Assembly (NCBI GenBank): GCA_030615855.1
Contig: JAUWYL010000003.1
Location: 2,384 to 66,383 of the forward strand
Length of the DNA: 64,000 nt
Direction of reading: 5' to 3'
Source of the DNA: a bacterium
GTDB taxonomy: Bacteria > UBP18 > UBA7526
Under the pieces are notes generated by a model that was given only the letters and a program-made list of their open reading frames with translations, was not told the origin of the DNA and did no database searches. The position numbers were made by a program, and so were the translations under genes. Positions 1 through 64,000 of this stretch are shown here, piece by piece; position 1 is the first letter of the stretch, and the number at the start of each line of letters is the position of its first letter.

Positions 1-518
1 CCCATGATAGGGTCTACCCCAGTAGTTGGCTCATCATACAAGACGATCTCTGGCTCCATGGCGATGGCCCGAGCCAGGCCTACCCTTTTCTTCATCCCTC
101 CAGAGAGTTCGGCCGGCTTGAGGCTCTCAATCCTCACCAGACCAACCAGCCCCAGCTTCTCGTTAACAATTCTTCTTGTCTCTTCTCTGCTCAAATTGGT
201 ATGCCTTCCCAACCCGAAGCCCACATTCTCTTCCACAGTCAGGGAATCGAAGAGGGCTGCCCCCTGGAAGAGCATACCAAACTTCTTTCTCACCTCATTC
301 AGTTTTCTCTCATCCAGCTTCGTTATATCGCGACCATCGATTAGTATCCTTCCCTTATCTGGCTTCAGGATGCCGATGATGTGCTTTAATAGGACGCTCT
401 TCCCACAGCCGCTTCTACCAATGATAACAAAGGTCTTTCCCTTCTCAATCTTAAGATTCACCCCTCTTAAAACCTTATTATCACCAAACGATTTGTGGAG
501 ATTTTCAATAACAATCAC
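1..518 (-). CDS. mlaF: ABC transporter ATP-binding protein, MlaF-like (N-terminal part; gene runs past window start)
   Basis: Minus-strand translation from GTG at 518 gives VIVIENLHKSFGDNKVLRGVNLKIEKGKTFVIIGRSGCGKSVLLK...LSGGMKKRVGLARAI...LYDEPTTGVD (Walker A, ABC signature, Walker B). GAGGA Shine-Dalgarno 5 nt upstream. The listed + ORF 4..579 is its antisense shadow. Confidence 0.8.
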   Translation of the reverse strand, partial: MIVIENLHKSFGDNKVLRGVNLKIEKGKTFVIIGRSGCGKSVLLKHIIGILKPDKGRILIDGRDITKLDERKLNEVRKKFGMLFQGAALFDSLTVEENVGFGLGRHTNLSREETRRIVNEKLGLVGLVRIESLKPAELSGGMKKRVGLARAIAMEPEIVLYDEPTTGVDPIM

Positions 519-640
519 GACATCCTCGTTTCACTTAGAGTTTGTTAGTTTGTTAGCGCGCTCACTTCGTTCGCTTTAGTTGTTAGTTAAAGGATTTTAC
601 TAACTACTAAAGGGCGAAGCCCGTCCTAACTACTAACCAA
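519..640. repeat. palindromic intergenic element built from gtttgttagtt ... aactaactactaa k-mers
   Basis: The left arm k-mers are reverse complements of those on the right arm. Lies in the mlaF-mlaE spacer. Confidence 0.6.
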
Positions 641-1411
641 CTAAAATAAGGCAGCGGTTAGAAAGTAATCGGCAGCCAAAATCATGACGCAGGAAGTAAC
701 CACTGAAATGGTAGTTGCTCTTCCTACGCCTTCTGCTCCTCCTTCCGTCTTGAATCCCTCATAACATCCGATAATGGTGATAATTGCTCCGAAGACAAAG
801 GCCTTTATCAAGGCAGAGGAGATATCATTCATGGTCAGGGCTTCTATGGTGCCATCTATATACTGTCGAGAGCCGATACCCAGTTTACGCACCCCGATGA
901 AATAGCCACCCGCAATGCCTATGGCATTGGCATAGATAGTAAGTATCGGGGTCATAATAACCCCAGCAATGAACCTGGGGACGACGAGGTACTTAATAGG
1001 GTTGGTGGCTAAGGTCTCTAAGGCGTCTATCTGTTCGGTAACCTTCATGGTCCCCAGCTCTGCGGTAATCCCTGCCCCTACCCTTCCGGCAAGCATTAAA
1101 GCGGTCAGGACCGGACCCAGTTCCCGGACCATGCCCAAGGCTACTCCTCCCGCTACAATACCCATGGTCTCAACGAACTTGGCCGCATGGCCTCCCTGAA
1201 GGGCAGAGACCATTCCAATACAGAGAGCAACCAGGCTCACCACAGGAAAGGATTTTATTCCAATCTCTATCATCTGATTGGTAATATTCTTAAGGCCCAG
1301 AGGTGGCCTCACCATCCAGACCAAGGTCCTGAAGAATAGGATGACCACCTCTCCCAGATGTCTCAAGATATAGGTCGTCCACTTGCCGATGAACTCAAAG
1401 AATCTTTTCAT
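641..1411 (-). CDS. mlaE: ABC transporter permease MlaE-like (phospholipid/organic-solvent ABC system)
   Basis: 256 aa multi-TM protein typical of the MlaE/Ttg2B family. Lies directly upstream of the MlaF-like ATPase. Confidence 0.8.
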   Translation of the reverse strand: MKRFFEFIGKWTTYILRHLGEVVILFFRTLVWMVRPPLGLKNITNQMIEIGIKSFPVVSLVALCIGMVSALQGGHAAKFVETMGIVAGGVALGMVRELGPVLTALMLAGRVGAGITAELGTMKVTEQIDALETLATNPIKYLVVPRFIAGVIMTPILTIYANAIGIAGGYFIGVRKLGIGSRQYIDGTIEALTMNDISSALIKAFVFGAIITIIGCYEGFKTEGGAEGVGRATTISVVTSCVMILAADYFLTAALF

Positions 1412-1561
1412 GCCTCACTTCCGTTCGGAGTGATCTGTGATCTGTGATCTGTGATCGGTTACTAAAGGTCACCAAGCAATCCGGCGAGCACCCCGACAGG
1501 TGTCGGGGGCGGGAGACCCGGATAGCCTTATTCTGTTCATTGTTCATTGTTCATTGTTCAT
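1412..1561. repeat. 5' leader with tandem gtgatct (x3) and ttgttcat (x4) repeats
   Basis: gagtgatctgtgatctgtgatctgtgatcgg and ttgttcattgttcattgttcattgttcattg read directly. Confidence 0.75.
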
Positions 1562-2675
1562 TGAGATAGATGCGGGGGACCCTCTCTGCAATCCTGCAGA
1601 CTATCTCATGGGGAACGGTATCTACCTTCTTCGCTATCCCCTCAACAGAGACCCTCTCCTTCCCCTGCTCTCCTATTAGAACTACCTCGTCGCCTACCTT
1701 GACATCGGGAACTTCACCCACATCTATGATCGTCTGGTCCATACAGACCCTTCCCGCGATCCTTACTCTCTTACCCTTTATGATAACTTCTCCTTTATTT
1801 GAAAGGAGACGATTATAGCCATCCTCATACCCAATGGGAAGGATGGCGATGGTGGTGTTTTTATTCGTAACATAGGTCTTTCCGTAACTTATAGTAGCAC
1901 CTTTCTTAACCCTCTTGAGATATGTCACCTTACTCTTAAGGCTCATCACGGGATGGAGGTCCAGGGATCTTGAGACATATTCTGAAGGATAGATGCCATA
2001 GAGGGCGAGTCCGGGCCTTACCATATTGAAGTAGCTCTCTGGGAAGTTTAGGACCCCGGCTGAGTTTGCCGCATGCCTTAAGGGAATATCTGCTTTCTCT
2101 CCTTTCAGTTTTTCTAGAACCTCTTTAAACCTTCTTATCTGCTCTTTAGTAAAGCTTTTATCCTCTTCATCCGCTGTTGAGAAATGGGTAAAGATCCCCT
2201 CCACTTCCAGTTCGGGAATCTTTACCACCTCTTTAATTAACTTCAGGGCCCTCTGGTAAGGAACCCCGGTCCTCCCCATCCCAGTATCTACTTCAATGTG
2301 GATCTTGAGCCTTTTCTTCAACCTCTTACATTCTTCTGCTAAAGCAAGGGCGATCTCTTTGGTGCATATCGTTTGGGTAATATCCTTCTCTATGATCCCG
2401 GATGCTTTCTCAAGCATGGTGGGACCCAGGATGAGAATGGCTGATTCGATCTCTTCTTTACGAAGGAAGAAGGCCTCAAAGGGAGAGGTTACACCAAAGT
2501 AATTCACCCCTTCCTTCTCCAGGGCCCTTGAGATCTGGACCATCCCATGGCCATAACCTTGGGCCTTAACGATGGCCATGATTCCAACATCTGGGCCTAC
2601 TCTTTTCTTAATCTCCTTGAAGTTATGGACCAAGGCACCTAAATCAATCTCTGCCCAGGTGGATCGGCTGTCCAT
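1551..2675 (-). CDS. alr: alanine racemase
   Basis: 374 aa. PLP-Lys motif region IMAIVKAQGYGHG. Overall architecture of bacterial Alr. Confidence 0.85.
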   Translation of the reverse strand: MDSRSTWAEIDLGALVHNFKEIKKRVGPDVGIMAIVKAQGYGHGMVQISRALEKEGVNYFGVTSPFEAFFLRKEEIESAILILGPTMLEKASGIIEKDITQTICTKEIALALAEECKRLKKRLKIHIEVDTGMGRTGVPYQRALKLIKEVVKIPELEVEGIFTHFSTADEEDKSFTKEQIRRFKEVLEKLKGEKADIPLRHAANSAGVLNFPESYFNMVRPGLALYGIYPSEYVSRSLDLHPVMSLKSKVTYLKRVKKGATISYGKTYVTNKNTTIAILPIGYEDGYNRLLSNKGEVIIKGKRVRIAGRVCMDQTIIDVGEVPDVKVGDEVVLIGEQGKERVSVEGIAKKVDTVPHEIVCRIAERVPRIYLNEQ

Positions 2676-2819
2676 TTTCCCTCACTCTGTTCGGGAGTTA
2701 ACAGTTTACCCGTCCCGACATCCGTCGGGACTGTTTACCGTTTACCGTAAACCGTTCCAGCCAGAGGCTGGTCCGCCTTTGGCGGAAACCGTAAACCCCA
2801 TCTTGCCTCGCTTATCAGA

Positions 2820-4181
2820 TCATTCTGCTCTCTTGGCTAAGTTCTCGAACTTGGTGTATTCCTTTATGAAAGCCAGTTGCAGTGTTCCAGTGGGACCGTT
2901 GCGCTGCTTTCCGATATTTATCTCTGCAATTCGCTGATCCGCTGGAATGTCCGGATTATAGAGTTCTTCCCTAAAAATAAAGGCCACCAGGTCGGCATCC
3001 TGTTCAATGGCGCCACTCTCTCTTAAATCAGAAAGGCGGGGTCGTGGATCTTGCCTCTGCTCTGACGCCCGGGATAATTGGGATAGAGCAACTACCGGGA
3101 CATTCAGCTCTCGGGCTAAAGACTTCAGAGATCTTGAGATCTCTGAGATCTCCTGTTGCCTGTTCTCTATTCTCCCTGAACCAGACATAAGTTGAAGATA
3201 GTCGACGATTATTAAACCGATATTATGTTCGGCTTTCAATCTTCTTGCCTTGGCCCTCACTTCCCAAACACTTATGGCTGGAGTATCGTCTATGAATATT
3301 GGCGCTTCGGCCAACCTTCCGGCAGCAATGGTCAATTTCGGCCAGTCGGATTCTGATAGATAACCGGTCCTCACCTTCTGGGCATCGACCCTTGCTTCAG
3401 AGCAGAGCATCCTCTGGACTAATTGATCCATTGACATCTCCAAGGAAAATATAGCAACCGGGATTTTCTCCTCCACCCCGGCCTTATGGGCGATCCCCAA
3501 GGCAAAGGAGGTCTTCCCCATACTGGGCCTTCCCGCAATGATTATTAATTCAGAACCATGCAATCCAGAGGTTTTCAGGTCAAACTCATTATAGCCGGTG
3601 GGAATGCCAGTGACATGCTCCTTCTTGGCATATAACTCCTCGATGGTCTGGAAACTATCCTTTATGATGTGCTTTAATAGTACGAAGTCCTGCCTTATCT
3701 TCTCCTGGGTAACGGAAAAGATTATCTTCTCCGCGCTGTCTACGATCCTGTCCACCTCTTCTGCGCTTTCAAAACTCAGATTCTTTATCTCATCACAAGC
3801 ATTAATCAGTCCCCTCAATATCGCCTTCTCTAATACGATCTTGGCGTAGTATTCCACATTAGCTGCCGTAGGAACGGAGTTTATCAGTTCTGTTAAGTAG
3901 GCTGCTCCCCCAATGGCCTCCAGGTCTCCCTTCCTCCTCAGTTCCTCAGTTATGGTCACCAGATCTGCTGGCTCATTCTTCATGAAGAGATCAATGATTG
4001 CCGAATAGATCTTCTTATGGGCTTCCTTATAGAAGGGCTCCTCATTCCCCAAAACCTCGATGCCCTTTCCAATGGCCTCCTTCTCAACGAGCATGGAGCC
4101 GATTACCGATTTCTCGGCCTCAATATTCTGGGGAGGAACCCTTGCCGTCAATTCCTCTTTTCGCATTATTTCTGCGCACAT
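2820..4181 (-). CDS. dnaB: replicative DNA helicase DnaB
   Basis: 453 aa. N-terminal DnaB domain (VPPQNIEAEKSVIGSML). Walker A GRPSMGKTSFAL. RecA-like C-terminal domain. Confidence 0.9.
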   Translation of the reverse strand: MCAEIMRKEELTARVPPQNIEAEKSVIGSMLVEKEAIGKGIEVLGNEEPFYKEAHKKIYSAIIDLFMKNEPADLVTITEELRRKGDLEAIGGAAYLTELINSVPTAANVEYYAKIVLEKAILRGLINACDEIKNLSFESAEEVDRIVDSAEKIIFSVTQEKIRQDFVLLKHIIKDSFQTIEELYAKKEHVTGIPTGYNEFDLKTSGLHGSELIIIAGRPSMGKTSFALGIAHKAGVEEKIPVAIFSLEMSMDQLVQRMLCSEARVDAQKVRTGYLSESDWPKLTIAAGRLAEAPIFIDDTPAISVWEVRAKARRLKAEHNIGLIIVDYLQLMSGSGRIENRQQEISEISRSLKSLARELNVPVVALSQLSRASEQRQDPRPRLSDLRESGAIEQDADLVAFIFREELYNPDIPADQRIAEINIGKQRNGPTGTLQLAFIKEYTKFENLAKRAE

Positions 4182-4317
4182 CTCTTACCTCCTTTTATAC
4201 ACGGATTATCACGGATTGTTTACGGATTCGCACAGATTAAAAGTAAATTTTAACTTTTGGCTTCAGTGTCTCAGATTAGTTGTCAACTAACAGTATTTTA
4301 GCCAGTCAGACTATTTA

Positions 4318-4653
4318 TTATTTCTTTAAAGAGCGAAGTCTTAAGATTATTTTAACTAAAAGGTTTAGTTCACCGATAAGAATGAATAGGGTTCCTATGA
4401 AGCAGAGGAGATATCTTGTCTCCTCCTCCACCTCCCTCAGGTCCAGAGAGATGAGTCCGGAGATGAGGATGCCTGTTCCCAGAAGGAGAAAGATAGTCAT
4501 AAGGGAGTCGAAGAGTGTCCAACATCTGAGGAGTTCTATTCCCAGGGAGGCTGCTCCCCTACTCTTATAAAAGACCTTTAGAATAATTCCTATTATTCCC
4601 AAAAGGAGAAGACTGACTCCTCCAATAAGACCCCAGATCTGTGTTTCCGTCAC
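4318..4653 (-). CDS. hypothetical small membrane protein
   Basis: 111 aa. Two or three predicted TM helices. Sits between rplI and dnaB, where a small membrane protein is common. No recognisable domain. Confidence 0.35.
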   Translation of the reverse strand: MTETQIWGLIGGVSLLLLGIIGIILKVFYKSRGAASLGIELLRCWTLFDSLMTIFLLLGTGILISGLISLDLREVEEETRYLLCFIGTLFILIGELNLLVKIILRLRSLKK

Positions 4654-4656
4654 TAT

Positions 4657-5124
4657 CTATTCCTTTACCACCCAGACCTTTATCTTTGTCTCTACCTCAG
4701 GATGGAGTCTAATCAGGGCATGATAGATTCCCAAGGTCTTTATATTATCTACTAAGGATATATTTCTCTTATCGACATCTATTCCCTGGCTATCTAAGGC
4801 CCTCTTGATATCCAAAGGAGTGACCGAGCCGAATATCCGATCATCCTCTCCAGCCTTCACTTTCACAGTACAGGAGATATTTTCTAATTCTTTGGCTAAA
4901 GCAGCTGCCTTCTCTTTCTCCTTCTTCTTCGCTGCCTCTCTCATCCTCTTCTCATGTTCCAGAACCTTGAGGTTCTTGGGACTCGCCTCTAGGGCCAGGC
5001 CCTGTGGCATGAGAAAATTTCGGGCGTAGCCATCCTTTACTTCTATCACATCCCCAATATTTCCTAAATCCTCTATCTTTTCCTTTAAGATAATCCTCAT
5101 TTTGACCTCACTATAATTAGTCAA
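4657..5124 (-). CDS. rplI: 50S ribosomal protein L9
   Basis: MRIILKEKIEDLGNIGDVIEVKDGYARNFLMPQGLA is a classic L9 N-terminus. Confidence 0.9.
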   Translation of the reverse strand: MTNYSEVKMRIILKEKIEDLGNIGDVIEVKDGYARNFLMPQGLALEASPKNLKVLEHEKRMREAAKKKEKEKAAALAKELENISCTVKVKAGEDDRIFGSVTPLDIKRALDSQGIDVDKRNISLVDNIKTLGIYHALIRLHPEVETKIKVWVVKE

Positions 5125-5257
5125 AATAAAAACACCATTAGCTAAGAAGGTGGAATGTAGCTATCCTTAATCTATAGTGAACGATAGGGGAAGAGAAAGG
5201 AAGCAATGGTGGGATTCAAGAGGAAAAAGGAAGAGGAGTATGATGACAAAAACTTAT

Positions 5258-5527
5258 CTACTCGCCCTTAAAAGGTAATAGAGCAATACTCCTTGCCCTC
5301 TTGATTGCTCGGGCAAGCTCCCTCTGATGCCGGGCACAGTTTCCGGTAAACCTCCTGGGCTTTATCTTTCCTCGATCACTAATGTAATTCCTTAAAGTAG
5401 TGGCATCCTTATAATCGATTATCAGGTCTTTTCTGACGCAGAAGCGACAGGGCCTCTTCCTCCTAAAAAAGCGGGGACGAGCACCCCTTCTCGGTCGAAA
5501 TGCTCTCCCTCTTGCCTGATAAACCAT
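5258..5527 (-). CDS. rpsR: 30S ribosomal protein S18
   Basis: [65 protein letters not shown]. The exact start is uncertain. Confidence 0.85.
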
Positions 5528-5813
5528 TCTCTTTCCTCCTCTAACACGGATTTTTTCTTATTGCTTATTGTGTGGGTAGAAACCACGGATCAGCACGGAT
5601 TTAGGACAACGCGCTTCGCTTACCTCGTCTAAATAGGAACCTTTCGCTAATGCCCAAGAACCCTGTTTTATTCGCTCTGCTCAGAAAATGAGTCAAGTAA
5701 GTTGTCTCTTTTATTCGCTTCGCTCATAAAATAAAGAGTAAACAAGGTTCTGCCAAAAGCAGGTTCTTATTTATCCGTGTCTATCCGTGTTGTAATCCGT
5801 GTCTATCCGTGTC

Positions 5814-6233
5814 TTAAAAGGGGATTTCTTCCTCTCCTTCCTCTTCTTTAGGTAATGCTTCTTCTACTGCCTTTTCTTCAACTGCCTCTGCCCGAGGAGC
5901 AGCACTCAAGAAGTGAACCCGAAATGCTCTTATCTCAACAACACTTCTCTTCTGTCCCTCTGGTGTCTGCCAGGAGCGCTGCATCAGCCTTCCTTCCACT
6001 AAGACCGGGCTCCCCTTTTTCAAGTATTCACTGCAGACCTCTGCCTGCCTTGCCCAAGCGACGATACGTATGAAGCTTGTCTCTTCTTTCCACTCCCCGG
6101 ATTGATCGGGATATCTTCTGTTATTGGCAATGGAAAAGTTAGTTACCGCCTGTCCGCTGGGGGTATACCTCAATTCTGGATCGTGAGTTAGATTCCCAGA
6201 TATGAATACCCTATTTATATTGATTCTTGCCAT
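5814..6233 (-). CDS. ssb: single-stranded DNA-binding protein
   Basis: OB-fold N-terminus MARININRVFISGNLTHDPELRYTPSGQAV. Acidic C-terminal tail ending EEIPF. Confidence 0.9.
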   Translation of the reverse strand: MARININRVFISGNLTHDPELRYTPSGQAVTNFSIANNRRYPDQSGEWKEETSFIRIVAWARQAEVCSEYLKKGSPVLVEGRLMQRSWQTPEGQKRSVVEIRAFRVHFLSAAPRAEAVEEKAVEEALPKEEEGEEEIPF

Positions 6234-6294
6234 CTTTTATCTCCTTTCTTATGAAGAATCAATAGAGGGGGCAAGTGATAACGCGCCCTCACAT

Positions 6295-6675
6295 TTATTC
6301 TCGCCATCTCTCCCTCCCTCCTCTCCTTTCATATTCTTGAACTCTCGGTCTATATCTTTTCGGCTTCACCTTCTTTGGTTTTGGTTTTCGCTCCTCTATC
6401 CTCACGCTCAGGTATTTGATGATCTCCTCTATTGTTCTATAGCTCCTCTCCAGGCTTTCGATAACTGAGGGGCTAACCTCTAAATTCAAAAAGCAGTAGT
6501 ATCCCTCTTCACATCCCTTTATCGGGTAGGCTAACCTCCTCACCCCCCACTCATCGAGACCCAGAAGTTTTCCCCCACCTGAAGTTATTATTCCCTTTAA
6601 CTTCTCAATGAGTTCCTTCCTCTTCTCTTCTTTCAATTCGGGATTTATTACGAATATTGATTCATACCTGTTCAT
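6295..6675 (-). CDS. rpsF: 30S ribosomal protein S6
   Basis: MNRYESIFVINPELKEEKRKELIEK...GVRRLAYPI. Lies in the rpsF-ssb-rpsR-rplI cluster. Confidence 0.9.
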   Translation of the reverse strand: MNRYESIFVINPELKEEKRKELIEKLKGIITSGGGKLLGLDEWGVRRLAYPIKGCEEGYYCFLNLEVSPSVIESLERSYRTIEEIIKYLSVRIEERKPKPKKVKPKRYRPRVQEYERRGGRERWRE

Positions 6676-6689
6676 AAGGCCTCTTTTCG

Positions 6690-6806
6690 GAGTAACCAGT
6701 AACCAGTTTACAGTTTTTGAAAGAAGTAACCAGTTACCAGTAACCAGTTCTTTACTGTAAACTGTTCGCTGGTTACTGTAAACCTCTATTCTACTATCTA
6801 TTCTTT
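6690..6806. repeat. MITE-like element with imperfect terminal inverted repeats (gtaaccagtaaccagtttacagt / actgttcgctggttactgtaaac)
   Basis: Termini shared with 32985..33245. Lies in the rpsF 5' region. Confidence 0.55.
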
Positions 6807-6823
6807 ATGTTAGCACACTAAGA

Positions 6824-7927
6824 CTATCTGGTCAAGTGAAATTTAATGGTAATTATATCTCCCTCTGCTACTCTGTAATCTTTCCCTTCTATTTTCAAAA
6901 GACCCTTCTCCCTTGCTTGGGATAGGGAACCTATCTGAATCAAATCGGAGTAGTTGATCACCTCCGCTTTAATGAATCCCTTCTCCATATCTGAATGTAT
7001 TCTTCCCGCTGCTTCCCTGACGTTTCTCCCCCCTTCCAGAGTCCAAGCGCGAAGTTTCTTCCTCTCCAAGGTGAAGAAGGTAATAAGGCGTAGTAATCTA
7101 TAACTTTCTCTAATCAACTTCTCTAATCCTATCTCCCCTATTCCCAGCTCAGCTCGAAACTGGGCGCGCTCCTCCTCTGGTAGTTCCTGCATCTCAGACT
7201 CTAATTGAGCACAGATTCCTATTGCATTATACTTCTTCAAATCTTCTGGAACTTCCTCTTCCTCACCCAGATTGGCAACATAGAGGACCGGCTTCAGAGA
7301 GAGAAGATGGTATTCTTTCAAAACCTCTCTCTCTTTTTCATTTAATTCTGGTAGTTCTCCCTGCTTGAGCGATTCCCCCACCTTCTCAAGTAACCTAAGT
7401 TCTTCCTTTGCCTCAGGGTCCTTCTTTATTTTCTCTCTTCTTTTTTCAATGATCTCCAGATCCGCCAAGGCGAGTTCCAGATTGATGATCTCTATATCTT
7501 TTATCGGATTGAGGCCTCCGGCCTGGGCTCCGCCCCAAGAGGGGCTCTGTCCCGGTGGGAGGGGCCTCTGGCCTGGAAGGTCGGGAGTGATGTGGGCAAT
7601 ATTGGGATCCGGGAAGCACCTCACGATATGGACTATGGCCTCCACTTCCCTTATCTTTGCTAAGAACCGATTTCCCAGTCCTTGCCCCTTGCTCGCTCCT
7701 TCAACCAATCCCGCGATATCCAAGAACTTAATGGTGGTTGGGGTCACCTCGGATGCCTCAATGAGCTCTTTTAACTTCGCCAATCTCTCATCCGGGACCT
7801 CCACCACCCCGATATTGGGCTCTATGGTAGTGAAGGGATATCTCTCAACCTTAGCATGTCCCCTGGTTAGGGCATTGAATAGGGTTGTCTTCCCCACATT
7901 GGGAAGTCCCACGATTCCGATCTGCAA
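6824..7927 (-). CDS. ychF: ribosome-binding ATPase YchF (Obg-family GTPase)
   Basis: LQIGIVGLPNVGKTTLFNALT G1 motif. C-terminal TGS domain. Start is most likely the TTG at 7927, which follows the conserved leader with its GTGAGG Shine-Dalgarno. The tracked ORF extends to 7951 by translating that leader. Confidence 0.8.
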   Translation of the reverse strand: MQIGIVGLPNVGKTTLFNALTRGHAKVERYPFTTIEPNIGVVEVPDERLAKLKELIEASEVTPTTIKFLDIAGLVEGASKGQGLGNRFLAKIREVEAIVHIVRCFPDPNIAHITPDLPGQRPLPPGQSPSWGGAQAGGLNPIKDIEIINLELALADLEIIEKRREKIKKDPEAKEELRLLEKVGESLKQGELPELNEKEREVLKEYHLLSLKPVLYVANLGEEEEVPEDLKKYNAIGICAQLESEMQELPEEERAQFRAELGIGEIGLEKLIRESYRLLRLITFFTLERKKLRAWTLEGGRNVREAAGRIHSDMEKGFIKAEVINYSDLIQIGSLSQAREKGLLKIEGKDYRVAEGDIITIKFHLTR

Positions 7928-8084
7928 GATAAGCCTCACTTCGTTCGGCAAGACGCAGATTCAGACAGATGTCTGCGGATTCAAACGGATAATTCGTCGA
8001 AAAGGAGTTTTCCGTCTGCATTCGCCACAATCCGTTTGCATCCTTTTTCAAAAATTAATATAAATAAAAATTGGCCAAGAGGCC

Positions 8085-8315
8085 GATGAGACAGGATACT
8101 AGGTGATTAGGAGATTAGGATTTGGAAACTGGGATATTTGGATATTAGGAACGCCTTTGTCCCCAATCCCCTAGTCCCCTAATCATCCATCCTCCGTAGC
8201 AGTTGCACTGCTACTGCGGAGGACGGGCCAAATCCCAGTCTCCCAGTCACCCAATCTCCTAAATTTACTAATCCACCTAATTATTCTGTTCACCGTTCAC
8301 TGATCACCGATCACC
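8085..8315. repeat. ~230-bp imperfect palindrome centred on hairpin tcctccgtagcagt-tgca-actgctactgcggagga
   Basis: Flanking arms (ttaggagattaggatttggaaactggg / cccagtctcccagtcacccaatctcctaa) are reverse complements. Lies between hppA and ychF. Confidence 0.55.
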
Positions 8316-8319
8316 GGAA

Positions 8320-10383
8320 TTAGAATATCCTCTCAACCAGTGCCATAAGGTGCTCATTGAGAAATAGGATAACGGGCGAGAAGACCAGGGAGACAATGGC
8401 CATGAGCTTCAATAGAATGTTCAAAGAGGGTCCGGCGGTATCCTTGAAGGGATCCCCTACCGTATCCCCGATAATAGAATCCTTATGGACTTGAGAACCC
8501 TTTCCTCCCAAGTTTCCTTCCTCAATGTACTTCTTGGCATTGTCCCAGGCACCACCAGTATTGGCGAGCATGATGGCCAAAGGGACACCGGTCACTAAGG
8601 AACCGATTAGAAACCCGCCCAGGGTCTCCACTCCCAAAAGGATGCCAATTATGAAGGGGATGATGACCGCCATGATCCCGGGAACAATCATCTCCCTTAG
8701 AGCGCCCCGGGTAGTGATGTCTACGCATTTATAGGAGTCAGGCATCACCTTCCCTTCCATGAGGCCTTTTATCTCCTTAAACTGCCTCCTCACCTCCTCC
8801 ACCACCTTATGAGCCGTCCTCCCCACGGCCTGCATGGTCATTGAGCAGAAAAGAAAAGGAACCACTCCCCCTATAAATAATCCGGCAACCACCTTTGCCT
8901 TGAGGCAGTCGATGAGGGTGAGGTTCACTACTTTAGAATAAGCGACGAACAAGGCAAGAGCAGTCAGGGCAGCGGAACCGATGGCGAATCCCTTTCCAAT
9001 GGCAGCCGTGGTATTCCCCACGGCATCCAGCCTCTCCGCCCTCTTTCTCACCTCTGGCCCCATACCAGCCATCTCGGCAATCCCGGCCGCATTATCGGCA
9101 ATGGGACCATAGGCATCGACCGCCACGGTCATTCCCGTTATGGATAACATGCCAATGGCAGATAAGGCGACTCCGAAGATCCCTTCTAACCAGTAAGCGA
9201 TAATGGTCGCCAGGCCAATGGCCACCATGGGAAGGGCAGTAGATCTCATCCCTATCGCCAATCCTTGAATGATATTGGTTGCCGGACCAGTAGTCGTTGC
9301 CTGGGCGATCTGACGCACCGCTTTTCCAGAGGTGAAATACTCTGCAGTGAATCCCACAACGAGACCAGCTACCAGACCGGCTAAAACACTGAAAAAGGTA
9401 TTGAATATTTTCCAGGATTCGTTATACCAGTAAGTAGTCAGAATGAAGGCCCCAATTATCAAGGCCAGGGCGCTCGATACCATACCGTTGCGCAGTGCTC
9501 TCTGAGGATCCTGGCCCTCCTTCATTCTCACGAAGAATACTCCAATAATGGAAGCGAGGATTCCCCAGCCAGCCAATAGCAGAGCAAGCATCATCCCCTT
9601 GGTATTGAGTGCTGCAGCAGCGATGATTAGACAGGCGATGATGGCCCCCACATAGGACTCATATAGATCAGCGCCCATGCCCGCCACATCTCCCACATTG
9701 TCGCCCACATTATCGGCAATGACTGCGGGATTCCGGGGGTCGTCCTCTGGTATTCCTCTCTCAACCTTTCCCACCAGATCAGCACCAACATCCGCAGCCT
9801 TAGTGAAGATTCCCCCTCCCACCCTGGCGAATAAGGCCACCAGGGAAGCGCCCATAGAAAATCCCACGATGAGTGAAGTAGCCTCTATGATTCTATTCGA
9901 TAATTCCATCTCTCCTTTACCAATGAAGAGTAGAAAGACCAGGGAGAGGCCTAATAGGCCAAGGGAAACCACAGAGAGGCCCATCACCGCTCCTCCGGGA
10001 AAGGCGATGGAAAGCGCCTCGTTGAAGCTCTTCTTCGCTCCCTGGGCAGTACGGGCATTGGACTTGGTGGCGATCTGCATCCCAAAGTAGCCAGCCAAAA
10101 GGGAGAAGAAGGCGCCCACTAAGAAGGCCAAAGCGGTCTTCTTCGCCACAGCGAAGAAAAGGATTAAGGCGATAGCCAGGATGAAGAAGGCGATCGCCTT
10201 ATACTCTCGATATAAAAAAGCCATGGCTCCCCGATGAATGCTATCCGAGATCTGAACCATCCTCTCACTTCCCGCATCCTTCCTCAGGATTCTTCGGGAG
10301 AGAATGAGAACGAAGAAGAGACCCACTATCCCACAAGCCAGGGCAGCTATTAAAGATGTTAAATCACCGAATATCGGAATCAT
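8320..10383 (-). CDS. hppA: membrane-bound proton- or sodium-translocating pyrophosphatase
   Basis: 687 aa polytopic protein. Signature motifs [19 protein letters not shown] and DNVGDNVGD. Confidence 0.9.
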
Positions 10384-10450
10384 CTCTCCCTCCCTTCGGT
10401 CGGAGTGATCTGTGATCAGTGATCGGTGATCTGTATTTTTTGTTCACGGT

Positions 10451-11020
10451 TCATGGTTCACTGACATTATATTTATTCATAGCGGGGATAATTCCTTCTT
10501 TCACAAGAAGGATCAGAGCCTCCCCTGCTCTATCTATCGCTTTTTTAACTAATAAATTTTCTTCTCTTGTAAAATTCTTAAGGACGTAATCTTTAGGATC
10601 TATTCTTTGAGAAGGCCTTCCAATCCCTATGCGCAAGCGAGGAAATTCATTACTTTTTAAATATCGAATTATGGATTCCAAGCCTTTATGGCCGCCAGAT
10701 GTACCTTTTTTCCTTATTCTTATTCTTCCTAAAGGAAGGTCGATGTCATCACAGACAATGATCAGATTCTTCAAAGGAATCTTCAGGCCTCTAACTAAGG
10801 AGGCCGCTGCCACTCCAGAGTTATTCATAAAGGTCAGGGGTTGGGCAAGAACGATCCTTTTCCTTCCTATCCTTCCCCTTCCCATAAGGGATTTATATCT
10901 TTTGGTCTTTAAGTCGACCTTTAGTCTTCTGGCCAGGGAATCGAGGACCCGGAAGCCTAAGTTGTGACGACTCTTCAGATATCTCTTCCCCGGATTCCCC
11001 AGGCCGAGGAAGAGAATCAT
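10451..11020 (-). CDS. pth: peptidyl-tRNA hydrolase
   Basis: MILFLGLGNPGKRYLKSRHNLGF. 4-bp overlap with upstream rplY. Confidence 0.9.
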   Translation of the reverse strand: MILFLGLGNPGKRYLKSRHNLGFRVLDSLARRLKVDLKTKRYKSLMGRGRIGRKRIVLAQPLTFMNNSGVAAASLVRGLKIPLKNLIIVCDDIDLPLGRIRIRKKGTSGGHKGLESIIRYLKSNEFPRLRIGIGRPSQRIDPKDYVLKNFTREENLLVKKAIDRAGEALILLVKEGIIPAMNKYNVSEP

Positions 11021-11775
11021 TTCTTCTTTTCTTCTGCCTTCGGTGCTTTCTCTGGCTTCTTCTCTTCCTTAGCAGGAGGCTTGGCCTCTTTTACCTCCCT
11101 AGGAGGCGGAGCTGGTTTCTTCTTTGCTTCCTCTGCCTCCTCTGGTGGCACCTCCTTCTCCTCTCCGATTACCTCTGGCTCGGCCACCACCTCCTCTGGG
11201 GTGGGTGGGACCACCTCCTCCACTGTAGGAGGTACAATAGAGACTACGGATTCTTCTCCATCTGCCAATATCTCGATATCACCGATTACTCTCAAATCCT
11301 TGACGTGCAGAGAGTCCCCAATCCCTAATTCTGAGACATCGACGGAAATGGACTCCGGGATCTCAGTGGGGAGGCACTCCACCTCTATCTCCCTCAATCT
11401 ATGCTGAAGTATTCCTCCCTCTTTTACCCCAGGAGCCTCTCCCCTCACCTCAATGGGAACCGAGGCCTTTAACCTCTCTCTCAGGGATATCTGGCAGAGG
11501 TCAACGTGGAGAAGATCTTCCCTCACGGGATCGGTCTGCAGGTCCTTTACAATGACCGTCCTTGTCTTATCTCCCACCTTTAAAGATATGATGACATTCT
11601 CCCCTGCTTCAGAAGAGAGGGCTCTCTCCAAGTCCTTAGTATTTACAATCAGGGATTGGGCTTTCTCTTTTCCTCCATAGAGTATGGCCGGGATATAACC
11701 TCTTCTTCTCAGTCTTCCCGAGGAGCCCTTCCCCGTCTTCTCCCTGATCTCGGCCTCTAAACTTACTTTCTCCAT
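11017..11775 (-). CDS. rplY: 50S ribosomal protein L25 / general stress protein Ctc
   Basis: N-terminal L25 domain (RRRGYIPAILYGG) with a Lys/Glu/Pro-rich C-terminal extension. Lies in the conserved glmU-prs-rplY-pth cluster. Confidence 0.85.
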   Translation of the reverse strand: MEKVSLEAEIREKTGKGSSGRLRRRGYIPAILYGGKEKAQSLIVNTKDLERALSSEAGENVIISLKVGDKTRTVIVKDLQTDPVREDLLHVDLCQISLRERLKASVPIEVRGEAPGVKEGGILQHRLREIEVECLPTEIPESISVDVSELGIGDSLHVKDLRVIGDIEILADGEESVVSIVPPTVEEVVPPTPEEVVAEPEVIGEEKEVPPEEAEEAKKKPAPPPREVKEAKPPAKEEKKPEKAPKAEEKKK

Positions 11776-11796
11776 TCTTCCTCACTCCGTTCGGAT

Positions 11797-11882
11797 ACAC
11801 GGATTTGCACGGATTACAAAACGGATGAGCACGGATTAAATCAGTGCTAATCAGTGTAATAAAATCCGTGCTAATCAGTGCT
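11797..11882. repeat. cacggatt / aatcagtg k-mer repeat array upstream of rplY
   Basis: cacggatttgcacggattacaaaacggatgagcacggattaaatcagtgctaatcagtgtaataaaatccgtgctaatcagtgc. Confidence 0.7.
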
Positions 11883-12841
11883 TAATCAAAGAGGGAGCTT
11901 ACTGACTCTCCCTTGTAAATGCGTTTTATTGCCTCTCCTAAGAGCGGGGCAACAGATAGAACCTTTATCTTCTTGAGCCTCTTCTCCTTTGGCAGAGGAA
12001 TGGTATCAGTGATTATCACTTCCTTAATTACCTTCTCCTTTAATATCTCTATTGCTGGCGGAGAGAAGACCCCATGGGTGCAGGCAGCAGAGATCTCCCT
12101 TGCTCCCTCATCTTTCAAGGCCTTTACTGCCTTTATTAAGGTTCCCGCAGTATCTATGATATCATCGACAATGACCAGGTTCTTATTCTTTACTTCACCG
12201 ATGACATTCATCACTGTCGTCTTTCCCGATAGATCCCTCCGTTTATCAATGATGGCTAAAGGAGCCTTCAACCGCTTGGCATAGAACCTCGCCCTAGCTA
12301 CCCCACCAGCATCTGGAGCCACAACCACGAACCTCTTCTTCTTGAGATATCTGCAGATGCTTGGGGTAGCGAAGAGATGATCCACCGGGATATCGAAGAA
12401 GGACTGTATCTGAGCAGCATGTAGATCCATGGTAAGCACCCTATGGGCCCCAGAGCGGGCGATGAGGTTGGCCACCAGTTTGGCGGCGATGGAGACTCGG
12501 GGCTCCACCTTCCTATCCTGCCGGGCATATCCATAGTAGGGTAGAACAGCGGTGATCCTCTCTGCCGATGCCCTCTGGGCGGCATCGATCAAGAGCAATA
12601 GTTCCATCAGACTCTTATTCACTGGAGGACAGGTGGGCTGAAGAATAAAGACATCCTTTCCCCTTATATTCTCTAATATCTTGACATAGGTCTCCCCATC
12701 TGGGAACTGGGTGACCTCTGCTTTTCCTAAAGGAATCTTCAAATATCTGCAGATCTCCTTTGCTAACTCTGGATTGGCATTTCCCGTAAAGACCTTCAAC
12801 TTATCCTTCATCCCGTTTCCTCCTTTGCAATTATAACACAC
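11882..12841 (-). CDS. prs: ribose-phosphate pyrophosphokinase
   Basis: 319 aa. PRPP synthetase N- and C-domains, with PRPP-binding loop VDDIIDTAGT. Confidence 0.9.
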   Translation of the reverse strand: MCYNCKGGNGMKDKLKVFTGNANPELAKEICRYLKIPLGKAEVTQFPDGETYVKILENIRGKDVFILQPTCPPVNKSLMELLLLIDAAQRASAERITAVLPYYGYARQDRKVEPRVSIAAKLVANLIARSGAHRVLTMDLHAAQIQSFFDIPVDHLFATPSICRYLKKKRFVVVAPDAGGVARARFYAKRLKAPLAIIDKRRDLSGKTTVMNVIGEVKNKNLVIVDDIIDTAGTLIKAVKALKDEGAREISAACTHGVFSPPAIEILKEKVIKEVIITDTIPLPKEKRLKKIKVLSVAPLLGEAIKRIYKGESVSSLFD

Positions 12842-12892
12842 GAATCTATATGAATCAGAAACGAATTCACATGAATCTTTGACTTATTCGTG

Positions 12893-14281
12893 TCATTTCG
12901 TGTTTCTTTTTCGCTTCTGTGACCTCTTCTTTGCCCAGTCCTTTATATTCCTCTGTCTTCCCCGAGCAATGGCCAGGGCATAAGGGGGAACGTCCTCAGT
13001 AATGGTGGAGCCAGCTCCGATCACCGCTCCTCTCCCAATTTTGACTGGAGCAATGAAGTTGGTATTGCTTCCCACGAACACCCCATCAGAAATCGTGGTG
13101 GGATACTTCTTGAAGCCATCGTAGTTACAGGTGATGGTTCCTGCCCCGATATTGATCTCATCCCCTAAGGTAGCATCCCCAATGTAGGACATGTGGGCCA
13201 CCTTGGACTCTCTTCCAATACTTGACTTCTTTATCTCTACAAAGTTCCCGATCTTGGCTCTCTTCCCGATCCTGCTCTTTGGCCTCAGGTGGGCATAGGG
13301 GCCGATTCTGGCCTCTGATTCTATGATGCTATTCTGAATGGATGAGTTCTTGATCTCAACCTTATTGGCCACTCTACTATCCCTTATCTGGACCGCGGGG
13401 CCGATGATACAGTCTTTTCCAATTCTACTCTTGCCCTCAATTATGGTGAAGGGATAGATTACGGTATCCCGATCGATCTCTACCTCCTGGTCAATGGTAG
13501 TAGTGAGAGGATCAACGATGGTCACCCCATTGAGCATGAGCCTATCCAGGATGTGCTCCCTCATGATCCTATTGGCCAAGGCAAGATCCTTCCGAGAGTT
13601 AATCCCGATGATCTCATCTGACTCATCCGTGGTATAGGCACTGACCTTATGGCCCTTCTTGGTCAAGACCTCAATGGCATCTGTTAGGTAATACTCCTCC
13701 TGGACGTTCTCCGGCTTTATCTTCTCTAAGGCCTGGAAGATGGCTTCCTTCTTAAAACAGTAGGTCCCGGCATTCACCTCCTCATTGGCCAGTTCGATTA
13801 TCGTGGCATCCTCCTCCTCTACTATCTTACGGATGGTTCCATCCCCATGCCTGATGACCCTCCCATATCCTGTAGGAGGCTTCAGGATGGCAGTAAGAAT
13901 GGTGGCCAGGGCATCCTTCTCTCTGTGGGTCTCGATCAGTCCCTTCAGGGTCTGGGTTGTTAAGAGCGGGGTGTCCCCGCTTAAGACCAGAAGATCCCCT
14001 TTGAATTTAGTGAGGTCTTCTCTGTATTGGGCCAGGGCATGGCCGGTACCCAGCTGCTCCTTCTGCCAGATGTAATCTACCCTTTTGCCCAGGGCCTCTT
14101 TAACTAAACTTCCTTTATATCCAATGATGACTATCTTCCGATCAATATTTAGCTCTTTTAATCGGTCGATGAGATATTCTATCATGGGCTTGCCACAGAC
14201 CTGGTGCAAGACCTTGGGCAATCTGGACTTCATTCTCGTCCCCTCGCCCGCTGCCAGGACAATGGCCACAATACTTTTCAT
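12893..14281 (-). CDS. glmU: bifunctional UDP-N-acetylglucosamine pyrophosphorylase / glucosamine-1-phosphate N-acetyltransferase
   Basis: 462 aa. N-terminal LAAGEGTRMKS nucleotidyltransferase motif. C-terminal left-handed beta-helix hexapeptide repeats. Confidence 0.9.
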   Translation of the reverse strand: MKSIVAIVLAAGEGTRMKSRLPKVLHQVCGKPMIEYLIDRLKELNIDRKIVIIGYKGSLVKEALGKRVDYIWQKEQLGTGHALAQYREDLTKFKGDLLVLSGDTPLLTTQTLKGLIETHREKDALATILTAILKPPTGYGRVIRHGDGTIRKIVEEEDATIIELANEEVNAGTYCFKKEAIFQALEKIKPENVQEEYYLTDAIEVLTKKGHKVSAYTTDESDEIIGINSRKDLALANRIMREHILDRLMLNGVTIVDPLTTTIDQEVEIDRDTVIYPFTIIEGKSRIGKDCIIGPAVQIRDSRVANKVEIKNSSIQNSIIESEARIGPYAHLRPKSRIGKRAKIGNFVEIKKSSIGRESKVAHMSYIGDATLGDEINIGAGTITCNYDGFKKYPTTISDGVFVGSNTNFIAPVKIGRGAVIGAGSTITEDVPPYALAIARGRQRNIKDWAKKRSQKRKRNTK

Positions 14282-14323
14282 CTTTTACTCCTCAATAAAA
14301 AGTCAAAAGTCAAAAGTCAATAG

Positions 14324-14713
14324 TCAATAGTCTTTTTCCGATTTTGGAAGAAATTTTTCAGGATCGTTATGCATTACCCATAGCATAGAAATTATTTCCT
14401 GATAATCATTATCAATCTCGTGATATATGTCTTCATCCAAATAGCCATGCTGCAATGCATAATCAAGCCAATTTTGGGTTTCCTGTGCTTCTCCCATGGC
14501 ATCTACCATTTTGACCTTAAATGCTTTAGGATACATTCGTTTTGCCCACCCCTCAGCAATTTGACCGCTTACAGAACGGGAAGATCTTAGGGTCTGATCT
14601 ATAAGAGAATACCTTTCTTCCTTTGGCCAAGAACGAGTCAACTCATATAATCTGCAAGATAAAGCGAATGCTTTCTGCCATACCTTGAGATCACGAAACG
14701 ATTTTATTTTCAT
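14324..14713 (-). CDS. four-helix-bundle protein (23S rRNA intervening-sequence protein family)
   Basis: DLKVWQKAFALSCRLYELTRSWPKEERYSLIDQTLRSSRSVSGQIAEGW matches the conserved core of this family. Confidence 0.7.
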   Translation of the reverse strand: MKIKSFRDLKVWQKAFALSCRLYELTRSWPKEERYSLIDQTLRSSRSVSGQIAEGWAKRMYPKAFKVKMVDAMGEAQETQNWLDYALQHGYLDEDIYHEIDNDYQEIISMLWVMHNDPEKFLPKSEKDY

Positions 14714-14770
14714 TCTTACTCTATTTTCTGACTATCGACTAATGACTATCGACTAATGACTAATTGTAAG

Positions 14771-14841
14771 CTGCCGGGGATGGGATCGAACCATCACACC
14801 GGACTCCAAAGGCCCGTGTCCTACCATTAGACGACCCGGCA
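14771..14841 (-). tRNA. tRNA-Gln (anticodon UUG)
   Basis: Minus-strand sequence TGCCGGGTCGTCTAATGGTAGGACACGGGCCTTTGGAGTCCGGTGTGATGGTTCGATCCCATCCCCGGCAG folds as a cloverleaf. 7-bp acceptor stem with U1-A72, TTCGATC T-loop, anticodon loop CTTTGGA. CCA is not encoded. Confidence 0.75.
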
Positions 14842-14997
14842 ACTCTTCCTTAAGGGCTCTCTCTTGAAAATCTTTAGAACCCTCTGATTACACAGATTTC
14901 AAAATGACTACACTGATTTTACTGTCGAAGTCTTAATCTGTGTAATCTATCTTTCAATCTTGTAATCAAAGATTTCTGACTTTTTCAGAAATCTTTT

Positions 14998-15348
14998 TTA
15001 CTTCTTCTCTTCCTCCGGCTTCTCCCTTACCTCAGGGGCCTCTTCGTAGACCTTGGGTTCTTCAGGAACCACTGCCTCTGGGACTGCTCCCTGGGAGGCG
15101 AGCTCTTCCTGGTACTTCCCAATGACCTTCTCCTCAATCATCCTTCTGGTCTCGTTGTTCAGGGGATGGGCGATGTCCTTGAAGCTTCCGTCCTGGAGCC
15201 GCCTGGAAGGCATGGAGACAAAGAGTCCCCTCATACCTTTGATCACCTTTAAGCCCCTCACCACAAAGCAACCATCGAAGACGATGGAGGCAAAGGCCTT
15301 GAGCTTTTCCTCATCCCTGAGCGTGATGCGTATTTCCGTGATCTCCAT
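14998..15348 (-). CDS. spoVG: septation / regulatory protein SpoVG
   Basis: MEITEIRITLRDEEKLKAFASIVFDGCFVVRGLKVIKG is the canonical SpoVG N-terminus. Confidence 0.85.
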   Translation of the reverse strand: MEITEIRITLRDEEKLKAFASIVFDGCFVVRGLKVIKGMRGLFVSMPSRRLQDGSFKDIAHPLNNETRRMIEEKVIGKYQEELASQGAVPEAVVPEEPKVYEEAPEVREKPEEEKK

Positions 15349-15367
15349 CTAGTTCTCACCACCTTCC

Positions 15368-16276
15368 TTATGCAAGATGCTTAAAAGATTTCAAGAAAAA
15401 GACCTTTCTAAAGTCTTTCTTTATCTTCTTATAAATCTCTTCTGCTTTCTGGTAGTCTTCCGCCAGACCAAAGACTGAAGGGCCAGAGCCACTCATCAAA
15501 GCGCCGCAGGCACCCAATTCCAAGAGCCTTTTCTTTATCTTACCAATTTGGGGATGCCTGGGAATGACCACTTCCTCTAATCTATTATATAGGCTATTAC
15601 CTATTTTCTTTACGTTGCCCGATTTCAGGGCAAACAAAATTATTTTAATACTTTGCGCTTCTTTTGTCAAGTCCTTCAGGTTCTTATTTCTGAGCGAAGC
15701 GAAGAAACAAGGTTCTGACGAAGTCAGGTTCTTATAGGCCCACTCTGTAGAGACCTCAAAATCAGGGGAGATGAGGACAAAGTAAAGGGTTGGGCTCTGG
15801 GGAAGAGGTTTTAGCTTATCCCCCCTACCTTTTCCTAAAACCCTTCCTTTTCTCAAGAAGAAAGGAGCGTCTACCCCTATCTCTCGGGCAAGACCGGCTA
15901 GTTCTTGATAACTTAAACCCAAGTTCCACAACCTATTCAATCCCAGAAGGACACTCGCCCCATTACTTGACCCCCCTCCCAGGCCACTGGCTAGGGGTAT
16001 TTTCTTATCGAGGGTAATCTGGACTCCTCTTTTGATCTTGAGTCTCTCTTTTAAGAGGGAGGCTGCCTGGTAAGCAAGGTTCTCTTTCCCTAAAGGCAGT
16101 TCAGGAAGATCGCTCTTAATTTCTATCTCTTTCTCTATCTCTTTCAGTGTGAGACTATCGAAGAGGTCTACCGTCTCTAGGATGGTCTCCACATTATGGT
16201 AGCCATCCCCTCTCTTTCCCAGGACCTCTAAAAAGAGATTTACCTTGGCTGGTGATTCAATCCTTAGCTCTTTCAA
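15368..16276 (-). CDS. ispE: 4-diphosphocytidyl-2-C-methyl-D-erythritol kinase
   Basis: GHMP-kinase motifs (PLASGLGGGSSNGAS, KVNLFLEVLGKR). Carries an in-frame interspersed-repeat segment encoding ...KNLTSSEPCFFASLRNKNLKDL... Confidence 0.85.
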   Translation of the reverse strand: MKELRIESPAKVNLFLEVLGKRGDGYHNVETILETVDLFDSLTLKEIEKEIEIKSDLPELPLGKENLAYQAASLLKERLKIKRGVQITLDKKIPLASGLGGGSSNGASVLLGLNRLWNLGLSYQELAGLAREIGVDAPFFLRKGRVLGKGRGDKLKPLPQSPTLYFVLISPDFEVSTEWAYKNLTSSEPCFFASLRNKNLKDLTKEAQSIKIILFALKSGNVKKIGNSLYNRLEEVVIPRHPQIGKIKKRLLELGACGALMSGSGPSVFGLAEDYQKAEEIYKKIKKDFRKVFFLKSFKHLA

Positions 16277-18062
16277 GTTCCTTTCTTGCTCTCTTTATCT
16301 TCTGCTTAACCTTCTTATCCTTCTTAAGTTTATAAGACTTCTCCCAAAAATTAAGTGCTTTCTCTAAGAGGCCCTTCTGCTGGTAGGCATCACCAAGATG
16401 GTCGAAGATGATGGGGTCATCAGAGACAAATCCAATGGCTTTCTCTAAGAGTTCTAAGGCCTTCTCATAATTTCCCTTCTGGTAGTAACCCCATCCCAGG
16501 CTATCCAAGAAGTAGCCATTCTCCGGTTCAATCTCCAAGGCCTTCTCCACTAACTCCATGGATTCCTCAAGGTTTATTCCCCTCTCAATGTAGAGATAGC
16601 CCAGATAATTATAGGCATTGGCCAATTTGGGATCCAGTTCTATTGCCTTCCGGAAATTCTCTACCGTCTTCTCGAACTCCCCCCTCTTATCATAGGCCAC
16701 TCCCAGGTTGAAGTGGACCGCTCCATCCTTAGGATTCAAGGAGAGGGATTTCTGGAAAGAGGAGATTGCTTTCTTATAATCCTCTATCCCATTGTAGGCC
16801 AGACCGAGGAAGAACCAGACCTGGGCATTATCTGGTTTTAGTTTGGTGGTCTTCTTGAATACCTTTAGCGTTTTCCTCTTCTCATCTATTTCAGAATAGA
16901 TGTAACCCAGGTGGAGATAGGCCTCTAAGAAGTCCTTCTTTAAGTCGATGACTTTCTTGAACTGGTCCCTTGCCTTCTGATAATCCTTCTTCTCTTCAAA
17001 TAGGACTCCCAGATAGTAGTGAGCCCGCACATCCTCTGGTGCTATTTTCAGTACCTTCTGGAAACCTTCTATGGCCTTATCTACCTCTCCCTGATAGTAA
17101 TAGATCAAGGCTAATCTCTTAGTTACGCTTATCTCCCTGGGATTTATCTCCAGGATCTTTTCATACTGGGAGAGGGCCTCTTTTAGCTTGTTCTGATTGC
17201 AGTAGATCTGGGCCAGGCGGTTTCGGGCAGTGATATTCTTAGGATCCTTCTTCAATACCTCAAGATATGTTTTCTTTGCCTCTTCTGTCTCATCCTTCAG
17301 TTCATATAAGATGCCCAAGGAGAGGTGGGCCGGAAGGTATTCTGGATTGAGCTCTAAGACCTTCTTATAAGAAGCGATGGCTTTAGCAAACTCTCCCTTT
17401 CCACTATAGAGCAGAGCCAGGTTTAAATGGGTACTTGTATAATCCGGTTCCAGCCTCTCAACCTCCTCATAGGAGTCTATTGCTTTTTCAAAGTCCCCTT
17501 CCCTAGCATAGAGGTTCCCCAGGATGAAGTGGGCCTCAGCATAATCCGGCTCCAGATCTATTGCTCTCTGATAGCATTCCCTGGCTCTTTCTATTCTTCC
17601 TTCTTCAATACTTAGGGTTCCTAAGAAGAAGTAGGTCTGGGGGGAGAGGGGATCAGTCCACATGGATCGGCGAAAGAGTCCTCTGGCTTCTTTGAACTCC
17701 TCTATTCTGAAGTAATCCTTCCCTAAGGCGGTGAGGATGGCACTGGAGTCCGGCTCATACTTTAAAGCCCGCTCATACTGCTTGATGGCCTTCTTGAAAT
17801 CACCCTCCTCATCATAGATAACCCCTAGGCTATAATGAGCATAACCTAAGGGATGAGCGATTCTTTTCTCTTCCTTGGGAGGAGTAAATGGTCTCTCTTC
17901 GATCTCAAAGGAGAAGGAAGCAAGGGGGAAGCAGAATAACCAAGAAACAAGAAACAATAGCCAAACAGAGAATTTCCAATATCCCCGCCTGCCAATCGCC
18001 TGAAGGCGATAGCCTGATGGCGGGCAGGCAATACCCAATTTCCAATGATCCGGATTAAACAT
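16257..18062 (-). CDS. tetratricopeptide (TPR) repeat protein with N-terminal signal peptide
   Basis: At least 12 tandem TPR units (AxxYxxLGxxY...). The tracked ORF 16257..18209 over-extends into pckG. The start is placed at the Met before the signal peptide WKFSVWLLFLVSWLFCFPLASF and is uncertain. Confidence 0.7.
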   Translation of the reverse strand: MFNPDHWKLGIACPPSGYRLQAIGRRGYWKFSVWLLFLVSWLFCFPLASFSFEIEERPFTPPKEEKRIAHPLGYAHYSLGVIYDEEGDFKKAIKQYERALKYEPDSSAILTALGKDYFRIEEFKEARGLFRRSMWTDPLSPQTYFFLGTLSIEEGRIERARECYQRAIDLEPDYAEAHFILGNLYAREGDFEKAIDSYEEVERLEPDYTSTHLNLALLYSGKGEFAKAIASYKKVLELNPEYLPAHLSLGILYELKDETEEAKKTYLEVLKKDPKNITARNRLAQIYCNQNKLKEALSQYEKILEINPREISVTKRLALIYYYQGEVDKAIEGFQKVLKIAPEDVRAHYYLGVLFEEKKDYQKARDQFKKVIDLKKDFLEAYLHLGYIYSEIDEKRKTLKVFKKTTKLKPDNAQVWFFLGLAYNGIEDYKKAISSFQKSLSLNPKDGAVHFNLGVAYDKRGEFEKTVENFRKAIELDPKLANAYNYLGYLYIERGINLEESMELVEKALEIEPENGYFLDSLGWGYYQKGNYEKALELLEKAIGFVSDDPIIFDHLGDAYQQKGLLEKALNFWEKSYKLKKDKKVKQKIKRARKELERAKD

Positions 18063-18192
18063 TTGACATTTAAGAATTGAACATTTTGTTAGAAATTGGA
18101 AATTAGCCCCTCGCATTTGCTCGGGATAAACCTTGTCCCGAACCTTTAGGTGAGGGATAATTAGAAATTTAATAGAGTTGTCATTTCTCATT

Positions 18193-20073
18193 TTAACTTT
18201 CTTTATCAAACACTGCTGGAGCTATGTAGTCTCCATGTTCTGCTCTTGCCACTTCTAACCTCTTTCTCTCTTCTTCCAATACCTTAAACAGGATATCCGG
18301 AGCATCAGGAACCTTTGTTCTATAGATCTCAACAATCCTTTCGTTTTTTGCTACATTCTCCGGGATCCTTAAGGTGAACTGCTTTACATAATCTTCCTCA
18401 CTATAATTCTTATCAAGGACCTCTTTAAATAATTTTTTAAGGTCTTTATACTGGGGGATATAACCAGTAGGAGTCTTAATGGCCTCAACCTCGCCATGTA
18501 CTCTTCTCTCCATCCATTTGAGCCAGATGATCTTATCCTCCACAGCATTCAGATACTCTCCCTCCTTATCCTTCAAGAAGTAATTTACGGAGAAGATGGA
18601 TGGTGGATTATCTAAGGTGTTACCAAACTGAAGATTATTATTGATGTATCTGCCTAAGGGGATGGATAAAAAGTCCAGATTGGACATGAGGTTGAACTTC
18701 CTCACCCCTTCCTCTCCCAGAGTAGCGGCAGTAGTCTCTGACTCTAGGGAGGCCCCTTTGGTTATTATCCCATGTTTCCAATCAAAAGATTCTTGTACTG
18801 GAACCCAGGTATCTGAATCCCGACCCCCATAGATTATCCCCTTTATCTCTACGCCTTGGGGATCGTCTAATTTAGGGTCACAATTCTTAAGGGCATAAAG
18901 ACTGACGGTATATCTTGCGTTCTTATGGGCATGGGTTATTTCATTCCCTTTGGCATCCTTCTTTCCTTTAAACCATTCTCCCGAATAATTAACCCCTCTC
19001 TCAGGTATCTCTCTCCCATCCCCAAGCCAATAAGGAGTCCCCTCTTCAGTCACTAAGATATTAGAGAAGATTACCTCTCCCGGAGAATTGAGAGCCTTCC
19101 AAATCAGAGGGTCGTCCTTGGGATTGACATCCCTGATAATCCCAAATATTCCACATTCAACATTTACCGCATAGACTTTTCCATCCTTCTTTTTCAGATA
19201 GGCTATATCATCGCCAATGATGGTCTCCCCTTCTATCATAGAGGTTGATGTCTTGCCACAGGCGCTGGGAAATGCTCCCGTGAAATAAGTCACCCTCGCG
19301 CCTTTCCCATGGACCCCCATGATAAGCATATGCTCCGCCAGCCAGCCTTCCCGGGAGGCCTTATGGATGGCCAGGCGCAGGGAGAGCTTCTTGAAACCTA
19401 CCGTATTTCCCGCATACTGGGTATTGGTACTATAAACAATGTGATCCTTTAAGTCTATGTATACTTTACGCTCATCGATGTTCTTACTTACCCCATTCTC
19501 AAGAGGACCGGCGCTATGAACAACCTTGAAGAATTCCCTGCTTGCTCCCATTCTTTTAAACTCCTCATACCCACTCCGATAAAGAATGCCTTCTGAGTGG
19601 GCAACATAAGCCGAATCGGTTAATTGGACAGCGGGGATGGAGAATTCAGAGTTCGTCGGTCCCAGAGAGAAGAAACAGACAAACATCTCCTTTCCTTCCA
19701 TAATCTTTTTCAGATACTCATGCACCTCTTTGAGCCCCTTCTCTCTATCTATAGCATTGACATCGGGACCTAAACTTACCTCAGGGGGAAGAAGATACTT
19801 GGTATTCTCCTTATCCCTCGCCTGGTCAAAGTAGCCATCGAAATGGATGGTATGGCCATCTATGGCCAGTGACTTTTCTTCTTTCAATTCTTTGGCCCTA
19901 TTCCTGACATACTGAGCATCCTCTAAGGAATCGGTGCGCACGAAGAGAGAGGCTGGATTACAATGCTCGACATACTTTGCTACAAAATCATGAAGCCTGG
20001 GATTATCTAACGCCATCAGTTTCTCATAGTTTTCTCGTTTGCATTTGGCCTTGAGTAACTCTTTATAATTCAT
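18193..20073 (-). CDS. pckG: phosphoenolpyruvate carboxykinase (GTP)
   Basis: 626 aa. GTP-PEPCK kinase-1a/P-loop region FPSACGKTSTSM and nucleotide-binding motifs. Confidence 0.9.
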   Translation of the reverse strand: MNYKELLKAKCKRENYEKLMALDNPRLHDFVAKYVEHCNPASLFVRTDSLEDAQYVRNRAKELKEEKSLAIDGHTIHFDGYFDQARDKENTKYLLPPEVSLGPDVNAIDREKGLKEVHEYLKKIMEGKEMFVCFFSLGPTNSEFSIPAVQLTDSAYVAHSEGILYRSGYEEFKRMGASREFFKVVHSAGPLENGVSKNIDERKVYIDLKDHIVYSTNTQYAGNTVGFKKLSLRLAIHKASREGWLAEHMLIMGVHGKGARVTYFTGAFPSACGKTSTSMIEGETIIGDDIAYLKKKDGKVYAVNVECGIFGIIRDVNPKDDPLIWKALNSPGEVIFSNILVTEEGTPYWLGDGREIPERGVNYSGEWFKGKKDAKGNEITHAHKNARYTVSLYALKNCDPKLDDPQGVEIKGIIYGGRDSDTWVPVQESFDWKHGIITKGASLESETTAATLGEEGVRKFNLMSNLDFLSIPLGRYINNNLQFGNTLDNPPSIFSVNYFLKDKEGEYLNAVEDKIIWLKWMERRVHGEVEAIKTPTGYIPQYKDLKKLFKEVLDKNYSEEDYVKQFTLRIPENVAKNERIVEIYRTKVPDAPDILFKVLEEERKRLEVARAEHGDYIAPAVFDKES

Positions 20074-20102
20074 GCTATGCTCCCGTAGTTTCTAAATTAG
20101 AC

Positions 20103-20163
20103 GAGGCAAACGAAGTGCGTCGTCACAATTATAAATTGGACAAGGCAAACGAAGTGCGTTGTC
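20103..20163. promoter_or_regulatory. two tandem near-identical 25-bp palindromic sites (GACRAGGCAAACGAAGTGCGTYGTC) upstream of pckG
   Basis: Each unit has 5-bp inverted-repeat ends. Centres are about 36 bp apart, 30-90 bp upstream of the pckG start. Reading as operator sites is an inference. Confidence 0.35.
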
Positions 20164-20551
20164 ATATCTTTCCATTACTTTCCTTCACTCTTGAAAGGGA
20201 TAAGTAAGAGAGATAATCATGACTAAATAAGAACCTGACTTCGTCAGAACCTTGTTTTGCTTATTGAAGTTCCGATACCTCAAAATAGCCACCAATGATC
20301 AGGATGGGAGCAGTAGTGAGGGAGCCTTTCTAGAGATAGAGAAATCCTAAAGCAGCGATCAAGAGGCCCAGTCCAAAAATCATTAGAGTTTTCTTAGTGT
20401 CTCTCTTCACCCCGCACCTTCCCCTTGCTATAACTAAATTAGTTTAGCATACTAAACTCTGGAATGCAAATAAAAAGAAAAAGCCCCACCAATATCCCCC
20501 TAATATCGAGGGATTCGGGAGAGGCTTTCTCTTTCCTAAAATATTTCTTCC

Positions 20552-20776
20552 CTAACGGCGGGCCATCTTGGCTTCGGCAATGTAACCGGCCTTGTCCAGG
20601 TAGTACATATAGCCTTTTTTTCTAGTGATCTTCTCGGTGCCTACTCTCTTCTTTCTTCCGCCCTTGGTCCTCTTCATGGGTGCCTGCCAGACATAGCCGT
20701 CTTTCCCGATGTAGTAAAGATAGCCTTTCTGCCTCGCAATCTTTTCCTTACCGATTTTCTTTCCCATTCCCTTCAC
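20552..20776 (-). CDS. small basic protein with internal duplicated ~30-aa unit
   Basis: 74 aa. Units EKIARQKGYLYYIGKDGYVWQA and EKITRKKGYMYYLDKAGYIAEA. No known family recognised. Confidence 0.4.
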   Translation of the reverse strand: MKGMGKKIGKEKIARQKGYLYYIGKDGYVWQAPMKRTKGGRKKRVGTEKITRKKGYMYYLDKAGYIAEAKMARR

Positions 20777-20853
20777 CTCCTTCGTCTACTCTCGAAAATT
20801 TTTCAACCAAGAAATAGTATACTCGAAAAAAGTTGTTTTGTCAAGGAAAATCT

Positions 20854-21396
20854 TTAAATTTTTCTGGGAAGCAAGGTAGAGACTTCAAAGGTGACATTCA
20901 GCAGTTCACGTCTAATAGACTGAGGGGTGATGTGTAGCCTCCGTACTTCTAAGGAGTGGGGTGAACTCTCTACGGAATAAAGATACCTGGTCAATTGTTC
21001 CAAGGTAACCGCCCTTAACTTGACTCTAACCAGTGACCTCCGATACCTCTCACTCACCACCCTCTCCTCTGGTTTTAGGTAGTCTATTCTCTCCTTAATC
21101 CCTGCCTGAGAGGCGAGGTCCTCTAAGTGAGAGAAAAGGGTAAAGTCGGGAGGCCTTGTGACCATTCTCTCATCAAAGGACTTCAATCTCTCCTCCAGAG
21201 TAAGATAACGGCTCTGGAGATGATACATCTCTTCCAGATCCTTCTCTAACTTTCTATTCACTCTCTCCAGAGTTCTCATTCTCTTGTGGCCAGAGGAGAG
21301 AAGTCGGAAGAAGATGAGAAGGAGGAGAAGGACTATTCCCCCGATAAGAAGAAGCCTCTCCCTTTTGGCTAACCTTATCTTGGGTAGTTTAAACAT
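20854..21396 (-). CDS. GspM/PilO-like inner-membrane assembly protein
   Basis: 180 aa. Single N-terminal TM helix followed by a coiled-coil and periplasmic domain. Lies immediately downstream of the GspL/PilM-like gene. Confidence 0.5.
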   Translation of the reverse strand: MFKLPKIRLAKRERLLLIGGIVLLLLLIFFRLLSSGHKRMRTLERVNRKLEKDLEEMYHLQSRYLTLEERLKSFDERMVTRPPDFTLFSHLEDLASQAGIKERIDYLKPEERVVSERYRRSLVRVKLRAVTLEQLTRYLYSVESSPHSLEVRRLHITPQSIRRELLNVTFEVSTLLPRKI

Positions 21397-23396
21397 TATT
21401 CCTTCCTGTGTTTCACAGTCATTCTGAACTCCACGCTTCTCCCCCTTCTACTCAGATGGGCATCGCTCACCGCGACTTCCGTGAAATAGTCTGAGGCCTC
21501 AAGAACCCTTTTGAAGCGATCGACGAGAGAGAAGTCGGGGAGTGAAGTGCTTCCCCTTATTCTGGTCTCGTCCCAGTCAATGGAAAGGTCCTCTAAACTT
21601 ATTTCCAAATCTTGGGGAGTGAGGGAGGAGATTTCTTTCAGGATAGTCAGAGAAGAAAATTCTCTTGGTGAGAGGGCAAGGTCTTCTTCTCTCTTCTCTA
21701 AACTGCTCTTCATCTGGACTAAGGGATCGACAATATTGGTGACTTCAGGAAAGGTTTTTTTGAAGACTAAGCGAATCTCCTTTTTTAGTTTCGCGCTTCT
21801 TTTATTCTTGAGGTAGAGATGGAGATAGAAGTCCAGAAGGCCCAGGAGAAAGATGGAAAGAAGTAGGATGGTGGCTGGCTTAAGAAGGGGCCGGGCCTCC
21901 TCCAATCTCTTGATGAGGGGCTTCTCCTCCCGGATGAAATTAAGGGATGCCCTGGTCCTGGCCATTCCACGCAAGGCAATCCCCATCGCCTGGGGGAGGA
22001 GGGGTCTAGTTTTCTCTAAAGTAGAGCTATCTAGCGTACTAGAGATCTCCCTTAAGGAAGGAGTAAGAAGCTCCTTTAGGCGCAAGAAAAATGGTCTAGG
22101 GAGGGATAGCTTAAAGAAAGGATTGAAGAGAGAGGTTTCTATATTGAGGCTCTTCTGGAAGTATTCAACTATTTCGGGCAGGCGGGCACTTCCTCCAGTC
22201 AATAGGATTTTTTCTATACTCTTATCTGGGTAGAAAGCCAGGAAGGATGAGAAGGTATGCTCTATCTCTTTTATAATTTCATCCAGAACAGGCTCTATCG
22301 CCTTTAACTTCTCCTCATCGAGCTCTTCCCTCTGGGGCAGAGGCCCTTCTGGGCCGGAGGCCCTCTTTAACTTCTCCGCCTCTTTGAAGCTTACCCCAAA
22401 TCTCTCTGCCAAAACCTGGCTGACGTTATCCCCGGCCTTAGGGATACTCCGAGTGAAGAAGAGTCTCCCCTCACTTATAATATCGATTATTGTCTGGCCT
22501 GCTCCAAGATTGATAAGGGCAACGATCTCTTTATCCTCTTTCAGGGCATAGATATTGAAGAGGCTAGTACTATCAAGGTCCACAACCTCTGGCCTAAGCC
22601 CCGCCTTATCCAAAATCCTAAGGTGTTTTTCGATCACTTTCTTGTTGAAGGCAAAGGCTAAGACCAGGGTCCTGTCTGGGAGACGATCATCTACGATATA
22701 GAAATCAATAATCGCCTCTTCCAGGGGAAATGGGAGATGGGGCTCTAACTCATACCTTATTACCTGGCGGATCTTCCTTGAACCCTTAAAGGGCAGGGAG
22801 AGCCTCTTAATTACAGAAGAGGAGGCAGGAAGGGAGGAGATTACTCTTTCTTTTTCTCCTTTAACCCCGCCCATTGGTAAAGGGGCGGGGCGAGCCTGGG
22901 AGAGGAGTTCGGCTATTGTTCGGACAATTATCTCCTCCTCTGCTTCACCCTTCTCTTCCCTGGGAATCTCCTTCTCCCAGAAGTTAAGGAGTCTCACTCC
23001 CCTTCTGGTCTTCAATAACCGGGTAACTTTTATACTATTTGTCCCGATATCTAGGCCCAGGGCCTCTTTCCCTTTTAGGAATTTCTTTACCTTTACTCCT
23101 TTTATTTTCGAACGAAGTGAGAAAACAAGGTTCTTGAGTGTAGCGAAAGGCTTTCTTATTTTATGAGCAAGGCGAATAAAACAAGGTTCTGTGAAGCAGG
23201 TTCTTATTTTGGCCAGACCCTTCTTTATCAGGGGGTTTAACCTATTCCGAACGAAATGAGACATCTTCTGGAAGACGGAAAGAAGAAAGCCTTTTACACG
23301 AAGAAGAAGAGTCTTACTTTTAGTAAAAATAGTGCTCGTTAGTCTCTTCATCCTTCCCATCTTTTCTTTTAGATTGAGTTCCCGAATCTTAAACAT
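21396..23396 (-). CDS. GspL / PilM-PilN-like fusion protein
   Basis: Actin-like ATPase N-domain (LGLDIGTNSIKV...), internal TM helix (LLLSIFLLGLLDFYLHLYL) and a periplasmic PilN/GspL-like tail. The first ~100 codons of the tracked ORF translate interspersed repeats (23100-23220), so the true start may lie near 23070. Confidence 0.55.
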   Translation of the reverse strand: MFKIRELNLKEKMGRMKRLTSTIFTKSKTLLLRVKGFLLSVFQKMSHFVRNRLNPLIKKGLAKIRTCFTEPCFIRLAHKIRKPFATLKNLVFSLRSKIKGVKVKKFLKGKEALGLDIGTNSIKVTRLLKTRRGVRLLNFWEKEIPREEKGEAEEEIIVRTIAELLSQARPAPLPMGGVKGEKERVISSLPASSSVIKRLSLPFKGSRKIRQVIRYELEPHLPFPLEEAIIDFYIVDDRLPDRTLVLAFAFNKKVIEKHLRILDKAGLRPEVVDLDSTSLFNIYALKEDKEIVALINLGAGQTIIDIISEGRLFFTRSIPKAGDNVSQVLAERFGVSFKEAEKLKRASGPEGPLPQREELDEEKLKAIEPVLDEIIKEIEHTFSSFLAFYPDKSIEKILLTGGSARLPEIVEYFQKSLNIETSLFNPFFKLSLPRPFFLRLKELLTPSLREISSTLDSSTLEKTRPLLPQAMGIALRGMARTRASLNFIREEKPLIKRLEEARPLLKPATILLLSIFLLGLLDFYLHLYLKNKRSAKLKKEIRLVFKKTFPEVTNIVDPLVQMKSSLEKREEDLALSPREFSSLTILKEISSLTPQDLEISLEDLSIDWDETRIRGSTSLPDFSLVDRFKRVLEASDYFTEVAVSDAHLSRRGRSVEFRMTVKHRKE

Positions 23397-23531
23397 CGTG
23401 TCCCTTTGTCACTCGGTTAGGGTTAAGGTTAGGTTGTTAGTTTGGTCGTTGGGTTAGGTTGTTAGTCTTTTTAAACACCTAACCCTCACCAAACTACCAT
23501 ACCCACTACTTTACCCTAACCCAACTACTAA
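23397..23531. repeat. palindromic element of ggttaggttgttag ... ctaaccc k-mers
   Basis: Left arm ggttagggttaaggttaggttgttag. Right arm cctaaccctcacc...ccctaacccaactactaa. Confidence 0.6.
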
Positions 23532-26360
23532 TCACTTCAGTATTTCCTTCGCGGCCCAAACCACGGGTTTGAAATAGAACCTTACCATCTTCTTCAAGGC
23601 TTCTTTGTTCCTTATAAAGTTAGCAACTGGTGGGCTAATTCTGTTATAGAAGGAAATGAAGGCTCTGCCTGCTCTATTGGGCAAAAGATATCTATCCCTG
23701 AATTCACAGAGAATTTTCTCTTCCTCTGCCATCGGTGTTCCATAGGCGGCAGTAGCGATGAGGCAGCCGCCTCCGCCACCTCCTCCGCCTCCGCCTCCGG
23801 CAGGGGCGGCGATGGTGGTGAATTGATAGTAGGAACCACCATTATTATCTGTGGTCTGGTTCTCAACTGTGTCGCTTGAGGTAACCTGATAGTAGTATAG
23901 GGTCGAGGAACTTAAATTAGAGAGGGTAACGGAGTGAGAAGTGGTCTGGGTGGGATCCTGAGTAGTGGAACCAGGGGGAGTGGTAGTTCCATGCTTCACG
24001 ATACTATCACTCGCTTCATCTGTGGTCCAGGTGATGGTGCAGGTAGTGGAACCAGGAGAGGCGCTGACATTAGTTATTACGGGGTCCTGAGCATCTATGG
24101 TAGCGGTGTCGGTTCTCTCTCCAGGAGGGCTGGCATCAGTATAGGTAGCGGTTATGGTATCTCCGTGGGCTACCTGTAATTCTCCGGTACCCGGAGCCTC
24201 CGTAGTCAGGGTTACTGAGCCTTTGAAGCAATTTGTAGTCCCTCCCGTCTCTTCTAGGATTATGGTCTCCGAATCACCAGTAAGAAAACTGGTCATAACT
24301 ACTTCATCAGTGGTAAAACCAATGTCTGGGGTAGTATCTAAATTAGAATCCCAGAGGGTGATGTTTACTTTGGCAGAACCATTATAAACCCCGGCATCTA
24401 AATTGATTAAACCAGTAGGAACAGGTATATGGAAAGGGGTCTCGGGGTCACCGAAGAGGTTGAGAGCAAAGTAGCACCACCTTATCGCTCCTGTGCTGTC
24501 TACAGATCCATCGTTATCTTCTTTTGAATCTTGGTTAATCCTGCCCAGATTGGTTATTCCCTCATCGAATAAAGCATCCCAGAACTGGCGGTCGAACCTC
24601 TGAGAGGCTCCATTGGTGCTTCCCTGGACATACCAGCCATACCTTGAATTCCCCACAAAGGCGAAGGCACCATTGGCTTCGGTGGTGAAGTGTTCCAGGA
24701 TAGAGTCATAATTATAATAATAACTACTGCTGGTACTACGATTGTCGAAGGCTCCGCAGTAACAGCCCTGGGTATAGCCAAAGAAGTAATCGGTATTGGT
24801 CAAGGCATCGACATCCGCGTTGTACATCTTCATATCATAGTTTACATTAGCATGGCCCAGATGGTTTATAACGTGAAGGCCATTATTGATATATCCGGTG
24901 AGGGTGCTCTTCGACCAAAAAGCATCGTAATCATAGAGGGTATTGAGATCGCTGAAGAAGGAACAGTCAGTGAAGCCTTTGGTGGTATAGTAATTAATGG
25001 AGCCAGTTCGAACCTCTTCTTTATAATCCCTTCCCCAGGTTGGGTAACTATCCAGTTTTTCAGCGACCATATAAGCGGTGTGGAGATAATCAGTAGTAGC
25101 ATCCTCATAGGCCAAGGTCTTCTTGACGAAGTTGGAGAGTTCTGTAGTAGAATCAACGGGCGCTCTTCCCACATAGACCTCAGCGTAGAGGTCGATTTCT
25201 CCCCCGTCTACGCCATCGTTCGATTCCCCATATATTCCATCAGCATCGTTGTCAAACGTTCCATCGAGACAGGCATAGTACATATCGGCCGGAATATCGT
25301 TGTCTGCTGGTGTAGGAGGAGAACTTGACACATAGCCATAGAATCCACGATGGGGAATGATGGGTTCTGCCTCCCTCTCGCCATCGGCACTGCCACCTCC
25401 GTCACCGTCCCCAACCAAGAGGATATAATCGGTAGCCCAACCACCTTCAACCACAGGTTTATTGGCATCGAAGATGAAGTTTCGAATCTTGGTCTGATTG
25501 TCCGTTCCTCCATCAGGACGGGTTCCGCTATAGTTGGCATATATCCATTCTGTGGTTACGATATTGGTAGTGATTCCGCGATTGTTCTTACTCTGAGTTA
25601 AATCCTGGAGATCATAGGTTCCGGAGTAGTTCTTGAAAGTATCATTGGTAATGATGACATAATCGTAGGGACCTCCTGACAAGAGAGGGCCACCGTCTAA
25701 GGCGGTCTTAATGGCCCGGGAGTAGCTCTTTGTATCTTGAGGATTATTTACTATCTTCCCGATTACTCTTTCATCCTTGGCTAAACCACGGTATAAGGGA
25801 GGAGCAGTTATTTCGCGGACGGGAATAGTCTCTACCTCAATGGTCATATTTTTATAATAGGAGAGCCTTTTCTCTTGAGGGATATATTCCATAGGATGGA
25901 GGTTGACGGGTAGGATGCGATAACCCCTCTTATTCTGTACGGACTTTGGAGTGTGGAGTTTGCCCGGGAAAGGATTCCTGGATTGATATATTCTCTTATC
26001 CGGTAGAGTCTTAGATACTTTCCCTCTATAACTCAAGGGCACCGGCCTCTGTCCCGGTTCGACGTTATAGGTGCCGGAGAGTTCTATCTTCTGTGCAGGA
26101 ATAATATTTATTCCCTTGACCTTTTGGCCAAAGGGGATGAGGACTTTAACTGTCTTTATGGGAAGGACGGGCTCTCCAGGCTCGCCTATAGTGGATGAGC
26201 CCTTCATACTTATCCTGTGGTATTCACCAACCCTGTTAATCTGGGGAGAGGGGAAGGTTATTTCTATTCTGATGGAATTATTCCTTGCCTGCAAATAATA
26301 AGTTCCACTACTTAGAAGTAGCAGACTGATAATTATTACTAGGATGTTAACTATTTTCAC
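23532..26360 (-). CDS. C25 (gingipain-like) cysteine peptidase with propeptide-like N-domain, FN3/Ig-like domains and CFIATAAY-type C-terminal sorting domain
   Basis: Signal peptide. Candidate catalytic pair in HVINHLGHANV and YTQGCYCGAFD (His-Gly ... Gln-x-Cys). FN3-like segment. G11 linker followed by CLIATAAYG...FRDRYLL...SPPVANFIRNKEALK. Confidence 0.6.
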   Translation of the reverse strand: MKIVNILVIIISLLLLSSGTYYLQARNNSIRIEITFPSPQINRVGEYHRISMKGSSTIGEPGEPVLPIKTVKVLIPFGQKVKGINIIPAQKIELSGTYNVEPGQRPVPLSYRGKVSKTLPDKRIYQSRNPFPGKLHTPKSVQNKRGYRILPVNLHPMEYIPQEKRLSYYKNMTIEVETIPVREITAPPLYRGLAKDERVIGKIVNNPQDTKSYSRAIKTALDGGPLLSGGPYDYVIITNDTFKNYSGTYDLQDLTQSKNNRGITTNIVTTEWIYANYSGTRPDGGTDNQTKIRNFIFDANKPVVEGGWATDYILLVGDGDGGGSADGEREAEPIIPHRGFYGYVSSSPPTPADNDIPADMYYACLDGTFDNDADGIYGESNDGVDGGEIDLYAEVYVGRAPVDSTTELSNFVKKTLAYEDATTDYLHTAYMVAEKLDSYPTWGRDYKEEVRTGSINYYTTKGFTDCSFFSDLNTLYDYDAFWSKSTLTGYINNGLHVINHLGHANVNYDMKMYNADVDALTNTDYFFGYTQGCYCGAFDNRSTSSSYYYNYDSILEHFTTEANGAFAFVGNSRYGWYVQGSTNGASQRFDRQFWDALFDEGITNLGRINQDSKEDNDGSVDSTGAIRWCYFALNLFGDPETPFHIPVPTGLINLDAGVYNGSAKVNITLWDSNLDTTPDIGFTTDEVVMTSFLTGDSETIILEETGGTTNCFKGSVTLTTEAPGTGELQVAHGDTITATYTDASPPGERTDTATIDAQDPVITNVSASPGSTTCTITWTTDEASDSIVKHGTTTPPGSTTQDPTQTTSHSVTLSNLSSSTLYYYQVTSSDTVENQTTDNNGGSYYQFTTIAAPAGGGGGGGGGGGCLIATAAYGTPMAEEEKILCEFRDRYLLPNRAGRAFISFYNRISPPVANFIRNKEALKKMVRFYFKPVVWAAKEILK

Positions 26361-26364
26361 CTTG

Positions 26365-27033
26365 TTACTTCTCCTTTACTGGATAGGTCGCGATGGCCTG
26401 TGGGTTTTCCACCATCTTCTTAATCCTTTCTCTATCCTCTGGTTTTCCTCTAAATAACGTCGGCTTTGAAGCAGAAATTGTGGTTACCTCTATCTTTATG
26501 CTCTCATAATAAGAAAGTTCTCTTTTTCCCGGAATATATTTTACAGGATGAAGATTGAGAAGAAGTATTTTATATCCTCTCATACTCTGGATTGACTTAT
26601 TAGAATATAACCTGCCCGGAAAGGGATGATTAGAACTATAGATTTTATCTTTGAGAAAAGGAAGGGGCACTTTCCCTCGATATCTTAAGGGAACTGGTCT
26701 TTGACCGGGTTCTACCAGATATTTTCCCTTTAAAATCCTTTCCTTTTTAGAAGATACCTTTATTCTCTTCACTTCCTGGCCAAAGGGAATTAGTATCTTG
26801 ATCGTCTTTACTGGTAATACTGGTTCTCCCGGCTGGCCAAGACTGGGCATCCCTTTTATAGTCACCCGGTGATATTCCCTGACCTCAGTAATCGTGGGGG
26901 AGGGGAAGTCTATCTCGATTCTAATACCATGGTTTCTGATTAATAAAGAATGAAGACCACTTCCCAGAAATATTATACTGACCATGGCTACTATACCGAT
27001 TTTCCTCATCTCAAACTCCCCCCTTTCCCTCAC
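26365..27033 (-). CDS. stand-alone paralogue of the peptidase propeptide-like N-domain
   Basis: 222 aa with signal peptide. Aligns along its whole length with residues ~20-200 of the 942-aa peptidase (e.g. IRIEIDFPSPTITEVREYHRVTIKG vs IRIEITFPSPQINRVGEYHRISMKG; EPGQRPVPLRYRGKV vs EPGQRPVPLSYRGKV). Confidence 0.5.
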   Translation of the reverse strand: MRERGEFEMRKIGIVAMVSIIFLGSGLHSLLIRNHGIRIEIDFPSPTITEVREYHRVTIKGMPSLGQPGEPVLPVKTIKILIPFGQEVKRIKVSSKKERILKGKYLVEPGQRPVPLRYRGKVPLPFLKDKIYSSNHPFPGRLYSNKSIQSMRGYKILLLNLHPVKYIPGKRELSYYESIKIEVTTISASKPTLFRGKPEDRERIKKMVENPQAIATYPVKEK

Positions 27034-27038
27034 TCATG

Positions 27039-27953
27039 TTACATTACTCTCCAGTATTTTATCTCTAAACTTTTGCCTTGCCTCTCTAAGATGGTCTTTA
27101 TTCTCTTCCTCGTCTCTCCCAAGGCCCCTTGAGAAAAGATAGAGAAGGAGTTGCTCTTCACAGTAATGAGAGGGCTAATCTTATTATAGAGTCTATCAAC
27201 TATTCCGAAGACTTCCTTTAGGTCTGTAATCTTCTCAAAAGGGCGATCCTCCCGATATTTTACAATCTCTTGGGCCAAACCCTCATCAATATCAGAATGG
27301 AGGGCCTGAAGAACAATGGAAGGGGCGGTATTGATATTCACCTTACCATCCCCATAGACCGTAAGATAGGAATCCAGGGAGCCTCTTTCCTTTTCTTTTC
27401 CATAGAAGACTTCGTCATTGAAATCTTTTAGGAGGAAGAGTTCATCTATTGTGTTCAGAGGGCCGTTCTTACAAGGGTAGGGGTTTTCCAGATTAGAGTA
27501 ATAATCATCCTCTGTCCCAAAATCCCTCACTTCATCATCCTCATCAAGCCAGTCGCAGATTATATCGACAAGCTCCTTATCGATCTCAAGGACCTCAAAT
27601 AGCCTCTCTAACATTACCTTCTTTTTCTTATCAACCTTACCTTCCTTACCCAAAAGGGAGTTGATATTTATCTTACCACACTCATCTATAATGTGAAAAG
27701 TTATCGCTCCTTCCTCCATAGCAACCGGTGGCTTGGCTAAAGCCCAATCCTCATCCAAGGAGTCACAACTTAAGTCATCATCATCCCTTAAGAGGAGATA
27801 GGCAAAGTTAATCCCAGAATTCGCCAGATAATAAGATTTGAGGCTATCCCGATAATTTCCCGAGATCTCTGCCTCCACTCTCATGAGATAGTTAAACTCC
27901 AAGACCAAAACCGCTAAGATTGTAATAACCACCAGGGTGAGAACTAAGGCCAT
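27039..27953 (-). CDS. gspK: type II secretion minor pseudopilin GspK
   Basis: Prepilin-like TM segment MALVLTLVVITILAVLVLEFNYL, then a GspK-like periplasmic domain. Start placed at Met30 of the tracked ORF, downstream of the caccgattc tandem repeat. Confidence 0.65.
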   Translation of the reverse strand: MALVLTLVVITILAVLVLEFNYLMRVEAEISGNYRDSLKSYYLANSGINFAYLLLRDDDDLSCDSLDEDWALAKPPVAMEEGAITFHIIDECGKININSLLGKEGKVDKKKKVMLERLFEVLEIDKELVDIICDWLDEDDEVRDFGTEDDYYSNLENPYPCKNGPLNTIDELFLLKDFNDEVFYGKEKERGSLDSYLTVYGDGKVNINTAPSIVLQALHSDIDEGLAQEIVKYREDRPFEKITDLKEVFGIVDRLYNKISPLITVKSNSFSIFSQGALGETRKRIKTILERQGKSLEIKYWRVM

Positions 27954-27969
27954 CCCTCTTTGAGAATTA

Positions 27970-28003
27970 ATCGGTGAATCGGGGAATCGGTGAATCGGTG
28001 ATT
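27970..28003. repeat. tandem repeat (unit ~9 bp, atcggtgaa / caccgattc) in the gspJ-gspK spacer
   Basis: atcggtgaatcggggaatcggtgaatcggtgatt read directly. Confidence 0.7.
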
Positions 28004-28054
28004 TTCCCCGTTTCTCCCTTTCTCCCTGTCTCCGTTTCATAACCCACTCTCACT

Positions 28055-28690
28055 TCATTCTTTTACTGTCTCACTCTTTCCTAAGGGGATAAAAGCCACA
28101 GTGGAAAGCTCCTTTTCTGAGAATTTCAAGGTAACCTTAACCGCCTGGGGCAGGCAGGATTCTTCTTTGCTATCCCACTCATCACGCCATTCTTCCCCAT
28201 CATAATACTTAAACTCCAAACCCTCTAAGCCTTCTATTAGATTCTCTTTCTCTCCTCCCTCAAGAACATCATCATCCGGCGTTCCATCCTCCCTGCGCCA
28301 TAGAGAAAGGTTCTTCCCCTCTTCCTCCGGTTCTGTGAAGTAGCCGATCTCTACCAGATCATACTCCTTGCTATCTTTAAATATTCGCTCATGAGAAGAG
28401 GAGATAAAGTCTATCTTTCCTTCCTCTCCGGCAAACATCACATCCTCACTATCTTCTGAAAAGAAAGAAGAGGTAATTTCATCATTCATCCTGCTTAAGG
28501 TGAGTCTTACCATAGAGAAGGCATCCATCTTTTTCCGGGTATAATTCATAGTATCGATGCTTGAGGCATAGGAAGCGTAGATAATGGTGAGGATGAGGCT
28601 AACGATGGCCACGGCAATTAATATCTCAACCAAAGTGAAACCATTGCGGGTGAGCCGGTGAGAAAGTGAGAAAGTGAGCTTTTTACTCAT
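28055..28690 (-). CDS. gspJ: type II secretion minor pseudopilin GspJ
   Basis: Prepilin N-terminus ...RNGFTLVEILIAVAIVSLILTIIYASY (G/FTLxE cleavage and methylation motif). Probable start at MSKK. Confidence 0.65.
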   Translation of the reverse strand: MSKKLTFSLSHRLTRNGFTLVEILIAVAIVSLILTIIYASYASSIDTMNYTRKKMDAFSMVRLTLSRMNDEITSSFFSEDSEDVMFAGEEGKIDFISSSHERIFKDSKEYDLVEIGYFTEPEEEGKNLSLWRREDGTPDDDVLEGGEKENLIEGLEGLEFKYYDGEEWRDEWDSKEESCLPQAVKVTLKFSEKELSTVAFIPLGKSETVKE

Positions 28691-28734
28691 TTTTACACAC
28701 CTGCCTACTTTCACACCTGCCTGCTTTCTCCATT

Positions 28735-29097
28735 TTATTCACGTTTGGCAAGATAAGTAACTACTTCAAGGTTCTTCTCATCCCAGGAGATGGTCAAGGT
28801 CACCTTCCTCAAATCTTCCATAGGAGTCTCGGCCACTCTTTCTCTCCAAGTAAAACCAGGGTACTCCTCTCCAAAGTCCCCTTCTTCTCCTCCTACCTCA
28901 GGGAATCCCTCTAATTCTATCTCAGCCATCTTTCCCTGAGCAAGCAAGGTAGCTAAGGAAAAGTCCTGGGACTCGTTAGCCATACTTATTCCCAGACCAT
29001 AGGAATGGAGGATAACTACTAAAGCAATAGCGATAATGGCTATCGCGATCATCACCTCAATCAGGGTGAAGCCTTTCTTCTTCCACATATCCTTCAT
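28735..29097 (-). CDS. gspI: type II secretion minor pseudopilin GspI
   Basis: MKDMWKKKGFTLIEVMIAIAIIAIALVVIL prepilin leader and N-terminal helix. 120 aa. Confidence 0.7.
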   Translation of the reverse strand: MKDMWKKKGFTLIEVMIAIAIIAIALVVILHSYGLGISMANESQDFSLATLLAQGKMAEIELEGFPEVGGEEGDFGEEYPGFTWRERVAETPMEDLRKVTLTISWDEKNLEVVTYLAKRE

Positions 29098-29575
29098 AGA
29101 CCATAACCTGGCCCATGGTCCCCTTGACTAATAGGGTCTGGACCTCTTCCTTTTCATTCTGAAGATGGATGATGGATTTGGTAACATAGCCTTTGGGAAA
29201 AAAGAGGGTAAAGGCCTGACCATTATTTATCTTTCCCTCTGGAGTGACGACATCCAGGAATTTGATCCCTTCCGGAAGGGCCTCCCTCCTTCCCAAGACG
29301 GTCTTCAACTCCTCGAACTCTCCCTCCTCATTCTCCTCTTCTATCCAGTACTCATTCTCATCTAAGTTATAACAGAGACGCAAGCGTTTTCCTGTAGTTG
29401 CTGAGCGATCGTGAAGATAGCGGATAGTCCCTATCAGTCGCCGGCTTGTGCTCTTCAGATAACCTCCGGATAAGAAAGCCTCCATCCTGGGAAAGGCAAT
29501 GACCAAAACAGCACTCAAAACAATGAGAACGATGATTAACTCTATTAAAGTGAAGCCACAAGCTCCAAGCCTCAA
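29057..29575 (-). CDS. gspH: type II secretion minor pseudopilin GspH
   Basis: Prepilin N-terminus ...LRLGACGFTLIELIIVLIVLSAVLV. Most plausible start is the TTG at 29575, giving leader MRLGACG. The tracked ORF runs further upstream through the cctgtagc tandem repeat and into gspG. Confidence 0.55.
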   Translation of the reverse strand: MRLGACGFTLIELIIVLIVLSAVLVIAFPRMEAFLSGGYLKSTSRRLIGTIRYLHDRSATTGKRLRLCYNLDENEYWIEEENEEGEFEELKTVLGRREALPEGIKFLDVVTPEGKINNGQAFTLFFPKGYVTKSIIHLQNEKEEVQTLLVKGTMGQVMVYEGYVEEERLHPD

Positions 29576-29590
29576 GCCACAAGCTTCTTT

Positions 29591-29638
29591 GTAGCCTGGA
29601 GCCTGGAGCCTGTAACCTGTAGCCTGTAGCCTGTAGCC
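29591..29638. repeat. tandem 8-bp repeat (cctgtagc / cctggagc variants, ~6 copies) between gspG and gspH
   Basis: gtagcctggagcctggagcctgtaacctgtagcctgtagcctgtagcc read directly. Confidence 0.75.
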
Positions 29639-29639
29639 T

Positions 29640-30080
29640 TTACTTCTCCAGTGCCCAGCTCTGGATATCGGCATCATTCCCTTCCCCGCCTTCGGCTCCA
29701 TCTGCACCATAGGAGACAATATCATACTCCTTATTGTGCACCCCAGGTGAGATATAGACATAGGGGTTCCCCCAGGGATCGAAGGGAATCTCTTTGGCCT
29801 CTAAGTAGCCCCCCTCCTTCCAGTTCTTCGTCTCTCTTCCTGTAGTGGGCTTCTCAACCAGGGCCTTCAAGCTCTGCTCTGTTGAAGGATAGAAACCATT
29901 ATCTAACTTAAAGAGCTTCAGAGCTCCCTCAAAGTTCTTGATCTGAATGATGGTTGCCGTCCTCTTTGCCTGCTCCTCCCGGCCCATGAATTTAGGCACT
30001 ACAATGGTGGCCAGGATAGCCAGGATGACGATGACGATCATCAATTCAATCAGAGTAAAACCTCTTTCATTTTTTCTCAT
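29640..30080 (-). CDS. gspG: type II secretion major pseudopilin GspG
   Basis: MRKNERGFTLIELMIVIVILAILATIVVPKF, followed by the conserved GspG globular domain. 146 aa. Confidence 0.85.
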   Translation of the reverse strand: MRKNERGFTLIELMIVIVILAILATIVVPKFMGREEQAKRTATIIQIKNFEGALKLFKLDNGFYPSTEQSLKALVEKPTTGRETKNWKEGGYLEAKEIPFDPWGNPYVYISPGVHNKEYDIVSYGADGAEGGEGNDADIQSWALEK

Positions 30081-30229
30081 AAGAACCCTCCTATAATTAA
30101 TTTGTTAGTTTGCTGGTTATTTGATACCTTATCAACTTATTAACTTATTAACTTATTAACTTGTTAACTAACCAATTATCCAACTATTTTACTAATCTAC
30201 CTAATTTACTTAGCCGACTTTGTCGGCTA

Positions 30230-31441
30230 TTAGCGGATGGCTTGGCTCATTTCAAAGATAGGTAATAGAATGGCTAAGACGATAAATCCCACCACAAGTC
30301 CCATTAAGAGTATAAGAATGGGTTCCAAGAGAGCAGTCAGGGTACCAACCGTGGCCTCCACCTCGCTATCATAGGTATCCGCTGCCTTATAGAGTAAATC
30401 CTCTAAGTTCCCGCTCTTCTCTCCAGAGGCGATCATTCTGACCACGATGGGAGGGAAGACCTTATTCCTGGATAAGGGAGCAGCCAGGCTCTCCCCCCTC
30501 CTCACGCTCTCCCCCGCCTCTCCAATGGCTTCTGAGAGAACCCGATTGCCCACGATATTCTTGACAATCTCTAAGGAACTCAAGAGGGGAACCCCGCCAG
30601 CCAGAAGGGTAGCTAAGGTGCGTGAGAACCTGGCCAGGGCGATCCCCTGGTTCAGAGGTCCAAAGAGAGGAACTCTTAGCCTCAGTCGATCGAAGATTTT
30701 CCCTCCTCCTTCTGTTTTGATATATCTCTTCATCCCAAAGATAAAGACAATGACTATTAGTAAGAGAAGCCACCAGTAGCCTTTGAAGAAGTCGCCTAAT
30801 TTAATCAGGATGATGGTGGGGAGGGGAAGAGAGGCCTGAAAAGTGGTAAATAGGCTAGTCACCCGAGGAATGACGAAGGTAAAGAGAAAGGATAGAACCA
30901 GGATGCCGATGGCCACAATGAAGAGGGGGTAGGCTAAAGCAGCCCTTATTCTATTCTCTAAGCGTAGGTGCTTCTCATTATAATCTGCCAAGCGTTCCAG
31001 AACAAGTTCTAATGCTCCGGCACTTTCACCGGCTCTAATCATACTGACATAGAGGCCAGAAAAGACCTTAGGATATTGGCTAAGGGCACTAGAGAGGGTG
31101 GAACCTGACTTTACCCTTTCGCGAACATCAACCAGGGCCTTCTTCAAAGTCTGATTCTCTAACTGCTCGCTCACCCCAGAGAGGGCCTCAGTGAGGGGAA
31201 GGCCGGCACTCAATAAAGTGGCCAGCTGCCGAGTAAGAATGGCTAAATCTCTTATCCTTACCCTCTTAAATATCCTTATCTCTCGTGAGGGAATAAGGGA
31301 GGGAAGAGATTCCTTTAAGGAGGTGAGATGTAAACCTTCTTGATGGAGCTTAGCCCGGGCTTCGGCAGGACTATCGGCATCGATGATTCCCCTCTTCCTC
31401 TTTCCCGACTTATCAAGGGCCTGATACTCAAAGACTGCCAT
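30230..31441 (-). CDS. gspF: type II secretion / type IV pilus platform protein GspF
   Basis: 403 aa. Two GspF/PilC repeats, each with cytoplasmic domain plus TM helices (e.g. GLPLTEALSGVSEQLEN, GGVPLLSSLEIVKNIVGNRV). Confidence 0.85.
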   Translation of the reverse strand: MAVFEYQALDKSGKRKRGIIDADSPAEARAKLHQEGLHLTSLKESLPSLIPSREIRIFKRVRIRDLAILTRQLATLLSAGLPLTEALSGVSEQLENQTLKKALVDVRERVKSGSTLSSALSQYPKVFSGLYVSMIRAGESAGALELVLERLADYNEKHLRLENRIRAALAYPLFIVAIGILVLSFLFTFVIPRVTSLFTTFQASLPLPTIILIKLGDFFKGYWWLLLLIVIVFIFGMKRYIKTEGGGKIFDRLRLRVPLFGPLNQGIALARFSRTLATLLAGGVPLLSSLEIVKNIVGNRVLSEAIGEAGESVRRGESLAAPLSRNKVFPPIVVRMIASGEKSGNLEDLLYKAADTYDSEVEATVGTLTALLEPILILLMGLVVGFIVLAILLPIFEMSQAIR

Positions 31442-31467
31442 CTCTCCCTCGCTGTCGCTCGGAGTAA
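31435..31467. repeat. 33-bp direct repeat, copy B (ctgccatctctccctcgctgtcgctcggagtaa), spanning the gspF start codon and leader
   Basis: Identical 33-mer also at 32952..32984. Together they bracket the HEPN/MNT cassette. Confidence 0.85.
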
Positions 31468-31487
31468 GATAGTATCAAAGTAGGAAA

Positions 31488-31606
31488 GTAATGGTTGGGA
31501 ATGGGTAGTAAGTAGTGAGTCGGGTAGTGAGTAGTGCGGGTGGGGTAAAGAGACCTCACAACTCACCCCCACAACTCGACTCACAACCCATAACTCACCC
31601 TCATCC
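31488..31606. repeat. ~120-bp imperfect palindromic element (ggtagtgagtagtg ... cacaactcgactcacaacccataactcaccctca family)
   Basis: Arms are reverse complements of each other. A second copy lies at 40621..40735. Confidence 0.65.
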
Positions 31607-31645
31607 TTTGCTGTTACTCTTCTTCTCTTCTTCTTTCCTACTCTC

Positions 31646-32065
31646 CTACCTTTTGGGTTGAGGTAGCATAGATTTTACCCAAGCGAAAAAGCGCTCAGTA
31701 TGCTTAATTATCTCTATTGCTTCTTTCTGGGTAAATAACCGCTCTTCATATTCTATGAGATTTTTCTTAGCGATGACCTTCCGCAGATGTTGAGCATTTC
31801 TCCTGGCATCAGGGGTTTTTATTGATTCGATTAATAAGCGTACTGCTTCTCTATGATCTGGGCTGGTACTTCTCACCTTGCGATAAAAAGTAAGCAGGGC
31901 ATCGTTAGCAGATATAACGCAGTGTACTGCTTCCAACCCTGCTGAATTCCAGTTGCCTTTTTCATAAGCCAATCTCATAGCCCGATGGAAATCCCGAGAT
32001 TTCCTAAAGTAATTTAGATACTCGCCAGGTTCAATCTTTTTGAATTTAGTCTTCTTAGCTATCAA
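31646..32065 (-). CDS. HEPN-domain protein (HepT-like toxin candidate)
   Basis: 139 aa, all-helical. R-x4-6-H motif in RRNAQHLRK. Overlaps the upstream nucleotidyltransferase gene by 11 bp. Confidence 0.6.
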   Translation of the reverse strand: MIAKKTKFKKIEPGEYLNYFRKSRDFHRAMRLAYEKGNWNSAGLEAVHCVISANDALLTFYRKVRSTSPDHREAVRLLIESIKTPDARRNAQHLRKVIAKKNLIEYEERLFTQKEAIEIIKHTERFFAWVKSMLPQPKR

Positions 32066-32678
32066 TTGTTAGCACCTCAGTTAAACTTTTTCCTTGAATT
32101 ACTTTTCCCTCTTTAATAATTCTCCCTATTAGCCTCTCTTTTGCCTTTTGCTTTTTAGTAAATTCCCTAAGGGTTAAGATATATGGGGAAACTACATTTC
32201 CAAAGGTATCCATTAATTCCATATTCAGGGAGTCGAATTTTCGCTCTACCTTCTTCTTTTCTTTCTGGCGGGAAACCAGTACTAAAAGGTCGATGTCGCT
32301 ATCGGAACTTTCTCTACCTTGAGCAAAACTTCCAAAAAGTATTACGGAGACTACTGTTCTATTAAAGGATTTAGTTATTTTCTTTAATGCTGTCTGAAGC
32401 AAGCCTGCCTCTTTTTTAAATAAAGGTTGGAGCACATGAGAGACTAAATAATTTGTTTCTTTTAAACCGAATAAATGAGCCTTACCTACCTTCTGTCTAG
32501 TGACTATTCCTTCGTTTATCAATTCTCTTAATGCCAAATGGCAGGTTCTATGGTTCAGTCCGCTGAGTTGGGCTATTTGACGACCGGTTATTTCTATTTT
32601 ACTTTTAAATAATACACGCAATATTTTAATCTTAGATCTCTGTCCCAATACCTCTTCCAAGACATTGTGCATACGCAT
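32055..32678 (-). CDS. minimal nucleotidyltransferase (MntA-like antitoxin candidate) with N-terminal winged-HTH
   Basis: wHTH segment GRQIAQLSGLNHRTCHLALRELINEGIV. Pol-beta-type motif ILFGSFAQGRESSDSDIDLLVL. Confidence 0.65.
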   Translation of the reverse strand: MRMHNVLEEVLGQRSKIKILRVLFKSKIEITGRQIAQLSGLNHRTCHLALRELINEGIVTRQKVGKAHLFGLKETNYLVSHVLQPLFKKEAGLLQTALKKITKSFNRTVVSVILFGSFAQGRESSDSDIDLLVLVSRQKEKKKVERKFDSLNMELMDTFGNVVSPYILTLREFTKKQKAKERLIGRIIKEGKVIQGKSLTEVLTIDS

Positions 32679-32733
32679 ACAACGGCCTCACTTTCTGGAT
32701 AATTTTATTACCTATATGGCTAATTTATTAACC

Positions 32734-32762
32734 AATATATCATAGGATTATTTGATTGTCAA
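32734..32762 (-). promoter_or_regulatory. sigma70-type promoter (TTGACA-17 bp-TATATT) for the MNT/HEPN cassette
   Basis: Minus strand: -35 TTGACA = complement of 32757..32762; 17-bp spacer; -10 TATATT = complement of 32734..32739. About 55 nt upstream of the MNT start, in an AT-rich segment. Confidence 0.6.
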
Positions 32763-32869
32763 CCCCCTTAGACTTTTTAAAAATTTATTGTCAATTCATA
32801 AGATTCAGTAAACTAAAAAATTTCTGATCGAAAGTCTAATGGGATCAAGCGATTGGTCAGTAAGCACAA

Positions 32870-32898
32870 ATTACAACTCAAATCGAAACTTTTGTCAA
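32870..32898 (-). promoter_or_regulatory. second sigma70-like promoter (TTGACA-17 bp-TGTAAT) overlapping duplicated tcgaaacttttg motifs
   Basis: Minus strand: -35 = complement of 32893..32898; -10 = complement of 32870..32875. The motif gtcgaaacttttg occurs twice (32884-32896 and 32914-32926), a possible operator. Confidence 0.45.
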
Positions 32899-32951
32899 GT
32901 AATTTCAATTGCAGTCGAAACTTTTGAGACTAAAGACACAGGATTAAAAAC

Positions 32952-32984
32952 CTGCCATCTCTCCCTCGCTGTCGCTCGGAGTAA
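32952..32984. repeat. 33-bp direct repeat, copy A (duplicate of the gspF start/leader, including ATGGCAG)
   Basis: Identical to 31435..31467. Here the duplicated start codon is followed by non-coding AT-rich sequence. Confidence 0.85.
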
Positions 32985-33245
32985 CCAGTAACCAGTGTAC
33001 AGTTTACAGCAAAAGAATATCAGATTACCAGTATATCAGATGGAGAGGGATAGATATCAGAAATCAGATAAATCTGATACTCTGACCATCTGAATTCTCA
33101 TTCTGAGACTCTGATGTTCTGCATTCTGAGCATCGCGAAGAATCTAGCCAGTTTATCTGGCGTCTAATCTATAGTTTTACTGGTTACTGTTTGCTGGTTA
33201 CTGTAAACCTCTATTCTACTATTCACTGATAGTAAGTATACCATA
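32985..33245. repeat. MITE-like palindromic element with gtaaccagtaaccag ... ctggttactgtaaacctctattctact termini
   Basis: Shares both end sequences with the element at 6690..6806. The interior carries gatatcag / tctgat and cgaagaatctagccag motifs, also seen at 61141-61260 and 63181-63310. Confidence 0.55.
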
Positions 33246-33332
33246 CTCCTCTTAAAAAAGCAAAAAAGCCACTACATTCATGTGACATAGTGGCTCTTAC
33301 TTACTTTCCTACTTTTTTACTTTTATACTCTT

Positions 33333-35120
33333 TTAGACTACTATTTCCTGGGTGACGCGCAGGACTTCTTCTAAGGTGGTGATTCCAGATAAGATCTTCT
33401 CCACCCCTGCCTGCTGTAAGGTGGTCATCCCTTTGGAGACGGCCTTCTGCTTTATAAGGTTGGTCTCTTTCTTATTGGTAATCATATCCCTTATCTCATC
33501 ATCTATTACTAATAGTTCGAAGATCCCGGTCCTTCCCCAATATCCAGTATCGAGACAAAAAGGACAACCCTTTCCTCTCCAGAGAACTCCCTCCGGGCCA
33601 GAGGCCCTCTGAGCCGGCGGCCCTTCCCTCCGGGGCAGAGCCCCCTCTCTCCGAGCCAGAGGCTCTTCCGAGCCGGAGGCTGGGGCGGAGCCTTTAAGGT
33701 CAGAAGGTTTCAATCCCACCTCTGCTAAGGACTCTGGCGTTGGAGTATAGGACTCCTTGCATTTTGGGCAGATGAGGCGAACTAATCTCTGGGCCATGAT
33801 CCCGATTATTGAAGAAGAGGCAAGATAGGGCTCCACCCCCATCTCGAGTAGTCTGGTAATGGCTCCGGCAGCATCATTGGTATGGAGAGTAGAGAAGACC
33901 AAGTGGCCGGTTAAAGCAGCGTGGATGGCAATCTCTGCGGTCTCGAAGTCTCGGATCTCACCCACCATCATAACATCCGGGTCCTGCCTCACAATAGACC
34001 TTAATCCAGAAGCAAAGGTTAAACCGATCTTGGGCTTTACCTGTATCTGTCCGATCCCCTCTAACTGATACTCAATGGGATCCTCCACAGTAATGATGTT
34101 TTTGTCCGGGGTATTAATGCGGTCTAAAGCACTATACAGAGTGGTCGTCTTACCTGACCCTGTTGGCCCAGTATTCAGTATGATACCATGGGAACTTTTG
34201 ATTAATTTGAGGAGCTTTTCCAGGTTCTTTTGAGAGAAGCCTAAGTTCTCCAATCTGAAGGACATACTCGACTTATCCAATAACCTCATCACTACCCTCT
34301 CCCCAAAGAAGGTGGGAATTACTGAGACTCGGATATCAATGTCCTTTCCCGCCATCTTGATACTTATTCTTCCATCCTGGGGAAGCCTTCTCTCAGCAAT
34401 ATTTAAGCTGGCCATTACTTTTACCCGAGAGACGATGGCCGGTTGATGACTACGCTCATTACGCAGAATATCATATAGCACGCCATCTACTCTATATCGT
34501 ATCCTCAGTTCCTTCTCAAAGGGCTCGATGTGGATATCACTGGCCCTCTTCTTTAAGGCCTCAATAATGAGGGAGTCAACGAACTTAATAATGGGTGGTT
34601 TGGAAGCCAAGTCCAATAAATCCTCTGCCCCTTCAAATGTTCCTTCCCCTTTTCCAAAATCAACCTTCTCAAACTCCTTTATGATTTCAGTGGCGCTCTC
34701 TCCCTCCTGGGCACCATAACCCCTTTCAATCCCTTTGAGAATCTCCTCTTCCGGAACGATGACCATCCTTAGAGGATGGGTCAGGATAAGGCGGAGATTA
34801 TCAATGGGACCAGGGTCCAAAGGATCAGAGGTAGCCACCCTCTCTCCTTTCAGGGGAAGAAGGCAACACCTCTTGAGGAAAGAATGGGAGAGTTCAGAGA
34901 GTCCCTCAGAATCGATATCCTCATCTGAGAGATGGTCCAAGTAGGGGACATGAAGTTTTTCACTCAAGACCCGCAGAATCTCTTCCTGAGTAAGAAACTT
35001 TAGTTGTAAGAGAACCTTATCTAATCTCTCATTGGTCCTTCCCTGTAAGTCTAAAGCCTCTTTTAATTCTTCCTTAGTTATCTTCTTATCCTTCAGGAGG
35101 ATCTCACCCAGATTCTCCAT
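33333..35120 (-). CDS. gspE: type II secretion / type IV pilus assembly ATPase GspE
   Basis: N1 domain, Walker A GPTGSGKTT, Asp and His boxes. C-terminal Cys pairs CPKC ... CPFC are separated by an in-frame low-complexity Gly/Pro/Arg insertion encoded by GC-rich tandem ccggagg/gagccgg repeats (~33590-33700). Confidence 0.85.
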   Translation of the reverse strand: MENLGEILLKDKKITKEELKEALDLQGRTNERLDKVLLQLKFLTQEEILRVLSEKLHVPYLDHLSDEDIDSEGLSELSHSFLKRCCLLPLKGERVATSDPLDPGPIDNLRLILTHPLRMVIVPEEEILKGIERGYGAQEGESATEIIKEFEKVDFGKGEGTFEGAEDLLDLASKPPIIKFVDSLIIEALKKRASDIHIEPFEKELRIRYRVDGVLYDILRNERSHQPAIVSRVKVMASLNIAERRLPQDGRISIKMAGKDIDIRVSVIPTFFGERVVMRLLDKSSMSFRLENLGFSQKNLEKLLKLIKSSHGIILNTGPTGSGKTTTLYSALDRINTPDKNIITVEDPIEYQLEGIGQIQVKPKIGLTFASGLRSIVRQDPDVMMVGEIRDFETAEIAIHAALTGHLVFSTLHTNDAAGAITRLLEMGVEPYLASSSIIGIMAQRLVRLICPKCKESYTPTPESLAEVGLKPSDLKGSAPASGSEEPLARREGALPRREGPPAQRASGPEGVLWRGKGCPFCLDTGYWGRTGIFELLVIDDEIRDMITNKKETNLIKQKAVSKGMTTLQQAGVEKILSGITTLEEVLRVTQEIVV

Positions 35121-35122
35121 AA

Positions 35123-37054
35123 TTACTTCCTCTCAAACTCCTCTATCTCTTCCCTCTTTCTCTCAGTCAGGGCTTCGACCTCCTCTGGAGTAGTAACCAC
35201 ATGAGGGGTGAGAAAGATGACCAAGCTTATCTTCTCTGTGACCTCTATCTTTCTCTTGAAGAGCCAGCCCAATCCCGGAATCCTTCCCAGTCCGGGGACC
35301 CTTCTCTCCACAACAGATTTATCTTCTCTCAGTAGGCCCCCAATAACAATGGTCTGGCCATCCCTGACCGTCACTGTGGTATCTGTCTCCCTCTTGGCTA
35401 AAACCGGAGCATCGTGTATCGTCTCTGCTAATACTTTCTGAATCTCCTGATGAATCTTTAAGGTAACAAATCCCTCAGGATTTATCTGGGGGGTGATCTT
35501 CAAGTTTATTCCCACATCCTCATAGGTATAGGTCTTTACCACCGTCTCATCTTCCGTTAGCCGAGAGGCAGTAACCATGGGGACCCTCTTCCCCACCTTG
35601 ATCTCCGCCTCCTGATTATTATTCACCAAGAGATAGGGGGTAGATAGGATATTGAATTCAGAATCAGTCTTATAGAGGTTAACCAGGGCAGCGATATTGG
35701 CTGGCTCATTCTTATATAATCCCAGGGTCATGCCATACAACGTCCCAGCCAAGTACTCTGGTCTCATCCCAAAGTGAGTCACCGCGAGGGGCCGATGGGC
35801 ATGGTCGAGCCGAAATTCTTCTAATGCTGCCCATTCCACTCCTAAGTTCAGGAACTTCTCTAAAGTGACCTCTGCTACCAGAGCCTCCACTAAGACCTGT
35901 TGGCGGGGGATGTCTAGTTTCTCAATAATCTTCTCTAATTCTTCATACTGAGTGGGAGCAGCAATGATGATGAGGGCATTGGTCAATTTATCAGCCACGA
36001 TAGTAGGCTTGGCCTCTATGGCCAGGGCCTTCCCCTTTCCCACTCTGCGAGCAACCATCTTGGCATACATCTCGGTCAAAACCTTGGCTAAGTCCTCAGC
36101 AGTCGAGTTCTTGAGATAGTAGACGTGGATCATCTCCTTCCCTGGAGGAGGCTTCTTATCGATCTCTTCCACAATGGTCATCATTCTCCTTATATTAGAG
36201 GAGACATCTGTAATGATGACCGTATTGGCAGGGGGATAGGTAATGAGATTTCCTCCCGGAGAGATTAAAGGGGTCAAGAGGCTTCGTACCTGATCGCAGG
36301 CAGCATACTCTAAGGGGATGAGCTGGGTGATAATCTTATCCTCTGGGCTTATCCTTTCAACCTCTCTTCCCACTCTGGTCTCAATGCTCTTCCCTTTCGC
36401 TTCCCTTGAGGGAATGACCTTTATCACCTCTCCCGCCGGAACCGTGGTATAGCCCTTCACCTCTAAGATAGACTCTAAGACGTGATATACCTCTTCTAAG
36501 GGAATCTTGGTGGGGGAGATGATGGTTACCTTCCCCCTCACCTTCTCATCGATGACGAAGTTCTTTCCGGTCAATTCGCTTATTGCTTTAATCACTACCT
36601 TAATATCAGCATCCTTGAAATCTAAGGAGACGAGATTCCGGGGTAAGGGTTTCTTAGTAACTTTCTTCTCCTTTGGTGAGATTCTCAAGGAGAGTCTATC
36701 TTTCTGGCTGGTTGCTTTATACTCTGCTGGTTTTTTCAGGTCTATGACCACCCGACTGATACTCTTCGGTCTATCCTTATACTGGGCAGACCTTATGCTC
36801 TTCACCAATGGATGATCGACTACCAATTCTCTCTTAGGCCAGGCATGGATGGTATTGGAAAGGTCTACTACCATACGATTCGGTTTGGTAAGGAGAAAGA
36901 TATTATAATCATGGGGAGAAGGGAGGGTAATATTGACCATTGCCTCCTCTCCCTTGGGTAGAAAAGTTATTTTCGTTAATTTACCTACCGCCCCAGAAAG
37001 GCTACTTCCCAATAGCAGGAAAATTAAAGACGAAATTATTATTCTTGTTTTCAT
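35123..37054 (-). CDS. gspD: type II secretion secretin GspD
   Basis: 643 aa. Signal peptide, N0/N1 periplasmic domains, C-terminal secretin domain (...TVVIGGLLREDKSVVERRVPGLGRIPGLGWLFK). Confidence 0.85.
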   Translation of the reverse strand: MKTRIIISSLIFLLLGSSLSGAVGKLTKITFLPKGEEAMVNITLPSPHDYNIFLLTKPNRMVVDLSNTIHAWPKRELVVDHPLVKSIRSAQYKDRPKSISRVVIDLKKPAEYKATSQKDRLSLRISPKEKKVTKKPLPRNLVSLDFKDADIKVVIKAISELTGKNFVIDEKVRGKVTIISPTKIPLEEVYHVLESILEVKGYTTVPAGEVIKVIPSREAKGKSIETRVGREVERISPEDKIITQLIPLEYAACDQVRSLLTPLISPGGNLITYPPANTVIITDVSSNIRRMMTIVEEIDKKPPPGKEMIHVYYLKNSTAEDLAKVLTEMYAKMVARRVGKGKALAIEAKPTIVADKLTNALIIIAAPTQYEELEKIIEKLDIPRQQVLVEALVAEVTLEKFLNLGVEWAALEEFRLDHAHRPLAVTHFGMRPEYLAGTLYGMTLGLYKNEPANIAALVNLYKTDSEFNILSTPYLLVNNNQEAEIKVGKRVPMVTASRLTEDETVVKTYTYEDVGINLKITPQINPEGFVTLKIHQEIQKVLAETIHDAPVLAKRETDTTVTVRDGQTIVIGGLLREDKSVVERRVPGLGRIPGLGWLFKRKIEVTEKISLVIFLTPHVVTTPEEVEALTERKREEIEEFERK

Positions 37055-37244
37055 TCTATCTCCTTGCCACCGCCGAATTACAAAACAAGTTGGATTAGTG
37101 TATTAGGTAGACTTTTAGGATATTAGTTGGATTAGTGTATTAGGTGGATTAGGTGAAAGTTAATTCAACTAGTCCAACTCATCCAACTAATTTACCAGTC
37201 TAACTATCCTTTTCTGCGTCTTTGCTTCTTCAGCGCTTCTGCGT

Positions 37245-38087
37245 TTAATCTTTTATCTCATAGGTCAAAGTGATGGGACGACCGCCCCTCTCTACTTCCA
37301 CACTGATGATCGGTCTATCCTTCACCTCTTTATACATCTGAATAGCCCTCTCAATACTGTCCAGCCTCTGGCCCTCAACCCCTTTGATGATATCTCCATC
37401 CCTCACGCCCAAGCTCTCAGCCAAGCTCCCCTTCTTGACATCATCTAACCTGAAGCCTCTTATCTGACCAGCCTCTAAGTAAGGTGCAACCTTCACCTGG
37501 GCAAGGAGCTGGTTGGGGTTACTGATCACTGAGGTGAATTTACTTCTGGAAAACGACCATCTATTGCTGGCCACCTTTTCCACCAAACGGGAAGTATCAG
37601 AAGTCATACCAGGAAGAAAGTTCTCACCATAAACTGCCAGGGAGACCAGACCGGCTGAGGTCTTCAAGACAACATGGTCTCTCTCAATCTTGACTATCTC
37701 ATTTTCCCCTACCAAGTCCCCTTTCTTGTAGACTTCCTCCTTCTTAGTATCAGGATCCTCAATGATGCATAGGGATTCCAGGCCCTCTACGACAATGGTC
37801 CCCTTCAGTTTTAGATTCGATACTATACCAGGTAGGGTTTCCAATAGCCCTTCTTCAAGTGAGACCCCTTCTTCCCCAGCAGCAAAGAGATTTCTTTCTA
37901 TAATAATAGAATAATGTTCATAGAGCCTGGGTTCCTCTTTCACTTCCTCTTTTCCTGGAGGAAGCGGAGGAGGCTTAGGAACCGCTACCTTTCCCACGCG
38001 GGCAAAGGAAAGGGAGATATCAATAATAATGGTAAGTGCGATAACGATGAGAACTACATTCAGGATCAGAAAATATTTCTTCAGCAT
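37245..38087 (-). CDS. gspC: GspC-like inner-membrane protein with C-terminal PDZ domain
   Basis: N-terminal TM helix. PDZ segment GFRLDDVKKGSLAESLGVRDGDIIKGVEGQRLDSIERAIQMY. Lies directly upstream of gspD. Confidence 0.6.
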   Translation of the reverse strand: MLKKYFLILNVVLIVIALTIIIDISLSFARVGKVAVPKPPPLPPGKEEVKEEPRLYEHYSIIIERNLFAAGEEGVSLEEGLLETLPGIVSNLKLKGTIVVEGLESLCIIEDPDTKKEEVYKKGDLVGENEIVKIERDHVVLKTSAGLVSLAVYGENFLPGMTSDTSRLVEKVASNRWSFSRSKFTSVISNPNQLLAQVKVAPYLEAGQIRGFRLDDVKKGSLAESLGVRDGDIIKGVEGQRLDSIERAIQMYKEVKDRPIISVEVERGGRPITLTYEIKD

Positions 38088-38106
38088 CTTTTCCTCTCTT
38101 CAAATC

Positions 38107-38417
38107 TGGCTCCGGAGGAGGGATTCGAACCCCCGACCAAGTGGTTACAGATTCTCTCCAAATTTCTTTAGAGTCTGGACTCTCTCTTTCCCGTGTCCCA
38201 TCTGGCTCTGCCAGACAGGATTTAGGGAGCGGGTGTATAGTCTCTGCACGTTCCCTCCGAAGCTTTAGCCTAGGAGGGCTTCGCTCAGGATTACCTTACC
38301 CGCCGATGAGACGGGGTTAGGCTTCCCTGAATTAGCCCGCTTTTTCAATCCGACTTTCGACGGAAAGCTGCAACTTTCTGGTTACAGCCACCTGCGCTAC
38401 CACTGCGCTACTCCGGA
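38107..38417 (-). tRNA. tRNA gene split in the anticodon loop by a 229-nt insertion flanked by an 8-bp direct repeat. The joined exons give a class-I tRNA with anticodon GUA (Tyr by the universal code).
   Basis: 5' part TCCGGAGTAGCGCAGTGGTAGCGCAGGTGGCTGTAACC (38380..38417) and 3' part CTGTAACCACTTGGTCGGGGGTTCGAATCCCTCCTCCGGAGCCA (38107..38150) together form perfect acceptor, D, anticodon (GGTGG/CCACT) and T stems, with encoded CCA. ctgtaacc occurs at both junctions. Confidence 0.5.
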
Positions 38418-38466
38418 GCATCCTTAAATAACATTATACCAAGCAATATCTTATTTGTCAAATATC

Positions 38467-38511
38467 AAAAAAAAGAGCACTTTGACCGTTTGGGATTAAG
38501 TGCTCTTTTTA
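38467..38511 (-). terminator. bidirectional rho-independent terminator (A8-stem/loop-T5) between the HhH outer-membrane protein gene and the tRNA
   Basis: aaaaaaaa-gagcactt-[loop]-aagtgctc-ttttt. 9-10 bp perfect stem with U-tracts on both strands. Confidence 0.7.
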
Positions 38512-38695
38512 TCAGCATGATTTGCGTTCTTTTCTTTTGGCGTCTTTTAGTTTCAGCCTCAGCCAGAGGCTGATGAGCCTATGGCTCAAGAGGCTGATCT
38601 CCGCCACATTGATGGCGGACAGGCACCTTTGGCGGAAAATTTAGCGTCTTGGCGGCTGCAATTCGCGTCTTGTTTATTCGCGTTTATTCGCGTCT

Positions 38696-40591
38696 TTACC
38701 ACTTAATATCTAATTGAACAAAGATTGTCTTCTTTGGCTCATCTGGCCTGGCGGTATAGTCTTCATTAGTGTAGTTCTTGCAGGTATATCTCACCCGCAA
38801 CTTGATATCCTTGGTGAACTTCTCCGTAGCCTGGAGATAGTATTCATTATACCTGGTGTGCCTATCGGTATGGATATCGGAGTCATAATACTTCATCCTT
38901 CCCTCTAATGTGAGGCCCTTGGGCTTAGGTAAGTCGTAGCGCACCTTGAAGTAGGCGGTCTGGTCCTCCTGAAATTTATTGGTATACTTGCTGGCATCCT
39001 TCTGGTAGAAGGTATAAGAAGTCTCTAACTTAAGCCTCTTGATGGGGCTATATTTGCATTTGAAGTTATCGGTAATCTTCTCTCCCTCACTGATTGAGCG
39101 TCCCCGGCCGTTCCTATCGATGTCGTTATTCCTCCACTTGCGGTAGTAACTCAGGGTGAGTTTCTTTATTGGGGAGTAGTCTATCTTTCCCTTCCATTCA
39201 TCATCGGTAACTAAGGTGGAGTGCTGCTTCCACTGCTTATAGTATCCCTGAACCTTCCATCTCCTGCTGAACTTATAATCTCCTTTTATACGGTACCCCT
39301 TCTCATCGGTATCCCTTCCAAAGGACTTACTATGGGGATTTTCAAAGTCGGTATCATAATCATAGTAGATGGTCTCTAATTTGAACCTCTCCAGTTCCGT
39401 GAGGGCCTTCAGAAGATAGGCATCCCCTCCATCCTTTCTCCGACCAAACTCAGCAAATAGATTGGTCCTCTTTATCTTGGTGGCGAAGTCCAACCCGGCC
39501 ACAGAGAAGGTCCTCTTATCCGGGAACCTTGTCCAGTAACTACTCTTATATTCAAAGGGAAAGTCCCGATCTATCTTGCTTTGATACCAGGTGGCACCTA
39601 AGTGGGTTTTTTTATCCCAGCGGAAGGTGACATTGGCTCCCTCTATCTCTTCCCTATAGACATCGGGCAGGGTCTTCGATCCCAGGTTGGTGCTTACTGA
39701 GGGTAGGTCATAGTCATCCTGGGAATAGAAGACTGTAGTATCCAGCCATCTCTTCCCTAAGGGGATCTTCTTCCACCTGAAGGCTGCTCCAAAGAGGCGG
39801 TCAGTAGTGGTATCGTTATAGTAGATCCCATGGGCTTTACTTCGACCGGTCTCATTGAAGACCAGTCCCTGTCCAAAGCCCACCCCATAGTCACCAGCGA
39901 TGGCACTCCATTGGGGTTCACTCATATAGATATACTTCCTTAAGAGGCGCACCTCAGTATCCTCATTCTTGATGATAGCAGTCGATCCGGTAGCGGTATA
40001 ACCATCCAATATCTCATCCCTCTCTCCCAGGAAGCCAAGATGCACCCGATCGTAGGCATGGAGGCGAAGCCTCTCGTACATATAGGGCCTCTCCCCATCT
40101 TTCTCGGTATTCTTAAATTTAAAGCGCGACTCCCCCTTCCAACCCCTCTCTTCCTTCTTCCTCTTCTTCTCTACCATAGCAAAGGGCTCTATCTGGTCGT
40201 AGATATCCTTAATCCCAGAGATCTTCTTCATATCTTCCATACTTTTAAATAGACCATATCTTTCGCGGTAGGCAATAATCCTATCTGCTAAGGTGTAGGT
40301 TACTTCTGGAAGGTTATAAAGTTCCTTTCTACTGGCGGTATTGAGGTCCACCGGGTTATTGAATAGGTCCCTCAAGAGTTCGTAGCCCTCATGACTAATA
40401 TCTCCATCCACATATTCTTCTTCGTCATAGTCCCATTCTCCAGCCAGGTCACGCAGGTCGTCCTCACTTCCTACCCCGGATAGATCGACAGCATAGTCAT
40501 AGGCCCAGAGGGGATAGGCGCCAAGTAAGAGAAGGCTGAATACTATTAAAATAGTGAGCTTCTTCCTGCAGTCCATATTATACTTCCTCAA
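38696..40591 (-). CDS. outer-membrane beta-barrel protein with N-terminal ComEA-type helix-hairpin-helix domain
   Basis: Signal peptide. HhH unit VDLNTASRKELYNLPEVTYTLADRIIAYRERYGLFKSMEDMKKISGIKDIYDQIEPF. About 450 aa of alternating beta-strand pattern ending in the aromatic residues ...VQLDIKW. Confidence 0.5.
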   Translation of the reverse strand: MRKYNMDCRKKLTILIVFSLLLLGAYPLWAYDYAVDLSGVGSEDDLRDLAGEWDYDEEEYVDGDISHEGYELLRDLFNNPVDLNTASRKELYNLPEVTYTLADRIIAYRERYGLFKSMEDMKKISGIKDIYDQIEPFAMVEKKRKKEERGWKGESRFKFKNTEKDGERPYMYERLRLHAYDRVHLGFLGERDEILDGYTATGSTAIIKNEDTEVRLLRKYIYMSEPQWSAIAGDYGVGFGQGLVFNETGRSKAHGIYYNDTTTDRLFGAAFRWKKIPLGKRWLDTTVFYSQDDYDLPSVSTNLGSKTLPDVYREEIEGANVTFRWDKKTHLGATWYQSKIDRDFPFEYKSSYWTRFPDKRTFSVAGLDFATKIKRTNLFAEFGRRKDGGDAYLLKALTELERFKLETIYYDYDTDFENPHSKSFGRDTDEKGYRIKGDYKFSRRWKVQGYYKQWKQHSTLVTDDEWKGKIDYSPIKKLTLSYYRKWRNNDIDRNGRGRSISEGEKITDNFKCKYSPIKRLKLETSYTFYQKDASKYTNKFQEDQTAYFKVRYDLPKPKGLTLEGRMKYYDSDIHTDRHTRYNEYYLQATEKFTKDIKLRVRYTCKNYTNEDYTARPDEPKKTIFVQLDIKW

Positions 40592-40620
40592 TTACGTTAA
40601 TCGGTTACGGTTACTTGTAT

Positions 40621-40735
40621 TAGGAGTGCGGATGAGTTGTGAGTAGTGGGTCGGGGATGAGTTATGAGGGTGAGGTAATAGAACTCAACCCCATCCCCAC
40701 AACTCGACACACAACCCATAACCCACCCTCAACCT
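40621..40735. repeat. second copy of the ~120-bp palindromic element family (see 31488..31606)
   Basis: gagtagtgggtcgggg ... cacaactcgacacacaacccataacccaccctca. Confidence 0.65.
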
Positions 40736-40751
40736 TTTAACCGGATAGCCT

Positions 40752-41207
40752 TTATTTTTCTTCCATTCTCTGGAGGGCACATCCCCCACCCACTCGTCTT
40801 TCTCTCGCCTCAATGAAGGGCTCTATTTGCTCATATATCTCTAAGGTTATTCCAGGAATCTTCTTTATCTCTTCCTTACTTTTAAAAAGTCCATACTTCT
40901 TGCGATATTCTATAATCCTATCTGCTAAGTTGTAGCCTATCTCAGGAAGGTTATAGAGCTCATCCCTATCTGCAGTATTGAGATTCACCTTATTATCAAA
41001 TAGGTCTTTCAAGGTTTCATATTCCTCGTTAGTAATCTCCCCATCGACATACTCCTCTGCATCATAGTCCCACTCTCCGGCCAGGTCACGTAAGTCGTCC
41101 TCACTGGTAACATCAGAGAGGTCAACCCCATAGTCATAGCCCAGGATGAGAGGAGCAAGGAATAGGAGACTAAAAATCATCAAAATAGTAATCTTTCTGT
41201 GATCCAT
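40752..41207 (-). CDS. small secreted ComEA-type HhH protein (paralogue of the N-terminus of 38696..40591)
   Basis: 151 aa. VNLNTADRDELYNLPEIGYNLADRIIEYRKKYGLFKSKEEIKKIPGITLEIYEQIEPF. Nucleotide-level similarity to the 5' end of the neighbouring gene indicates a partial tandem duplication. Confidence 0.5.
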   Translation of the reverse strand: MDHRKITILMIFSLLFLAPLILGYDYGVDLSDVTSEDDLRDLAGEWDYDAEEYVDGEITNEEYETLKDLFDNKVNLNTADRDELYNLPEIGYNLADRIIEYRKKYGLFKSKEEIKKIPGITLEIYEQIEPFIEARERRVGGGCALQRMEEK

Positions 41208-41246
41208 ATTACCCTACTTATATTCGCGACAATTCGTGTCTTGGCG

Positions 41247-42656
41247 TTACTCAATAGTAAAAGAACTTTTAAGAAAGCGGTAGGTCTCATCATCCATTCC
41301 CGGGACATCCTTCACTTCCCTCATACCCTTGAATGGACCATGGCTCTCTCTATAATCGATAATAGAACGAGCCATCCCCGGCCCAATGGCCGGCATGGCG
41401 GATAACTCCTGAAAGGTAACGGTATTGATATCCATCTTTTCTACAGTGATGAGATCTTTAAGTTTCTCATAAGTCTTAGATCCGATACGGGGGACATTCT
41501 GGATCTCAATGATACTTCTAAACGGACGATATTCGATGATGCGCCTCGCAGTCTTGGGTCCGATGCCTGGGAGGTTCTCCAACTCTTTCTGAGAAGCGAT
41601 GTTAATATTTACCTTTCGGGACACCCTCTTCCTCACCTCTGGCCTTTCTCCCGGAGGAACCTCACCAACAGTAATCAAGGGCCTCAGATTCTCCAAGGTC
41701 TTTGGCCCGATCCCCCTGGCCTTGGTCAATTCATCGATAGAGGCATAGGGTCGGGCATCTATGATGGCCCGGGCTTTCACCGGTCCAATCCCGGGAAGGG
41801 TCTGAATCTCTGAAGGAGAGGCGGTGTTGATATCAATCCTTGCTCTAACTGGAGGTGCTCTTTTTACAACCGGGACCTCCTTCTCGAGAGGGGCCTCGGG
41901 GGCTGGCTCTGCAACCTCACCAACAGTAACCAGGGGTCTCAACCTCTCCAGGGTCTTTGGTCCGATCCCTCTGACCCTGATCAGTCCATCAATGGTAGCA
42001 TAGGGACGGGCATCTATGATGGCCCGGGCTTTCACCGGACCGATCCCGGGAAGGGTCTGAATCTGAGAGGCGCTTGCCGTATTGATATTGACCAAATAAG
42101 AAGGCGCGGTATTCCTCTCTGGTCTGACTTCTTCCTTCTTCGCCAAACTCTCCCGAGCAAAATTTACCTCTTTCTGGGGTAATATCCGCATCTGAGGAAC
42201 CCTTACCACTTCTCCAGGATAGATGAGATCCGGGTTCTTGATCCTGTTATATAAAGCCAGATTAGGAAAGGCTGAAGCTATCCCCAGATACCTTTTAGCA
42301 ATCTTACTCAAGGTATCACCTTCCCTAACATAATGGGTTATTATTTCAATCCCCACTCCCGGAACCTGGAATGTTGCCTTTTCTAACTCAGGCTCCCTCT
42401 CCGGTCCAACAGTAACCAGGGGTCTTAACCTCTCCAGGGTCTTTGGTCCGATCCCTCTGACCCTGATCAGTTCATCAATGGTAGCATAGGGACGGGTATC
42501 TATGATGGCCTGGGCCTTTACCGGACCGATCCCGGGAAGGGTCTGAATCTGAGAGGCGCTTGCCGTATTGATATCTATTTTCTCCTGACCCAGCCCGGTC
42601 TGGGTCACAATAAGCAAAAGAAGGAAAATTAAAAGAACCAAGCCCTTTCTCATCAT
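41247..42656 (-). CDS. secreted protein with five tandem ComEA-type HhH DNA-binding domains and one LysM domain
   Basis: Five units of INTASxxQIQTLPGIGPVKAxAIIDxRPYATIDELIRVRGIGPKTLERLRPLVTVG. LysM: YVREGDTLSKIAKRYLGIASAFPNLALYNRIKNPDLIYPGEVVRVP. Units 1 and 2 are near-identical at the DNA level. Confidence 0.7.
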   Translation of the reverse strand: MMRKGLVLLIFLLLLIVTQTGLGQEKIDINTASASQIQTLPGIGPVKAQAIIDTRPYATIDELIRVRGIGPKTLERLRPLVTVGPEREPELEKATFQVPGVGIEIITHYVREGDTLSKIAKRYLGIASAFPNLALYNRIKNPDLIYPGEVVRVPQMRILPQKEVNFARESLAKKEEVRPERNTAPSYLVNINTASASQIQTLPGIGPVKARAIIDARPYATIDGLIRVRGIGPKTLERLRPLVTVGEVAEPAPEAPLEKEVPVVKRAPPVRARIDINTASPSEIQTLPGIGPVKARAIIDARPYASIDELTKARGIGPKTLENLRPLITVGEVPPGERPEVRKRVSRKVNINIASQKELENLPGIGPKTARRIIEYRPFRSIIEIQNVPRIGSKTYEKLKDLITVEKMDINTVTFQELSAMPAIGPGMARSIIDYRESHGPFKGMREVKDVPGMDDETYRFLKSSFTIE

Positions 42657-42699
42657 TCTCTCCTACGGCTTCCATATGACACGAATCTTTATTATGAGG

Positions 42700-42860
42700 G
42701 CGCGCTTCGCTTGCCCCCTCTACTAAGGAAGCCCGAATAACAAGGTTCTCGAGCGTTAGCGAGAGGCTTCCTTATTATGAGGGCGCGCTTCGCTTGCCCC
42801 CTCTACTAAGGAAGCCCGAATAACAAGGTTCTTCCCGCTTCATCGGGAAGGCATCCTTAT
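42700..42860. repeat. tandem duplication of a 78-bp unit carrying the aacaaggttct interspersed-repeat motif
   Basis: ttattatgagggcgcgcttcgcttgccccctctactaaggaagcccgaataacaaggttct occurs twice in tandem. Confidence 0.75.
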
Positions 42861-43085
42861 TTCCTGACCAGGATAGATACGATCCGGGTCTTTGATATTA
42901 TTTTCCTTGGCTAACTCTTTATATTTACTGGCATCACCAAGATAACGTTCTGCAATTTTGGCCAAGGTATCTCCCTTCTTTACCACGTGGACTATCTCTT
43001 CAACCACTGGCTTGAGAACTTCTTCTACTTTCGGAGGAGCTACTTCTTCAGGAACAACCTCTGGTGCCGGAGGCTTTTCTTTTTT

Positions 43086-45020
43086 TCAAGGAGTCTCTTC
43101 GGGAGGGAGAATAAGAATCTCTGTCCCCGGTGGTTCCTCTTCTGGCTCCTCAACCTTCTCAGGCTCTATGGTAATTAGATCCTTCAGAACCTCATATCTC
43201 TTGGCCCCGATGCCCGGGACGCTCCGTAGATCTTCAATCCTTTCATAGGGACGGTGGGCGATGATGGCCAAGGCCTTTACTGGACCGATCCCGGGAAGGG
43301 TCTCCAATTGAGTCCGAGAAGCGGTATTGATATTGATTTTCTCTACGACCCTCTCTGGTTTGACTGGAACCTCGACCTCTTCCTCAGGGATGGACACCTC
43401 TTCCTCTATTTCTATAATCTGGATATCTGAGAGATCCTTCGGTCTTATCTCCAATTCATTAGCATAAGAACCGATCTGACCACTGACTTGAATACTCGTT
43501 CCTTGAACCAGGCTTTCCCTCTCTGGTATGCTCTCATATAGGTCCTTCCAGATAACGACATTTATGGAGCCTGTTCCATCGTCTATCTTTAATGTTCTAC
43601 CCTTCTCCTCTTTGAAGACCCTGACAGATATTATCTTCCCTTTAATGGTCACCCTTTGACCGATGGAGGCCTCGGTTATCTTACCGATAGGAACCAGTTC
43701 CGTCTCCAGAATCTGGATGTCTGAGGGTTTCTTCAGTTTTATCTCGAATTTATCCTTGTAAGATGCGACTCGACCACTGACCTGAATAGGCATTCCTTGA
43801 ACCAGGCTTTGTCTATAGAGTAGGCTCTCGTATAGTTCCTTCCAGATAAGGACATCTATGGAGCCTGTCCCATCGTTTAGCTCTAAAGTACGACCTTTCT
43901 CCTTTTTAAAGATCCTGACAGACATTATTTTTCCTTTAAGGGTTACCTTCTGACCGATGGAGGCCTCAGTTATGCTGCTGATGGGAACCACTTTTTCCTC
44001 AGGAACAGGTACCACTTCTGGCTTCTCAATCTCTTCTGGCTTCTCAACAGGGACTTCTTTAACCGGAACCTCTTCAACTGGGACTTCTTTAACAGGAACC
44101 TCTTCCACAGGAACTTCCTCAATCTCCACTATAGGAGGCTTTTCTTCCTTCCTTTTCTTTGGGCCCCCGAAACGAAAGGTCAGAGTGCCCAGATGGGTCT
44201 CATCGAGGTTATGGTGGGGAAGATAAGCATAATCAAAGGAGAGGAATCTATTCCTCAATCCCCATCCTACCATCCATCTGCCGGGATTATTAGCCACCCC
44301 GGAGCGAAGGAAGAGATACTTCAGCCAGTGGTATTCCAGGCCTAATCTGAACTCGTCATCCTCCTCTTTCTCCTGCTTCTCATAGTGATAATCTACTGCC
44401 AGGATTAAGTCGGGGTCTGGTCGATAGGCGATCCCTCCCGCATACCTCTGGGGGAGGTCGTCACCGATATGGGGGGTATTAACGTTACCTCCGAATAAGC
44501 CAAGGCTCAACTTCCCGTCCAGGAGTTTATATAAGAGTCCTAAGTCCCCTCCATAATCGAACTCCTTACCTACAGTCTCGATCTCGAGACGGAGGTACTT
44601 GGCATTTCCCCCAAGATAGATATCCTGTTTCTCAAAGGTGAACTTCCTTCCATAGGAGAAGATATAGGCATCTTCTCTTAACTTCCTGTGGCCATAATTA
44701 GTCGTGGCCAATCCAATGGTACCCAGCCTCCCCATAGGCAGAGCGAGATTTCCTAACTTATACTCTAAGTCCTTCTCCCCATAGAGCATGGTATAGCTTC
44801 CAGATAATTCTATCATTTTCAATTGTCCCAGACCCGCCGGATTGAAGTAGATGGCACTTGAATCATCTGCCACAGCAGTAAAAGCCCCTCCCATACCCCA
44901 GGCACGGGCAGAAGAGGGCCTCTCCTCAAATATAGCCCAAGCCGAGACAGTGAACAGTGAACAGTGAACAGTGAACAGTGATAAAAAAAATAAAATAAAA
45001 AATAATCGCTTAACCTTCAT
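43086..45020 (-). CDS. modular outer-membrane / surface protein: FadL-OmpP1-like N-domain, VPVEEVPVKE repeat linker, two OB-fold domains, C-terminal ComEA-type HhH
   Basis: N-terminal WGMGGAFTAVADDSSAIYFNPAGL. Linker (VPVEEVPVKE)n. Two ~90-aa OB units (ITEASIGQKVTLKGKIMSVRIFKKEKGRTLELNDGTGSIDVLIW...). C-terminal ININTASRTQLETLPGIGPVKALAIIAHRPYERIEDLRSVPGIGAKRYEVLKDL. Confidence 0.6.
   Translation of the reverse strand: MKVKRLFFILFFLSLFTVHCSLFTVSAWAIFEERPSSARAWGMGGAFTAVADDSSAIYFNPAGLGQLKMIELSGSYTMLYGEKDLEYKLGNLALPMGRLGTIGLATTNYGHRKLREDAYIFSYGRKFTFEKQDIYLGGNAKYLRLEIETVGKEFDYGGDLGLLYKLLDGKLSLGLFGGNVNTPHIGDDLPQRYAGGIAYRPDPDLILAVDYHYEKQEKEEDDEFRLGLEYHWLKYLFLRSGVANNPGRWMVGWGLRNRFLSFDYAYLPHHNLDETHLGTLTFRFGGPKKRKEEKPPIVEIEEVPVEEVPVKEVPVEEVPVKEVPVEKPEEIEKPEVVPVPEEKVVPISSITEASIGQKVTLKGKIMSVRIFKKEKGRTLELNDGTGSIDVLIWKELYESLLYRQSLVQGMPIQVSGRVASYKDKFEIKLKKPSDIQILETELVPIGKITEASIGQRVTIKGKIISVRVFKEEKGRTLKIDDGTGSINVVIWKDLYESIPERESLVQGTSIQVSGQIGSYANELEIRPKDLSDIQIIEIEEEVSIPEEEVEVPVKPERVVEKININTASRTQLETLPGIGPVKALAIIAHRPYERIEDLRSVPGIGAKRYEVLKDLITIEPEKVEEPEEEPPGTEILILPPEETP
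44944..44985. repeat. tandem cagtgaa(ca) repeat inside the signal-peptide coding region (encodes FTVHCSLFTV)
   Basis: gtgaacagtgaacagtgaacagtgaacagtg. The same k-mer family forms intergenic tandem repeats at 1533-1561 and 10423-10448. Confidence 0.7.
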
Positions 45021-45085
45021 CTATTCATCTTTCCCTTATCTGTGATCTGTGTCCATCTGTAATAAATCTGTGCCAATCTGTGTTC

Positions 45086-45949
45086 TCAAAAGGCGAGGCC
45101 AAAGCCCAACCGATGGACTCCTTTCTCCGTTGCCCGGCGATACTGATAGGCATAATCTATCTTATAGTCTATTCCTCTCCTTGTTATGATCTTTATTCCC
45201 AATCCTCCTGTGGGATCATCGTGATAGCCTCCAGCCCGAAAGGCAAAGTACCTGCTTAGCCACCACTCCATACCAAAGGAATGCTCAAGTCCTACGAAGT
45301 TTTCTAAGTCATAGATATCGTAGGCGATGAGGATCTTCTTATGGGGTCGAAAGGCAATTCCTGGTCGCACATTCATCCTCCTCAATACCCCAAAGACTTT
45401 AGGCTCATTCACATCCTGAGCTAAGAGACCAGCGCTGAACCATCTTATCGGTCTATAGTGAAGGCCGAGGTCTAAGGAGAGATCATCTTCCGTCTCTTCA
45501 GAGACTCCGCTTGTCTTATGCCGGGCATCAATAAACTGGCCTCCCGCACCTATGGAGAACCCCCTGAAGATTTCCTTTCCCCAGGAAGCACCATACTGGT
45601 TTTCCGGCTCAGACCACCCTCTGCCTCTATAGCCGGCATTCAAGAAGTATAATCCCCAGGCACCATACCTCCTATCCGGCTCAGCATAGATTACCGTATC
45701 ATCATAATCTATCCTGTCCCTTTCTGCGTTATTCACAAGAGAACTAATCGAAAAGTCCCTCTTTTCTAATTGTGATAATCCCGCTGGGTTATAGTAGACA
45801 GCATTCGCATCATCTGCTACAGCAACCGCTGCCCCACCCATGCCCATCTGCCGGGTACCAACCTCAGCATAACTAACCGCAGTGAACAGTGAACAGTGAA
45901 CAGTGAACAGTGAAAGGACCAAGAGTAAAAATTTAAATATGTTCTTCAT
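45086..45949 (-). CDS. outer-membrane beta-barrel protein, FadL/OmpP1-like (paralogue of the N-domain of 43086..45020)
   Basis: 287 aa. MGMGGAAVAVADDANAVYYNPAGL. Ends in aromatic-rich RLGFGLAF. Same repeat-encoded signal peptide LSLFTVHCSLFT. Confidence 0.55.
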   Translation of the reverse strand: MKNIFKFLLLVLSLFTVHCSLFTAVSYAEVGTRQMGMGGAAVAVADDANAVYYNPAGLSQLEKRDFSISSLVNNAERDRIDYDDTVIYAEPDRRYGAWGLYFLNAGYRGRGWSEPENQYGASWGKEIFRGFSIGAGGQFIDARHKTSGVSEETEDDLSLDLGLHYRPIRWFSAGLLAQDVNEPKVFGVLRRMNVRPGIAFRPHKKILIAYDIYDLENFVGLEHSFGMEWWLSRYFAFRAGGYHDDPTGGLGIKIITRRGIDYKIDYAYQYRRATEKGVHRLGFGLAF

Positions 45950-46021
45950 CTCTTCTCTTTTCCATAAAATCTCTTGCGTTAATAAGTCCCTTTTTGCCTT
46001 GTCTTTCTTTGCCTTATTCTC

Positions 46022-49000
46022 TTATTTTCGTATTAACTTATTCGCTCCCCAAACCAATGGCTTCAATCCTGCTCTAACTACTGCCTTGAGTGGTTCTTTA
46101 TCTCGGATGAAGTCCGCAATCGGTGGCGAAATTTTACAGTAAGTAAGAACAAATGCCCGACCTAAGGGATTAGTGAGCAGATGCTGGTCTCGGAACTGCC
46201 GCAAAGCCATTATTTCAGGAGGACAGTTTAAAAAGTTGGTTAGTTGGTTAGTTTTATCCGTGCTAATCCGTGATTTTAATCCGTGCCTATCCGTGCAACT
46301 GCTGTAAGCAGCAGTAGCAATAAAGCATCCTCCACTCCCTCCACCACTCAGAGACTTGCCCACTGTGACCGTAGTCGTTGCCTCAGTGCTCGAGTTTCCA
46401 TCTTCAGCAATGGCCTTGATATAAATGGTGTAGTAACCTATAGGAACAGAGTCGCCAGAACTGTTCTTCCCATCCCATTTTGTAGAGAAACTATCTGCAA
46501 TATAATACTTATCTTCCCCTAAGGTTTTTACCACCCTTCCCCTTCCATCGAGGGCCTGAATGGTGACCTCAGACTCCTTATTAAGAGTGAAGGAGATCTT
46601 GGTATGTCTCCGATTGAGGTCGCTTCCATCCGATAGGAAGGGATCTTCAGAGACTCCTAAACCCCTGATTCCCACTCCAGAAGGCATATCCGCATTATTT
46701 ACCTTCCCTCTGGTAGGAGAGGAACAGACGCTCCAGTCACTATTTGCATTGGTATCACTTGAATCAGCGTCACGGGCGATGGAGTCATTAGCATCGACTG
46801 TAGTGCTATTAAAACAGTCAGATTCTGCCAGAGAAGCCCCAGCAATCTTCCATTGTTCAGGATCAGCATCTACTAATGCTTGGACATCTGCTTCCTCACC
46901 AGAACCCCACGTCCCACTTTGATCTGCCCAGCAAACAGCATCCTCAATATTCCCCAATCCATCCTTGAAGATTACCTGTTCATCTGTAGAGGTCAACCCA
47001 GTATCATGGGCCCAGATATTGATGATTCCATCCGAACCAGCAGTGAGTTCATCCATCCAGTAACTCATCCCATTAGTAAAGATCTCAATATTTCCCCTTC
47101 CTGTAGGAGCCCCGGTCCGTGAACCAGTTCCTGTGCAGTAGTAGGGAATACTTTTAGCCGACAGACGATCCAAACATTCAGTAGTCGGATGGTTATAGGG
47201 GTTGGAGCCGGTAGAGATGACGGCCTTATCCGGATAGACATAGGTGAGGAAGTTACTTGAGGTGGCATATCTAGCGCCATGATGGCCTACTTTTAAGATA
47301 TCGCTCGTTAATCCTATCCCATACTTACTGATCAGGTTCTCCTCCACCTCGAATCGGGGATCATTATCATGGCAGGCAGAGGATTCCGCATCACCAGTGA
47401 GCATAAAGGAGACATTCCCGTAGGTAAGGTAAATAACAATGGAACTATTATTCTTATAATCGGTTCCTTCCTCTTCAGTTGCTCCTGGCCAAGGACTGGT
47501 AGCATGGGCATTGAGCACCTTGGCAGTAATGTTATAGTCTTCATCCCAGGTATAGGTCTGGCCAACGGTGGGAACGATACCCGGAATATCATTGACATCT
47601 GAGATGGTTGGGTAACCCAACTCATTCTTTACCGCGGTAACAAAGGCATCGGTATAATAACTCTCTGGCTGGCCAGAGAGCCAGATGGCCTCTACTGTCT
47701 TATTATTTAAAACATCTGTCAGGTCACCATAATGGTCGCTATCCGCATGGGTAGCGACCATACGATGGACAGTAGTAGAGACACCCACTTTATCAAGATA
47801 GGAATCAACGATTTCCTTATTTGGGTTTCCTCCATCGATTAAGATATTTTCTCCTCCCGGAGTCTGAACAAGAATGGAGTCCCCTTGTCCTACATCAATG
47901 AAGGTGACGGTCATGCAGCCTGAGGCTGGCTGGAGGACTAAATATTCCCCGGTCTTTATTGTTGTTCCCTTGGCGATGGTCTTTATTGTTCCATCATCTT
48001 CAAAGTAGCATTCCCCGATATCTACTCCGCTTCCATCGCTGGTTCCATCAGCCTCACAATATAACTCTACCCAGTCCTTGCTGCCTGAAGCATTAAACGA
48101 TACCTCATTTATCTTAATGCTTACATCCAATTCTAAGGAAGAGGGGTTCTTCTTTCCCTTGGTAGGGGTAGTAATAAGATTCCAATCGCTCTCCTTATGG
48201 GTATCCGTTGCTCCAGAAGCATTATCTCTTCCTAAAGACTTTCCCTTTGCCCCACTCGTCCAGTTGGCAGACTGGCCTTCCTGAGTCTCATTACTGTAGG
48301 TATCCTCATCCCCGGCATCGCCAATCCATTGACGGGGACTGAGACTATCATCCGCTATCCTGTTGAAGGCCGTACGCTGGGTGCCTGCCCAGGTGCCATC
48401 CCTCTTGGCCAATGATACAGCATCGATGATGTTTCCCGAAGGATCCTCAAGGATAATGACATTATCCGTTCCGGTAAGACCAGAATCCGTGGAATAGAAG
48501 TCACGATAGCCATTCCCATTGGTATCGCTATCCACCTCATCCGCAGTAGGGTCCTCCGGGTCATCCCTGAGACGAAGGACGATATACTCATCATCAGACA
48601 TAGTATAATCTGGAAAGGTCTTGATATAGGCGCTTCTTTCCAAGACTCTCCAGGAACCGATATTCTGGGTTGTTCCCGAGACATTATGGAACTCAATCCA
48701 CTCTGGGGTATCCTTGGTAGCAATCTCATTAATCAATATACTGCCTGGGTCTCCCTCATCTGGAGCAGTAGTATTTGTTGCTTTCGGTGACCCTCTTTCT
48801 GTGGCCCCGGCATCCCAGTTAGTAGTTCCTTCTTCATTGGCAGTATACCAGTTCTTGGCCTGCGTACCATCCCCGGGGGTGCTGCGACGCTCCATAGAAT
48901 ATTTCTTATCATTGTCACCTGCTAAAGGTGTTGAACTATCACCAGCGGTATCATAAAGGATATCGCCATCCGTGTAGAGTTTTATCTGAAGAGTGCTATT

Positions 49001-50290
49001 GGATAATACTACATCAGTATCTATTACATTTGGAGTAACACTATCTTCTATTCTGGAGTTAGCTGCATCAAAGTTAGAAATGAGGAAGTAATCATCACCA
49101 GCCGGATCACCCGTGGCCTTTATGGTTCCAGAAAGGGTGACTTGCATAGGAGCTTCAGCTCCAGCAGAAAATTTAGTGAGATACCAGTTGGTCAAATCAA
49201 TGTCTGAACTGCTGGTATTCCTCAGTTCAATCCATTCATCGGAACTGCTAAGCGTACTCCCTGTCCACATCAATTCGTTGATCACTACCGGCGCTCCTCC
49301 GTCATAATAGAGAGCAGTATCTGTGCGGTCAATAGAGGGGGCTGGTTCGGCATCGGCATAGGTAGCGGTAATGGTAGAGCCATCGGCCACCTTAATCACA
49401 TTATTGGCATCATTACTAGCAGTTGTAGAAACTCCTAACTCTGGCTCTGGAGATTGAATGTTAAATATTCCGGTATCGTTTCCCGTTTCGGTTAGGGTAA
49501 TACTTATCGTTACTGGGTCAGAGGTAGTGGAGATTATGCTGACCGTAAACGACTGCTTACTTCCCGAATCGGTATTGCGATCATTATCAGTGACCGTAAT
49601 ATCGGAAGTTTGAGAAGTGCTGCTAAAGATTCCTCTATCAATATCTATGCTCCCCACATAGTTGCCGCTTCCATTTGCTGCTCCCGGAGTTCCCAATTCT
49701 GTAGCCCCGGAATCCCAGTTCAGGGAGGTCGTAGCAGTATACCAGTTCTCTGATACCGTTCCATCACCCGGTGTAGTATTACGAGACATAGAGTATTTAT
49801 TGGCATTATCCCCAGCAAATGGGGTTCCACTAGCATCATCAGCGGTATCGATGATCGTAGTGGTTTCACCTGCATAGGGGCCATCATAGAGTTTTATCTG
49901 TAGAGCAGTATTGGCTAAAGAGACATCAGTATCTACCACATCTGGTATGACGTTCAACTTTGAACTACCACTGGTCTCGGCATAATTGGAGATGAGGAAG
50001 TATCCATTGGCTGGGATGGTGCCAGAGGAGATGGTGAGCATCAACGTCTCTGCGCCACTACTATACTTAGTAATATCCCAATTACTCAGATTGATGGGTG
50101 AACTGGTCATATTCCTCAGTTCGATCCATTCATCATAAGTACTGGCATTACTCCCCATCCACATCAACTCATTGATCACCACATCCCCGGGATCTGCTCC
50201 CCAGGCTCGCCCGCTCCCACAGAGAGCTATACTAATAATAAGGAATAGCATTAATGTTAAGTTCTTAGAAAATATTTTTCTTATCTTCAT
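46022..50290 (-). CDS. giant surface protein: three lamin-tail domains + ComEC-like metallo-beta-lactamase nuclease domain + Ig/FlgD-like domain + Gly-linker + CFIATAAY C-terminal sorting domain
   Basis: Lamin-tail-domain motifs VVINELMWMGSNASTYDEWIELRN, VVINELMWTGSTLSSSDEWIELRN, ILINEIATKDTPEWIEFHN. MBL segment MTVTFIDVGQGDSILVQTPGGENILIDGG ... VATHADSDHYGDL (ComEC C-terminal-domain-like). C-terminus GGGSGGCFIATAAYSS[repeat insert]NFLNCPPEIMALRQFRDQHLL...SPPIADFIRDKEPLK. Confidence 0.7.
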   Translation of the reverse strand: MKIRKIFSKNLTLMLFLIISIALCGSGRAWGADPGDVVINELMWMGSNASTYDEWIELRNMTSSPINLSNWDITKYSSGAETLMLTISSGTIPANGYFLISNYAETSGSSKLNVIPDVVDTDVSLANTALQIKLYDGPYAGETTTIIDTADDASGTPFAGDNANKYSMSRNTTPGDGTVSENWYTATTSLNWDSGATELGTPGAANGSGNYVGSIDIDRGIFSSTSQTSDITVTDNDRNTDSGSKQSFTVSIISTTSDPVTISITLTETGNDTGIFNIQSPEPELGVSTTASNDANNVIKVADGSTITATYADAEPAPSIDRTDTALYYDGGAPVVINELMWTGSTLSSSDEWIELRNTSSSDIDLTNWYLTKFSAGAEAPMQVTLSGTIKATGDPAGDDYFLISNFDAANSRIEDSVTPNVIDTDVVLSNSTLQIKLYTDGDILYDTAGDSSTPLAGDNDKKYSMERRSTPGDGTQAKNWYTANEEGTTNWDAGATERGSPKATNTTAPDEGDPGSILINEIATKDTPEWIEFHNVSGTTQNIGSWRVLERSAYIKTFPDYTMSDDEYIVLRLRDDPEDPTADEVDSDTNGNGYRDFYSTDSGLTGTDNVIILEDPSGNIIDAVSLAKRDGTWAGTQRTAFNRIADDSLSPRQWIGDAGDEDTYSNETQEGQSANWTSGAKGKSLGRDNASGATDTHKESDWNLITTPTKGKKNPSSLELDVSIKINEVSFNASGSKDWVELYCEADGTSDGSGVDIGECYFEDDGTIKTIAKGTTIKTGEYLVLQPASGCMTVTFIDVGQGDSILVQTPGGENILIDGGNPNKEIVDSYLDKVGVSTTVHRMVATHADSDHYGDLTDVLNNKTVEAIWLSGQPESYYTDAFVTAVKNELGYPTISDVNDIPGIVPTVGQTYTWDEDYNITAKVLNAHATSPWPGATEEEGTDYKNNSSIVIYLTYGNVSFMLTGDAESSACHDNDPRFEVEENLISKYGIGLTSDILKVGHHGARYATSSNFLTYVYPDKAVISTGSNPYNHPTTECLDRLSAKSIPYYCTGTGSRTGAPTGRGNIEIFTNGMSYWMDELTAGSDGIINIWAHDTGLTSTDEQVIFKDGLGNIEDAVCWADQSGTWGSGEEADVQALVDADPEQWKIAGASLAESDCFNSTTVDANDSIARDADSSDTNANSDWSVCSSPTRGKVNNADMPSGVGIRGLGVSEDPFLSDGSDLNRRHTKISFTLNKESEVTIQALDGRGRVVKTLGEDKYYIADSFSTKWDGKNSSGDSVPIGYYTIYIKAIAEDGNSSTEATTTVTVGKSLSGGGSGGCFIATAAYSSCTDRHGLKSRISTDKTNQLTNFLNCPPEIMALRQFRDQHLLTNPLGRAFVLTYCKISPPIADFIRDKEPLKAVVRAGLKPLVWGANKLIRK
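46252..46292. repeat. atccgtg / cacggat-family tandem repeat inserted in-frame within the C-terminal sorting domain of the 1422-aa protein
   Basis: tatccgtgctaatccgtgattttaatccgtgcctatccgtg encodes CTDRHGLKSRISTDK between AAYSS and NFLNCPPE. The paralogous site of the 1094-aa protein (51261-51304) carries the same family. Confidence 0.7.
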
Positions 50291-50307
50291 CCTGCACCTT
50301 TTGATAT

Positions 50308-50874
50308 TTAATTCCTTCCCTTCATGATCTTCTTCAGCCGATTCCAGACTCTTAAATCTTCCGCTTCATCACAGATCTTCATTGCCCATTCCTCAAGGTA
50401 TTTAACATCCAGGCTTCTCCCATGACGGATAAATATGCTTTCTACGTCAATCATATCTCGGCCTCTGCCTGGGATTAACTTGAGAAGAATTAAATCTTCG
50501 GGAGTAGGGATATAAATCTGCCGTCCCATAATTTTGGCTTTTCTTTTCCTTTGGAAGGCCGATTTTTCTAATGCTATTGATAGCTTGATGAAATCGATAT
50601 GAAGTCTACTGTGGTATAGACGGAAGACCCCCCGGGTATCAAATGTCTCTTGGACCACTTCCCTGTCGAATTTGAAGCCTTTCCTTTGAGCTGTGGTTAG
50701 GAATGCCTCTAATTTTTTCCTGTTTATTAAGATGATGAAATCCGCATCATTGGTTACTCTTGGTTCGCCAATAATACCGACCGCCAAACCTCCTACCAGA
50801 AGATAAGGGGTGTTTGTTACCTTTAACAACCCCAGGGCTTTATGAAAGACTACGGGAAATCTATTGGCTTTCAT
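50308..50874 (-). CDS. minimal nucleotidyltransferase-fold protein (GG...D.D motif), function unknown
   Basis: LLVGGLAVGIIGEPRVTNDADFIILI fits the Pol-beta superfamily hG[GS] ... DxD pattern. Paralogue of 55828..56313. Lies 17 nt upstream of the giant nuclease-like gene. Confidence 0.5.
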   Translation of the reverse strand: MKANRFPVVFHKALGLLKVTNTPYLLVGGLAVGIIGEPRVTNDADFIILINRKKLEAFLTTAQRKGFKFDREVVQETFDTRGVFRLYHSRLHIDFIKLSIALEKSAFQRKRKAKIMGRQIYIPTPEDLILLKLIPGRGRDMIDVESIFIRHGRSLDVKYLEEWAMKICDEAEDLRVWNRLKKIMKGRN

Positions 50875-51083
50875 TCCTTCTTCATTTTTAACCCCAGCTT
50901 CGCACAGACTGGAAGGTGGGAAGCAAAATTCAAGGAATCTATTAGTTCTGAGTCTAATAGAAATTCCATGATCTCGGCACTCTCTTTAATGGTAAGTTTC
51001 CTCAGGGTTTCCCTTCTCTCTTTTTCGCTCTCTCTTCTATACTTTTCCGGATTCTTAATCATCGCTTCTTCCTTCTTTAACAA
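50871..51083 (-). CDS. possible small partner protein of the nucleotidyltransferase (70 aa)
   Basis: ATGA overlap with the NTase start. Charged, helical. Overlaps the last 28 bp of the upstream giant gene. Purely positional evidence. Confidence 0.3.
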   Translation of the reverse strand: MLKKEEAMIKNPEKYRRESEKERRETLRKLTIKESAEIMEFLLDSELIDSLNFASHLPVCAKLGLKMKKE

Positions 51084-54000
51084 TTCTCTTTGCTCCCCAA
51101 ACGATCGGTTTCAGATAGAATCTCACCATTGCTTTCAGTGGTTCTTTATCTGAAATAAAGCGAGCAACCGGTGGACTAAAGCGACAGTAGAACCTCACAA
51201 ATGCTTTTCCCAGGGAATTAGTCAAGAGATGCTCATCCCGAAATCTCTGCAAAACAATAATCTGTGATCTGTGTGAATCCGTAATAAATCTGTGTGAATC
51301 CGTGCCGCTGCTATAAGCAGCGGTAGCGATGAAGCATCCCCACTTCTCTGAGGTGCTCTTCGCCTCTTCCTTGGCAGCTGCCGGGGTGGTAATGGTAACC
51401 ACGGGAGTGCTCACCTCGGTGTCCGGACTTGATGAATATACCCCCCACAACTGTATGTAGTAGGTCGTTCCTCCTGAGAGACCAGTAATGGTGGTGGAGG
51501 TCGTCGCCCTGGTAGCCAGATCAACATCATTACTATCATCCCAGTAACTGGTTGCCTTGTTTTCCACTTCAGTTCGATTGGTCCCATAATAGATGCGGTA
51601 GCGGAGAAAGTCCTTATCTGAAGGAGTGAAGGGCGTCCAGGTCAACTTGCTACTTGAGGATTTCGATTCGCTCTCCTGGACATCGGCCAAACCCACAGAA
51701 ACAGAAGCAGTACCAGAAGGAGAAGTCGTCTCATTACCAGCGTTATCCATTGCCCATATTTTAGCATAGTAGATGTTAGGTGAGGTTAATCCTGTAACGA
51801 TAGTTGAAGAGGTATCTATATCTGTCTCTTCCTTTTTAGTGGCTCCTTCTGGCGAACCCGTATTGTCCTTATCCTGCACCTTTGTCTGATCCTTCCCATA
51901 CCAGATTTCATAGTGGCTGAAGTAGCTCTCTGTGCAGGCCGTCCAGGAGAAAGTAATACTCGTTGAAGTAGCAGAACTTGCCTTGAAATCCGCCAGACCA
52001 CTGGGAACCACATTATCTATGCCAAAAGGAGTACCAGGAGAAGAAGCCGTATCCCCCATATAACCATAACTACCATCATCCGCGCCATCATTGGCCTTCA
52101 TCCTGAAGTAAACCGTGTCATCTTCAGTAGTGGGAAGATCAGTTGCCGTAGCCCAGGTGATGGTCTTCTCGCCTGGAGTGCCGATAGATTCCTCGGAGGC
52201 TGGGTCAGTAGAAGCGGTATGCCAATCTATTTCATCTCCGGTGGTAGAATACTCTGGATACCCAGTGCAGGAGTGACTATCGGCATCTATCAAGGTATAG
52301 GAAATCTCCCAGTCTCCTCTTTTCCAACTGGGAACCGGTGACTCAGTAATGTTTATTAAAGGAAGATTATTGTCGGTTACCTCAATACTAATACTGATAG
52401 CCGAGGTATAACCTGCACTTGAGTCGGCATCAATCTGTATGGTTTCCCCGGTATCATAATATATGCCGCTATAACTGGCCACCCCACTCACAACGTCTTC
52501 TGTAAGGGCGTCATTAGGTAATAAGGCACCAGCACCGGCGTGAAGTGCTAAGATAACGGTACCTATGGCAGCGGGGGTCACATTACCATAGGTATCCTTT
52601 ACGCTCACCTTTGGCTGGGTAGCAAAGGGGAAACCGACGATGGCCGCATCCGATGGTGGAGTGGTAAAGTCTAATTTATTGGGATTATCAGGATCGACAG
52701 CAATATTCGTTGAGGTCCCATTAATTGCTCCATCATCGGCCTTAATCCAGGGGGTCTCTCCTGCGTTATAGAGAGTGAAACCAGATACCGTTGCCACACC
52801 ATTCGCGAAGGTCTGGTTCCCATCAGCCGGCTTGGTCGGGTCATTAACGCCTATGGCAGTAGCGTTCCAGGTCCAGGTAATGTAATGAGAACCAGTATAA
52901 TCGGTGACCGTAGTATCGTCTTGCCTCTGAGCAGTAACCGTAACTGAGAAAGTAGTTCCCGCAGTCTCAGTTCCAGAATGCTCGGTCACTACACTGAACT
53001 TGGTGGCCAACCAACCACCTGGGGGTTCTCCGTCAGAAAGCCAGGCAGCACCCAAAATCAATCTTTCGCCAGTAGCCGCATGTCGGGTTAGTCCTATAGC
53101 TATCCCGCCATTAGTAGTCCCTTCTCCAGCGCCGATCACATAGGAGTGGCTGATTTTTGTCCAGTCAGCACCATCTAAATCGGTGACACCCGACTCATCT
53201 ATACCACCAGCATGCTCAACCCCTACTTTTACCTTACCAGTTCCTTTTGCCCAGACCACCACATAATAGGTTTTGCCCACTTCTAAATCTTTACCTAACT
53301 GCTTTAGATAACGCTCATCAGAATATGGTTCATGGGCAAAAGAAGCCTCCCCGACTAAAACCTCATCTGGGTCAGTAGTTCTTTCACCTCTATTGCCCCA
53401 GGTGTATTCATCAGGATCACTACCGGTAATATCATCAAAAAATTCGTTGTATAGGTAATTCTCTCCTGCTTCAGGATGGGTCTGGAAGGTCTTGATATCC
53501 CCATATGCATGATCGCTGTCATATTCTACAACGCCTCTAAACTGATATTTGGTCTTTTTACTAAAACTCGGAGTAGCGGTATGTGAGCCAGCTACACCAT
53601 AAGGTGTGTAGGTTGTCTCATTATCGGTTATGCTGCCTGAACTTTCCCCCCATTGAAAGTAGACATCAACAGAAATCTCCTCCCCCATGGTAAAATCACA
53701 GTTAAGGGTAGCGGTAGTAGTCCCGATGCTTGAGGCATCCTGAGTGGTGACTGTAGGATAAGGGTAGGTGCCTGTAGTAGTCCAGATAATTTCGTCCGTA
53801 ATGACCTTTCCCTCTGACCTATTGCCGATACACTTAAATACCACATTATTGCTTTCACTTATGGCAGTCAATGCCCCAGCCACCAGGGACCCATAGGTAC
53901 CATCAGTGGCTGAGTAATAAGTCTGATCAACAGGAAGAGCACCGACATCGATTACCGTTGTCAGATCAGAGTAGGCACCCCCATCAATACTATATTGGAA

Positions 54001-54339
54001 CTTTACATCACCAGTAGTAGTACCAGCACGCATCACTTGGAAGTCAAAATTAGTAAGGGTTAATCCCCGGAAATCAAAGGTATCGGTTGTATAGGTAGAT
54101 TCTCCTGTACCGGCTTTGATCATTGCTGCATTGGTGCAGTAGCTAATGTTGTATGTTACGAAGTTACCATCAGCGGTCCAGCCCGACGGCCAATCGGGAG
54201 GATCTATACTTTCAAAATCCTCTGTATAGCCAGGCGAATGCGGTATAATGAGGGCCTGGGCACCCATACCCCAGCCCAGAAGCAACCCAATAGAGAGGGA
54301 TATCAATATTAAGTTCTGGGAAAGTCTTCTTTTCTTCAT
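51055..54339 (-). CDS. large surface protein with fibronectin-type-III-like domains and CFIATAAY C-terminal sorting domain
   Basis: Signal peptide. FN3-like units (e.g. ...YYAKIWAMDNAGNETTSPSG). C-terminus WGCFIATAAYSSGTDSHRFITDSHRSQIIVLQRFRDEHLL...SPPVARFISDKEPLK. TTGACA-17-TATACT promoter upstream. Confidence 0.65.
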   Translation of the reverse strand: MKKRRLSQNLILISLSIGLLLGWGMGAQALIIPHSPGYTEDFESIDPPDWPSGWTADGNFVTYNISYCTNAAMIKAGTGESTYTTDTFDFRGLTLTNFDFQVMRAGTTTGDVKFQYSIDGGAYSDLTTVIDVGALPVDQTYYSATDGTYGSLVAGALTAISESNNVVFKCIGNRSEGKVITDEIIWTTTGTYPYPTVTTQDASSIGTTTATLNCDFTMGEEISVDVYFQWGESSGSITDNETTYTPYGVAGSHTATPSFSKKTKYQFRGVVEYDSDHAYGDIKTFQTHPEAGENYLYNEFFDDITGSDPDEYTWGNRGERTTDPDEVLVGEASFAHEPYSDERYLKQLGKDLEVGKTYYVVVWAKGTGKVKVGVEHAGGIDESGVTDLDGADWTKISHSYVIGAGEGTTNGGIAIGLTRHAATGERLILGAAWLSDGEPPGGWLATKFSVVTEHSGTETAGTTFSVTVTAQRQDDTTVTDYTGSHYITWTWNATAIGVNDPTKPADGNQTFANGVATVSGFTLYNAGETPWIKADDGAINGTSTNIAVDPDNPNKLDFTTPPSDAAIVGFPFATQPKVSVKDTYGNVTPAAIGTVILALHAGAGALLPNDALTEDVVSGVASYSGIYYDTGETIQIDADSSAGYTSAISISIEVTDNNLPLINITESPVPSWKRGDWEISYTLIDADSHSCTGYPEYSTTGDEIDWHTASTDPASEESIGTPGEKTITWATATDLPTTEDDTVYFRMKANDGADDGSYGYMGDTASSPGTPFGIDNVVPSGLADFKASSATSTSITFSWTACTESYFSHYEIWYGKDQTKVQDKDNTGSPEGATKKEETDIDTSSTIVTGLTSPNIYYAKIWAMDNAGNETTSPSGTASVSVGLADVQESESKSSSSKLTWTPFTPSDKDFLRYRIYYGTNRTEVENKATSYWDDSNDVDLATRATTSTTITGLSGGTTYYIQLWGVYSSSPDTEVSTPVVTITTPAAAKEEAKSTSEKWGCFIATAAYSSGTDSHRFITDSHRSQIIVLQRFRDEHLLTNSLGKAFVRFYCRFSPPVARFISDKEPLKAMVRFYLKPIVWGAKRIVKEGRSDD

Positions 54340-54370
54340 TTTGACTTAGGGCTCCATATTCCTTAGGAAT

Positions 54371-54399
54371 AGTATATTATTTCACACATTATATGTCAA
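54371..54399 (-). promoter_or_regulatory. sigma70-type promoter (TTGACA-17 bp-TATACT) for the 1094-aa surface-protein gene
   Basis: Minus strand: -35 = complement of 54394..54399; -10 = complement of 54371..54376. About 30 nt upstream of the start codon. Confidence 0.55.
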
Positions 54400-54487
54400 A
54401 TGTTCTTAGTCATTACTCCTGTATTTAATGTATTACCTTATTATTAGAGACTATCTCTTCCAAAAAGTTCCAAAATTATAGGGACTT

Positions 54488-55273
54488 TTAAAGGGCTTGG
54501 GAGAGACGGGAGAGGAGATCTTTAAGTTCTTTGCGACTTTCGAAGGTGACCAATAGTCTTTCTGCCTTCTTACCGGTTCGGATATTGATCTTCTTCTTCC
54601 ATTCCTTCCTGAGATGCCTCATGATATCTCTTTCGATGGCATTGAGTTCCTTCTCTCTTTCTGTCAACTCTTCCCCGGGTCGTGCTAAATCGACCAGAAC
54701 CATAGTATCTTCAACGGAGAGGCCTCGCTTAATTACTTCTTTGGCAAAGGAGAGCTGTTTATTCTTGTCCTCAAGTCCCATCAATACCTTGGCATGACCA
54801 AAGGTGATCCTACCCTTATGGAGATATTCTAACACCTTATGATGTAATCTCTTCAGAAGACGAAGATGATGACTGATATCTGATTGGGTGCGTCCGGTCT
54901 TCTTAGCGATCTCTTCTTCCTTAATCTTATAGGAATCCTTCAATTCCTGAAAGCCTTTGGCCCTCTCCAAAGGGGTAAGATCCAGCCTTTCTATATTCTC
55001 CACAATGGATTTAACTAGTAGGTCCTCACCCCCTATTTCTCCTAAGATAGCACAGGGTAATTCCTTCCAGCCCAATTTCTTTATTGCTTTAAGACGCCTA
55101 TTGCCAGAGATAAGATAATATTTATTCCCCCTTTTGGAGACCGTGGGAGGACAGATGAGGCCATTCTCTCTAATCGACCGGGCTAAATCTTCGATATTCT
55201 CCCTACCGCTTTCAAAACGTACCTTATATCCCTTGGTAGAAATCTCTTTTAAAGGCAGAATTCTAAAACGCAT
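54488..55273 (-). CDS. ParB/Spo0J-family protein (orphan, no adjacent ParA)
   Basis: ParB N-domain with ISGNRRLKAIKKLG (GxRR motif). HTH KTGRTQSDISHHLRLLKRL. C-terminal dimerisation region. Confidence 0.7.
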   Translation of the reverse strand: MRFRILPLKEISTKGYKVRFESGRENIEDLARSIRENGLICPPTVSKRGNKYYLISGNRRLKAIKKLGWKELPCAILGEIGGEDLLVKSIVENIERLDLTPLERAKGFQELKDSYKIKEEEIAKKTGRTQSDISHHLRLLKRLHHKVLEYLHKGRITFGHAKVLMGLEDKNKQLSFAKEVIKRGLSVEDTMVLVDLARPGEELTEREKELNAIERDIMRHLRKEWKKKINIRTGKKAERLLVTFESRKELKDLLSRLSQAL

Positions 55274-55466
55274 TTTTCTTCACCCTCGAAAAAAGAGGCA
55301 AATATGCCATATGGCATATTTTGGTAGCAATAAGAGTCAGGCCCGCCTTCGTCCGTCCGTCTCCGACGGGCCGAACTTCGGCGGGTAAGCATTTGACAAT
55401 AAATAAGTTCTGGAAAAGTCTTCTTTTCTTCATCCCGCACCTTTTGATAAGTTGATTAGTTGACAA
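55263..55466 (-). pseudogene. remnant 5' end of a paralogous large surface-protein gene
   Basis: Minus strand tatcaaaaggtgcgggATGAAGAAAAGAAGACTTTTCCAGAAC closely matches the ribosome-binding region and start of the 1094-aa gene (ATGAAGAAAAGAAGACTTTCCCAGAAC) and the upstream tatcaaaaggtgcagg of the 1422-aa gene. The reading frame degenerates after ~65 codons. Confidence 0.35.
55296..55317. promoter_or_regulatory. perfect 22-bp palindrome AAATATGCCATATGGCATATTT 20-45 bp upstream of the ParB-like gene
   Basis: Read directly. The position is consistent with an operator or parS-like site, but the function is inferred. Confidence 0.4.
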
Positions 55467-55827
55467 GTTGACAAGTCAATAAGTTTGCAACCGCCTATAC
55501 GCAAATTGTTACAAATTTTTTTGTTACATTTTTAAGTGCAATATAAAAAGACACTTTTATTAAAGATTTTCCACAATGGAGATGGGCTCCTGACCAGTTC
55601 ATTATTTATCTTCCTGGATGAGAGCAAACAAGATAGGCCTCACTCCATTCGGCAAAATCCTAAATTCTAATATCGAAACTCTAAACAATATCTAAATTCA
55701 AAATTCAAATGTTCCAAACCCGTTTAGTTTTGGATTTTTGTCATTTGAGATTCGGATTTGTTTAGGATTTAGTGCTTCGGATTTAGTATTTAACATTATC
55801 CAAATTCCGATGCCTCAAGGGTATCGA

Positions 55828-56313
55828 TCATCTTTTCTTCCTTAGACGTAGCTGAGCTCTTAGAAGTCGGGCATCCTTCTTATCTCGGGGACGGCCACTC
55901 CACTCCTTAAGATGAATAAGGTCAATGATCTCAGGAAGGGGGATCACCAGGCCAGCAAACTTTACCCTAATTCTATACTGATACATAAAGTCAAATTTGG
56001 CCTGGGAAAGGGTTAGGAGATCGATCCTCTGAGTATTAGTAATACGCAACATTTTTTTCTTTAACAGCCATTCTTTCCAATTGACAATCTTTCTCCCTTT
56101 CTCATCCATCGCTTTAGAATATCCCAACCTCTTTATGATCTTTAGAGTAAGGGCAACTTCCTTCTCATCCTGAGGCAAGAGAAGATCTAGGTCAAAAGTA
56201 GCCCTCTCTACCCCGTATAAAACAACAGCAACTCCTCCAATAACGAGATACCTCAGCCTTCTTTTATTAAACGCTCTGATAATCTTTTTAATTTCTTCCT
56301 TTTGGTTCGCCAC
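55828..56313 (-). CDS. minimal nucleotidyltransferase-fold protein, paralogue of 50308..50874
   Basis: LVIGGVAVVLYGVERATFDLDLLLP, same fold motif. Flanked on both sides by AT-rich non-coding DNA. Confidence 0.5.
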   Translation of the reverse strand: MANQKEEIKKIIRAFNKRRLRYLVIGGVAVVLYGVERATFDLDLLLPQDEKEVALTLKIIKRLGYSKAMDEKGRKIVNWKEWLLKKKMLRITNTQRIDLLTLSQAKFDFMYQYRIRVKFAGLVIPLPEIIDLIHLKEWSGRPRDKKDARLLRAQLRLRKKR

Positions 56314-57131
56314 GGTTTTACCGCCCTCCCTAACAGTTGGTTGAATAAAAATACTTTCTCCAGATTTTCTGGATAAAGTTTTAGTCTTAGATACTTCCTT
56401 CGTCTATTCAATTTAAGATATTTTTCACTCCTCATCTTCCTATCTCAACCCTAGAATGGGGATCAGGTCCCATTGGATAGTAAACATCCAACGGGATAAA
56501 TCTTGACCCCGAAGGACAAGCCCCGAAGAACAAGTCTACGGGGTAAACCTACGGGGCTCTGCACCGTATGGTTCAGGGCGGGGCAGGCAAATCTTGAAAA
56601 GCGTAATAAAACCCTTTCTGAATCCTTCTTTTACAGTTATTTCTTGCTCTTTTGAGTCTAAGCAGATACTTAAGGTCTTTTAAATCCTGCGGTTTTCCCG
56701 CACTACGTTTCATCCTAATGGAGATCGTTACCCTATGTCCTTTTATAGATTACTGAAAAACCACTGAATCCACTGAAATCACAGAAAATTTGTTATTCTG
56801 TTTCTTTATTTTTTAATATCTTTTGTTCAGTGTTCTCAGTGCCCTCTGTGGTTAAAGACTTTTCAGCGGTCTCTTTTAATAATTTGAGAAGGCCTTCAGT
56901 GTCCACTTTTCTTCCTGTTTATTGACAGGAAGGCCCGCCTGCCGGCGGGCCCTGTAGATATGAGAATCATCAACAGGGTAGAGTGATCATTTACCCCGCT
57001 CGCTCCATTAGAGATAGGAAACGCTTCTTTCTGATTATCTTACTGAAAGCGTTTCCGTCATCTCTATTCAAGCTGCTTAGCATCTCTAATGGAGGGAATG
57101 GCGAAGCCCGTCTATCTGCCAAGATCACCGT

Positions 57132-58391
57132 TTAGATGCTGTCGGTAATGAACTCCTCTTCGTTCTCCATCTGTTGTTCGTCAGTGATGGCCTCGGCTAT
57201 GGTCTCCTCTTCCTTCCCTCTCATAAAGATCTGCAGCAGGAGATAGATGATAGCCCCTATTCTTCTTATTCCTTTAGTCCTTTCTATTGTCTCCTGAACC
57301 TTCTCTCTCCATTCCTCTCCAAAGAGGAGTATCAAGGGGATACTCTTTATAGCTAGCTTGCTCTTTTTGACCAATTTTGCAATTGGCTTCTTCTCCTCAG
57401 AGATGCGAGCGATAAGCATGATGAGGAAGAAGGGTAGGAGCCAGAAGAAACCAAAGAGTTTCCCAGGAGAGAGAGTGAAGACCAGCGGATCAGCTACCCG
57501 ATTCAAATTGAAAACCACCAGTATAGCACTCCCCCAGATGACGAAGAGGTTCCCTAAGGGATTACTGGCCTTCAAGAACCTTCCCCCTTCTGTTCTCTTA
57601 TGCATAAAGGGCCAGGCGATATTGGCTCCCATGAAACCCGTGAAGTCGAATAGCAGGTGGGAGAAGTAGCCACAGGTAATGACCGCCCCATAGACCCAGG
57701 CCTTGGCAAAGGAGCCTAAGACCAATCCCATAATGAGCCAGCCCAAGAGGCCATAGAATAGCCCTAAGATAGCGGAATGGCTCCACTGCCTATGCCAGGG
57801 AAGAAAGACAATATTTACTCCCTCTTCCTTTTTAGTAAACAAAAAGGAGGGACCGTTGAAGATATCTATGGAAGAGGGTCTTGCCTGGGCCATTAATATC
57901 TTACACTTTGTCTTGCCCCTTCCTTCTTTTGGTCCAGTGAGTTCTGTTCCTTCAATATGCACCGGGAGCTGGGACATAGAGACCACCGGTCCTAACTTTA
58001 CCATGGTCTCATTTTTTTCCACATCATAGCCCACCTGATACTGTCTCCAGTTATCAGCCCCCATCTGGACGGTGTGCATCTGAAGGGTGATGTCCTTTCC
58101 CGTATCCCAGCATTTATTGATAGCCTCGGCCATCTTATCCGCCACCTTCTGGGCATCGATAGAACTGGGGTTGCGGGAATCGAGAAGATATTCCGGGGTT
58201 GCCGGATCGATGATGTAGTCGTTCTTGGCCAACATCATGGCCAATTTGAAGTCCTGGGTATCGGGAAGTATGCCGAATAGTCCTCCTAAGACCAGGATCC
58301 AGGAATGGGGGGTGGCCATAGACATAGAAAGAGCTTTGGTAAAACAGGTGGCTGCCGCCACCCCAGTACAAAAATGGGTAAGTCCTTTCAT
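57132..58391 (-). CDS. membrane protein with a C-terminal multi-TM domain resembling membrane-bound metal-dependent hydrolases (YdjM/DUF457-like)
   Basis: 419 aa. Soluble N-half. C-half has 5-6 TM helices with conserved His/Asp (HSAILG, SHLLFDF). Confidence 0.4.
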   Translation of the reverse strand: MKGLTHFCTGVAAATCFTKALSMSMATPHSWILVLGGLFGILPDTQDFKLAMMLAKNDYIIDPATPEYLLDSRNPSSIDAQKVADKMAEAINKCWDTGKDITLQMHTVQMGADNWRQYQVGYDVEKNETMVKLGPVVSMSQLPVHIEGTELTGPKEGRGKTKCKILMAQARPSSIDIFNGPSFLFTKKEEGVNIVFLPWHRQWSHSAILGLFYGLLGWLIMGLVLGSFAKAWVYGAVITCGYFSHLLFDFTGFMGANIAWPFMHKRTEGGRFLKASNPLGNLFVIWGSAILVVFNLNRVADPLVFTLSPGKLFGFFWLLPFFLIMLIARISEEKKPIAKLVKKSKLAIKSIPLILLFGEEWREKVQETIERTKGIRRIGAIIYLLLQIFMRGKEEETIAEAITDEQQMENEEEFITDSI

Positions 58392-58488
58392 CTTTACCTC
58401 CTTTTATACACTGATTATTACTGATTGATTACGGATTAGCACGGATAATCCGTGCCCATCCGTGTTGTTATCCGTGCCTATCCGTGTA

Positions 58489-59814
58489 TTAGAAGAGTTT
58501 CAAAGCCATGCAGATGGGTGCGCCCAATCCCGCCATATTGAGGCACATGGGGATTAAGAGAATCCCCAGGCAGTTCATCCTCCGGGAATGCCACATAACC
58601 GGGATGAGACCGATGGCGGTACCGATGAGCATGATGAAGAGCCCTATCCAGCCCGTTATCCCAATCACCGTTAGGGGAAGGATGACCAAAGTAATCCAGG
58701 AGATCATCCGATAGTTTATCTTGGCGATGAGGTTGATCATGAAGCGGGAGAAACGCAGAAGGAGAAAGAAGGATAGTCCCCCGCTTATGGCCATCACTGC
58801 CATAGCCAACCAGTAGTCCCCAATGTTGTAAGCCGCGTAGTAGGGTTTGAGCATCCAGGCCAATCCCCCTCTGGTAAGATGGTTCAGGGGGGGGATAAAG
58901 AAGAGGAGGAAGGCCCCCACATAGTAGATAACCTTGGAAGTCCCCTGTGACAAAACGAAGATCCGCTCATCCCTCTGGGCAATGGCATGGCCGGATAAGA
59001 GGCCTCCGATACCACCCGTTACCCCGGGCATGAGAGCCGCAAACCCTCCTCCTAAGGTACCGGCCACCGTTCCCCTGATAATCACAGAGAAATTAACATC
59101 TACAGAGGCGCCTGCAGTATACTGCTTAGGAATCTCTGTCTTAGAGATGATGTTGGTAATCACCCAGGGGACAGCAAAGAGCCCCACAAAGGCGGGCATC
59201 AGGGATTGAAAGGCTTTCTCCACCGGGATGAGGGTTCTATTCATGACGACCAATCCCAGGGCGCCAGAGAGAAGAAGGGTGAGAAGGCCTGCTCCACAGG
59301 ACTTCAGCCCCTCCAATGTCCTCCCTAAGGCGGTCTTGGCTCTTAAGGTGGCCTTGGGCCATTCTGAGGCAATGATGTAGACAATGATCAGACCCAGAAT
59401 CCAAAAGAAGTGGGGAGCGATTAATTTCTTGACATACTTTATGAGGTGAAAACTGACCGGGAACAGGAGCCAGAGGGCGATAATCCCCCCTAAGGAACCC
59501 AGTCCGGTCAGGATGGCTGCCTCATATCCCTTGCCCTGGAGCATATACTTCTGTCCGGGAAGGACAACAAACATGGCGCTCTCATCCGGGGCTCCTAAGA
59601 ACATGGCGGGAACAGTGTTGATTATTGCCCAGGAGACGATCCCCGCCATGAACATGACCGCAACATACTCCGCCGGGATGAGATGCAGGTGAGCCCCATA
59701 CCACAGCAAGAAGTAGCCCATCACACCGTAGAGATGCAATCCCGGAATGAGGGCCAAGACTCCGGCCACTACAGTTCCCAGAATAGTCCAGAAAAGAAGG
59801 TTTAGGAATATCAT
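58489..59814 (-). CDS. TctA-like (DUF112) large permease family membrane protein
   Basis: 441 aa, ~12 TM helices. Duplicated PG-x2-G loops (LIPGLHLYG, LMPGVTGGIGG) typical of the TctA family. Confidence 0.45.
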   Translation of the reverse strand: MIFLNLLFWTILGTVVAGVLALIPGLHLYGVMGYFLLWYGAHLHLIPAEYVAVMFMAGIVSWAIINTVPAMFLGAPDESAMFVVLPGQKYMLQGKGYEAAILTGLGSLGGIIALWLLFPVSFHLIKYVKKLIAPHFFWILGLIIVYIIASEWPKATLRAKTALGRTLEGLKSCGAGLLTLLLSGALGLVVMNRTLIPVEKAFQSLMPAFVGLFAVPWVITNIISKTEIPKQYTAGASVDVNFSVIIRGTVAGTLGGGFAALMPGVTGGIGGLLSGHAIAQRDERIFVLSQGTSKVIYYVGAFLLFFIPPLNHLTRGGLAWMLKPYYAAYNIGDYWLAMAVMAISGGLSFFLLLRFSRFMINLIAKINYRMISWITLVILPLTVIGITGWIGLFIMLIGTAIGLIPVMWHSRRMNCLGILLIPMCLNMAGLGAPICMALKLF

Positions 59815-59817
59815 TTC

Positions 59818-60942
59818 TTACCCCCTTTCCCCAGTCAATCTGATATCCTCGGAATGGAGGACCTTGACCTGCATCATTCCCCGATACTGGGTTACCTTAC
59901 CTTTTACAGAGATTGAGGCTCCGGGAATAGTAACCAACCTATCCACTCCCTTCTCCACCTCTGGCCAATAGACGACTTCTATCTTGCCCGTGTTATCAGC
60001 AATAACTACATTAGTAGGGTTTGTTCTTCGCTTAAGAGTTAAAACCTTTCCGCTACATTCTACTATCTTCCCCATCCTTTCACTGGTAATGAGGCCGATA
60101 TTGAACTTGGAAACCCTCTCTTCCTTAGAGAGGGCCTCGGCCCGGGTAATCTTAAACCTATCCAGCCTTATGAGAGTAAGCGATCTTTTTCCTTTCCTAT
60201 CTACATATACCCTTCCAGAGAGTTCTACCTTATCCTCTATCCTGGGTACCTTACCGAATTTCTTAAGATCTTGGTAGGTCCACTTAGGAGCGAATACCTT
60301 GATCTTACCTGTCTCATCCTCAACCCAGAAGTTTAGATTCACCTTCTTATAAGGACGTGGAGGATATTTCACCTTTCCTTTAATGCTCACCAAAGTACCA
60401 GCCTCTAAGGGATAGACCTCTTTAACCTTGAGTGAGGAGAAAACGGCTGGTTTTATGGTAAGCAGATCCGCACTCTGTAACGAAAGTGAGGTGCCATATA
60501 CTTCATCTATCTTTATGGCTCCCGTGGCCTCCACCTCATCCTCTACCCTGGGGATCCTATCCAGCCTCGCGATGTCCTCTGTAACATCCCCCCAGGCAGT
60601 GATCCTTATTTCTCCTGTCCCATCATCCACGGTAATGGAAAAAGATCTCTTACCTTTCTTGCCTCTCAGGGGCTTTACCTTCACTACTTTCCCTACTATC
60701 TTAGCGTTGGCAAAGTTATAGAGTCCGGTAATATCGCCCACCTTCACTACCGGAACATGAATCACCTTGATAGCAACCAAGTAAAGGATCACTACCCCGA
60801 TAATGGCCATCCAGACACTGCCATACTTGAAGAGTCTTAGTGAAAGGCGATGCTTAATGTGGGCTCCACAGTAAGGGCACTTGTAATGGGCTCCTACAAA
60901 GCGACCACAACTGGGACATCTGACCTCTTCTTCTACTACCAT
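59818..60942 (-). CDS. membrane-anchored protein: N-terminal zinc-ribbon, one TM helix, three extracytoplasmic OB-fold domains
   Basis: CPSCGRFVGAHYKCPYCG. TM helix WMAIIGVVILYLVAI. OB units share motifs with those of 43086..45020 and 63377..63958 (xVDDGTGEIRITAW, ADNTGKIEVVYW). Confidence 0.5.
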   Translation of the reverse strand: MVVEEEVRCPSCGRFVGAHYKCPYCGAHIKHRLSLRLFKYGSVWMAIIGVVILYLVAIKVIHVPVVKVGDITGLYNFANAKIVGKVVKVKPLRGKKGKRSFSITVDDGTGEIRITAWGDVTEDIARLDRIPRVEDEVEATGAIKIDEVYGTSLSLQSADLLTIKPAVFSSLKVKEVYPLEAGTLVSIKGKVKYPPRPYKKVNLNFWVEDETGKIKVFAPKWTYQDLKKFGKVPRIEDKVELSGRVYVDRKGKRSLTLIRLDRFKITRAEALSKEERVSKFNIGLITSERMGKIVECSGKVLTLKRRTNPTNVVIADNTGKIEVVYWPEVEKGVDRLVTIPGASISVKGKVTQYRGMMQVKVLHSEDIRLTGERG

Positions 60943-61094
60943 AATTCTCCCTCCTTTCTTAAACGCAGATTTCTTTATTCTGCTTACTGCGTGGGATTAA
61001 ATACACGGATAATCACGGATAAAACCTTAAACACGGATTATCACGGATTGGTTACGGATTCACACCCCATACCACTCCGACTCTAAGTTGGAGG

Positions 61095-61140
61095 CTACGG
61101 GGCCCTGCACCATATGGTTCAGGGCGGGGCAGGTAGATCA
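61095..61140. repeat. 45-nt conserved element (ctacggggcyctgcaccrtatggttcagggcggggcagg), second copy at 56545..56590
   Basis: Two near-identical copies in unrelated intergenic regions. Confidence 0.6.
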
Positions 61141-61443
61141 CAGATACTGGATACTTGATTCTAGATATTAGGAAACTCAGATAGACGCCAGACAATCTGG
61201 CTAGATTCTTCGTAATACTCAGAATGTAGGATCGGGAAACTGGGATATCAGGCACTTCGTTTCAATGCAAAGTGCAAAATTAACTGCTCACTCATTTTGC
61301 ATTGTTGTTTATTCCCAGTTTCCTCCGCCCCATCCGCCCCGGAGGGGCGAGACCTCGCCTCTGGCGGGCAATCCCCTAATCACCAATAACTGATAACTTT
61401 CTCCTGTAACCTGAGGCCGGCAGCCTGTAGCCTGAGGCCTGAA

Positions 61444-61956
61444 TTACTCTACAGTAATCAGGTCCCTCCACTTCGCCAGGGTCTTGGGCCCCACTCCCTT
61501 TGCCTTGGTGATATCATCAATACTGGTGTAGGGTCGGGCAGCGATGATTGCCTGGGCCTTAGCCGGGCCCACTCCAGGAAGGGCCTGAAGCTCACTAGCA
61601 GAAGCGGTATTGATGTTGATCTTTACTCCCGGAGCAAGGGGCTTCTTCTTGGCTGCTTTGGGCTTGCCAACCACCTCTGTGGCACCCTCTACAGTAATCA
61701 GGTCCCTCCACTTCATCAGGGTCTTGGGCCCCACTCCCTTTGCCTTGGTGATATCATCAATACTGGTGTAGGGTCGGGCAGCGATGATTGCCTGAGCCTT
61801 GGCCGGTCCCACCCCGGGAAGGCTCTGAAGCTCTGCACTGGTAGCGGTATTAATGTTCACCTTGGCCTGAATTAGGGTCGCTCCAAAGATTAGAAGACCT
61901 AAAGCAAGCACCAGAATCAATCCTTTTTTCATTCTTCTCACCCCCCTTCTAAACAC
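61444..61956 (-). CDS. secreted ComEA-like protein with two HhH DNA-binding domains
   Basis: Signal peptide. Two units NINTATSAELQSLPGVGPAKAQAIIAARPYTSIDDITKAKGVGPKTLxKWRDLITVE, near-identical at the DNA level. Confidence 0.7.
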   Translation of the reverse strand: MFRRGVRRMKKGLILVLALGLLIFGATLIQAKVNINTATSAELQSLPGVGPAKAQAIIAARPYTSIDDITKAKGVGPKTLMKWRDLITVEGATEVVGKPKAAKKKPLAPGVKININTASASELQALPGVGPAKAQAIIAARPYTSIDDITKAKGVGPKTLAKWRDLITVE

Positions 61957-62196
61957 AGATTTTCACAGATTTTTTACAGCTGGGCACAGATCACAGATCT
62001 TGAAAGCCTGCTGAATTTTGAAAATTGTTTGTATCTTGTTTCTTGGTGTTTGTATCTTGTCAACGGTTTTCTATTCTCTCTTTTCTCTACTGATTTCCGT
62101 TCTCTGCCAACTGATTTCTGTTTTCCCTGCCCCGTAGGCTTGTCCTTCGGGGTAACAACCGATTTCTATTTTTATAGTCAATCACCGATCACCGTA

Positions 62197-63180
62197 TTAG
62201 AACCATCTCTTCCTACGACAGTAGACGTAGATCAGGAATCCGGTTAAGCAGATAATGCCCCAGGCGAAGAGGTAGCCGAGGCGCCACCTGAACTCTGGGA
62301 TAAAGACAAAGTTCATCCCCCACAGTCCGGTAAGAAAGGTCATGGGGATGAAGATAGTGGCCACAATGGTCAGTACCTTCATGGTATTGTTCATCCTATG
62401 AGAAAGAAGGGAGAGATGGGCCTCCATTACTGAGGTTAACAACTCCCGAAAGGTCTCGATCATACTATGGATCCTGATCAGATGATCGTGGATATCCCTA
62501 TAGTAGACGGCCATCTGAGGATGAACGAAGGGATAGTCCCTTCTGCAGAAACGGGCGATGAGCTCTCGTTGGGGAGCCATGACCTTCCTCAGGGAAATAA
62601 TGTGTCTCTTATAGGAAAAGACCTTATTTAAAAACTTCTCTGGCTTAGCAGTAGAAACAGTGTCTTCCAATTCATCTATCCGATCCTCAATGAGGTTCAG
62701 GATATAGAAGTAGTTATCCATAATGTCATCCAGAATGGAATAGAGGAGAAAGTCGCATCCCTTAGAAAGTATTTCAGGATTTTTCTTTAACTCTTCCATT
62801 ATGGTATTTATATTCCATATCTTCTCCTTATGTAAGGTGAGGATATAATTCTTTCCTAAGATAACGTCTATCTCTCGGATGCTCAAGGGCTCCTCCCCTC
62901 TCTCTTCCTTATCCTTATAGAAGTAGACAGAGTGCATGATCATAAAGAGGTAATCGGAGAACTCATCAACCTTGGGCTCTTCTTGAGGAACACGGCAGGC
63001 ATCGATCACCAGAGAATGGAGATAGATGGCCGCTCTTAAGAATTCAAAATCTTCTTCACTGGGATCGAAGAAGTCAAGCCACAGGACGTTCTTCTCATTC
63101 TTAAGAAGTTTCTTGACCTTCTTAAGGTCGATCCCGGTCTCTAACTTCTTACCTTCTCTTAGGAGAAAGGAAGTAATCAT
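62197..63180 (-). CDS. corA: magnesium/cobalt transporter CorA
   Basis: 327 aa. C-terminal two TM helices with GMN motif (LWGMNFVFIPEF). Confidence 0.85.
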   Translation of the reverse strand: MITSFLLREGKKLETGIDLKKVKKLLKNEKNVLWLDFFDPSEEDFEFLRAAIYLHSLVIDACRVPQEEPKVDEFSDYLFMIMHSVYFYKDKEERGEEPLSIREIDVILGKNYILTLHKEKIWNINTIMEELKKNPEILSKGCDFLLYSILDDIMDNYFYILNLIEDRIDELEDTVSTAKPEKFLNKVFSYKRHIISLRKVMAPQRELIARFCRRDYPFVHPQMAVYYRDIHDHLIRIHSMIETFRELLTSVMEAHLSLLSHRMNNTMKVLTIVATIFIPMTFLTGLWGMNFVFIPEFRWRLGYLFAWGIICLTGFLIYVYCRRKRWF

Positions 63181-63376
63181 CTCTCAACCCCTAATCATAG
63201 ATTATCAGAACATCAGAATGAGAATTCAGGAATCAGATTTCAGATTCAATCTGACCTTCTGATAACTGACCCTCTCCATCTGATACTCTGGTAATCTGAT
63301 ATTCTAATTATACGAGCAGCGCCCGTCTGGCCGCCGGACAGGCAACCGCAATCAATTAACGTAACTTGCAGCCTAT

Positions 63377-63958
63377 TTATTTTACAGTAACCAATGGTCT
63401 CAATTTTTCCAGGGTGGCAGGTCCGATTCCCCTTACCTTAAGTAAATCATCAACTGTAGCATAGGGTCTACCAGCGATGATTGCTTGGGCCTTGGCTGGC
63501 CCAATCCTAGGGAGAGTCTCTAGCTGGGGGACAGAAGCGGTGTTGATATTTATCCTGGCCCCTGGAACCACTCTCTTCTCTGCGGGAGTTACTCTCTTCG
63601 CTGGAGGTTTCTTTATCACTGGTGCTGCACTTAGTATCTGGATATCAGAAGGCTCCTTGGGCTTTATTTGTAGCCCTCCTCTATAGAAACCGATCTGGCC
63701 AGTGACCTGGATGGAGGTGCCGGTCTTTAGGCTTTCTCTCCGGGGTAGGCGCTGGTATAGGCTCTTCCAGATGAGAACATCTATGCTTCCGGTGCCGTCG
63801 TTAATCCGCAAAGTGCGGCCCTTCTCTTCCTTGAAGACCTTGATGCTTGTTATCTTTCCTTTGAGCCTTGCCCTCTGCCCCACGTTCGCCCGGGTCATAC
63901 TCCCAATAGAGGAGACCTCTGGGGCGGGAAGAGCCGGCGCCTTCTTTTTCGGAACCAC
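63377..63958 (-). CDS. secreted OB-fold + ComEA-type HhH protein
   Basis: OB unit ANVGQRARLKGKITSIKVFKEEKGRTLRINDGTGSIDVLIWKSLYQ. HhH unit ININTASVPQLETLPRIGPAKAQAIIAGRPYATVDDLLKVRGIGPATLEKLRPLVTV. Confidence 0.55.
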   Translation of the reverse strand: MVPKKKAPALPAPEVSSIGSMTRANVGQRARLKGKITSIKVFKEEKGRTLRINDGTGSIDVLIWKSLYQRLPRRESLKTGTSIQVTGQIGFYRGGLQIKPKEPSDIQILSAAPVIKKPPAKRVTPAEKRVVPGARININTASVPQLETLPRIGPAKAQAIIAGRPYATVDDLLKVRGIGPATLEKLRPLVTVK

Positions 63959-64000
63959 TTTCTTTTCTGGAACTACTTTTTTCTCCGGGATACCTCCGCG

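Follow-up and report, generated by a model that had tools for sequence, protein, structure and literature searches.

A bacterial locus best read as a tRNA-Asn(GUU) gene interrupted by a compact group I intron

Results

A split tRNA gene and its neighbourhood

Read on the minus strand, positions 38080-38460 of the window (by which we mean the whole 64-kb stretch of DNA that was analysed) contain, in this order, a consensus promoter, the 5′ half of a tRNA gene (TCCGGAGTAGCGCAGTGGTAGCGCAGGTGGCTGT), approximately 236 nt of intervening sequence, and the 3′ half of the tRNA (TAACCACTTGGTCGGGGGTTCGAATCCCTCCTCCGGAGCCA; Table 1). The interruption of a tRNA gene is real: its ends, which a preliminary description of this DNA had placed correctly, fall exactly at 38107 and 38417 on the minus strand, and the CCA noted there is indeed encoded (38109-38107). 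That description also had an insert of roughly 230 nt in the anticodon loop, which holds, and misplaced the boundaries of the insert by a few bases; the intervening sequence is 236 nt long (38383..38148). A reading of the plus strand yields nothing, the 85-aa open reading frame at 37914-38171(+), which extends over the 3′ exon and the last part of the intron, being judged spurious.

Run in default mode on the whole window, ARAGORN reports only a tRNA-Gln elsewhere and misses the interrupted tRNA. At gathering thresholds, Rfam gives two matches in the 64 kb, the same tRNA-Gln and a full-length group I intron, and its tRNA model also misses the interrupted tRNA-Asn. The promoter-like site lies approximately 16 nt upstream of tRNA position 1, its function being suggested by agreement with the sigma-70 consensus. 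On the other side, the start codon of gspC (38087) follows 19 nt downstream of the CCA end of the tRNA (38107), and no terminator-like site was found between the two. A single, complete type II secretion operon occupies 38087..20854, with gspC, gspD, gspE, a nucleotidyltransferase gene, gspF, pseudopilins, gspK, two C25-peptidase-related genes, gspL and gspM. The GspC protein turned up on a single Logan contig, from run SRR14872660, and its match to a delta-type GspC stays below cutoff.

Table 1. Positions of the tRNA exons, the intron and its helices, the promoter-like site and the junction repeat in the window
Feature	Position	Strand	Content or basis
Promoter-like site, TTGACA-17 nt-TATAAT, TG before -10	38433..38461	-	12/12 consensus matches
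5′ exon	38384..38417	-	tRNA-Asn positions 1-35: acceptor, D arm, anticodon-stem 5′ strand, C32 U33 G34 U35
Junction repeat, copy 1, CTGTAACCA	38379..38387	-	Loop nucleotides 32-35 and first 5 intron nucleotides
Group I intron, 236 nt, no ORF, omega-G at 38148	38148..38383	-	Rfam RF00028 and nhmmer
P1, exon GGCUGU + intron AAC (38389-38381) / guide GUUGCAGCU (38374-38366)	38366..38389	-	Rfam alignment
P2 hairpin, UCCGUC / GUCGGA, GAAA loop, one U.U mismatch	38349..38364	-	96% of cells paired
P3 (38340-36 / 38233-29), enclosing P4, P5 and P6 arms	38228..38341	-	Helix map and covariation
P4	38330-25 / 38290-85	-	Covariation; P4/P5 86-100% paired
P5 and P5a	38322-38293	-	P4/P5 86-100% paired
P6, P6a, P6b	38284-38248	-	P6 84% paired
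P7 pseudoknot, guanosine-binding, G[A]GACUA (38244-38238) / (G)AGUCC (38182-38177)	38177..38244	-	Covariation set
P8 and P8a, within the P7 span	38228-38189	-	Helix map
P9 hairpin, GAAA loop	38173-38156	-	~84% paired
P9.0, AGA 38176-74 / UCU 38151-49, directly before omega-G	38149..38176	-	~84% paired
Junction repeat, copy 2, CTGTAACCA	38142..38150	-	Last 3 intron nucleotides including omega-G, and tRNA positions 36-41
3′ exon	38107..38147	-	U36 A37 A38, anticodon-stem 3′ strand, 5-nt variable loop, T arm, acceptor 3′ strand, discriminator G73, encoded CCA (38109-38107)

Splice junctions and the spliced product

A short repeat spans both junctions and makes their exact position ambiguous by eye, which explains the errors made there in the preliminary description. 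We made 144 joins (12 × 12) around the two copies of the repeat and ran each through ARAGORN; among them, the join that leaves a U at the end of the 5′ exon (U-1) and a G at the end of the intron (omega-G) gives a seven-nucleotide loop, CUGUUAA, in a clean 75-nt tRNA-Asn(gtt) with four regular stems, a 5-nt variable loop, discriminator G73 and the encoded CCA. As ARAGORN is permissive and assigns many artificial isotypes, the choice of junction rests on the U.G pair of P1, the omega-G and the seven-nucleotide loop. The last base of the 5′ exon is then the splice-site U at 38384, paired with the guide G (38371) in the Rfam alignment of P1, and the predicted RNA of the ligated exons reads ...GGCUGUUAACCAC..., with the junction at 38384|38147. 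The locus thus placed shows the features of the Asn.4Ug class: a tRNA-Asn(GUU), an intron after nucleotide 4 of the anticodon loop, U-1 and omega-G.

Several earlier statements change with this junction. Removing 229 nt and one copy of the repeat (237 nt), formerly taken to give a textbook cloverleaf, leaves a 6-nt loop, which ARAGORN labels 'tRNA-?(Thr|Tyr)(gt)'. The anticodon, formerly GUA in a loop CUGUAAC, is GUU in the loop CUGUUAA. The supposed anomaly of a class-I tRNA-Tyr gives way to a tRNA-Asn(GUU) with a 5-nt variable loop and a discriminator G, and the insert, said to have neither a U before it nor a G at its end, has both (38384 and 38148).

A compact group I ribozyme

The intron matches the Rfam family RF00028 (Intron_gpI) at 38393..38156(-) with 81.9 bits (gathering threshold 50, E=2.8e-19, model positions 1-253), and no match to group II or tmRNA models accompanies it. 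A nhmmer profile built from 77 relatives, with the window left out, matches 38388-38144 with E=1.9e-35. The intron folded together with the tail of the first exon and the head of the second has a minimum free energy (MFE) of -97.7 kcal/mol (z=-5.0), a value reached in 0/200 shuffles. The plain MFE fold recovers P1, P2, P3, P4-P5-P5a, the P6 arm, P8, P9 and P9.0, and pairs the 3-bp P6 stem one register off the homology-based assignment. In the Rfam alignment, GGCUGUAAC pairs with GUUGCAGCU as P1 and the splice-site U of the model falls on 38384; P1 comprises six pairs between exon and guide and three extension pairs, with a U35.G wobble at the splice site and a loop of 6 nt. At the other end, the omega-G (38148) is preceded by the 3-bp P9.0.

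Judged by its sequence, the insert is a canonical group I intron with a complete predicted P3-P9 core. The preliminary description was right in considering a self-splicing type of intron in a class-I tRNA and wrong in calling it noncanonical, in view of the U.G wobble in P1, the terminal G and the Rfam match over the full P3-P9 core. In its architecture, the intron is compatible with subgroup IC3 (P2 is present, and P2.1, P5abc and P7.1/7.2 are absent). No open reading frame was found in the intron, and since the longest stop-free stretch is 56 codons, there is no room for a gene in the insert. A search for second copies found the intron only once within the window.

Comparative survey and covariation

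We scanned species-representative genomes for a pattern consisting of the core words AGAGACYR and AGTCC, a G|TAA junction and the spacing of a class-I T loop, for which the chance expectation in the window is 0.00. At least 119 loci matched, and the same split tRNA-Asn(GUU), ...CUGU | intron...G | UAA..., could be reconstructed in 104 of the 119 matches listed, the shared G and CUGU at these 104 junctions being demanded by the search pattern and the reconstruction. The same split thus occurs in at least 104 further species, mainly of the Patescibacteria, Omnitrophota and Planctomycetes, and the 104 listed tRNA-Asn homologues share the G73 discriminator and the 5-nt variable loop with the tRNA of the window. 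Among the matches listed, the introns nearest to that of the window are in metagenome-assembled genomes of the Planctomycetia and Omnitrophota, with an identity of 0.77-0.80; the closest listed (L023, L101 and L111) score 83-86 bits on Rfam.

For the analysis of covariation, 77 introns of at most 262 nt and the window intron were aligned with MAFFT without regard to structure (78 sequences); P1 was assessed separately, the row of the window having seven exon nucleotides vs. six in the others. The residues G, C and G of the guide GCAGC are invariant in this alignment and its A and final C are at least 90% conserved; AGAGACTA, AGTCC and G-TAA are invariant too. When the helices of the window are laid on the alignment, 79.3% of the cells are paired vs. 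62.0% in shuffled alignments, with 0/500 shuffles as high, and the covariation score is 0.358 vs. 0.134 shuffled and at most 0.141 in registers slid by 1-3 columns. Compensatory changes are abundant in P2, P3, P4, P6, P9.0 and P9: they occur in all five counted pairs of P2 (96% paired) and in 10/10 pairs of P9.0 and P9 together, and P3 is 83% paired. In P7, five of the six pairs are invariant in all 78 sequences, and the outermost one is A.G in the window intron vs. A-U in 76 of the 78 sequences. This A.G pair or the U.U mismatch of P2 could lower the activity of the intron.

Endonuclease-bearing and phage-borne relatives

In approximately 20% of the listed split homologues (21/104), the intron is longer, at 423-576 nt, and contains as much as ~300 nt of additional sequence. 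The GCAGC guide of nearly all the long introns lies 316-364 nt past the splice site, compared with ~13 nt otherwise, and the insertion is thereby located in the P1 loop. Ten long introns were translated and encode a protein of ~100-115 aa with an invariant CxxC...HH...CxxCH motif. Profile searches with this protein give weak matches, to a group II intron maturase in its HNH domain (6me0, E=0.0034), to McrA (E=0.0065) and to the Pfam HNH family (E ~5e-3).

The scan pattern also matches 24 viral contigs of IMG/VR. There, split tRNA-Asn and tRNA-Lys genes form part of tRNA arrays; one locus of 10 kb has as many as 25 further tRNAs, and the intron occurs up to three times in a single locus. The phage introns were detected with a custom nhmmer profile; the Rfam Intron_gpI model scores 36.4 bits, below gathering, on one phage locus (L125) and has no match at E<=1e-3 in three others (L136, L124 and L130).

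Intron-less alleles in close relatives

A search with the 38 nt of the 3′ exon before the CCA (38147-38110) found three metagenome contigs (L121, L122 and L123) that are identical to the window over these positions and carry an uninterrupted tRNA-Asn. Their mature tRNA is 74/75 identical to that of the window, a single base of the D loop being different (AGUGG in the window, AGCGG in these alleles); it scores 69.4 bits with the Rfam tRNA model, has no intron match, and reads the anticodon GUU. The -35 block TTGACAAAT of the window recurs in the promoters of these alleles. Their empty site, GGCTGT|TAACCAC, matches the predicted ligation product exactly. In all three, the homologue of the window sequence from 20860 downwards (84-97% identity) directly adjoins the 3′ end of the tRNA, so that in the window, compared with these relatives, the tRNA and the conserved flank are separated by the whole secretion operon. 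Their upstream flanks are unlike that of the window and unlike one another.

Discussion

Very probably, the locus at 38107-38417 is a minus-strand tRNA-Asn(GUU) gene in which U35 and U36 are separated by a 236-nt group I intron without an ORF, of the type catalogued as Asn.4Ug. We suggest the following course of events for its expression. Transcription would be driven by the sigma-70 consensus promoter (38461-38433), and the intron would fold into the group I core P3-P9, a fold backed by the covariation. The internal guide GCAGCU would pair with GGCUGU of the exon into P1 and hold U35 in the U.G wobble, the pairings being those described above. By the mechanism established for group I introns, P7 would bind an exogenous guanosine, which would attack the bond after U35; the omega-G (38148), placed by P9.0, would then take over the G-site, and the 3′-OH of U35 would attack the bond before U36. 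During these steps, the anticodon stem GGUGG/CCACU probably keeps the exons together, perhaps along with a short P10 between AAC of the exon and GUU of the guide; in the Anabaena pre-tRNA, the anticodon stem was reported to align the exons (Zaug et al. 1993, as cited in PMC3984707). Ligation, which in silico restores the loop CUGUUAA, would be followed by RNase P cleavage and 3′ trimming to a 75-nt tRNA-Asn with its encoded CCA. We infer that the tRNA-Asn of the window is spliced and expressed in this manner.

The gene might also be a decaying pseudogene, with an intron that no longer splices and a cell that relies on another, intron-less copy of tRNA-Asn, but we regard this as very unlikely. 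The distal A.G pair of P7 and the U.U of P2 would suit such decay, as would the presence of intron-less alleles in relatives; still, the core helices and the invariant core positions are all intact, the Rfam score of 81.9 bits is on par with the 83-86 bits of relatives, and the exons are one D-loop base away from those same intron-less alleles. A second copy is hinted at by an independent Logan assembly of run SRR14872660, in which contig L001 has the first base of exon 2 as its own first base. Such a start would be in keeping with a further sequence in that sample that has exon 2 in common, and with a branch of the assembly graph between intron-containing and intron-less contexts. Given a break at the 3′ splice site and a possible second copy, the window copy need not be under selection for splicing. 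Against decay, the promoter agrees with the consensus at 12/12 positions, and no other tRNA-Asn was found in the 64-kb window by ARAGORN or Rfam.

The preliminary description had also considered a novel small nonautonomous insertion element that duplicated an 8-bp target, CTGTAACC, and inactivated the tRNA. The repeat is there: the 8-nt word occurs at both junctions (38387..38380 and 38150..38143), and the full direct repeat is 9 nt, CTGTAACCA, a length that none of the 104 listed relatives reaches. Its interpretation as a target-site duplication fails at the empty site of the close relatives, where CTGT|TAACC lacks the word altogether; this sequence refutes the insertion element, which we find barely credible. 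Removing the insert with one copy of the repeat leaves the defective 6-nt loop, and the insert itself is, according to Rfam, a full-length group I ribozyme. No terminal inverted repeats, in agreement with the earlier statement, and no transposase were found in the insert, and the window holds a single copy of it. A repeat spanning both junctions is absent in 84 of the 104 listed split homologues, the longest there being 6 nt, and the repeat is therefore a peculiarity of the window copy and not a signature of the element. Part of it may have a functional explanation: the guide GUU, which pairs with AAC at the intron start as the P1 extension, could also pair with AAC of the 3′ exon (A37, A38, C39) as P10. 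This would account for three of the six repeat matches that are not already fixed by the identity of tRNA-Asn or the rules of group I introns; the candidate P10 is weak, and U36 must be skipped. The remaining three or four matches would be within chance given the ~105 loci inspected.

Similarly negligible, in our judgement, is the probability of a class-I tRNA-Tyr(GUA) with a noncanonical intron. A true Tyr.4Ug class, likewise with a CUGU|A... junction, is on record (Williams 2020, bioRxiv 10.1101/2020.01.27.920355) and ARAGORN labels some artificial joins 'Tyr', but every join with GUA entails either an intron with a last base other than G or a loop of a length other than 7 nt. The G73 and the 5-nt variable loop are those of the 104 listed tRNA-Asn homologues, and the intron-less alleles read GUU. 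A group II intron was rejected, the window having no Rfam group II match at the gathering threshold and the insert being 236 nt without an ORF; for a tmRNA, already dismissed in the preliminary description, ARAGORN finds none and Rfam has no match at the gathering threshold.

For the tRNA-Asn with its group I intron, the origin can be considered separately. Lacking an endonuclease gene, the window intron probably derives from the relatives with an HNH-type ORF in the P1 loop and has become immobile. One could go further and propose that the window intron was gained recently and not inherited, that tRNA arrays of phages are the vehicles that bring the class to G34-U35 tRNA genes of cells in different phyla, and that the unusually long 9-nt repeat is a footprint of the acquisition. 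The proposal draws on the three related contigs with a 74/75-identical tRNA-Asn and no intron, on the HNH-type ORF in the P1 loop of relatives, and on the split tRNA-Asn and tRNA-Lys genes in tRNA arrays on phage contigs; under it, the repeat would stem not from chance but, for instance, from reverse splicing or from a recombination directed by the CUGU/GCAG pairing. As a whole, we consider the proposal unlikely.

The window intron is an addition to the described Asn.4Ug class, and its arrangement is already catalogued and not new. The scientific weight of the locus is little, and its practical value lies in annotation. The authors of tRNAscan-SE 2.0 state that the detection of such introns was outside its design (PMC8450103), and genes like the tRNA-Asn of the window are therefore missed; since neither default ARAGORN nor the tRNA model of Rfam finds the gene, a genome like this one would seem to have no tRNA-Asn. 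The survey may be of use for studies of intron mobility, with at least 104 species of mostly uncultured lineages, HNH-bearing variants, phage-borne copies, and presence/absence polymorphism of the intron between near-identical tRNA-Asn genes; these side results leave the classification of the window locus unchanged.

A seed alignment member of the class, Pam37.Asn.4Ug, has been described (Williams 2020). Beyond that work, our search of the literature on tRNA-Asn group I introns returned mitochondrial or irrelevant works, and the 2009 paper on tRNADB-CE mentions only Burkholderia tRNA-Leu introns. Pam37.Asn.4Ug has the same isoacceptor, the same U35|U36 site, U-1, omega-G, and a GCAG guide with CUGU; it differs in an extra hairpin domain between P7 and P3′, a longer P2 region and a length of 273 nt, whereas the window intron is without these, has 236 nt and an extended P8, and is ~0.67 identical. 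The endonuclease-bearing Asn.4Ug introns of our survey (e.g., L061, L114, L022 and L036) have the tRNA, the site and the ribozyme core of the window intron, but where they carry a ~300-nt insertion with an ORF in the P1 loop, the window intron has a loop of 6 nt and no ORF. In the seed of Williams (2020), Tyr.4Ug (Mba143) and Asp.4Ug (Wba81) share the CUGU| junction and the GCAG guide with the window, and the J2/3-P3-J3/4 segment of Wba81.Asp.4Ug, UUGAAAAACUAGGCUAAUUCGGGGAA, closely resembles UUGAAAAAGCGGGCUAAUUCAGGGAA of the window. Since the tRNAs for Asn, Asp and Tyr all have G34-U35, one guide can address all three loops; the host isoacceptor is what differs, the 3′ exon of the window starting with UAA and giving GUU.

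Among the longer-known systems, the introns of Azoarcus tRNA-Ile(CAU) and of cyanobacterial and plastid tRNA-Leu(UAA) are, like that of the window, compact, ORF-less, of ~200-250 nt and in the anticodon loop. For the classical IC3 tRNA introns, self-splicing is established experimentally, and for the Asn.4Ug class it is presumed. The two have the series P1-P2-P3-P4-P5-P6-P7-P8-P9.0-P9 without P5abc or P7.1/7.2 in common, as well as the core motifs AAUUC.GGGAA and AGAGACUA...AGUCC. Global identity of the window intron to the IC3 seed introns is 0.61-0.66, which is not above that to other seed members (0.61-0.69) and does not discriminate between subgroups. The insertion sites differ: the classical introns split tRNA-Leu after nucleotide 3 of the anticodon loop and tRNA-Ile2 and tRNA-Arg after nucleotide 5, whereas the intron of the window follows nucleotide 4.

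Presence and absence of the intron among close relatives

The presence of the group I intron in the window's tRNA-Asn(GUU) gene and its absence from three metagenome contigs (L121, L122 and L123) constitute a presence/absence polymorphism between close relatives. The uninterrupted tRNA-Asn(GUU) gene of each contig matches the window's spliced product at 74 of 75 positions, and their downstream flanks match the window from 20860 downwards (16198-20860) at 84-97% identity; their upstream flanks differ from that of the window and among themselves. An independent assembly (Logan contig L001, run SRR14872660) begins at window position 38147, exactly the first base of exon 2 (the 3' splice site), as expected if the sample also holds a sequence with the same exon 2 but without the intron.

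A complete type II secretion operon occupies exactly the 17.2 kb from the tRNA-Asn 3' end to 20860, where synteny with the three contigs resumes, and represents either an insertion in the window or a deletion in the relatives; neither an integrase nor a tRNA-fragment repeat was seen at its far end. The gspC start codon lies only 19 nt beyond the CCA of the tRNA (38087-38107, minus strand), no terminator-like site is predicted between them, and the operon may also be transcribed from the tRNA promoter. Of the two small genes between gspE and gspF, one encodes a winged-helix and Pol-beta-type nucleotidyltransferase and the other, adjoining it, is a 139-aa ORF; the two could form a toxin-antitoxin-like pair. 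On the other side of the tRNA, one of the three proteins with ComEA-type helix-hairpin-helix repeats carries five of them and a LysM-like match.

Features of the window and of loci gathered by the searches (L numbers)
Feature	Locus	Positions	Strand	Remarks
Type II secretion operon, complete	Window	20854-38087	-	gspC-D-E ... F, pseudopilins, K, C25 peptidase genes, L, M
Two small genes	Window	31646-32678	-	Between gspE and gspF
Three consecutive genes with ComEA-type helix-hairpin-helix repeats	Window	38696-42656	-	Upstream of tRNA
Intron-less tRNA-Asn(GUU)	L121	1145-1219	-	Metagenome contig
Intron-less tRNA-Asn(GUU)	L122	4608-4682	-	Metagenome contig
Intron-less tRNA-Asn(GUU)	L123	1382-1456	+	Metagenome contig
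Long-intron tRNA-Asn	L003, L007, L017, L022, L024, L036, L059, L061, L098, L105, L114			Examples; 21 loci in all, among matches listed
Group-I-split tRNA genes	L124-L147	L125 3941-4116, L132 3610-4980, L136 3764-3940		IMG/VR viral contigs; positions are examples
Split tRNA-Lys(UUU)	L034, L083, L131-L133, L137, L140, L144, L145			Alphaproteobacteria and Rhodobacterales MAGs, phage contigs

Intron variants and host range

Among the matches listed, 21 split tRNA-Asn genes, some 20% of the total, have introns of 423-576 nt, the extra sequence, up to ~300 nt, lying in the P1 loop. In the ten translated, this insert encodes a protein of ~100-115 aa with an invariant CxxC..HH..CxxCH motif; with weak profile matches (PDB, E=0.003-0.007; Pfam HNH, E ~5e-3), the product is probably an HNH homing endonuclease.

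Split tRNA-Asn genes are also found in bins labelled Pacearchaeota, Woesearchaeota or Nanoarchaeota (L005, L009, L036, L059 and L091). Not all of these are necessarily mis-binned bacterial contigs, because the acceptor stem of L036 begins GCC, unlike the bacterial type TCC.

On viral contigs, some larger than 200 kb, tRNA arrays contain split tRNA-Asn(GUU) and tRNA-Lys(UUU) genes, with three intron copies each in L132 and L140. The Rfam group I model mostly gives no match on these loci (L125 only, 36.4 bits), and a profile built from the cellular Asn introns matches every one of them, the E-values ranging between 1e-28 and about 1e-5. The phage tRNA array of L136 also has a sub-threshold match to Rfam YrlA (Y RNA-like; 3122-3264, plus strand; 49.6 bits against a gathering score of 69). 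The tRNA-Lys(UUU) genes, recovered with the search pattern that also yields the split tRNA-Asn genes, are split after CUUU, which is the Lys.4Ug setting.

Follow-up and report, generated by a model that had tools for sequence, protein, structure and literature searches.

A candidate DNA-capturing and DNA-degrading envelope system of exported HhH, OB-fold and ComEC-type nuclease proteins

Nine minus-strand genes in the window (the whole 64,000-nucleotide stretch of DNA analysed, from an uncultured sediment bacterium) together encode 11 ComEA-type HhH units, six OB folds, three lamin-tail domains and one ComEC-type MBL nuclease domain (Pfam/NCBIfam). The explanation we favour, to which we give a little less than an even chance, is an envelope system for the capture and degradation of DNA, with foraging as its probable purpose. 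Known modules are combined in it to a new variant; no described system with the same architecture was found in the literature searched, in agreement with an earlier sequence-only reading that had recognised none. The nine ORFs of that reading all lie where it had placed them (Table 1) and each of its domain calls was upheld by the profile searches. Its "dense cluster" resolves into three modules, namely 38.7-50.3 kb, 57.1-60.9 kb and the two single genes g8 and g9, with unrelated nucleotidyltransferase (DUF6036), ParB-like and CorA genes (Pfam) between them. The description of the products as signal-peptide or TM proteins holds for g1-g6 and g8, which have N-terminal hydrophobic signal-like segments, and for g7 with its one TM helix. 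The reading frame of g9, listed as 63377-63958, continues without a stop from 63958 to 64000; its N-terminus is thus cut off by the window edge and a signal peptide is not checkable. That the proteins are built almost entirely from DNA-binding modules was overstated for g1, g5 and g6.

Table 1 Positions and predicted composition of the cluster genes and their neighbours
Feature	Position in window	Strand	Predicted composition
T2SS operon	20854..38087	-	gspC-D-E-(NT/HEPN pair)-F-G-H-I-J-K-(C25 propeptide, C25 peptidase)-L-M (Pfam)
C25 peptidase	23532-26360	-	CFI-box (CFI_box_CTERM 85 bits); weak PorU match
g1	38696..40576	-	signal peptide, acidic stretch, degenerate HhH_3 (aa 79-137), C-terminal beta-rich domain of ~400 aa
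g2	40752..41207	-	small exported protein; HHH_3 E 2e-19 (Pfam)
g3	41247..42656	-	signal peptide; five ComEA-type HhH units, the first two separated by LysM
g4	43086..45020	-	14-strand PorV/FadL-like barrel (44918-44169), linker, OB1 (43976-43710), OB2 (43655-43416), ComEA-type HhH (43343-43170)
g5	45086..45949	-	plain PorV/PorQ-family outer-membrane barrel, paralogue of g4 barrel
g6	46022..50290	-	signal peptide, three lamin-tail domains, MBL (aa 793-1058; 47914-47117), Ig-like, CFI-box (46327-46025)
fn3 protein	51055..54339	-	exported, 1094 aa; fn3 (Pfam); CFI_box_CTERM 73.5 bits
YdjM-like (third triad gene)	57132..58391	-	membrane metal-hydrolase; YdjM E 2.5e-12 (Pfam)
TctA-like (second triad gene)	58489..59814	-	polytopic membrane protein; TctA E 6e-31, full length (Pfam)
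g7 (first triad gene)	59818..60942	-	Zn-ribbon, one TM helix (aa 35-55), three OB folds
g8	61444..61956	-	signal peptide, two ComEA-type HhH units; HHH_3 E 4e-37 (Pfam)
g9	63377..64000	-	OB, ComEA-type HhH (Pfam); N-terminus missing at window edge

Judged by their motifs, the HhH units of g3, g4, g8 and g9 are canonical ComEA-type: they retain the two GIG hairpins and the Lys that follows the first of them, as in ComEA, the periplasmic DNA receptor (PMC3879209). In g3, Pfam locates five HHH_3 stretches (E 1e-94) and a LysM (E 7.5e-10); LPGIGPxKAxAII..GIGPKT motifs are found, and the protein passes the comEA model TIGR01259 (269 bits, cutoff 152). HhH repeats 1-3 of g3 are mutually 81-91% identical and TRF detects an intragenic tandem duplication of the HhH unit (41658-42119, 255 nt). 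In g8 the identity between the two repeats is 90%, and the OB unit of g4 is tandemly duplicated within the gene (TRF; 43416-43973, 294 nt). The multiplication of HhH units is not due to chance and reflects recent tandem duplication. Near-identical HhH and OB units arrayed in tandem would be compatible with avidity for a polymer. The HhH units are displayed in different ways: free (g8), with LysM (g3) and, with two OB folds, on the C-terminus of the g4 barrel. Apart from Sec, no known export signal is seen in g3 or g8, and neither shows a surface anchor.

The HhH domains of g1 and g2 are degenerate and GspK-like, without GIG hairpins. The g1 ORF is listed as 38696-40591, and the ATG at 40576, matching the starts of relatives, is the likelier start. 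That g1 contains an HhH was confirmed (HHH_3 E 2.7e-15, Pfam), and its family profile matched the ComEA structures 8dss and 8dfk. The outer-membrane barrel to which the HhH was said to be fused is probable, not proven. The protein ends in ...FVQLDIKW and has a weak Porin_4 match (Pfam); the AlphaFold model is strand-rich (~19 strands) with low confidence (pLDDT 48.6), and Foldseek returned porin matches of low TM only. The g1 family is rare, with 7 matches in the search. g2 is a paralogue of the N-terminal acidic and HhH part of g1. It had been taken for an HhH fragment; this is ruled out, since g2 is a conserved gene whose orthologues in the relatives L002 and L006 (149 and 153 aa) occupy the corresponding position.

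Pfam finds two tRNA_anti-codon OB folds (E 2e-22) and an HHH_3 (E 3.6e-15) in g4. The AlphaFold model (overall pLDDT 77.5) places these as a tail on a 14-strand barrel predicted at pLDDT >90, bearing out the proposed fusion of a barrel to DNA-binding modules. "FadL-like" is correct for the g4 and g5 barrels and can be refined to the PorV/PorQ family. Foldseek matched the g4 barrel to FadL (E 1e-9) and to PorV (8gl6_F/6h3i_F, TM 0.6), and its PorV_fam match has E 1e-15; g5, for which an orthologue in L002 is 76% identical, has a weak Toluene_X match (Pfam) and hits PorV_fam at E 8e-17 (61.7 bits, under the cutoff of 90). OB1 of g4 is borderline (34.3 bits, cutoff 35) against the periplasmic stress OB family YgiW/YdeI, a family without known nucleic-acid binding. 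As 14 strands is an even number, the g4 termini should lie on one side of the membrane. g4-like barrels of 72-87% identity carry LysM, which binds peptidoglycan, in place of or after the HhH; the tails seen on one orthologous barrel are OB2-HhH, HhH, HhH3-LysM, HhH-LysM and, in P0005, LysM only, a plain outer-membrane-to-wall tether. Because these tails shuffle on one orthologous barrel, barrel, HhH and LysM would share one compartment. The barrel-fused HhH and OB modules are predicted to face the periplasm, not the exterior, and the strand count and LysM-swapped tails speak against the "extracellular" capture first suggested.

The 1422-residue g6 matches three LTD (E 1.4e-37), Lactamase_B (E 3e-10) and FlgD_ig in Pfam and the C-terminal part of TIGR00361 (E 3e-27). 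Four solved structures match its MBL, every one a ComEC protein or a ComEC MBL domain (PDB, E 1e-18), and the assignment as an MBL nuclease-like protein with lamin-tail domains stands. The motifs DVGQGDS (residue 799), THADSDH (847), TGDAE (965) and VGHHG (1001) are present, with the metal-binding HxDxDH, GDAE and HHG intact. On these features g6 is a Sec-exported protein with a predicted ComEC-type MBL nuclease domain. Its lamin-tail and Ig-like domains and sorting-type tag are like those of surface nucleases and unlike ComEC. ExeM combines a signal peptide, LTD, OB-like and nuclease domains and a C-terminal sorting tag (PMC6085458), and sediment bacteria have DNA-degradation loci encoding a protein with LTD, nucleic-acid-binding and nuclease parts (PMC8289736). 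The CFI-box tag of g6 (CFI_box_CTERM 73 bits, above the cutoff of 40) is shared with the C25 protease in the T2SS operon and with the fn3 protein, a possible co-cargo for which no PDB relative was found. The tag is widespread and almost always C-terminal (17,170 cluster representatives at E <= 1e-3). The adjoining GspC-M locus was confirmed (Pfam), GspD passing TIGR02517 (460 bits, cutoff 351), and we propose that this T2SS exports the CFI-box proteins.

In g7 Pfam identifies three OB folds (E 8e-24) and a Zn-ribbon; from the positive-inside rule (N-in) the Zn-ribbon is predicted to be cytoplasmic and the OB folds periplasmic. The TctA-like gene that follows has 26 related metagenome loci. An OB-protein gene lies directly upstream of it in 18 other loci and a YdjM-like gene downstream in 20, and the triad is complete or partial, as far as contigs reach, in 24 of 28 other loci. 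Conserved gene order marks Zn-ribbon-TM-OB, TctA-like and YdjM-like as an operon. At the L049 triad locus there is also a ComEC-like MBL, and at L004 a small one.

L002 keeps the core order LTD-MBL / barrel / barrel-X / nHhH / HhH / HhH-barrel, its six genes, including the g6 orthologue, being 64-83% identical to ours. A g8 homologue (58% identical) lies within this core, and the C25-CFI gene sits between nuclease and barrels. Of this core the L006 contig reaches only nHhH / HhH / HhH-barrel, in the same order. LysM is on the barrel in L002 and on the HhH protein in this window; such exchange of modules between cluster genes argues for a joint function. P0011 and P0012 unite a signal peptide, ComEC-type MBL, HhH and OB in one protein, their OB being 55% identical to that of g4/g9 (same subfamily), and these fusions tie the three domains to one activity. 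The exported or membrane proteins carry genuine ComEA-type HhH and RPA/YhcR-type OB modules, beside a ComEC-type nuclease domain. The original proposal of extracellular DNA capture and processing is partly supported: DNA handling is retained on the ComEA motifs, intact nuclease motifs and MBL-HhH-OB fusions, and the extracellular capture finds no backing.

In the mechanism we envisage, g6 would be exported, probably via the T2SS, stay cell-associated by its CFI-box tag and cut environmental DNA. DNA in the periplasm would be held by multivalent ComEA-type modules tethered to outer membrane and peptidoglycan; like ComEA in Vibrio, these would work as a ratchet or sink. The OB proteins at the inner membrane might then receive single strands or oligonucleotides, and the YdjM/TctA-like pair, or alternatively a ComEC from elsewhere in the genome, would hydrolyse and import the products. 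Candidates for the outer-membrane route are the large HhH-barrel g1 and the secretin. The system would serve DNA uptake, and nutritional foraging appears more likely than transformation alone. In line with this explanation, the nearest relatives come from cold-seep and hydrocarbon sediments.

Several observations count against this explanation. DNA-catabolic loci usually carry a nucleotidase, phosphatase or nucleoside transporter, and the ORF domain scan found none in the 64-kb window. Nor, as already noted from the sequence, was a ComEC channel (competence-domain) protein or DprA found among the scanned ORFs (all large minus-strand ORFs of at least 111 aa); the scan of the window likewise returned no ComF or PilT/retraction ATPase. 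A DNA route across the outer membrane is not established, given that FadL/PorV barrels carry a plug and the transport direction of a T2SS is outward. Among the relatives, just the one at 88% identity (L006/L010) shares the T2SS neighbourhood; L002 does not. The known substrates of TctA transporters are small carboxylates and do not include nucleotides. The missing GIG hairpins of g1 and g2 weigh on the same side, as do the borderline YgiW/YdeI score of g4 OB1 and the PDB matches of the OB pair to ssDNA binders, which were not significant. None of the distant homologues of the HhH-barrel, from Myxococcales, Bacteroidota and Chlorobi, has neighbours related to DNA, and the nine genes are interrupted by unrelated ones.

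The cluster could instead be accessory to natural transformation, expanded ComEA receptors feeding ComEC and DprA encoded elsewhere, with g6 an MBL in trans and T2SS and triad unrelated neighbours; we consider this unlikely. The canonical HhH units, with g3 over the comEA cutoff, and the ComEC-type MBL of g6 would suit it. A split is plausible because ComEC proteins often lack MBL or OB, both domains having been gained and lost many times (PMC6299819). In its favour too, classic comEA-comEC operons (L021, L024, L036) that came up in the scan for related loci have HhH and MBL linked in the usual way. However, the partners it needs are absent from the 64 kb, g6 is unlike ComEC in length and added domains, and the linkage of the OB proteins is with a TctA-like permease instead of ComEC. 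To our knowledge, known competence systems use far fewer than eleven HhH units and six OB folds. Less probable still is an arrangement like the T9SS attachment complex (PorU/PorV/PorQ), in which the barrels and the PorU-like C25 peptidase hold CFI-box exoproteins on the surface and the tails bind wall or a non-DNA ligand. The barrel family, the C25 peptidase that is itself tagged, as PorU carries a CTD, its position in L002, the widespread tag and the tether P0005 are all consistent with this. HhH-barrels are paired with PorV-like barrels in Chlorobi and Bacteroidota too, the PorV-like barrel lying directly before the HhH-barrel in Chlorobi (next to T9SS PorD), Cytophagaceae and Fulvivirga. 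As GspK and PsbU illustrate, families that cross-match in Pfam, an HHH_3 fold is not necessarily a DNA binder. Yet attachment leaves unexplained the multiplied ComEA units with intact GIG hairpins, the RPA-like OB folds, the HhH/OB fusions to a ComEC-type nuclease and a tagged cargo predicted to be a nuclease; PorV_fam and PorU scores are under curated cutoffs and the ORF domain scan found no T9SS core genes in the window. Attachment can coexist with DNA capture and degradation, as the means of retaining the nuclease.

Adhesion to biofilm eDNA through surface-displayed HhH/OB modules, with the nuclease remodelling the matrix, was among the original suggestions, and we regard it as improbable. 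Predicted multivalent non-specific DNA binders and a cell-associated nuclease would fit, and there are precedents in biofilm formation and detachment in ExeM (PMC6085458) and Xds (PMC6746945). The g4 tail, however, is placed in the periplasm by the strand count and near peptidoglycan by LysM in orthologous tails, g3 and g8 lack a visible surface anchor, and an inner-membrane anchor holds the g7 OB folds. Scarcely more credible is that there is no system at all, only lineage-specific module expansion near a T2SS, the cluster reflecting paralogy and gene density. In its favour, two DUF6036 nucleotidyltransferases and ParB-like, fn3 and CorA genes split the nine, the triad stands alone on many metagenome contigs (no HhH gene within 6 kb) and the HhH-barrel is found alone in Myxococcales. 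The core order kept in L002, and in L006 to the contig end, the LysM exchange and the MBL-HhH-OB fusion proteins argue against it.

Profile searches with Pfam and NCBIfam confirmed all the domain calls (HhH, OB, lamin-tail (LTD) and MBL among them) of the sequence-only reading, which had proposed that nine genes, here g1 to g9, form an apparatus for capturing extracellular DNA. The nine genes fall into three modules with unrelated genes in between, and g9 extends past the end of the window. Both G-h-G hairpins (LPG[IV]GPxKAxAII...G[IV]GPKT) are observed in the HHH_3 domains of g3, g4, g8 and g9. Canonical ComEA hairpins are missing from g1 and g2 (LPEVTYTLADRII), whose HhH is degenerate and GspK-like; g2, taken earlier for an HhH "fragment", is a conserved gene. 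With the comEA model TIGR01259 (cutoff 152.35 bits) g3 scores 269 by summing five repeats, g8 128, and g1, g2, g4 and g9 42-56. The repeats inside g3 and g8 are 81-91% identical and both HhH and OB units are tandemly duplicated in the DNA; judged from the sequence, these modules multiplied internally and recently. The OB folds of g4, g9 and the g7 family are related to one another (up to 53-63% identity). OB1 of g4 narrowly misses the cutoff for periplasmic stress OB proteins (YgiW/YdeI, NF033674; borderline), and the only solved structures found with the OB pair were STN1, SSB1 and RPA, all non-significant. The strongest indirect evidence tying the modules to DNA is the predicted architecture of two related proteins, P0011 and P0012, which combine a signal peptide, a ComEC-type MBL, ComEA-type HhH and an OB fold 55% identical to that of g4/g9. 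We note that in P0015, a lipoprotein-like protein from a 21-kb NCBI contig, the OB subfamily of the cluster (62% identity) is joined to two SpoVG domains, a further predicted exported combination of nucleic-acid-binding modules. Nothing relevant on a ComEA, LysM and barrel architecture came up in the literature searched.

The protein g6 (1422 aa) consists of a signal peptide, three LTDs, an MBL, an Ig-like domain and a C-terminal domain of ~100 aa. The MBL aligns with the C-terminal portion of ComEC/Rec2 as modelled (TIGR00361 positions 432-656, E 3e-27) and has the motifs DVGQGDS, THADSDH, TGDAE and VGHHG; all four solved structures that match it are ComEC proteins or ComEC MBL domains (E 1e-18 to 6e-06). 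The whole protein scores 95 bits with TIGR00361, below the cutoff of 190. There is no match to the Competence channel domain (PF03772) in g6, which has a single N-terminal hydrophobic segment only, and it is therefore not ComEC. It is predicted instead to be an exported multidomain protein bearing a ComEC-type nuclease domain. Searching for homologues of the LTD gave little information on the nuclease, the matches being swamped by this promiscuous domain; LTDs occur in fusions with surface proteins of many kinds, thus an LTD by itself is no evidence for DNA. An anti-phage defence role was rejected because g6 has a signal peptide; PADLOC matches were confined to its MBL fold (LmuA, DRT-MBL, Avs1a), with no match to the defence models elsewhere in the cluster proteins.

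The C-terminal domain of g6 is CFI_box_CTERM (CFI-box), which also ends a 1094-aa fn3 protein (51055-54339) and a C25 peptidase (23532-26360), all at 73-85 bits against a cutoff of 40. Its consensus is GGCFIATAAY...FRD..LL.N..G.AF...Y...SPP.A.FI...LK..VR...KP.VW. A profile built from the three domains matched 17,170 cluster representatives (7,123 at E <= 1e-10), almost invariably at the very C-terminal end; the matching proteins span 89 to 3,234 aa. Such near-constant placement is what a sorting or anchoring tag would show. No C-terminal TM helix was seen, and nothing relevant on CFI-box-CTERM appeared in the literature searched. The fn3 protein has no relative among solved structures. The peptidase matches Peptidase_C25 (E 5e-55) and scores 49.5 bits with PorU (NF033707, cutoff 420).

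The complete pseudopilus (GspC-M) locus reported beforehand was borne out. A single type II secretion (T2SS) operon encodes GspC (PDZ), GspD (AMIN and secretin), GspE, GspF, the pseudopilins GspG, GspH-like, GspI, GspJ and GspK, GspL (PilM-like and GspL_C) and GspM; GspH is assigned by position and an N_methyl motif only. GspD scores 460 bits with TIGR02517 (cutoff 351) and falls below the cutoff of the PilQ model. Scanning of the window's ORFs revealed no prepilin peptidase. A type IV competence pilus was ruled out by the GspD model versus PilQ, by GspC-PDZ, GspL_C and GspM, and by the lack of PilT. Two insertions are observed in the operon: a C25-propeptide-only gene and the full C25 peptidase gene between gspK and gspL (23532-27033, minus), and a nucleotidyltransferase/HEPN pair between gspE and gspF (31646-32678, minus strand). 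Adjacency to the operon, together with the CFI-box protease inside it, suggests that the CFI-box proteins are putative T2SS substrates, g6 probably so.

Coordinates of genes, domains and loci (L018 to L037 are loci in other genomes or metagenomes)
Feature	Coordinates	Strand	Source
g1 (HhH, probable barrel)	38696-40576	minus	
g2 (HhH)	40752-41207	minus	
g3 (five HhH, LysM)	41247-42656	minus	
g4 (barrel, two OB, HhH)	43086-45020	minus	
g5 (barrel)	45086-45949	minus	
g6 (LTD, MBL, CFI-box)	46022-50290	minus	
g7 (Zn-ribbon, TM, three OB)	59818-60942	minus	
TctA-like gene	58489-59814		
YdjM-like gene	57132-58391		
g8 (HhH)	61444-61956	minus	
g9 (HhH, OB)	63377-64000	minus	
CFI-box domain of g6	46025-46327	minus	NCBIfam
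CFI-box domain of fn3 protein	51058-51357	minus	NCBIfam
CFI-box domain of C25 peptidase	23535-23804	minus	NCBIfam
Type II secretion operon	38087 down to 20854	minus	Pfam
tRNA-Asn(GUU) gene, split	38107-38417	minus	Rfam + ARAGORN
Intron of tRNA-Asn(GUU)	38148-38383	minus	Rfam + ARAGORN
PorV/PorQ-family barrel and HhH-barrel, L018	8978-11854		
PorV/PorQ-family barrel and HhH-barrel, L029	8868-11974		
PorV/PorQ-family barrel and HhH-barrel, L037	9051-11935		
HhH-barrel region, L025	5232-11764		

The barrels of g4 and g5 had been described as FadL-like. The fold is indeed FadL-like; the family is PorV/PorQ (PorV_fam 58.0 and 61.7 bits, below the cutoff of 90). The AlphaFold model of g4 (pLDDT 77.5, barrel >90) supports the proposed fusion of barrel with OB and HhH: an N-terminal plug segment of short helices and 14 strands (aa 70-284) are followed by a disordered linker, two OB folds and an HhH domain. 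The top Foldseek matches are FadL (E 1e-9) and the T9SS protein PorV (TM 0.6). The corresponding HhH-to-barrel fusion in g1 is probable only, as the model has a pLDDT of 48.6 from an 8-sequence alignment; its C-terminal part is probably an outer-membrane barrel, for which Foldseek matches to porins at TM <0.3 give no more than a hint. With 14 strands, both termini of the g4 barrel should be periplasmic, as in FadL and PorV. Related barrels 72-87% identical to that of g4 carry tails of HhH (P0002), three HhH and LysM (P0003), HhH and LysM (P0004) or LysM alone (P0005). Peptidoglycan is the ligand of LysM, thus these tails again indicate the periplasm. LysM is on the barrel in the homologous locus L002, where the free HhH protein has two units, and on the five-unit HhH protein g3 in the window; this exchange among adjacent genes speaks for joint action of barrel, HhH and LysM in a single compartment. 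In g7 a cytoplasmic Zn-ribbon and a positively charged stretch accompany one TM helix, so the three OB folds should face the periplasm. From the strand number, LysM tails and g7 topology, the barrel- and wall-linked modules are thus predicted to lie in the periplasm, which does not bear out "extracellular" capture. We also note that the signal peptides of g4 (44940-45000), g5 (45870-45930) and P0005 have the unusual, Cys-containing string SLFTVHCSLFT in common, a possible sign of recent duplication or of an atypical processing site.

Among related genomes, the cold-seep MAG CSMAG_2758 is closest; a hydrocarbon metagenome supplied another relative. In the closely related loci L006/L010 (88% identity) the order nHhH-LysM, HhH, HhH-barrel (the homologue of g1), tRNA-Asn and GspC-D-E-F-G... 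is retained. In L002 (core genes 64-83% identity) the order is LTD-MBL-CFI, C25-CFI, barrel, barrel-LysM, 2xHhH, HhH and HhH-barrel, followed by an NHL protein, not GspC. Adjacency to the T2SS therefore holds only over a short evolutionary distance, and the position of C25-CFI in L002 indicates that the tagged protease moves between T2SS operon and DNA cluster. The HhH-barrel family is rare, with 7 matches in 5.8 billion proteins. Homologues at 21-26% identity occur across phyla, in Myxococcales, Chlorobi, Chitinophagales, Spirosoma and Cytophagaceae. A PorV-family barrel gene immediately precedes the HhH-barrel gene in Chlorobi, Cytophagaceae and Fulvivirga, the gap being at most a few bases and the genes overlapping in two of the three (L029, L037), which suggests an old outer-membrane gene pair. 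The Chlorobi pair adjoins T9SS PorD and a HEAT-cyclophilin protein, the Spirosoma locus has PorZ nearby, and the Myxococcales gene is flanked by a HEAT-like giant and a 349-390 aa protein. No DNA-related neighbours were found at these distant loci (Myxococcales, Chlorobi, Cytophagaceae, Fulvivirga etc.).

g7 forms a tight operon (the triad) with a TctA-like and a YdjM-like gene, with gaps of 3 bp and 97 bp. The TctA-like protein (441 aa) matches Pfam TctA over profile positions 1-422 of 423 (E 6e-31) and has no NCBIfam equivalog match. A metagenome scan with its alignment returned 26 loci at 34-96% identity. Taking these together with L004 and L005, an OB-array gene lies directly upstream of the TctA-like gene in 18 loci and a YdjM-like gene downstream in 20; the OB array was not detected next to TctA-like in L048, L049, L051, L057 and L066. 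The OB-array proteins have about 3 to 6 OB folds, and extra genes encode a ComEC-like MBL in L049 and a small MBL in L004. The triad resembles TctABC in its full-length TctA match and in the adjacent gene for a periplasm-facing binding protein. Unlike TctABC, triad loci have no TctB or TctC; the neighbours are a membrane-anchored Zn-ribbon protein with 3-6 OB folds and a YdjM-like hydrolase. No small ORFs of note were found in the gaps 55274-57140 and 60943-61443, both outside the triad, and no paper in the literature searched joins the TctA and YdjM families. Because of the OB arrays we favour, with low confidence, a role in binding and import of nucleic-acid fragments.

Our preferred reading, tentative and a little short of probable, is the capture and degradation of DNA in the cell envelope. 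The T2SS would probably export a cell-associated ComEC-type nuclease, g6, which the tag would retain. DNA having entered through the outer membrane would meet multivalent ComEA-type modules acting as a periplasmic sink with tethers to outer membrane and wall, and OB arrays positioned at the inner membrane; the products would then be imported via the TctA/YdjM pair or by a ComEC encoded elsewhere. The closest parallels to g6 are the cell-associated extracellular nucleases ExeM of Shewanella and Xds of Vibrio, with a signal peptide, LTD, nucleic-acid-binding module, nuclease and C-terminal sorting-type tag (PMC6085458). These organisms have a T2SS, and roles in eDNA degradation, nutrition and biofilm are described for the two nucleases (PMC6085458; PMC6746945). 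The layout of signal peptide, LTD and nuclease domain with a C-terminal tag is shared. ExeM/Xds differ in having an endonuclease/exonuclease/phosphatase (EEP) catalytic domain where g6 has the ComEC-type MBL, and a GlyGly-CTERM/rhombosortase tag where g6 has the CFI-box with no TM helix seen; g6 also has three LTDs, and the DNA-binding modules of the cluster are on separate proteins. DNA-degradation loci of Candidatus Izemoplasmatales from marine sediment, read as DNA foraging, are likewise from a sediment bacterium and centred on a large exported protein with LTD, nucleic-acid-binding and nuclease domains (Wasmund et al. 2021, PMC8289736). Those loci hold nucleases, nucleosidases and nucleoside/nucleobase transporters, in a wall-less monoderm (PMC8289736), whereas the window lacks such catabolic genes and has outer-membrane barrels, ComEA arrays, a T2SS and the TctA-like permease.

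Ordinary competence with a split ComEC, an idea to which the modularity of ComEC domains lends support (PMC6299819), we consider unlikely. The cluster has in common with ComEA/ComEC of Vibrio cholerae, Bacillus subtilis and Thermus the HhH_3 fold with both GIG hairpins on exported proteins, the MBL nuclease subfamily of the ComEC C-terminal domain with an OB fold alongside and, as proposed here, the periplasmic DNA sink/ratchet mechanism of ComEA. In contrast to those systems, the MBL is part of an exported LTD protein, the HhH is up to five-fold and fused to LysM or an outer-membrane barrel, and the OB folds belong to tRNA_anti-codon rather than to DUF4131. As had been stated, the window has neither a ComEC channel nor DprA: no Competence-domain, DprA or ComF protein was found within the 64 kb, nor PilT. 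An import route for DNA or oligonucleotides independent of ComEC, with g1 and its PorV-like partner as outer-membrane conduit, the ComEA and OB arrays as periplasmic relay and the triad as inner-membrane importer, must be regarded as improbable. If true, the triad would represent an importer of a new type, with the soluble binding protein known from tripartite transporters giving way to a membrane-anchored OB array.

The CFI-tagged C25 peptidase, the two PorV/PorQ-like barrels and the weak PorU similarity together resemble the PorU-PorV-PorQ-PorZ attachment complex of the Bacteroidota T9SS, and an attachment and tether module of this kind whose tails have non-DNA roles is a rather unlikely alternative. 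Both have two 14-strand barrels of the PorV/PorQ family, a C25-family peptidase tagged like its presumed substrates and, in the cargo, an Ig-like domain before the tag. The cluster differs in scoring below the family cutoffs, in having a T2SS in place of SprA/PorKLMN and in its CFI-box instead of a T9SS CTD; T9SS core genes are absent from the 64-kb window. We know of no periplasmic OB/HhH/LysM tails in PorV/PorQ. OmpA/OmpM-type tethers also place a periplasmic wall-binding domain after a barrel, as in P0005, and periplasmic BOF OB-fold proteins (YgiW/YdeI) are associated with porins. Unlike both, the cluster has DNA-type HhH/OB between barrel and LysM, and its OB is shared with nuclease fusions. 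Within our preferred reading of envelope DNA degradation, an attachment-like module is, by analogy, a plausible way of retaining g6. Coincidental expansion of paralogues is very improbable. Outside the cell g6 alone might act, the other modules being predicted to be periplasmic, and adhesion to eDNA at the cell surface has a slighter probability again.

Each type of module is already known, as is envelope DNA capture and degradation in general (ComEA/ComEC, ExeM/Xds, the Izemoplasmatales loci, PMC8289736). New are the fusions of PorV-like barrel and LysM to ComEA and OB modules, an LTD protein with CFI-box tag carrying a ComEC-type MBL, the OB/TctA/YdjM operon, and the HhH-barrel/PorV-like pair across phyla. 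The locus suggests how an uncultured diderm might arrange a whole DNA path from re-used parts, namely a channel-free ComEC-type nuclease, ComEA units tethered to outer-membrane barrels and wall, and inner-membrane OB arrays. In sediments, extracellular DNA constitutes a large reservoir of phosphorus, nitrogen and carbon, and to our knowledge few uptake routes are known besides classical competence and secreted nucleases. Three leads follow: the three-gene operon of OB array, TctA-like and YdjM-like genes, recurrent in many metagenomes; the HhH-barrel and PorV-like barrel pair common to Bacteroidota and Chlorobi; and the widespread CFI-box tag on a nuclease and on a protease encoded within a T2SS operon, which hints at a sorting pathway like GlyGly-CTERM or the T9SS CTD.

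All sizeable ORFs of the window are on the minus strand, with housekeeping genes (DnaB, ribosomal proteins, SSB, pyrophosphatase, Prs, GlmU, PEPCK) in bases 1-20 kb. The G+C content is ~0.46 throughout, with a dip to 0.41-0.445 at about 50-57 kb. The lower-G+C stretch 50308-56313 (minus) contains two DUF6036 nucleotidyltransferase-like genes, the fn3-CFI protein and a ParB-like gene (ParB_N and HTH_ParB), and may be an inserted islet splitting the DNA-module genes. Between g1 and gspC, a 236-nt group I intron (RF00028, 81.9 bits, E 3e-19) sits in the anticodon loop of tRNA-Asn(GUU), which ARAGORN calls once the intron is excised in silico. A perfect TTGACA-17-TATAAT promoter (38461-38433) lies immediately upstream of this gene. 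That the intron serves the T2SS operon as a 5'-leader ribozyme was ruled out, since it interrupts the tRNA gene. At the equivalent site of the closest relative, L010, tRNA-Asn has no intron and is preceded by a GIY-YIG ORF. In this lineage, 23S rRNA-intervening-sequence (four-helix bundle) proteins are encoded at scattered sites (14324-14713 in the window; 1365-1736 and 11978-12745 in L006); in L006 one of the genes lies between g2 and g1, and another is fused to or overlaps gspI.

Follow-up and report, generated by a model that had tools for sequence, protein, structure and literature searches.

The window analysed here, a 64-kb stretch of DNA, comes from an uncultured bacterium with two membranes. 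It contains, on the minus strand, an intact open reading frame (46022..50290) that is confirmed as a real gene and encodes a protein of 1422 amino acids (hereinafter the target); the original prediction did not specify the strand. The gaps between the target and its flanking genes are only 17 nt and 72 nt, the latter preceding a downstream gene for an outer-membrane beta-barrel. The features of the target and of its neighbourhood are listed in Table 1. The signal peptide is the sole strongly hydrophobic 19-residue window of the protein, and the 14 cysteine residues of the target are likewise consistent with export.

Table 1. Domains of the target and annotated genes of the window (aa, residues of the target or protein length)
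Feature	Coordinates	Strand	Basis
Signal peptide, aa 1-31, likely cleavage AWG/ADPG	50198..50290	minus	Kyte-Doolittle 2.06; cleavage site judged by eye
LTD1, aa 33-205	49676..50194	minus	Pfam LTD, best stretch 33-136; segment alone E 3.4e-14
Beta-rich 'mid' domain, aa 216-335, motif LTETGNDTGIF	49286..49645	minus	no match in the Pfam search
LTD2, aa 336-505	48776..49285	minus	one of four Pfam LTD stretches; 54% identity to LTD1 (E 8e-61)
LTD3, long LTD-like, aa 515-719	48134..48748	minus	Pfam LTD (515-626, model positions 5-106, E 3.9e-10); custom HMM (142 bits, whole of 517-719)
LTD4, N-terminal half, aa 722-787	47930..48127	minus	custom HMM; Pfam LTD; P0127 alignment
ComEC-type MBL nuclease domain, aa 788-1085, inserted in LTD4	47036..47929	minus	sequence matches; conserved positions; AlphaFold; Foldseek
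LTD4, C-terminal half, aa 1086-1202	46685..47035	minus	custom HMM; likeness to LTD3; P0127 collinearity
FlgD-like Ig domain, aa 1217-1315	46346..46642	minus	Pfam FlgD_ig (1232-1294, E 6e-6, 26.5 bits, slightly below the cutoff of 27); PDB FlgD matches 3osv, 7eh9
GGGSGG linker and CFI-box-CTERM, aa 1316-1422	46025..46345	minus	NF041770 (1322-1413, 73.4 bits, cutoff 40)
fn3-rich exported protein, 1094 aa, terminal CFI-box-CTERM (upstream partner)	51055..54339	minus	Pfam fn3; NF041770 73.5 bits
PorV/FadL-like outer-membrane beta-barrel, 287 aa, ends ...GFGLAF	45086..45949	minus	PorV_fam (61.7 bits, under the cutoff of 90); weak Toluene_X, UPF0164
Fusion of PorV-like barrel, 2 OB folds and ComEA-type HhH, 644 aa	43086..45020	minus	domain matches
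Exported protein with 5 ComEA-type HhH repeats and LysM, 469 aa	41247..42656	minus	HHH_3 x5, LysM; comEA TIGR01259 269 bits
ComEA-like protein, 151 aa	40752..41207	minus	domain matches
Fusion of ComEA-type HhH and porin-like beta-barrel, 631 aa, ends ...DIKW	38696..40591	minus	HHH_3; weak Porin_4
T2SS genes: GspC, D, E, F, pseudopilins, K, L, M	20854..38087	minus	secretin GspD equivalog 460 bits, cutoff 351
C25-family peptidase, 942 aa, poly-Gly and CFI-box-CTERM end	23532..26360	minus	Peptidase_C25 E 4.6e-55; NF041770 85 bits
Zn-ribbon/TM protein with 3 OB folds	59818-60942	minus	upstream DNA-binding gene
2xHhH protein	61444-61956	minus	upstream DNA-binding gene
CorA	62197-63180	minus	between upstream DNA-binding genes
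OB+HhH protein	63377-63958	minus	upstream DNA-binding gene

The Pfam model of the lamin-tail domain (LTD) matches four stretches of the target (E 1.4e-37, 128.9 bits versus a cutoff of 34.3). The original prediction recognized three LTDs by their INE...EWIE motifs, which lie at residues 38-60, 336-358 and 519-536; these domain calls hold but the count rises to four, the fourth being an LTD-like domain that is split by the metallo-beta-lactamase (MBL) domain. The 'mid' domain between LTD1 and LTD2 resembles a region of the C25-family peptidase encoded in the same window (24102-24404; 33% identity over 113 aa) and is found again in the homologue P0366.

The prediction of a ComEC-type MBL domain, made from strings that correspond to residues 793-858 (approximately 47.72-47.91 kb), is borne out by alignment, in which the His, Asp and Asn ligands are conserved. 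The domain is matched by Pfam Lactamase_B (residues 799-1028, E 3e-10) and by NCBIfam ComEC_Rec2 (TIGR00361; residues 784-1050, E 3e-27), the latter match being limited to the C-terminal part of the model (positions 432-656 of 663). Its motifs comprise D799/D804, D819, H848-A-D850-S-D852-H853, N947/S950, D967, H1003-H1004 and H1034, and all the ComEC-specific catalytic residues (the H848-H853 motif, N947, D967, H1003/H1004 and H1034) are kept. In an alignment of the target with 19 diverse homologues, all 12 of the checked family-conserved positions are retained in the target and 11 are invariant, the exception being D850 (Asp in 17 of the 20 sequences, His in 3). In the AlphaFold model, the core of the domain (pLDDT mostly 85-97) adopts the MBL fold, and the nuclease domain of Moorella glycerini ComEC (BLACT; PDB 9IC4) is the best match both by structure (Foldseek E 1.5e-21, TM 0.81) and by sequence (E 1e-18). 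One position argues against nuclease activity: residue 1006 is Ala in the target and in 9 of the 19 homologues, whereas BLACT_Mg has Ser728, and the S728A substitution reduces the activity of that enzyme (PMC12455585).

The MBL domain (residues 788-1085) interrupts the fourth LTD-like domain at a loop, as indicated by a split HMM match together with the collinear alignment of P0127. The N-terminal half, which starts at residue 722 (KINEVSF...DWVELYC), matches positions 5-64 of the long LTD-like HMM built in this analysis (51.7 bits, E 4.7e-18) and, below threshold, positions 7-71 of Pfam LTD (21.5 bits), and aligns with residues 422-483 of P0127. The C-terminal half matches positions 81-196 of the same custom HMM (115.8 bits, E 1.1e-37), is similar to the C-terminal half of LTD3 (32% identity, E 1.4e-17) and is collinear with the part of P0127 that starts at residue 496. 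In MBL-free homologues, the same LTD-like domain is uninterrupted. AlphaFold left both halves of LTD4 unmodelled (pLDDT <50), which counts against the interpretation favoured below. L083, P0364 and P0366 share the nested module with the target at 51-66% identity, and out of 1.84 billion representatives just two besides the target cover it in its entirety.

The predicted Ig-like domain is indeed present as a FlgD-like Ig domain, which is also kept in P0125, P0127 and P0009, where it forms the end of the protein. In the target it is followed by the region taken by the original prediction for a sorting domain (CFIATAAY). A CFI-box is present there, but it is a basic domain of about 100 aa (net charge +9), predicted to be all-helical and lacking a transmembrane segment, rather than a classical sorting-signal tail. 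The search of PDB yielded neither a fold match nor a solved relative of the CFI-box, and neither literature nor a known mechanism was found for it. In the window, the CFI-box is shared with the C25-family peptidase and with the fn3 protein, which is paired with the target gene also in L083 and L089. In three other genomes, no T2SS or C25 peptidase is encoded near small CFI-box proteins, which speaks against the favoured interpretation.

Seven genes of the neighbourhood, all co-directional, encode DNA-binding proteins of the ComEA-like and/or OB-fold type; two of these proteins also contain an outer-membrane barrel, and a third contains LysM. A barrel similar to the one adjacent to the target follows the homologue P0009 in L002. 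Downstream of the target lies a complete T2SS gene set, the secretin of which bears an AMIN domain, like PilQ, and which encloses a HEPN/NTase pair, a C25-propeptide-like gene and the C25 peptidase. No nucleotidase and no nucleoside or phosphate transporter is encoded nearby, again counting against the favoured interpretation.

With the C-terminal nuclease domains of ComEC (the Moorella thermoacetica CTD and BLACT of M. glycerini), the target shares the DVGQGD motif, H-x-D-x-D-H, the motif III Asn, the motif IV Asp, HHG and the terminal His, and would likewise act outside the cytoplasmic membrane. However, the target has neither the competence channel nor the N-terminal OB fold and is not membrane-integral, and its MBL domain is embedded in an LTD whereas that of ComEC follows the channel. 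Furthermore, the nearest relatives are stand-alone secreted MBLs (38-40% identity), compared to 28% for the ComEC C-terminal domain; a derivation from ComEC, as originally proposed, is only one possible direction of descent. An anchored protein of this type is not unusual, contrary to the original claim: the list of homologues is filled by Firmicutes proteins that combine a ComEC-type MBL and an LTD with lipobox, SLH or CW_binding_2 anchors (lipoproteins of about 395 aa in Lysinibacillus, SLH-MBL-LTD in Peribacillus, CW_binding_2-MBL-LTD), and for the haloarchaeal 'ComA' (Halobacterium NRC-1, Hlac_1867) processing of extracellular DNA has already been discussed (PMC3929857, PMC5118699). These surface-anchored proteins belong to the same catalytic subfamily (37-40% identity to the target), and no biochemical characterization of them was found in the literature. 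They contain an MBL and a single LTD in tandem and have lipobox, SLH, CWB2 or archaeal anchors, whereas the target has four LTDs, with the MBL nested in the last, and ends in the Ig domain and CFI-box, in a two-membrane host with an adjoining T2SS. Thus, combinations of nucleases with lamin-tail domains are known as such; the nested layout is new and, along with the many neighbouring genes for DNA-binding proteins and the adjacent secretion system, is what is unusual here. Overall, the original interpretation is partly supported.

The LTD nucleases Xds of Vibrio cholerae and ExeM of Shewanella oneidensis are, like the target, exported and possess a Gly-rich linker and, at the C-terminus, a sorting domain, but combine a single LTD with an EEP catalytic domain. 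Their GlyGly-CTERM, which in other V. cholerae proteins is linked to T2SS, consists of a transmembrane helix and a basic tail and is cut by rhombosortase, unlike the soluble helical CFI-box. A parallel, by way of analogy only, can be drawn with the T9SS, in which PorU is a C25-family sortase and PorV a FadL-like barrel: the window likewise encodes a C25-family peptidase and PorV-like barrels next to cargo with a common C-terminal domain, and the peptidase bears the CFI-box as PorU bears the CTD. However, all matches are far under the family cutoffs (49 bits versus 420 for PorU), the T9SS core genes are absent, the neighbouring system is a T2SS, and the shared domain is helical whereas the T9SS CTD is Ig-like.

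Taken with its surroundings, the target is probably (at roughly 60%) a Sec-exported multi-domain envelope DNase that processes captured extracellular DNA. The catalytic unit would be the ComEC-type MBL, placed in a surface loop of the last LTD and using two metal ions, probably Mn2+, to act as an endonuclease and 5'-3' exonuclease; the Ig domain comes next, and a flexible Gly linker joins it to the basic helical CFI-box. The ComEC nuclease domain depends on Mn for its endonuclease and 5'-3' exonuclease activities and binds DNA only very weakly by itself; its activity is restored by fusion to an OB fold or to the ComEA DNA-binding domain (PMC12455585). Each LTD and the MBL domain of the target are strongly acidic (net charge -16 to -22), so that the target itself is unlikely to hold DNA and DNA binding by the LTDs is doubtful. 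Given this acidity and the poor DNA binding of the ComEC nuclease domain alone, DNA may be presented to the nuclease by the ComEA-type HhH proteins and OB-fold proteins encoded nearby. Captured extracellular DNA would then be cut at the cell envelope. The proximity of the T2SS suggests it as the most likely export route, and the CFI-box might keep the nuclease at the surface; the anchoring originally proposed is an inference only. The nuclease would most likely serve to obtain phosphorus, nitrogen and carbon by DNA foraging, or to remodel matrix DNA; Xds and ExeM, cell-associated hydrolases that carry a C-terminal sorting domain, have roles in nutrition and biofilms (PMC6219818, PMC6085458), and sediment bacteria have 'DNA-degradation loci' with LTD nucleases (PMC8289736).

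It is unlikely that the target belongs to a competence-like uptake system in which the secretin and pseudopilus admit dsDNA to the periplasm and ComEA-like proteins anchored to the peptidoglycan and the outer membrane act as a ratchet. The ComEC-type MBL, the numerous ComEA-type proteins, the PilQ-like AMIN domain of the secretin and the existence of ComEC variants devoid of the MBL (PMC12455585) would all fit. The LysM-anchored 5xHhH protein, presumably periplasmic, points to periplasmic DNA, which fits uptake and surface foraging equally. However, the specific parts of the apparatus (the GspD equivalog above cutoff, GspC, J, K, L and M) identify it as a T2SS, the window lacks a PilT-type retraction ATPase, the ComEC channel, DprA and ComF, and the C-terminal domain common to the target, the fn3 protein and the protease points away from a competence machine and towards a general set of exoproteins.

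There is little reason to expect that the MBL is instead a phosphodiesterase acting on a substrate other than DNA, such as RNA or a phosphodiester-linked surface polymer as for pneumococcal Pce/CbpE, with the DNA-binding neighbours being coincidental. Pce (2bib, 1wra) is indeed the second-best structural match, the ComEC C-terminal domain is a general phosphodiesterase on bis-pNPP (PMC8579336), and the acidic LTDs suggest a different ligand. Yet ComEC is favoured by 8 orders of magnitude in the sequence and structure scores, and the two deviations that separate its C-terminal domain from Pce, namely an H-x-D-x-D-H motif II and a motif III Asn (PMC8579336), are both in the ComEC state in the target (H848/D850/D852/H853 and N947); moreover, so dense a cluster of DNA-binding genes is hardly a coincidence. 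Finally, a non-catalytic adhesin or matrix scaffold that keeps the MBL merely as a binding module is very improbable: despite the repetitive LTD/Ig architecture, the Ser/Thr/Asp-rich composition and the precedent of the inactive pneumococcal ComEC C-terminal domain, proposed to be a DNA guide (PMC8579336), all the metal ligands and family-invariant residues are intact in the target, P0364, P0366 and L083, which would be unexpected without selection for catalysis.

The open reading frame for the 1422-aa surface protein that was predicted to combine lamin-tail domains (LTDs) with a ComEC-type metallo-beta-lactamase (MBL) domain is single and intact (1422 codons, minus strand), and all the domain elements named in that prediction were recovered in profile searches with Pfam and NCBIfam. 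The Pfam LTD profile matches four stretches of the protein (128.9 bits against a gathering score of 34.3; E = 1.4e-37), LTD1 and LTD3 each exceeding the threshold when scanned alone, and Lactamase_B covers residues 799-1028. The expected C-terminal elements are present as well: FlgD_ig for the Ig-like domain (residues 1232-1294) and, after the Gly-rich linker GGGSGG, NF041770 (CFI_box_CTERM; residues 1322-1413 of 1422, 73.4 bits against a cutoff of 40), which opens with C-F-I-A-T-A-A-Y. In public data, an identical protein is found in an NCBI 70-kb contig and in the Logan assembly of SRR14872660. A scan of GTDB yielded no genome with this protein; its closest LTD relatives there come from Elusimicrobiota, KSB1 and unclassified MAGs, and the MBL domain is absent from all 80 loci of the scan.

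By sequence, the best solved relatives are ComEC's beta-lactamase-like domain (9ic4, the nuclease domain from M. glycerini; E = 1e-18) and full-length ComEC structures. In the C-terminal domain (CTD) of ComEC, unlike in other MBLs, one motif II His is exchanged for Asp and the motif III His for Asn (Silale et al., PMC8579336), and the LTD::MBL protein shows the ComEC-type states at both sites (H848-A-D850-S-D852-H853 and N947). The other ligands are also kept, namely D804 and D819 of motif I, the bridging D967 of motif IV, H1003 and H1004 of motif V and the terminal H1034. In a MAFFT alignment with 19 dereplicated homologues (20 sequences in total), 11 of the 12 checked positions are invariant and all 12 are kept in our protein; the position of D850 is occupied by Asp in 17 sequences and by His in three. 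The one soft spot among these positions is A1006, which takes the place of Ser728 of the M. glycerini enzyme and is likewise Ala in nine of the 19 homologues; the S728A substitution lowers the activity of the M. glycerini nuclease domain (PMC12455585). The AlphaFold model of the MBL core (residues 793-1082) has pLDDT values mostly between 85 and 97, and a Foldseek search of the PDB retrieves 9ic4 first (E = 1.5e-21, TM score for our protein 0.81), then the pneumococcal phosphodiesterase Pce/CbpE (E = 1e-13) and RNase J, the same order of structural neighbours as reported by the authors of 9IC4 (PMC12455585). Loss of the metal ligands and a non-MBL fold were both looked for and neither was found, and the assignment to the ComEC type stands. 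By analogy with the characterized domains (PMC8579336; PMC12455585), an Mn2+-dependent endonuclease and 5'-3' exonuclease activity would be expected. The protein is not a ComEC/Rec2 channel protein: it has neither a channel domain nor an OB fold (no Pfam match to the Competence domain, and no match to the N-terminal OB fold, DUF4131, in Pfam or NCBIfam), its signal peptide is the only hydrophobic segment, and the match to TIGR00361 (ComEC_Rec2) reaches 95 bits where 190 would be required, residues 784-1050 aligning with no more than the last third of that model (positions 432-656). The MBL domain is 38-40% identical to its closest relatives, stand-alone secreted MBLs, compared with 28% to the ComEC CTD. 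Anti-phage MBLs (Avs1a, 6A-MBL) give only weak, partial matches far below the cutoffs and can be dismissed.

The LTDs were correctly recognized in the original prediction, but their number, given as three, has to be raised to four. An internal BLAST comparison found similarity to LTD3 on both sides of the MBL domain: residues 1087-1198, after it, match the C-terminal half (32% identity, E = 1.4e-17), and residues 724-787, before it, match the N-terminal part. In four homologous proteins (P0127, P0125, P0009 and P0010), a long LTD-like domain runs unbroken and is followed by the same Ig domain; the alignment with P0127 is collinear (725-786 with 422-483 and 1086-1314 with 496-721 of P0127), a 12-residue loop of P0127 corresponding to 299 residues in our protein. 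The N-terminal half of LTD4 alone stays below the Pfam LTD threshold (21.5 bits) and the spliced domain (717-786 joined to 1086-1216) has no Pfam match; the question was resolved instead with a purpose-built HMM of the long LTD-like domain (11 uninterrupted copies, 198 states), which matches LTD3 in full. Its match to the fourth domain is divided into two parts that complement each other, with states 5-64 at residues 722-787 (E = 5e-18) and states 81-196 at residues 1086-1202 (E = 1e-37). Because AlphaFold models both LTD4 halves without confidence (pLDDT below 50 for these halves in the model of residues 717-1216), the nesting rests on sequence evidence, according to which the protein appears to possess four LTD-type domains, with the MBL domain lodged within a loop of the last one.

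An exhaustive phmmer search with the 500-residue nested module against 1.84 billion representatives retrieved 39,593 proteins at E<=1e-3. Of these, P0364 (56% identity) and P0366 (51%) are the only ones that contain the whole module in one stretch; P0124 is an additional, fragmentary relative. P0364 and P0366 end in Ig-GGGSGG-CFIATAAY as our protein does and differ in their N-terminal modules, and in another locus, L083 from a JGI contig, the part from the MBL domain to the CFI-box is 66% identical. The nested module is thus rare, but it is maintained in relatives that have diverged, and none of the catalytic residues has been lost in them. The LTD::MBL gene of L083 (JGI 3300016457, 6558 bp; 750-3983) is broken, with the N-terminal part encoded on the plus and the C-terminal part on the minus strand, suggesting either that a segment within the gene was inverted or that the assembly is chimeric there. 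A separate domain of about 120 aa (LTETGNDTGIF ... ATYxD) that has no Pfam match is common to our protein, the C25 peptidase of the same gene set and P0366.

A cell-surface-anchored, ComEC-derived nuclease had been considered an unusual means of processing extracellular DNA, a view that is justified only in part. A ComEC-type MBL joined to an LTD and a surface anchor is already known: Firmicute proteins populate the list of homologues of the MBL region, including Lysinibacillus lipoproteins of about 395 aa (lipobox-MBL-LTD, anchored by the lipobox), Peribacillus and Bacillus proteins (SLH-MBL-LTD) and further Firmicute proteins (CW_binding_2-MBL-LTD), annotated as 'MBL fold metallo-hydrolase', 'competence protein' or 'S-layer homology domain-containing protein'. 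In haloarchaea, 'ComA' proteins (MBL of COG2333 with an LTD) were linked with extracellular DNA in discussions of 2014 and 2016 (PMC3929857, PMC5118699). Nucleases that join an LTD to a different catalytic domain are well established too, among them large LTD-nuclease proteins in the 'DNA-degradation loci' of sediment bacteria (PMC8289736). The cell-associated LTD nucleases ExeM and Xds, which serve nutrition and biofilm, carry an EEP domain and GlyGly-CTERM (PMC6219818, PMC6085458), neither of which has a match in our protein in Pfam or NCBIfam; what the two share with it is limited to the LTD and the overall layout. New features are the nesting of the domains, the array of four LTDs, the CFI-box at the C-terminus and the gene context. 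The observation in the original prediction is confirmed with two corrections, and its functional interpretation is reasonable. The protein belongs to an already known kind of exported LTD nuclease in a new form, its nuclease activity being predicted.

All genes between 20.8 and 64 kb are located on the minus strand. [quoted passage not shown] This set of DNA-binding, T2SS and CFI-box genes is arguably more interesting than the LTD::MBL protein alone. Outside this set, the window consists of the usual chromosomal genes of a bacterium with two membranes (MlaE, DnaB, H+-PPase, Prs, GlmU). The window as a whole encodes no ComEC channel, PilT or DprA. A horizontally acquired island was rejected, the GC content being uniform (0.44-0.49).

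Features of the gene set on the minus strand, with their positions in the window
Feature	Position	Strand	Remarks
LTD::MBL protein	46022-50290	-	1422 aa
CFI-box of the LTD::MBL protein	46025-46345	-	NF041770
120-aa domain of the LTD::MBL protein	49286-49645	-	
CFI-box of the fn3 protein	51073-51339	-	NF041770
C25-family peptidase (weakly PorU-like, CFI-box end) and separate C25-propeptide-like gene	23532-27033	-	between gspK and gspL, an odd place
CFI-box of the C25 peptidase	23535-23711	-	NF041770
120-aa domain of the C25 peptidase	24102-24404	-	
HEPN / nucleotidyltransferase pair (toxin-antitoxin-like)	31646-32678	-	between gspE and gspF
Complete T2SS: GspC, D, E, F, pseudopilins, K, L, M		-	secretin above GspD equivalog cutoff
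ComEA HhH + porin-like barrel	38696-40591	-	outer-membrane barrel fused to DNA-binding module
PorV/FadL-like barrel + 2 OB folds + ComEA HhH (644 aa)	43086-45020	-	outer-membrane barrel fused to DNA-binding module
PorV/FadL-like barrel (287 aa)	45086-45949	-	
DUF6036 nucleotidyltransferase-like gene	50308-50874	-	among exoprotein genes
DUF6036 nucleotidyltransferase-like gene	55828-56313	-	among exoprotein genes
ParB-like gene	54488-55273	-	among exoprotein genes
Promoter-like site upstream of gspC	38433-38461	-	perfect TTGACA-17-TATAAT with extended TG
Promoter-like site upstream of the fn3 gene	54371-54399	-	11/12 promoter match

The CFI-box, a putative protein-sorting or anchoring signal that occurs three times in the window, is in the LTD::MBL protein predicted to be all-helical, without a transmembrane segment and with a net charge of +9; Foldseek found no match for its fold in the PDB, and a literature search for 'CFI-box' and 'CFIATAAY' returned nothing. 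The domain is common in environmental bacteria (2373 matches). A general link of the CFI-box to T2SS or C25 peptidases was rejected, as three further genes with a CFI-box (contigs of 39-74 kb) are surrounded by housekeeping genes, with no fixed partner gene in these three genomes; the linkage is seen only in loci of the LTD::MBL family (the window and L083). The gene immediately after LTD::MBL in L083 is C25-like, and the order of an fn3-CFI gene and then an LTD::MBL-CFI gene recurs both there and in a further locus, L089. The MBL-free homologue P0009 likewise has a PorV-like barrel next downstream.

The isolated ComEC nuclease domain (9IC4) is an Mn-dependent endonuclease and 5'-3' exonuclease whose own affinity for DNA is undetectably weak, and its activity is raised by a fused OB fold or even by a ComEA DNA-binding domain (2025, PMC12455585). 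In the LTD::MBL protein, each LTD and the MBL domain have a net charge of -16 to -22, the CFI-box being the sole basic part; DNA binding by the LTDs is not thought likely because they are strongly acidic. A more economical reading is that DNA would be presented by the co-encoded ComEA/OB proteins, the LTD array being a stalk or a ligand-binding scaffold. The signal peptide indicates export across the inner membrane, and the proximity of the T2SS and the shared C-terminal domain suggest passage through this adjacent system and retention by the CFI-box. The purpose could be foraging or, alternatively, periplasmic uptake of DNA for transformation, which the LysM-anchored HhH protein keeps alive. 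Foraging is favoured by those components that are specific to a T2SS and by the resemblance of the cargo set to exoproteins. A role of the Ig domain as type IX secretion (T9SS) cargo was rejected, no T9SS CTD model matching at E<=0.1.

We consider it unlikely, with a probability of about 0.15, that the genes between 20.8 and 64 kb encode an undescribed envelope-spanning apparatus for the capture and processing of extracellular DNA, including a new CFI-box sorting pathway coupled to the T2SS. Its proposed parts would be the outer-membrane barrels fused to ComEA/OB modules, the peptidoglycan-anchored 5xHhH protein, the T2SS-type machine and three CFI-box exoproteins, namely the nuclease with its nested LTD::MBL module, the fn3 protein and the C25 protease. 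The C25 protease and the PorV-like barrel would play the part of PorU/PorV, fixing CFI-box cargo on the cell surface, and the CFI-box would therefore be the signal of the new T2SS-coupled pathway. The PorV_fam model scores 62 and 58 bits on the barrels of the window (cutoff 90) and the PorU model 49 bits on the C25 peptidase (cutoff 420).

Extracellular DNA is a major source of phosphorus and nitrogen in sediments and the substrate of horizontal gene transfer. To our knowledge, nuclease activity was demonstrated for the ComEC nuclease domain no earlier than 2021-2025, and then solely within the uptake channel. In the LTD::MBL protein and three relatives, a ComEC-type catalytic domain is re-used as a free enzyme, predicted to be exported, and inserted in a lamin-tail scaffold among genes for ComEA/OB DNA binders. 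If activity and localization are as predicted, the system would be a tractable example of ComEC-type nucleases with separate DNA-binding partners and would provide a first function for the widespread MBL+LTD surface proteins and a first handle on the CFI-box-CTERM domain.

Several smaller features of the gene set deserve mention. The signal peptides of the 644-aa and 287-aa barrels are almost identical (LSLFTVHCSLFT), which suggests a recent duplication. Totals from a promoter and terminator scan were no better than for shuffled sequence; good -35/-10 matches in sensible intergenic spots were limited to two, one ahead of gspC and one ahead of the fn3 gene, where two transcription units may begin. 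In L083, too, the LTD::MBL gene is preceded by a DUF6036 gene, and another is located close to the gene for the LTD protein P0010 in L084, from an Elusimicrobia MAG.
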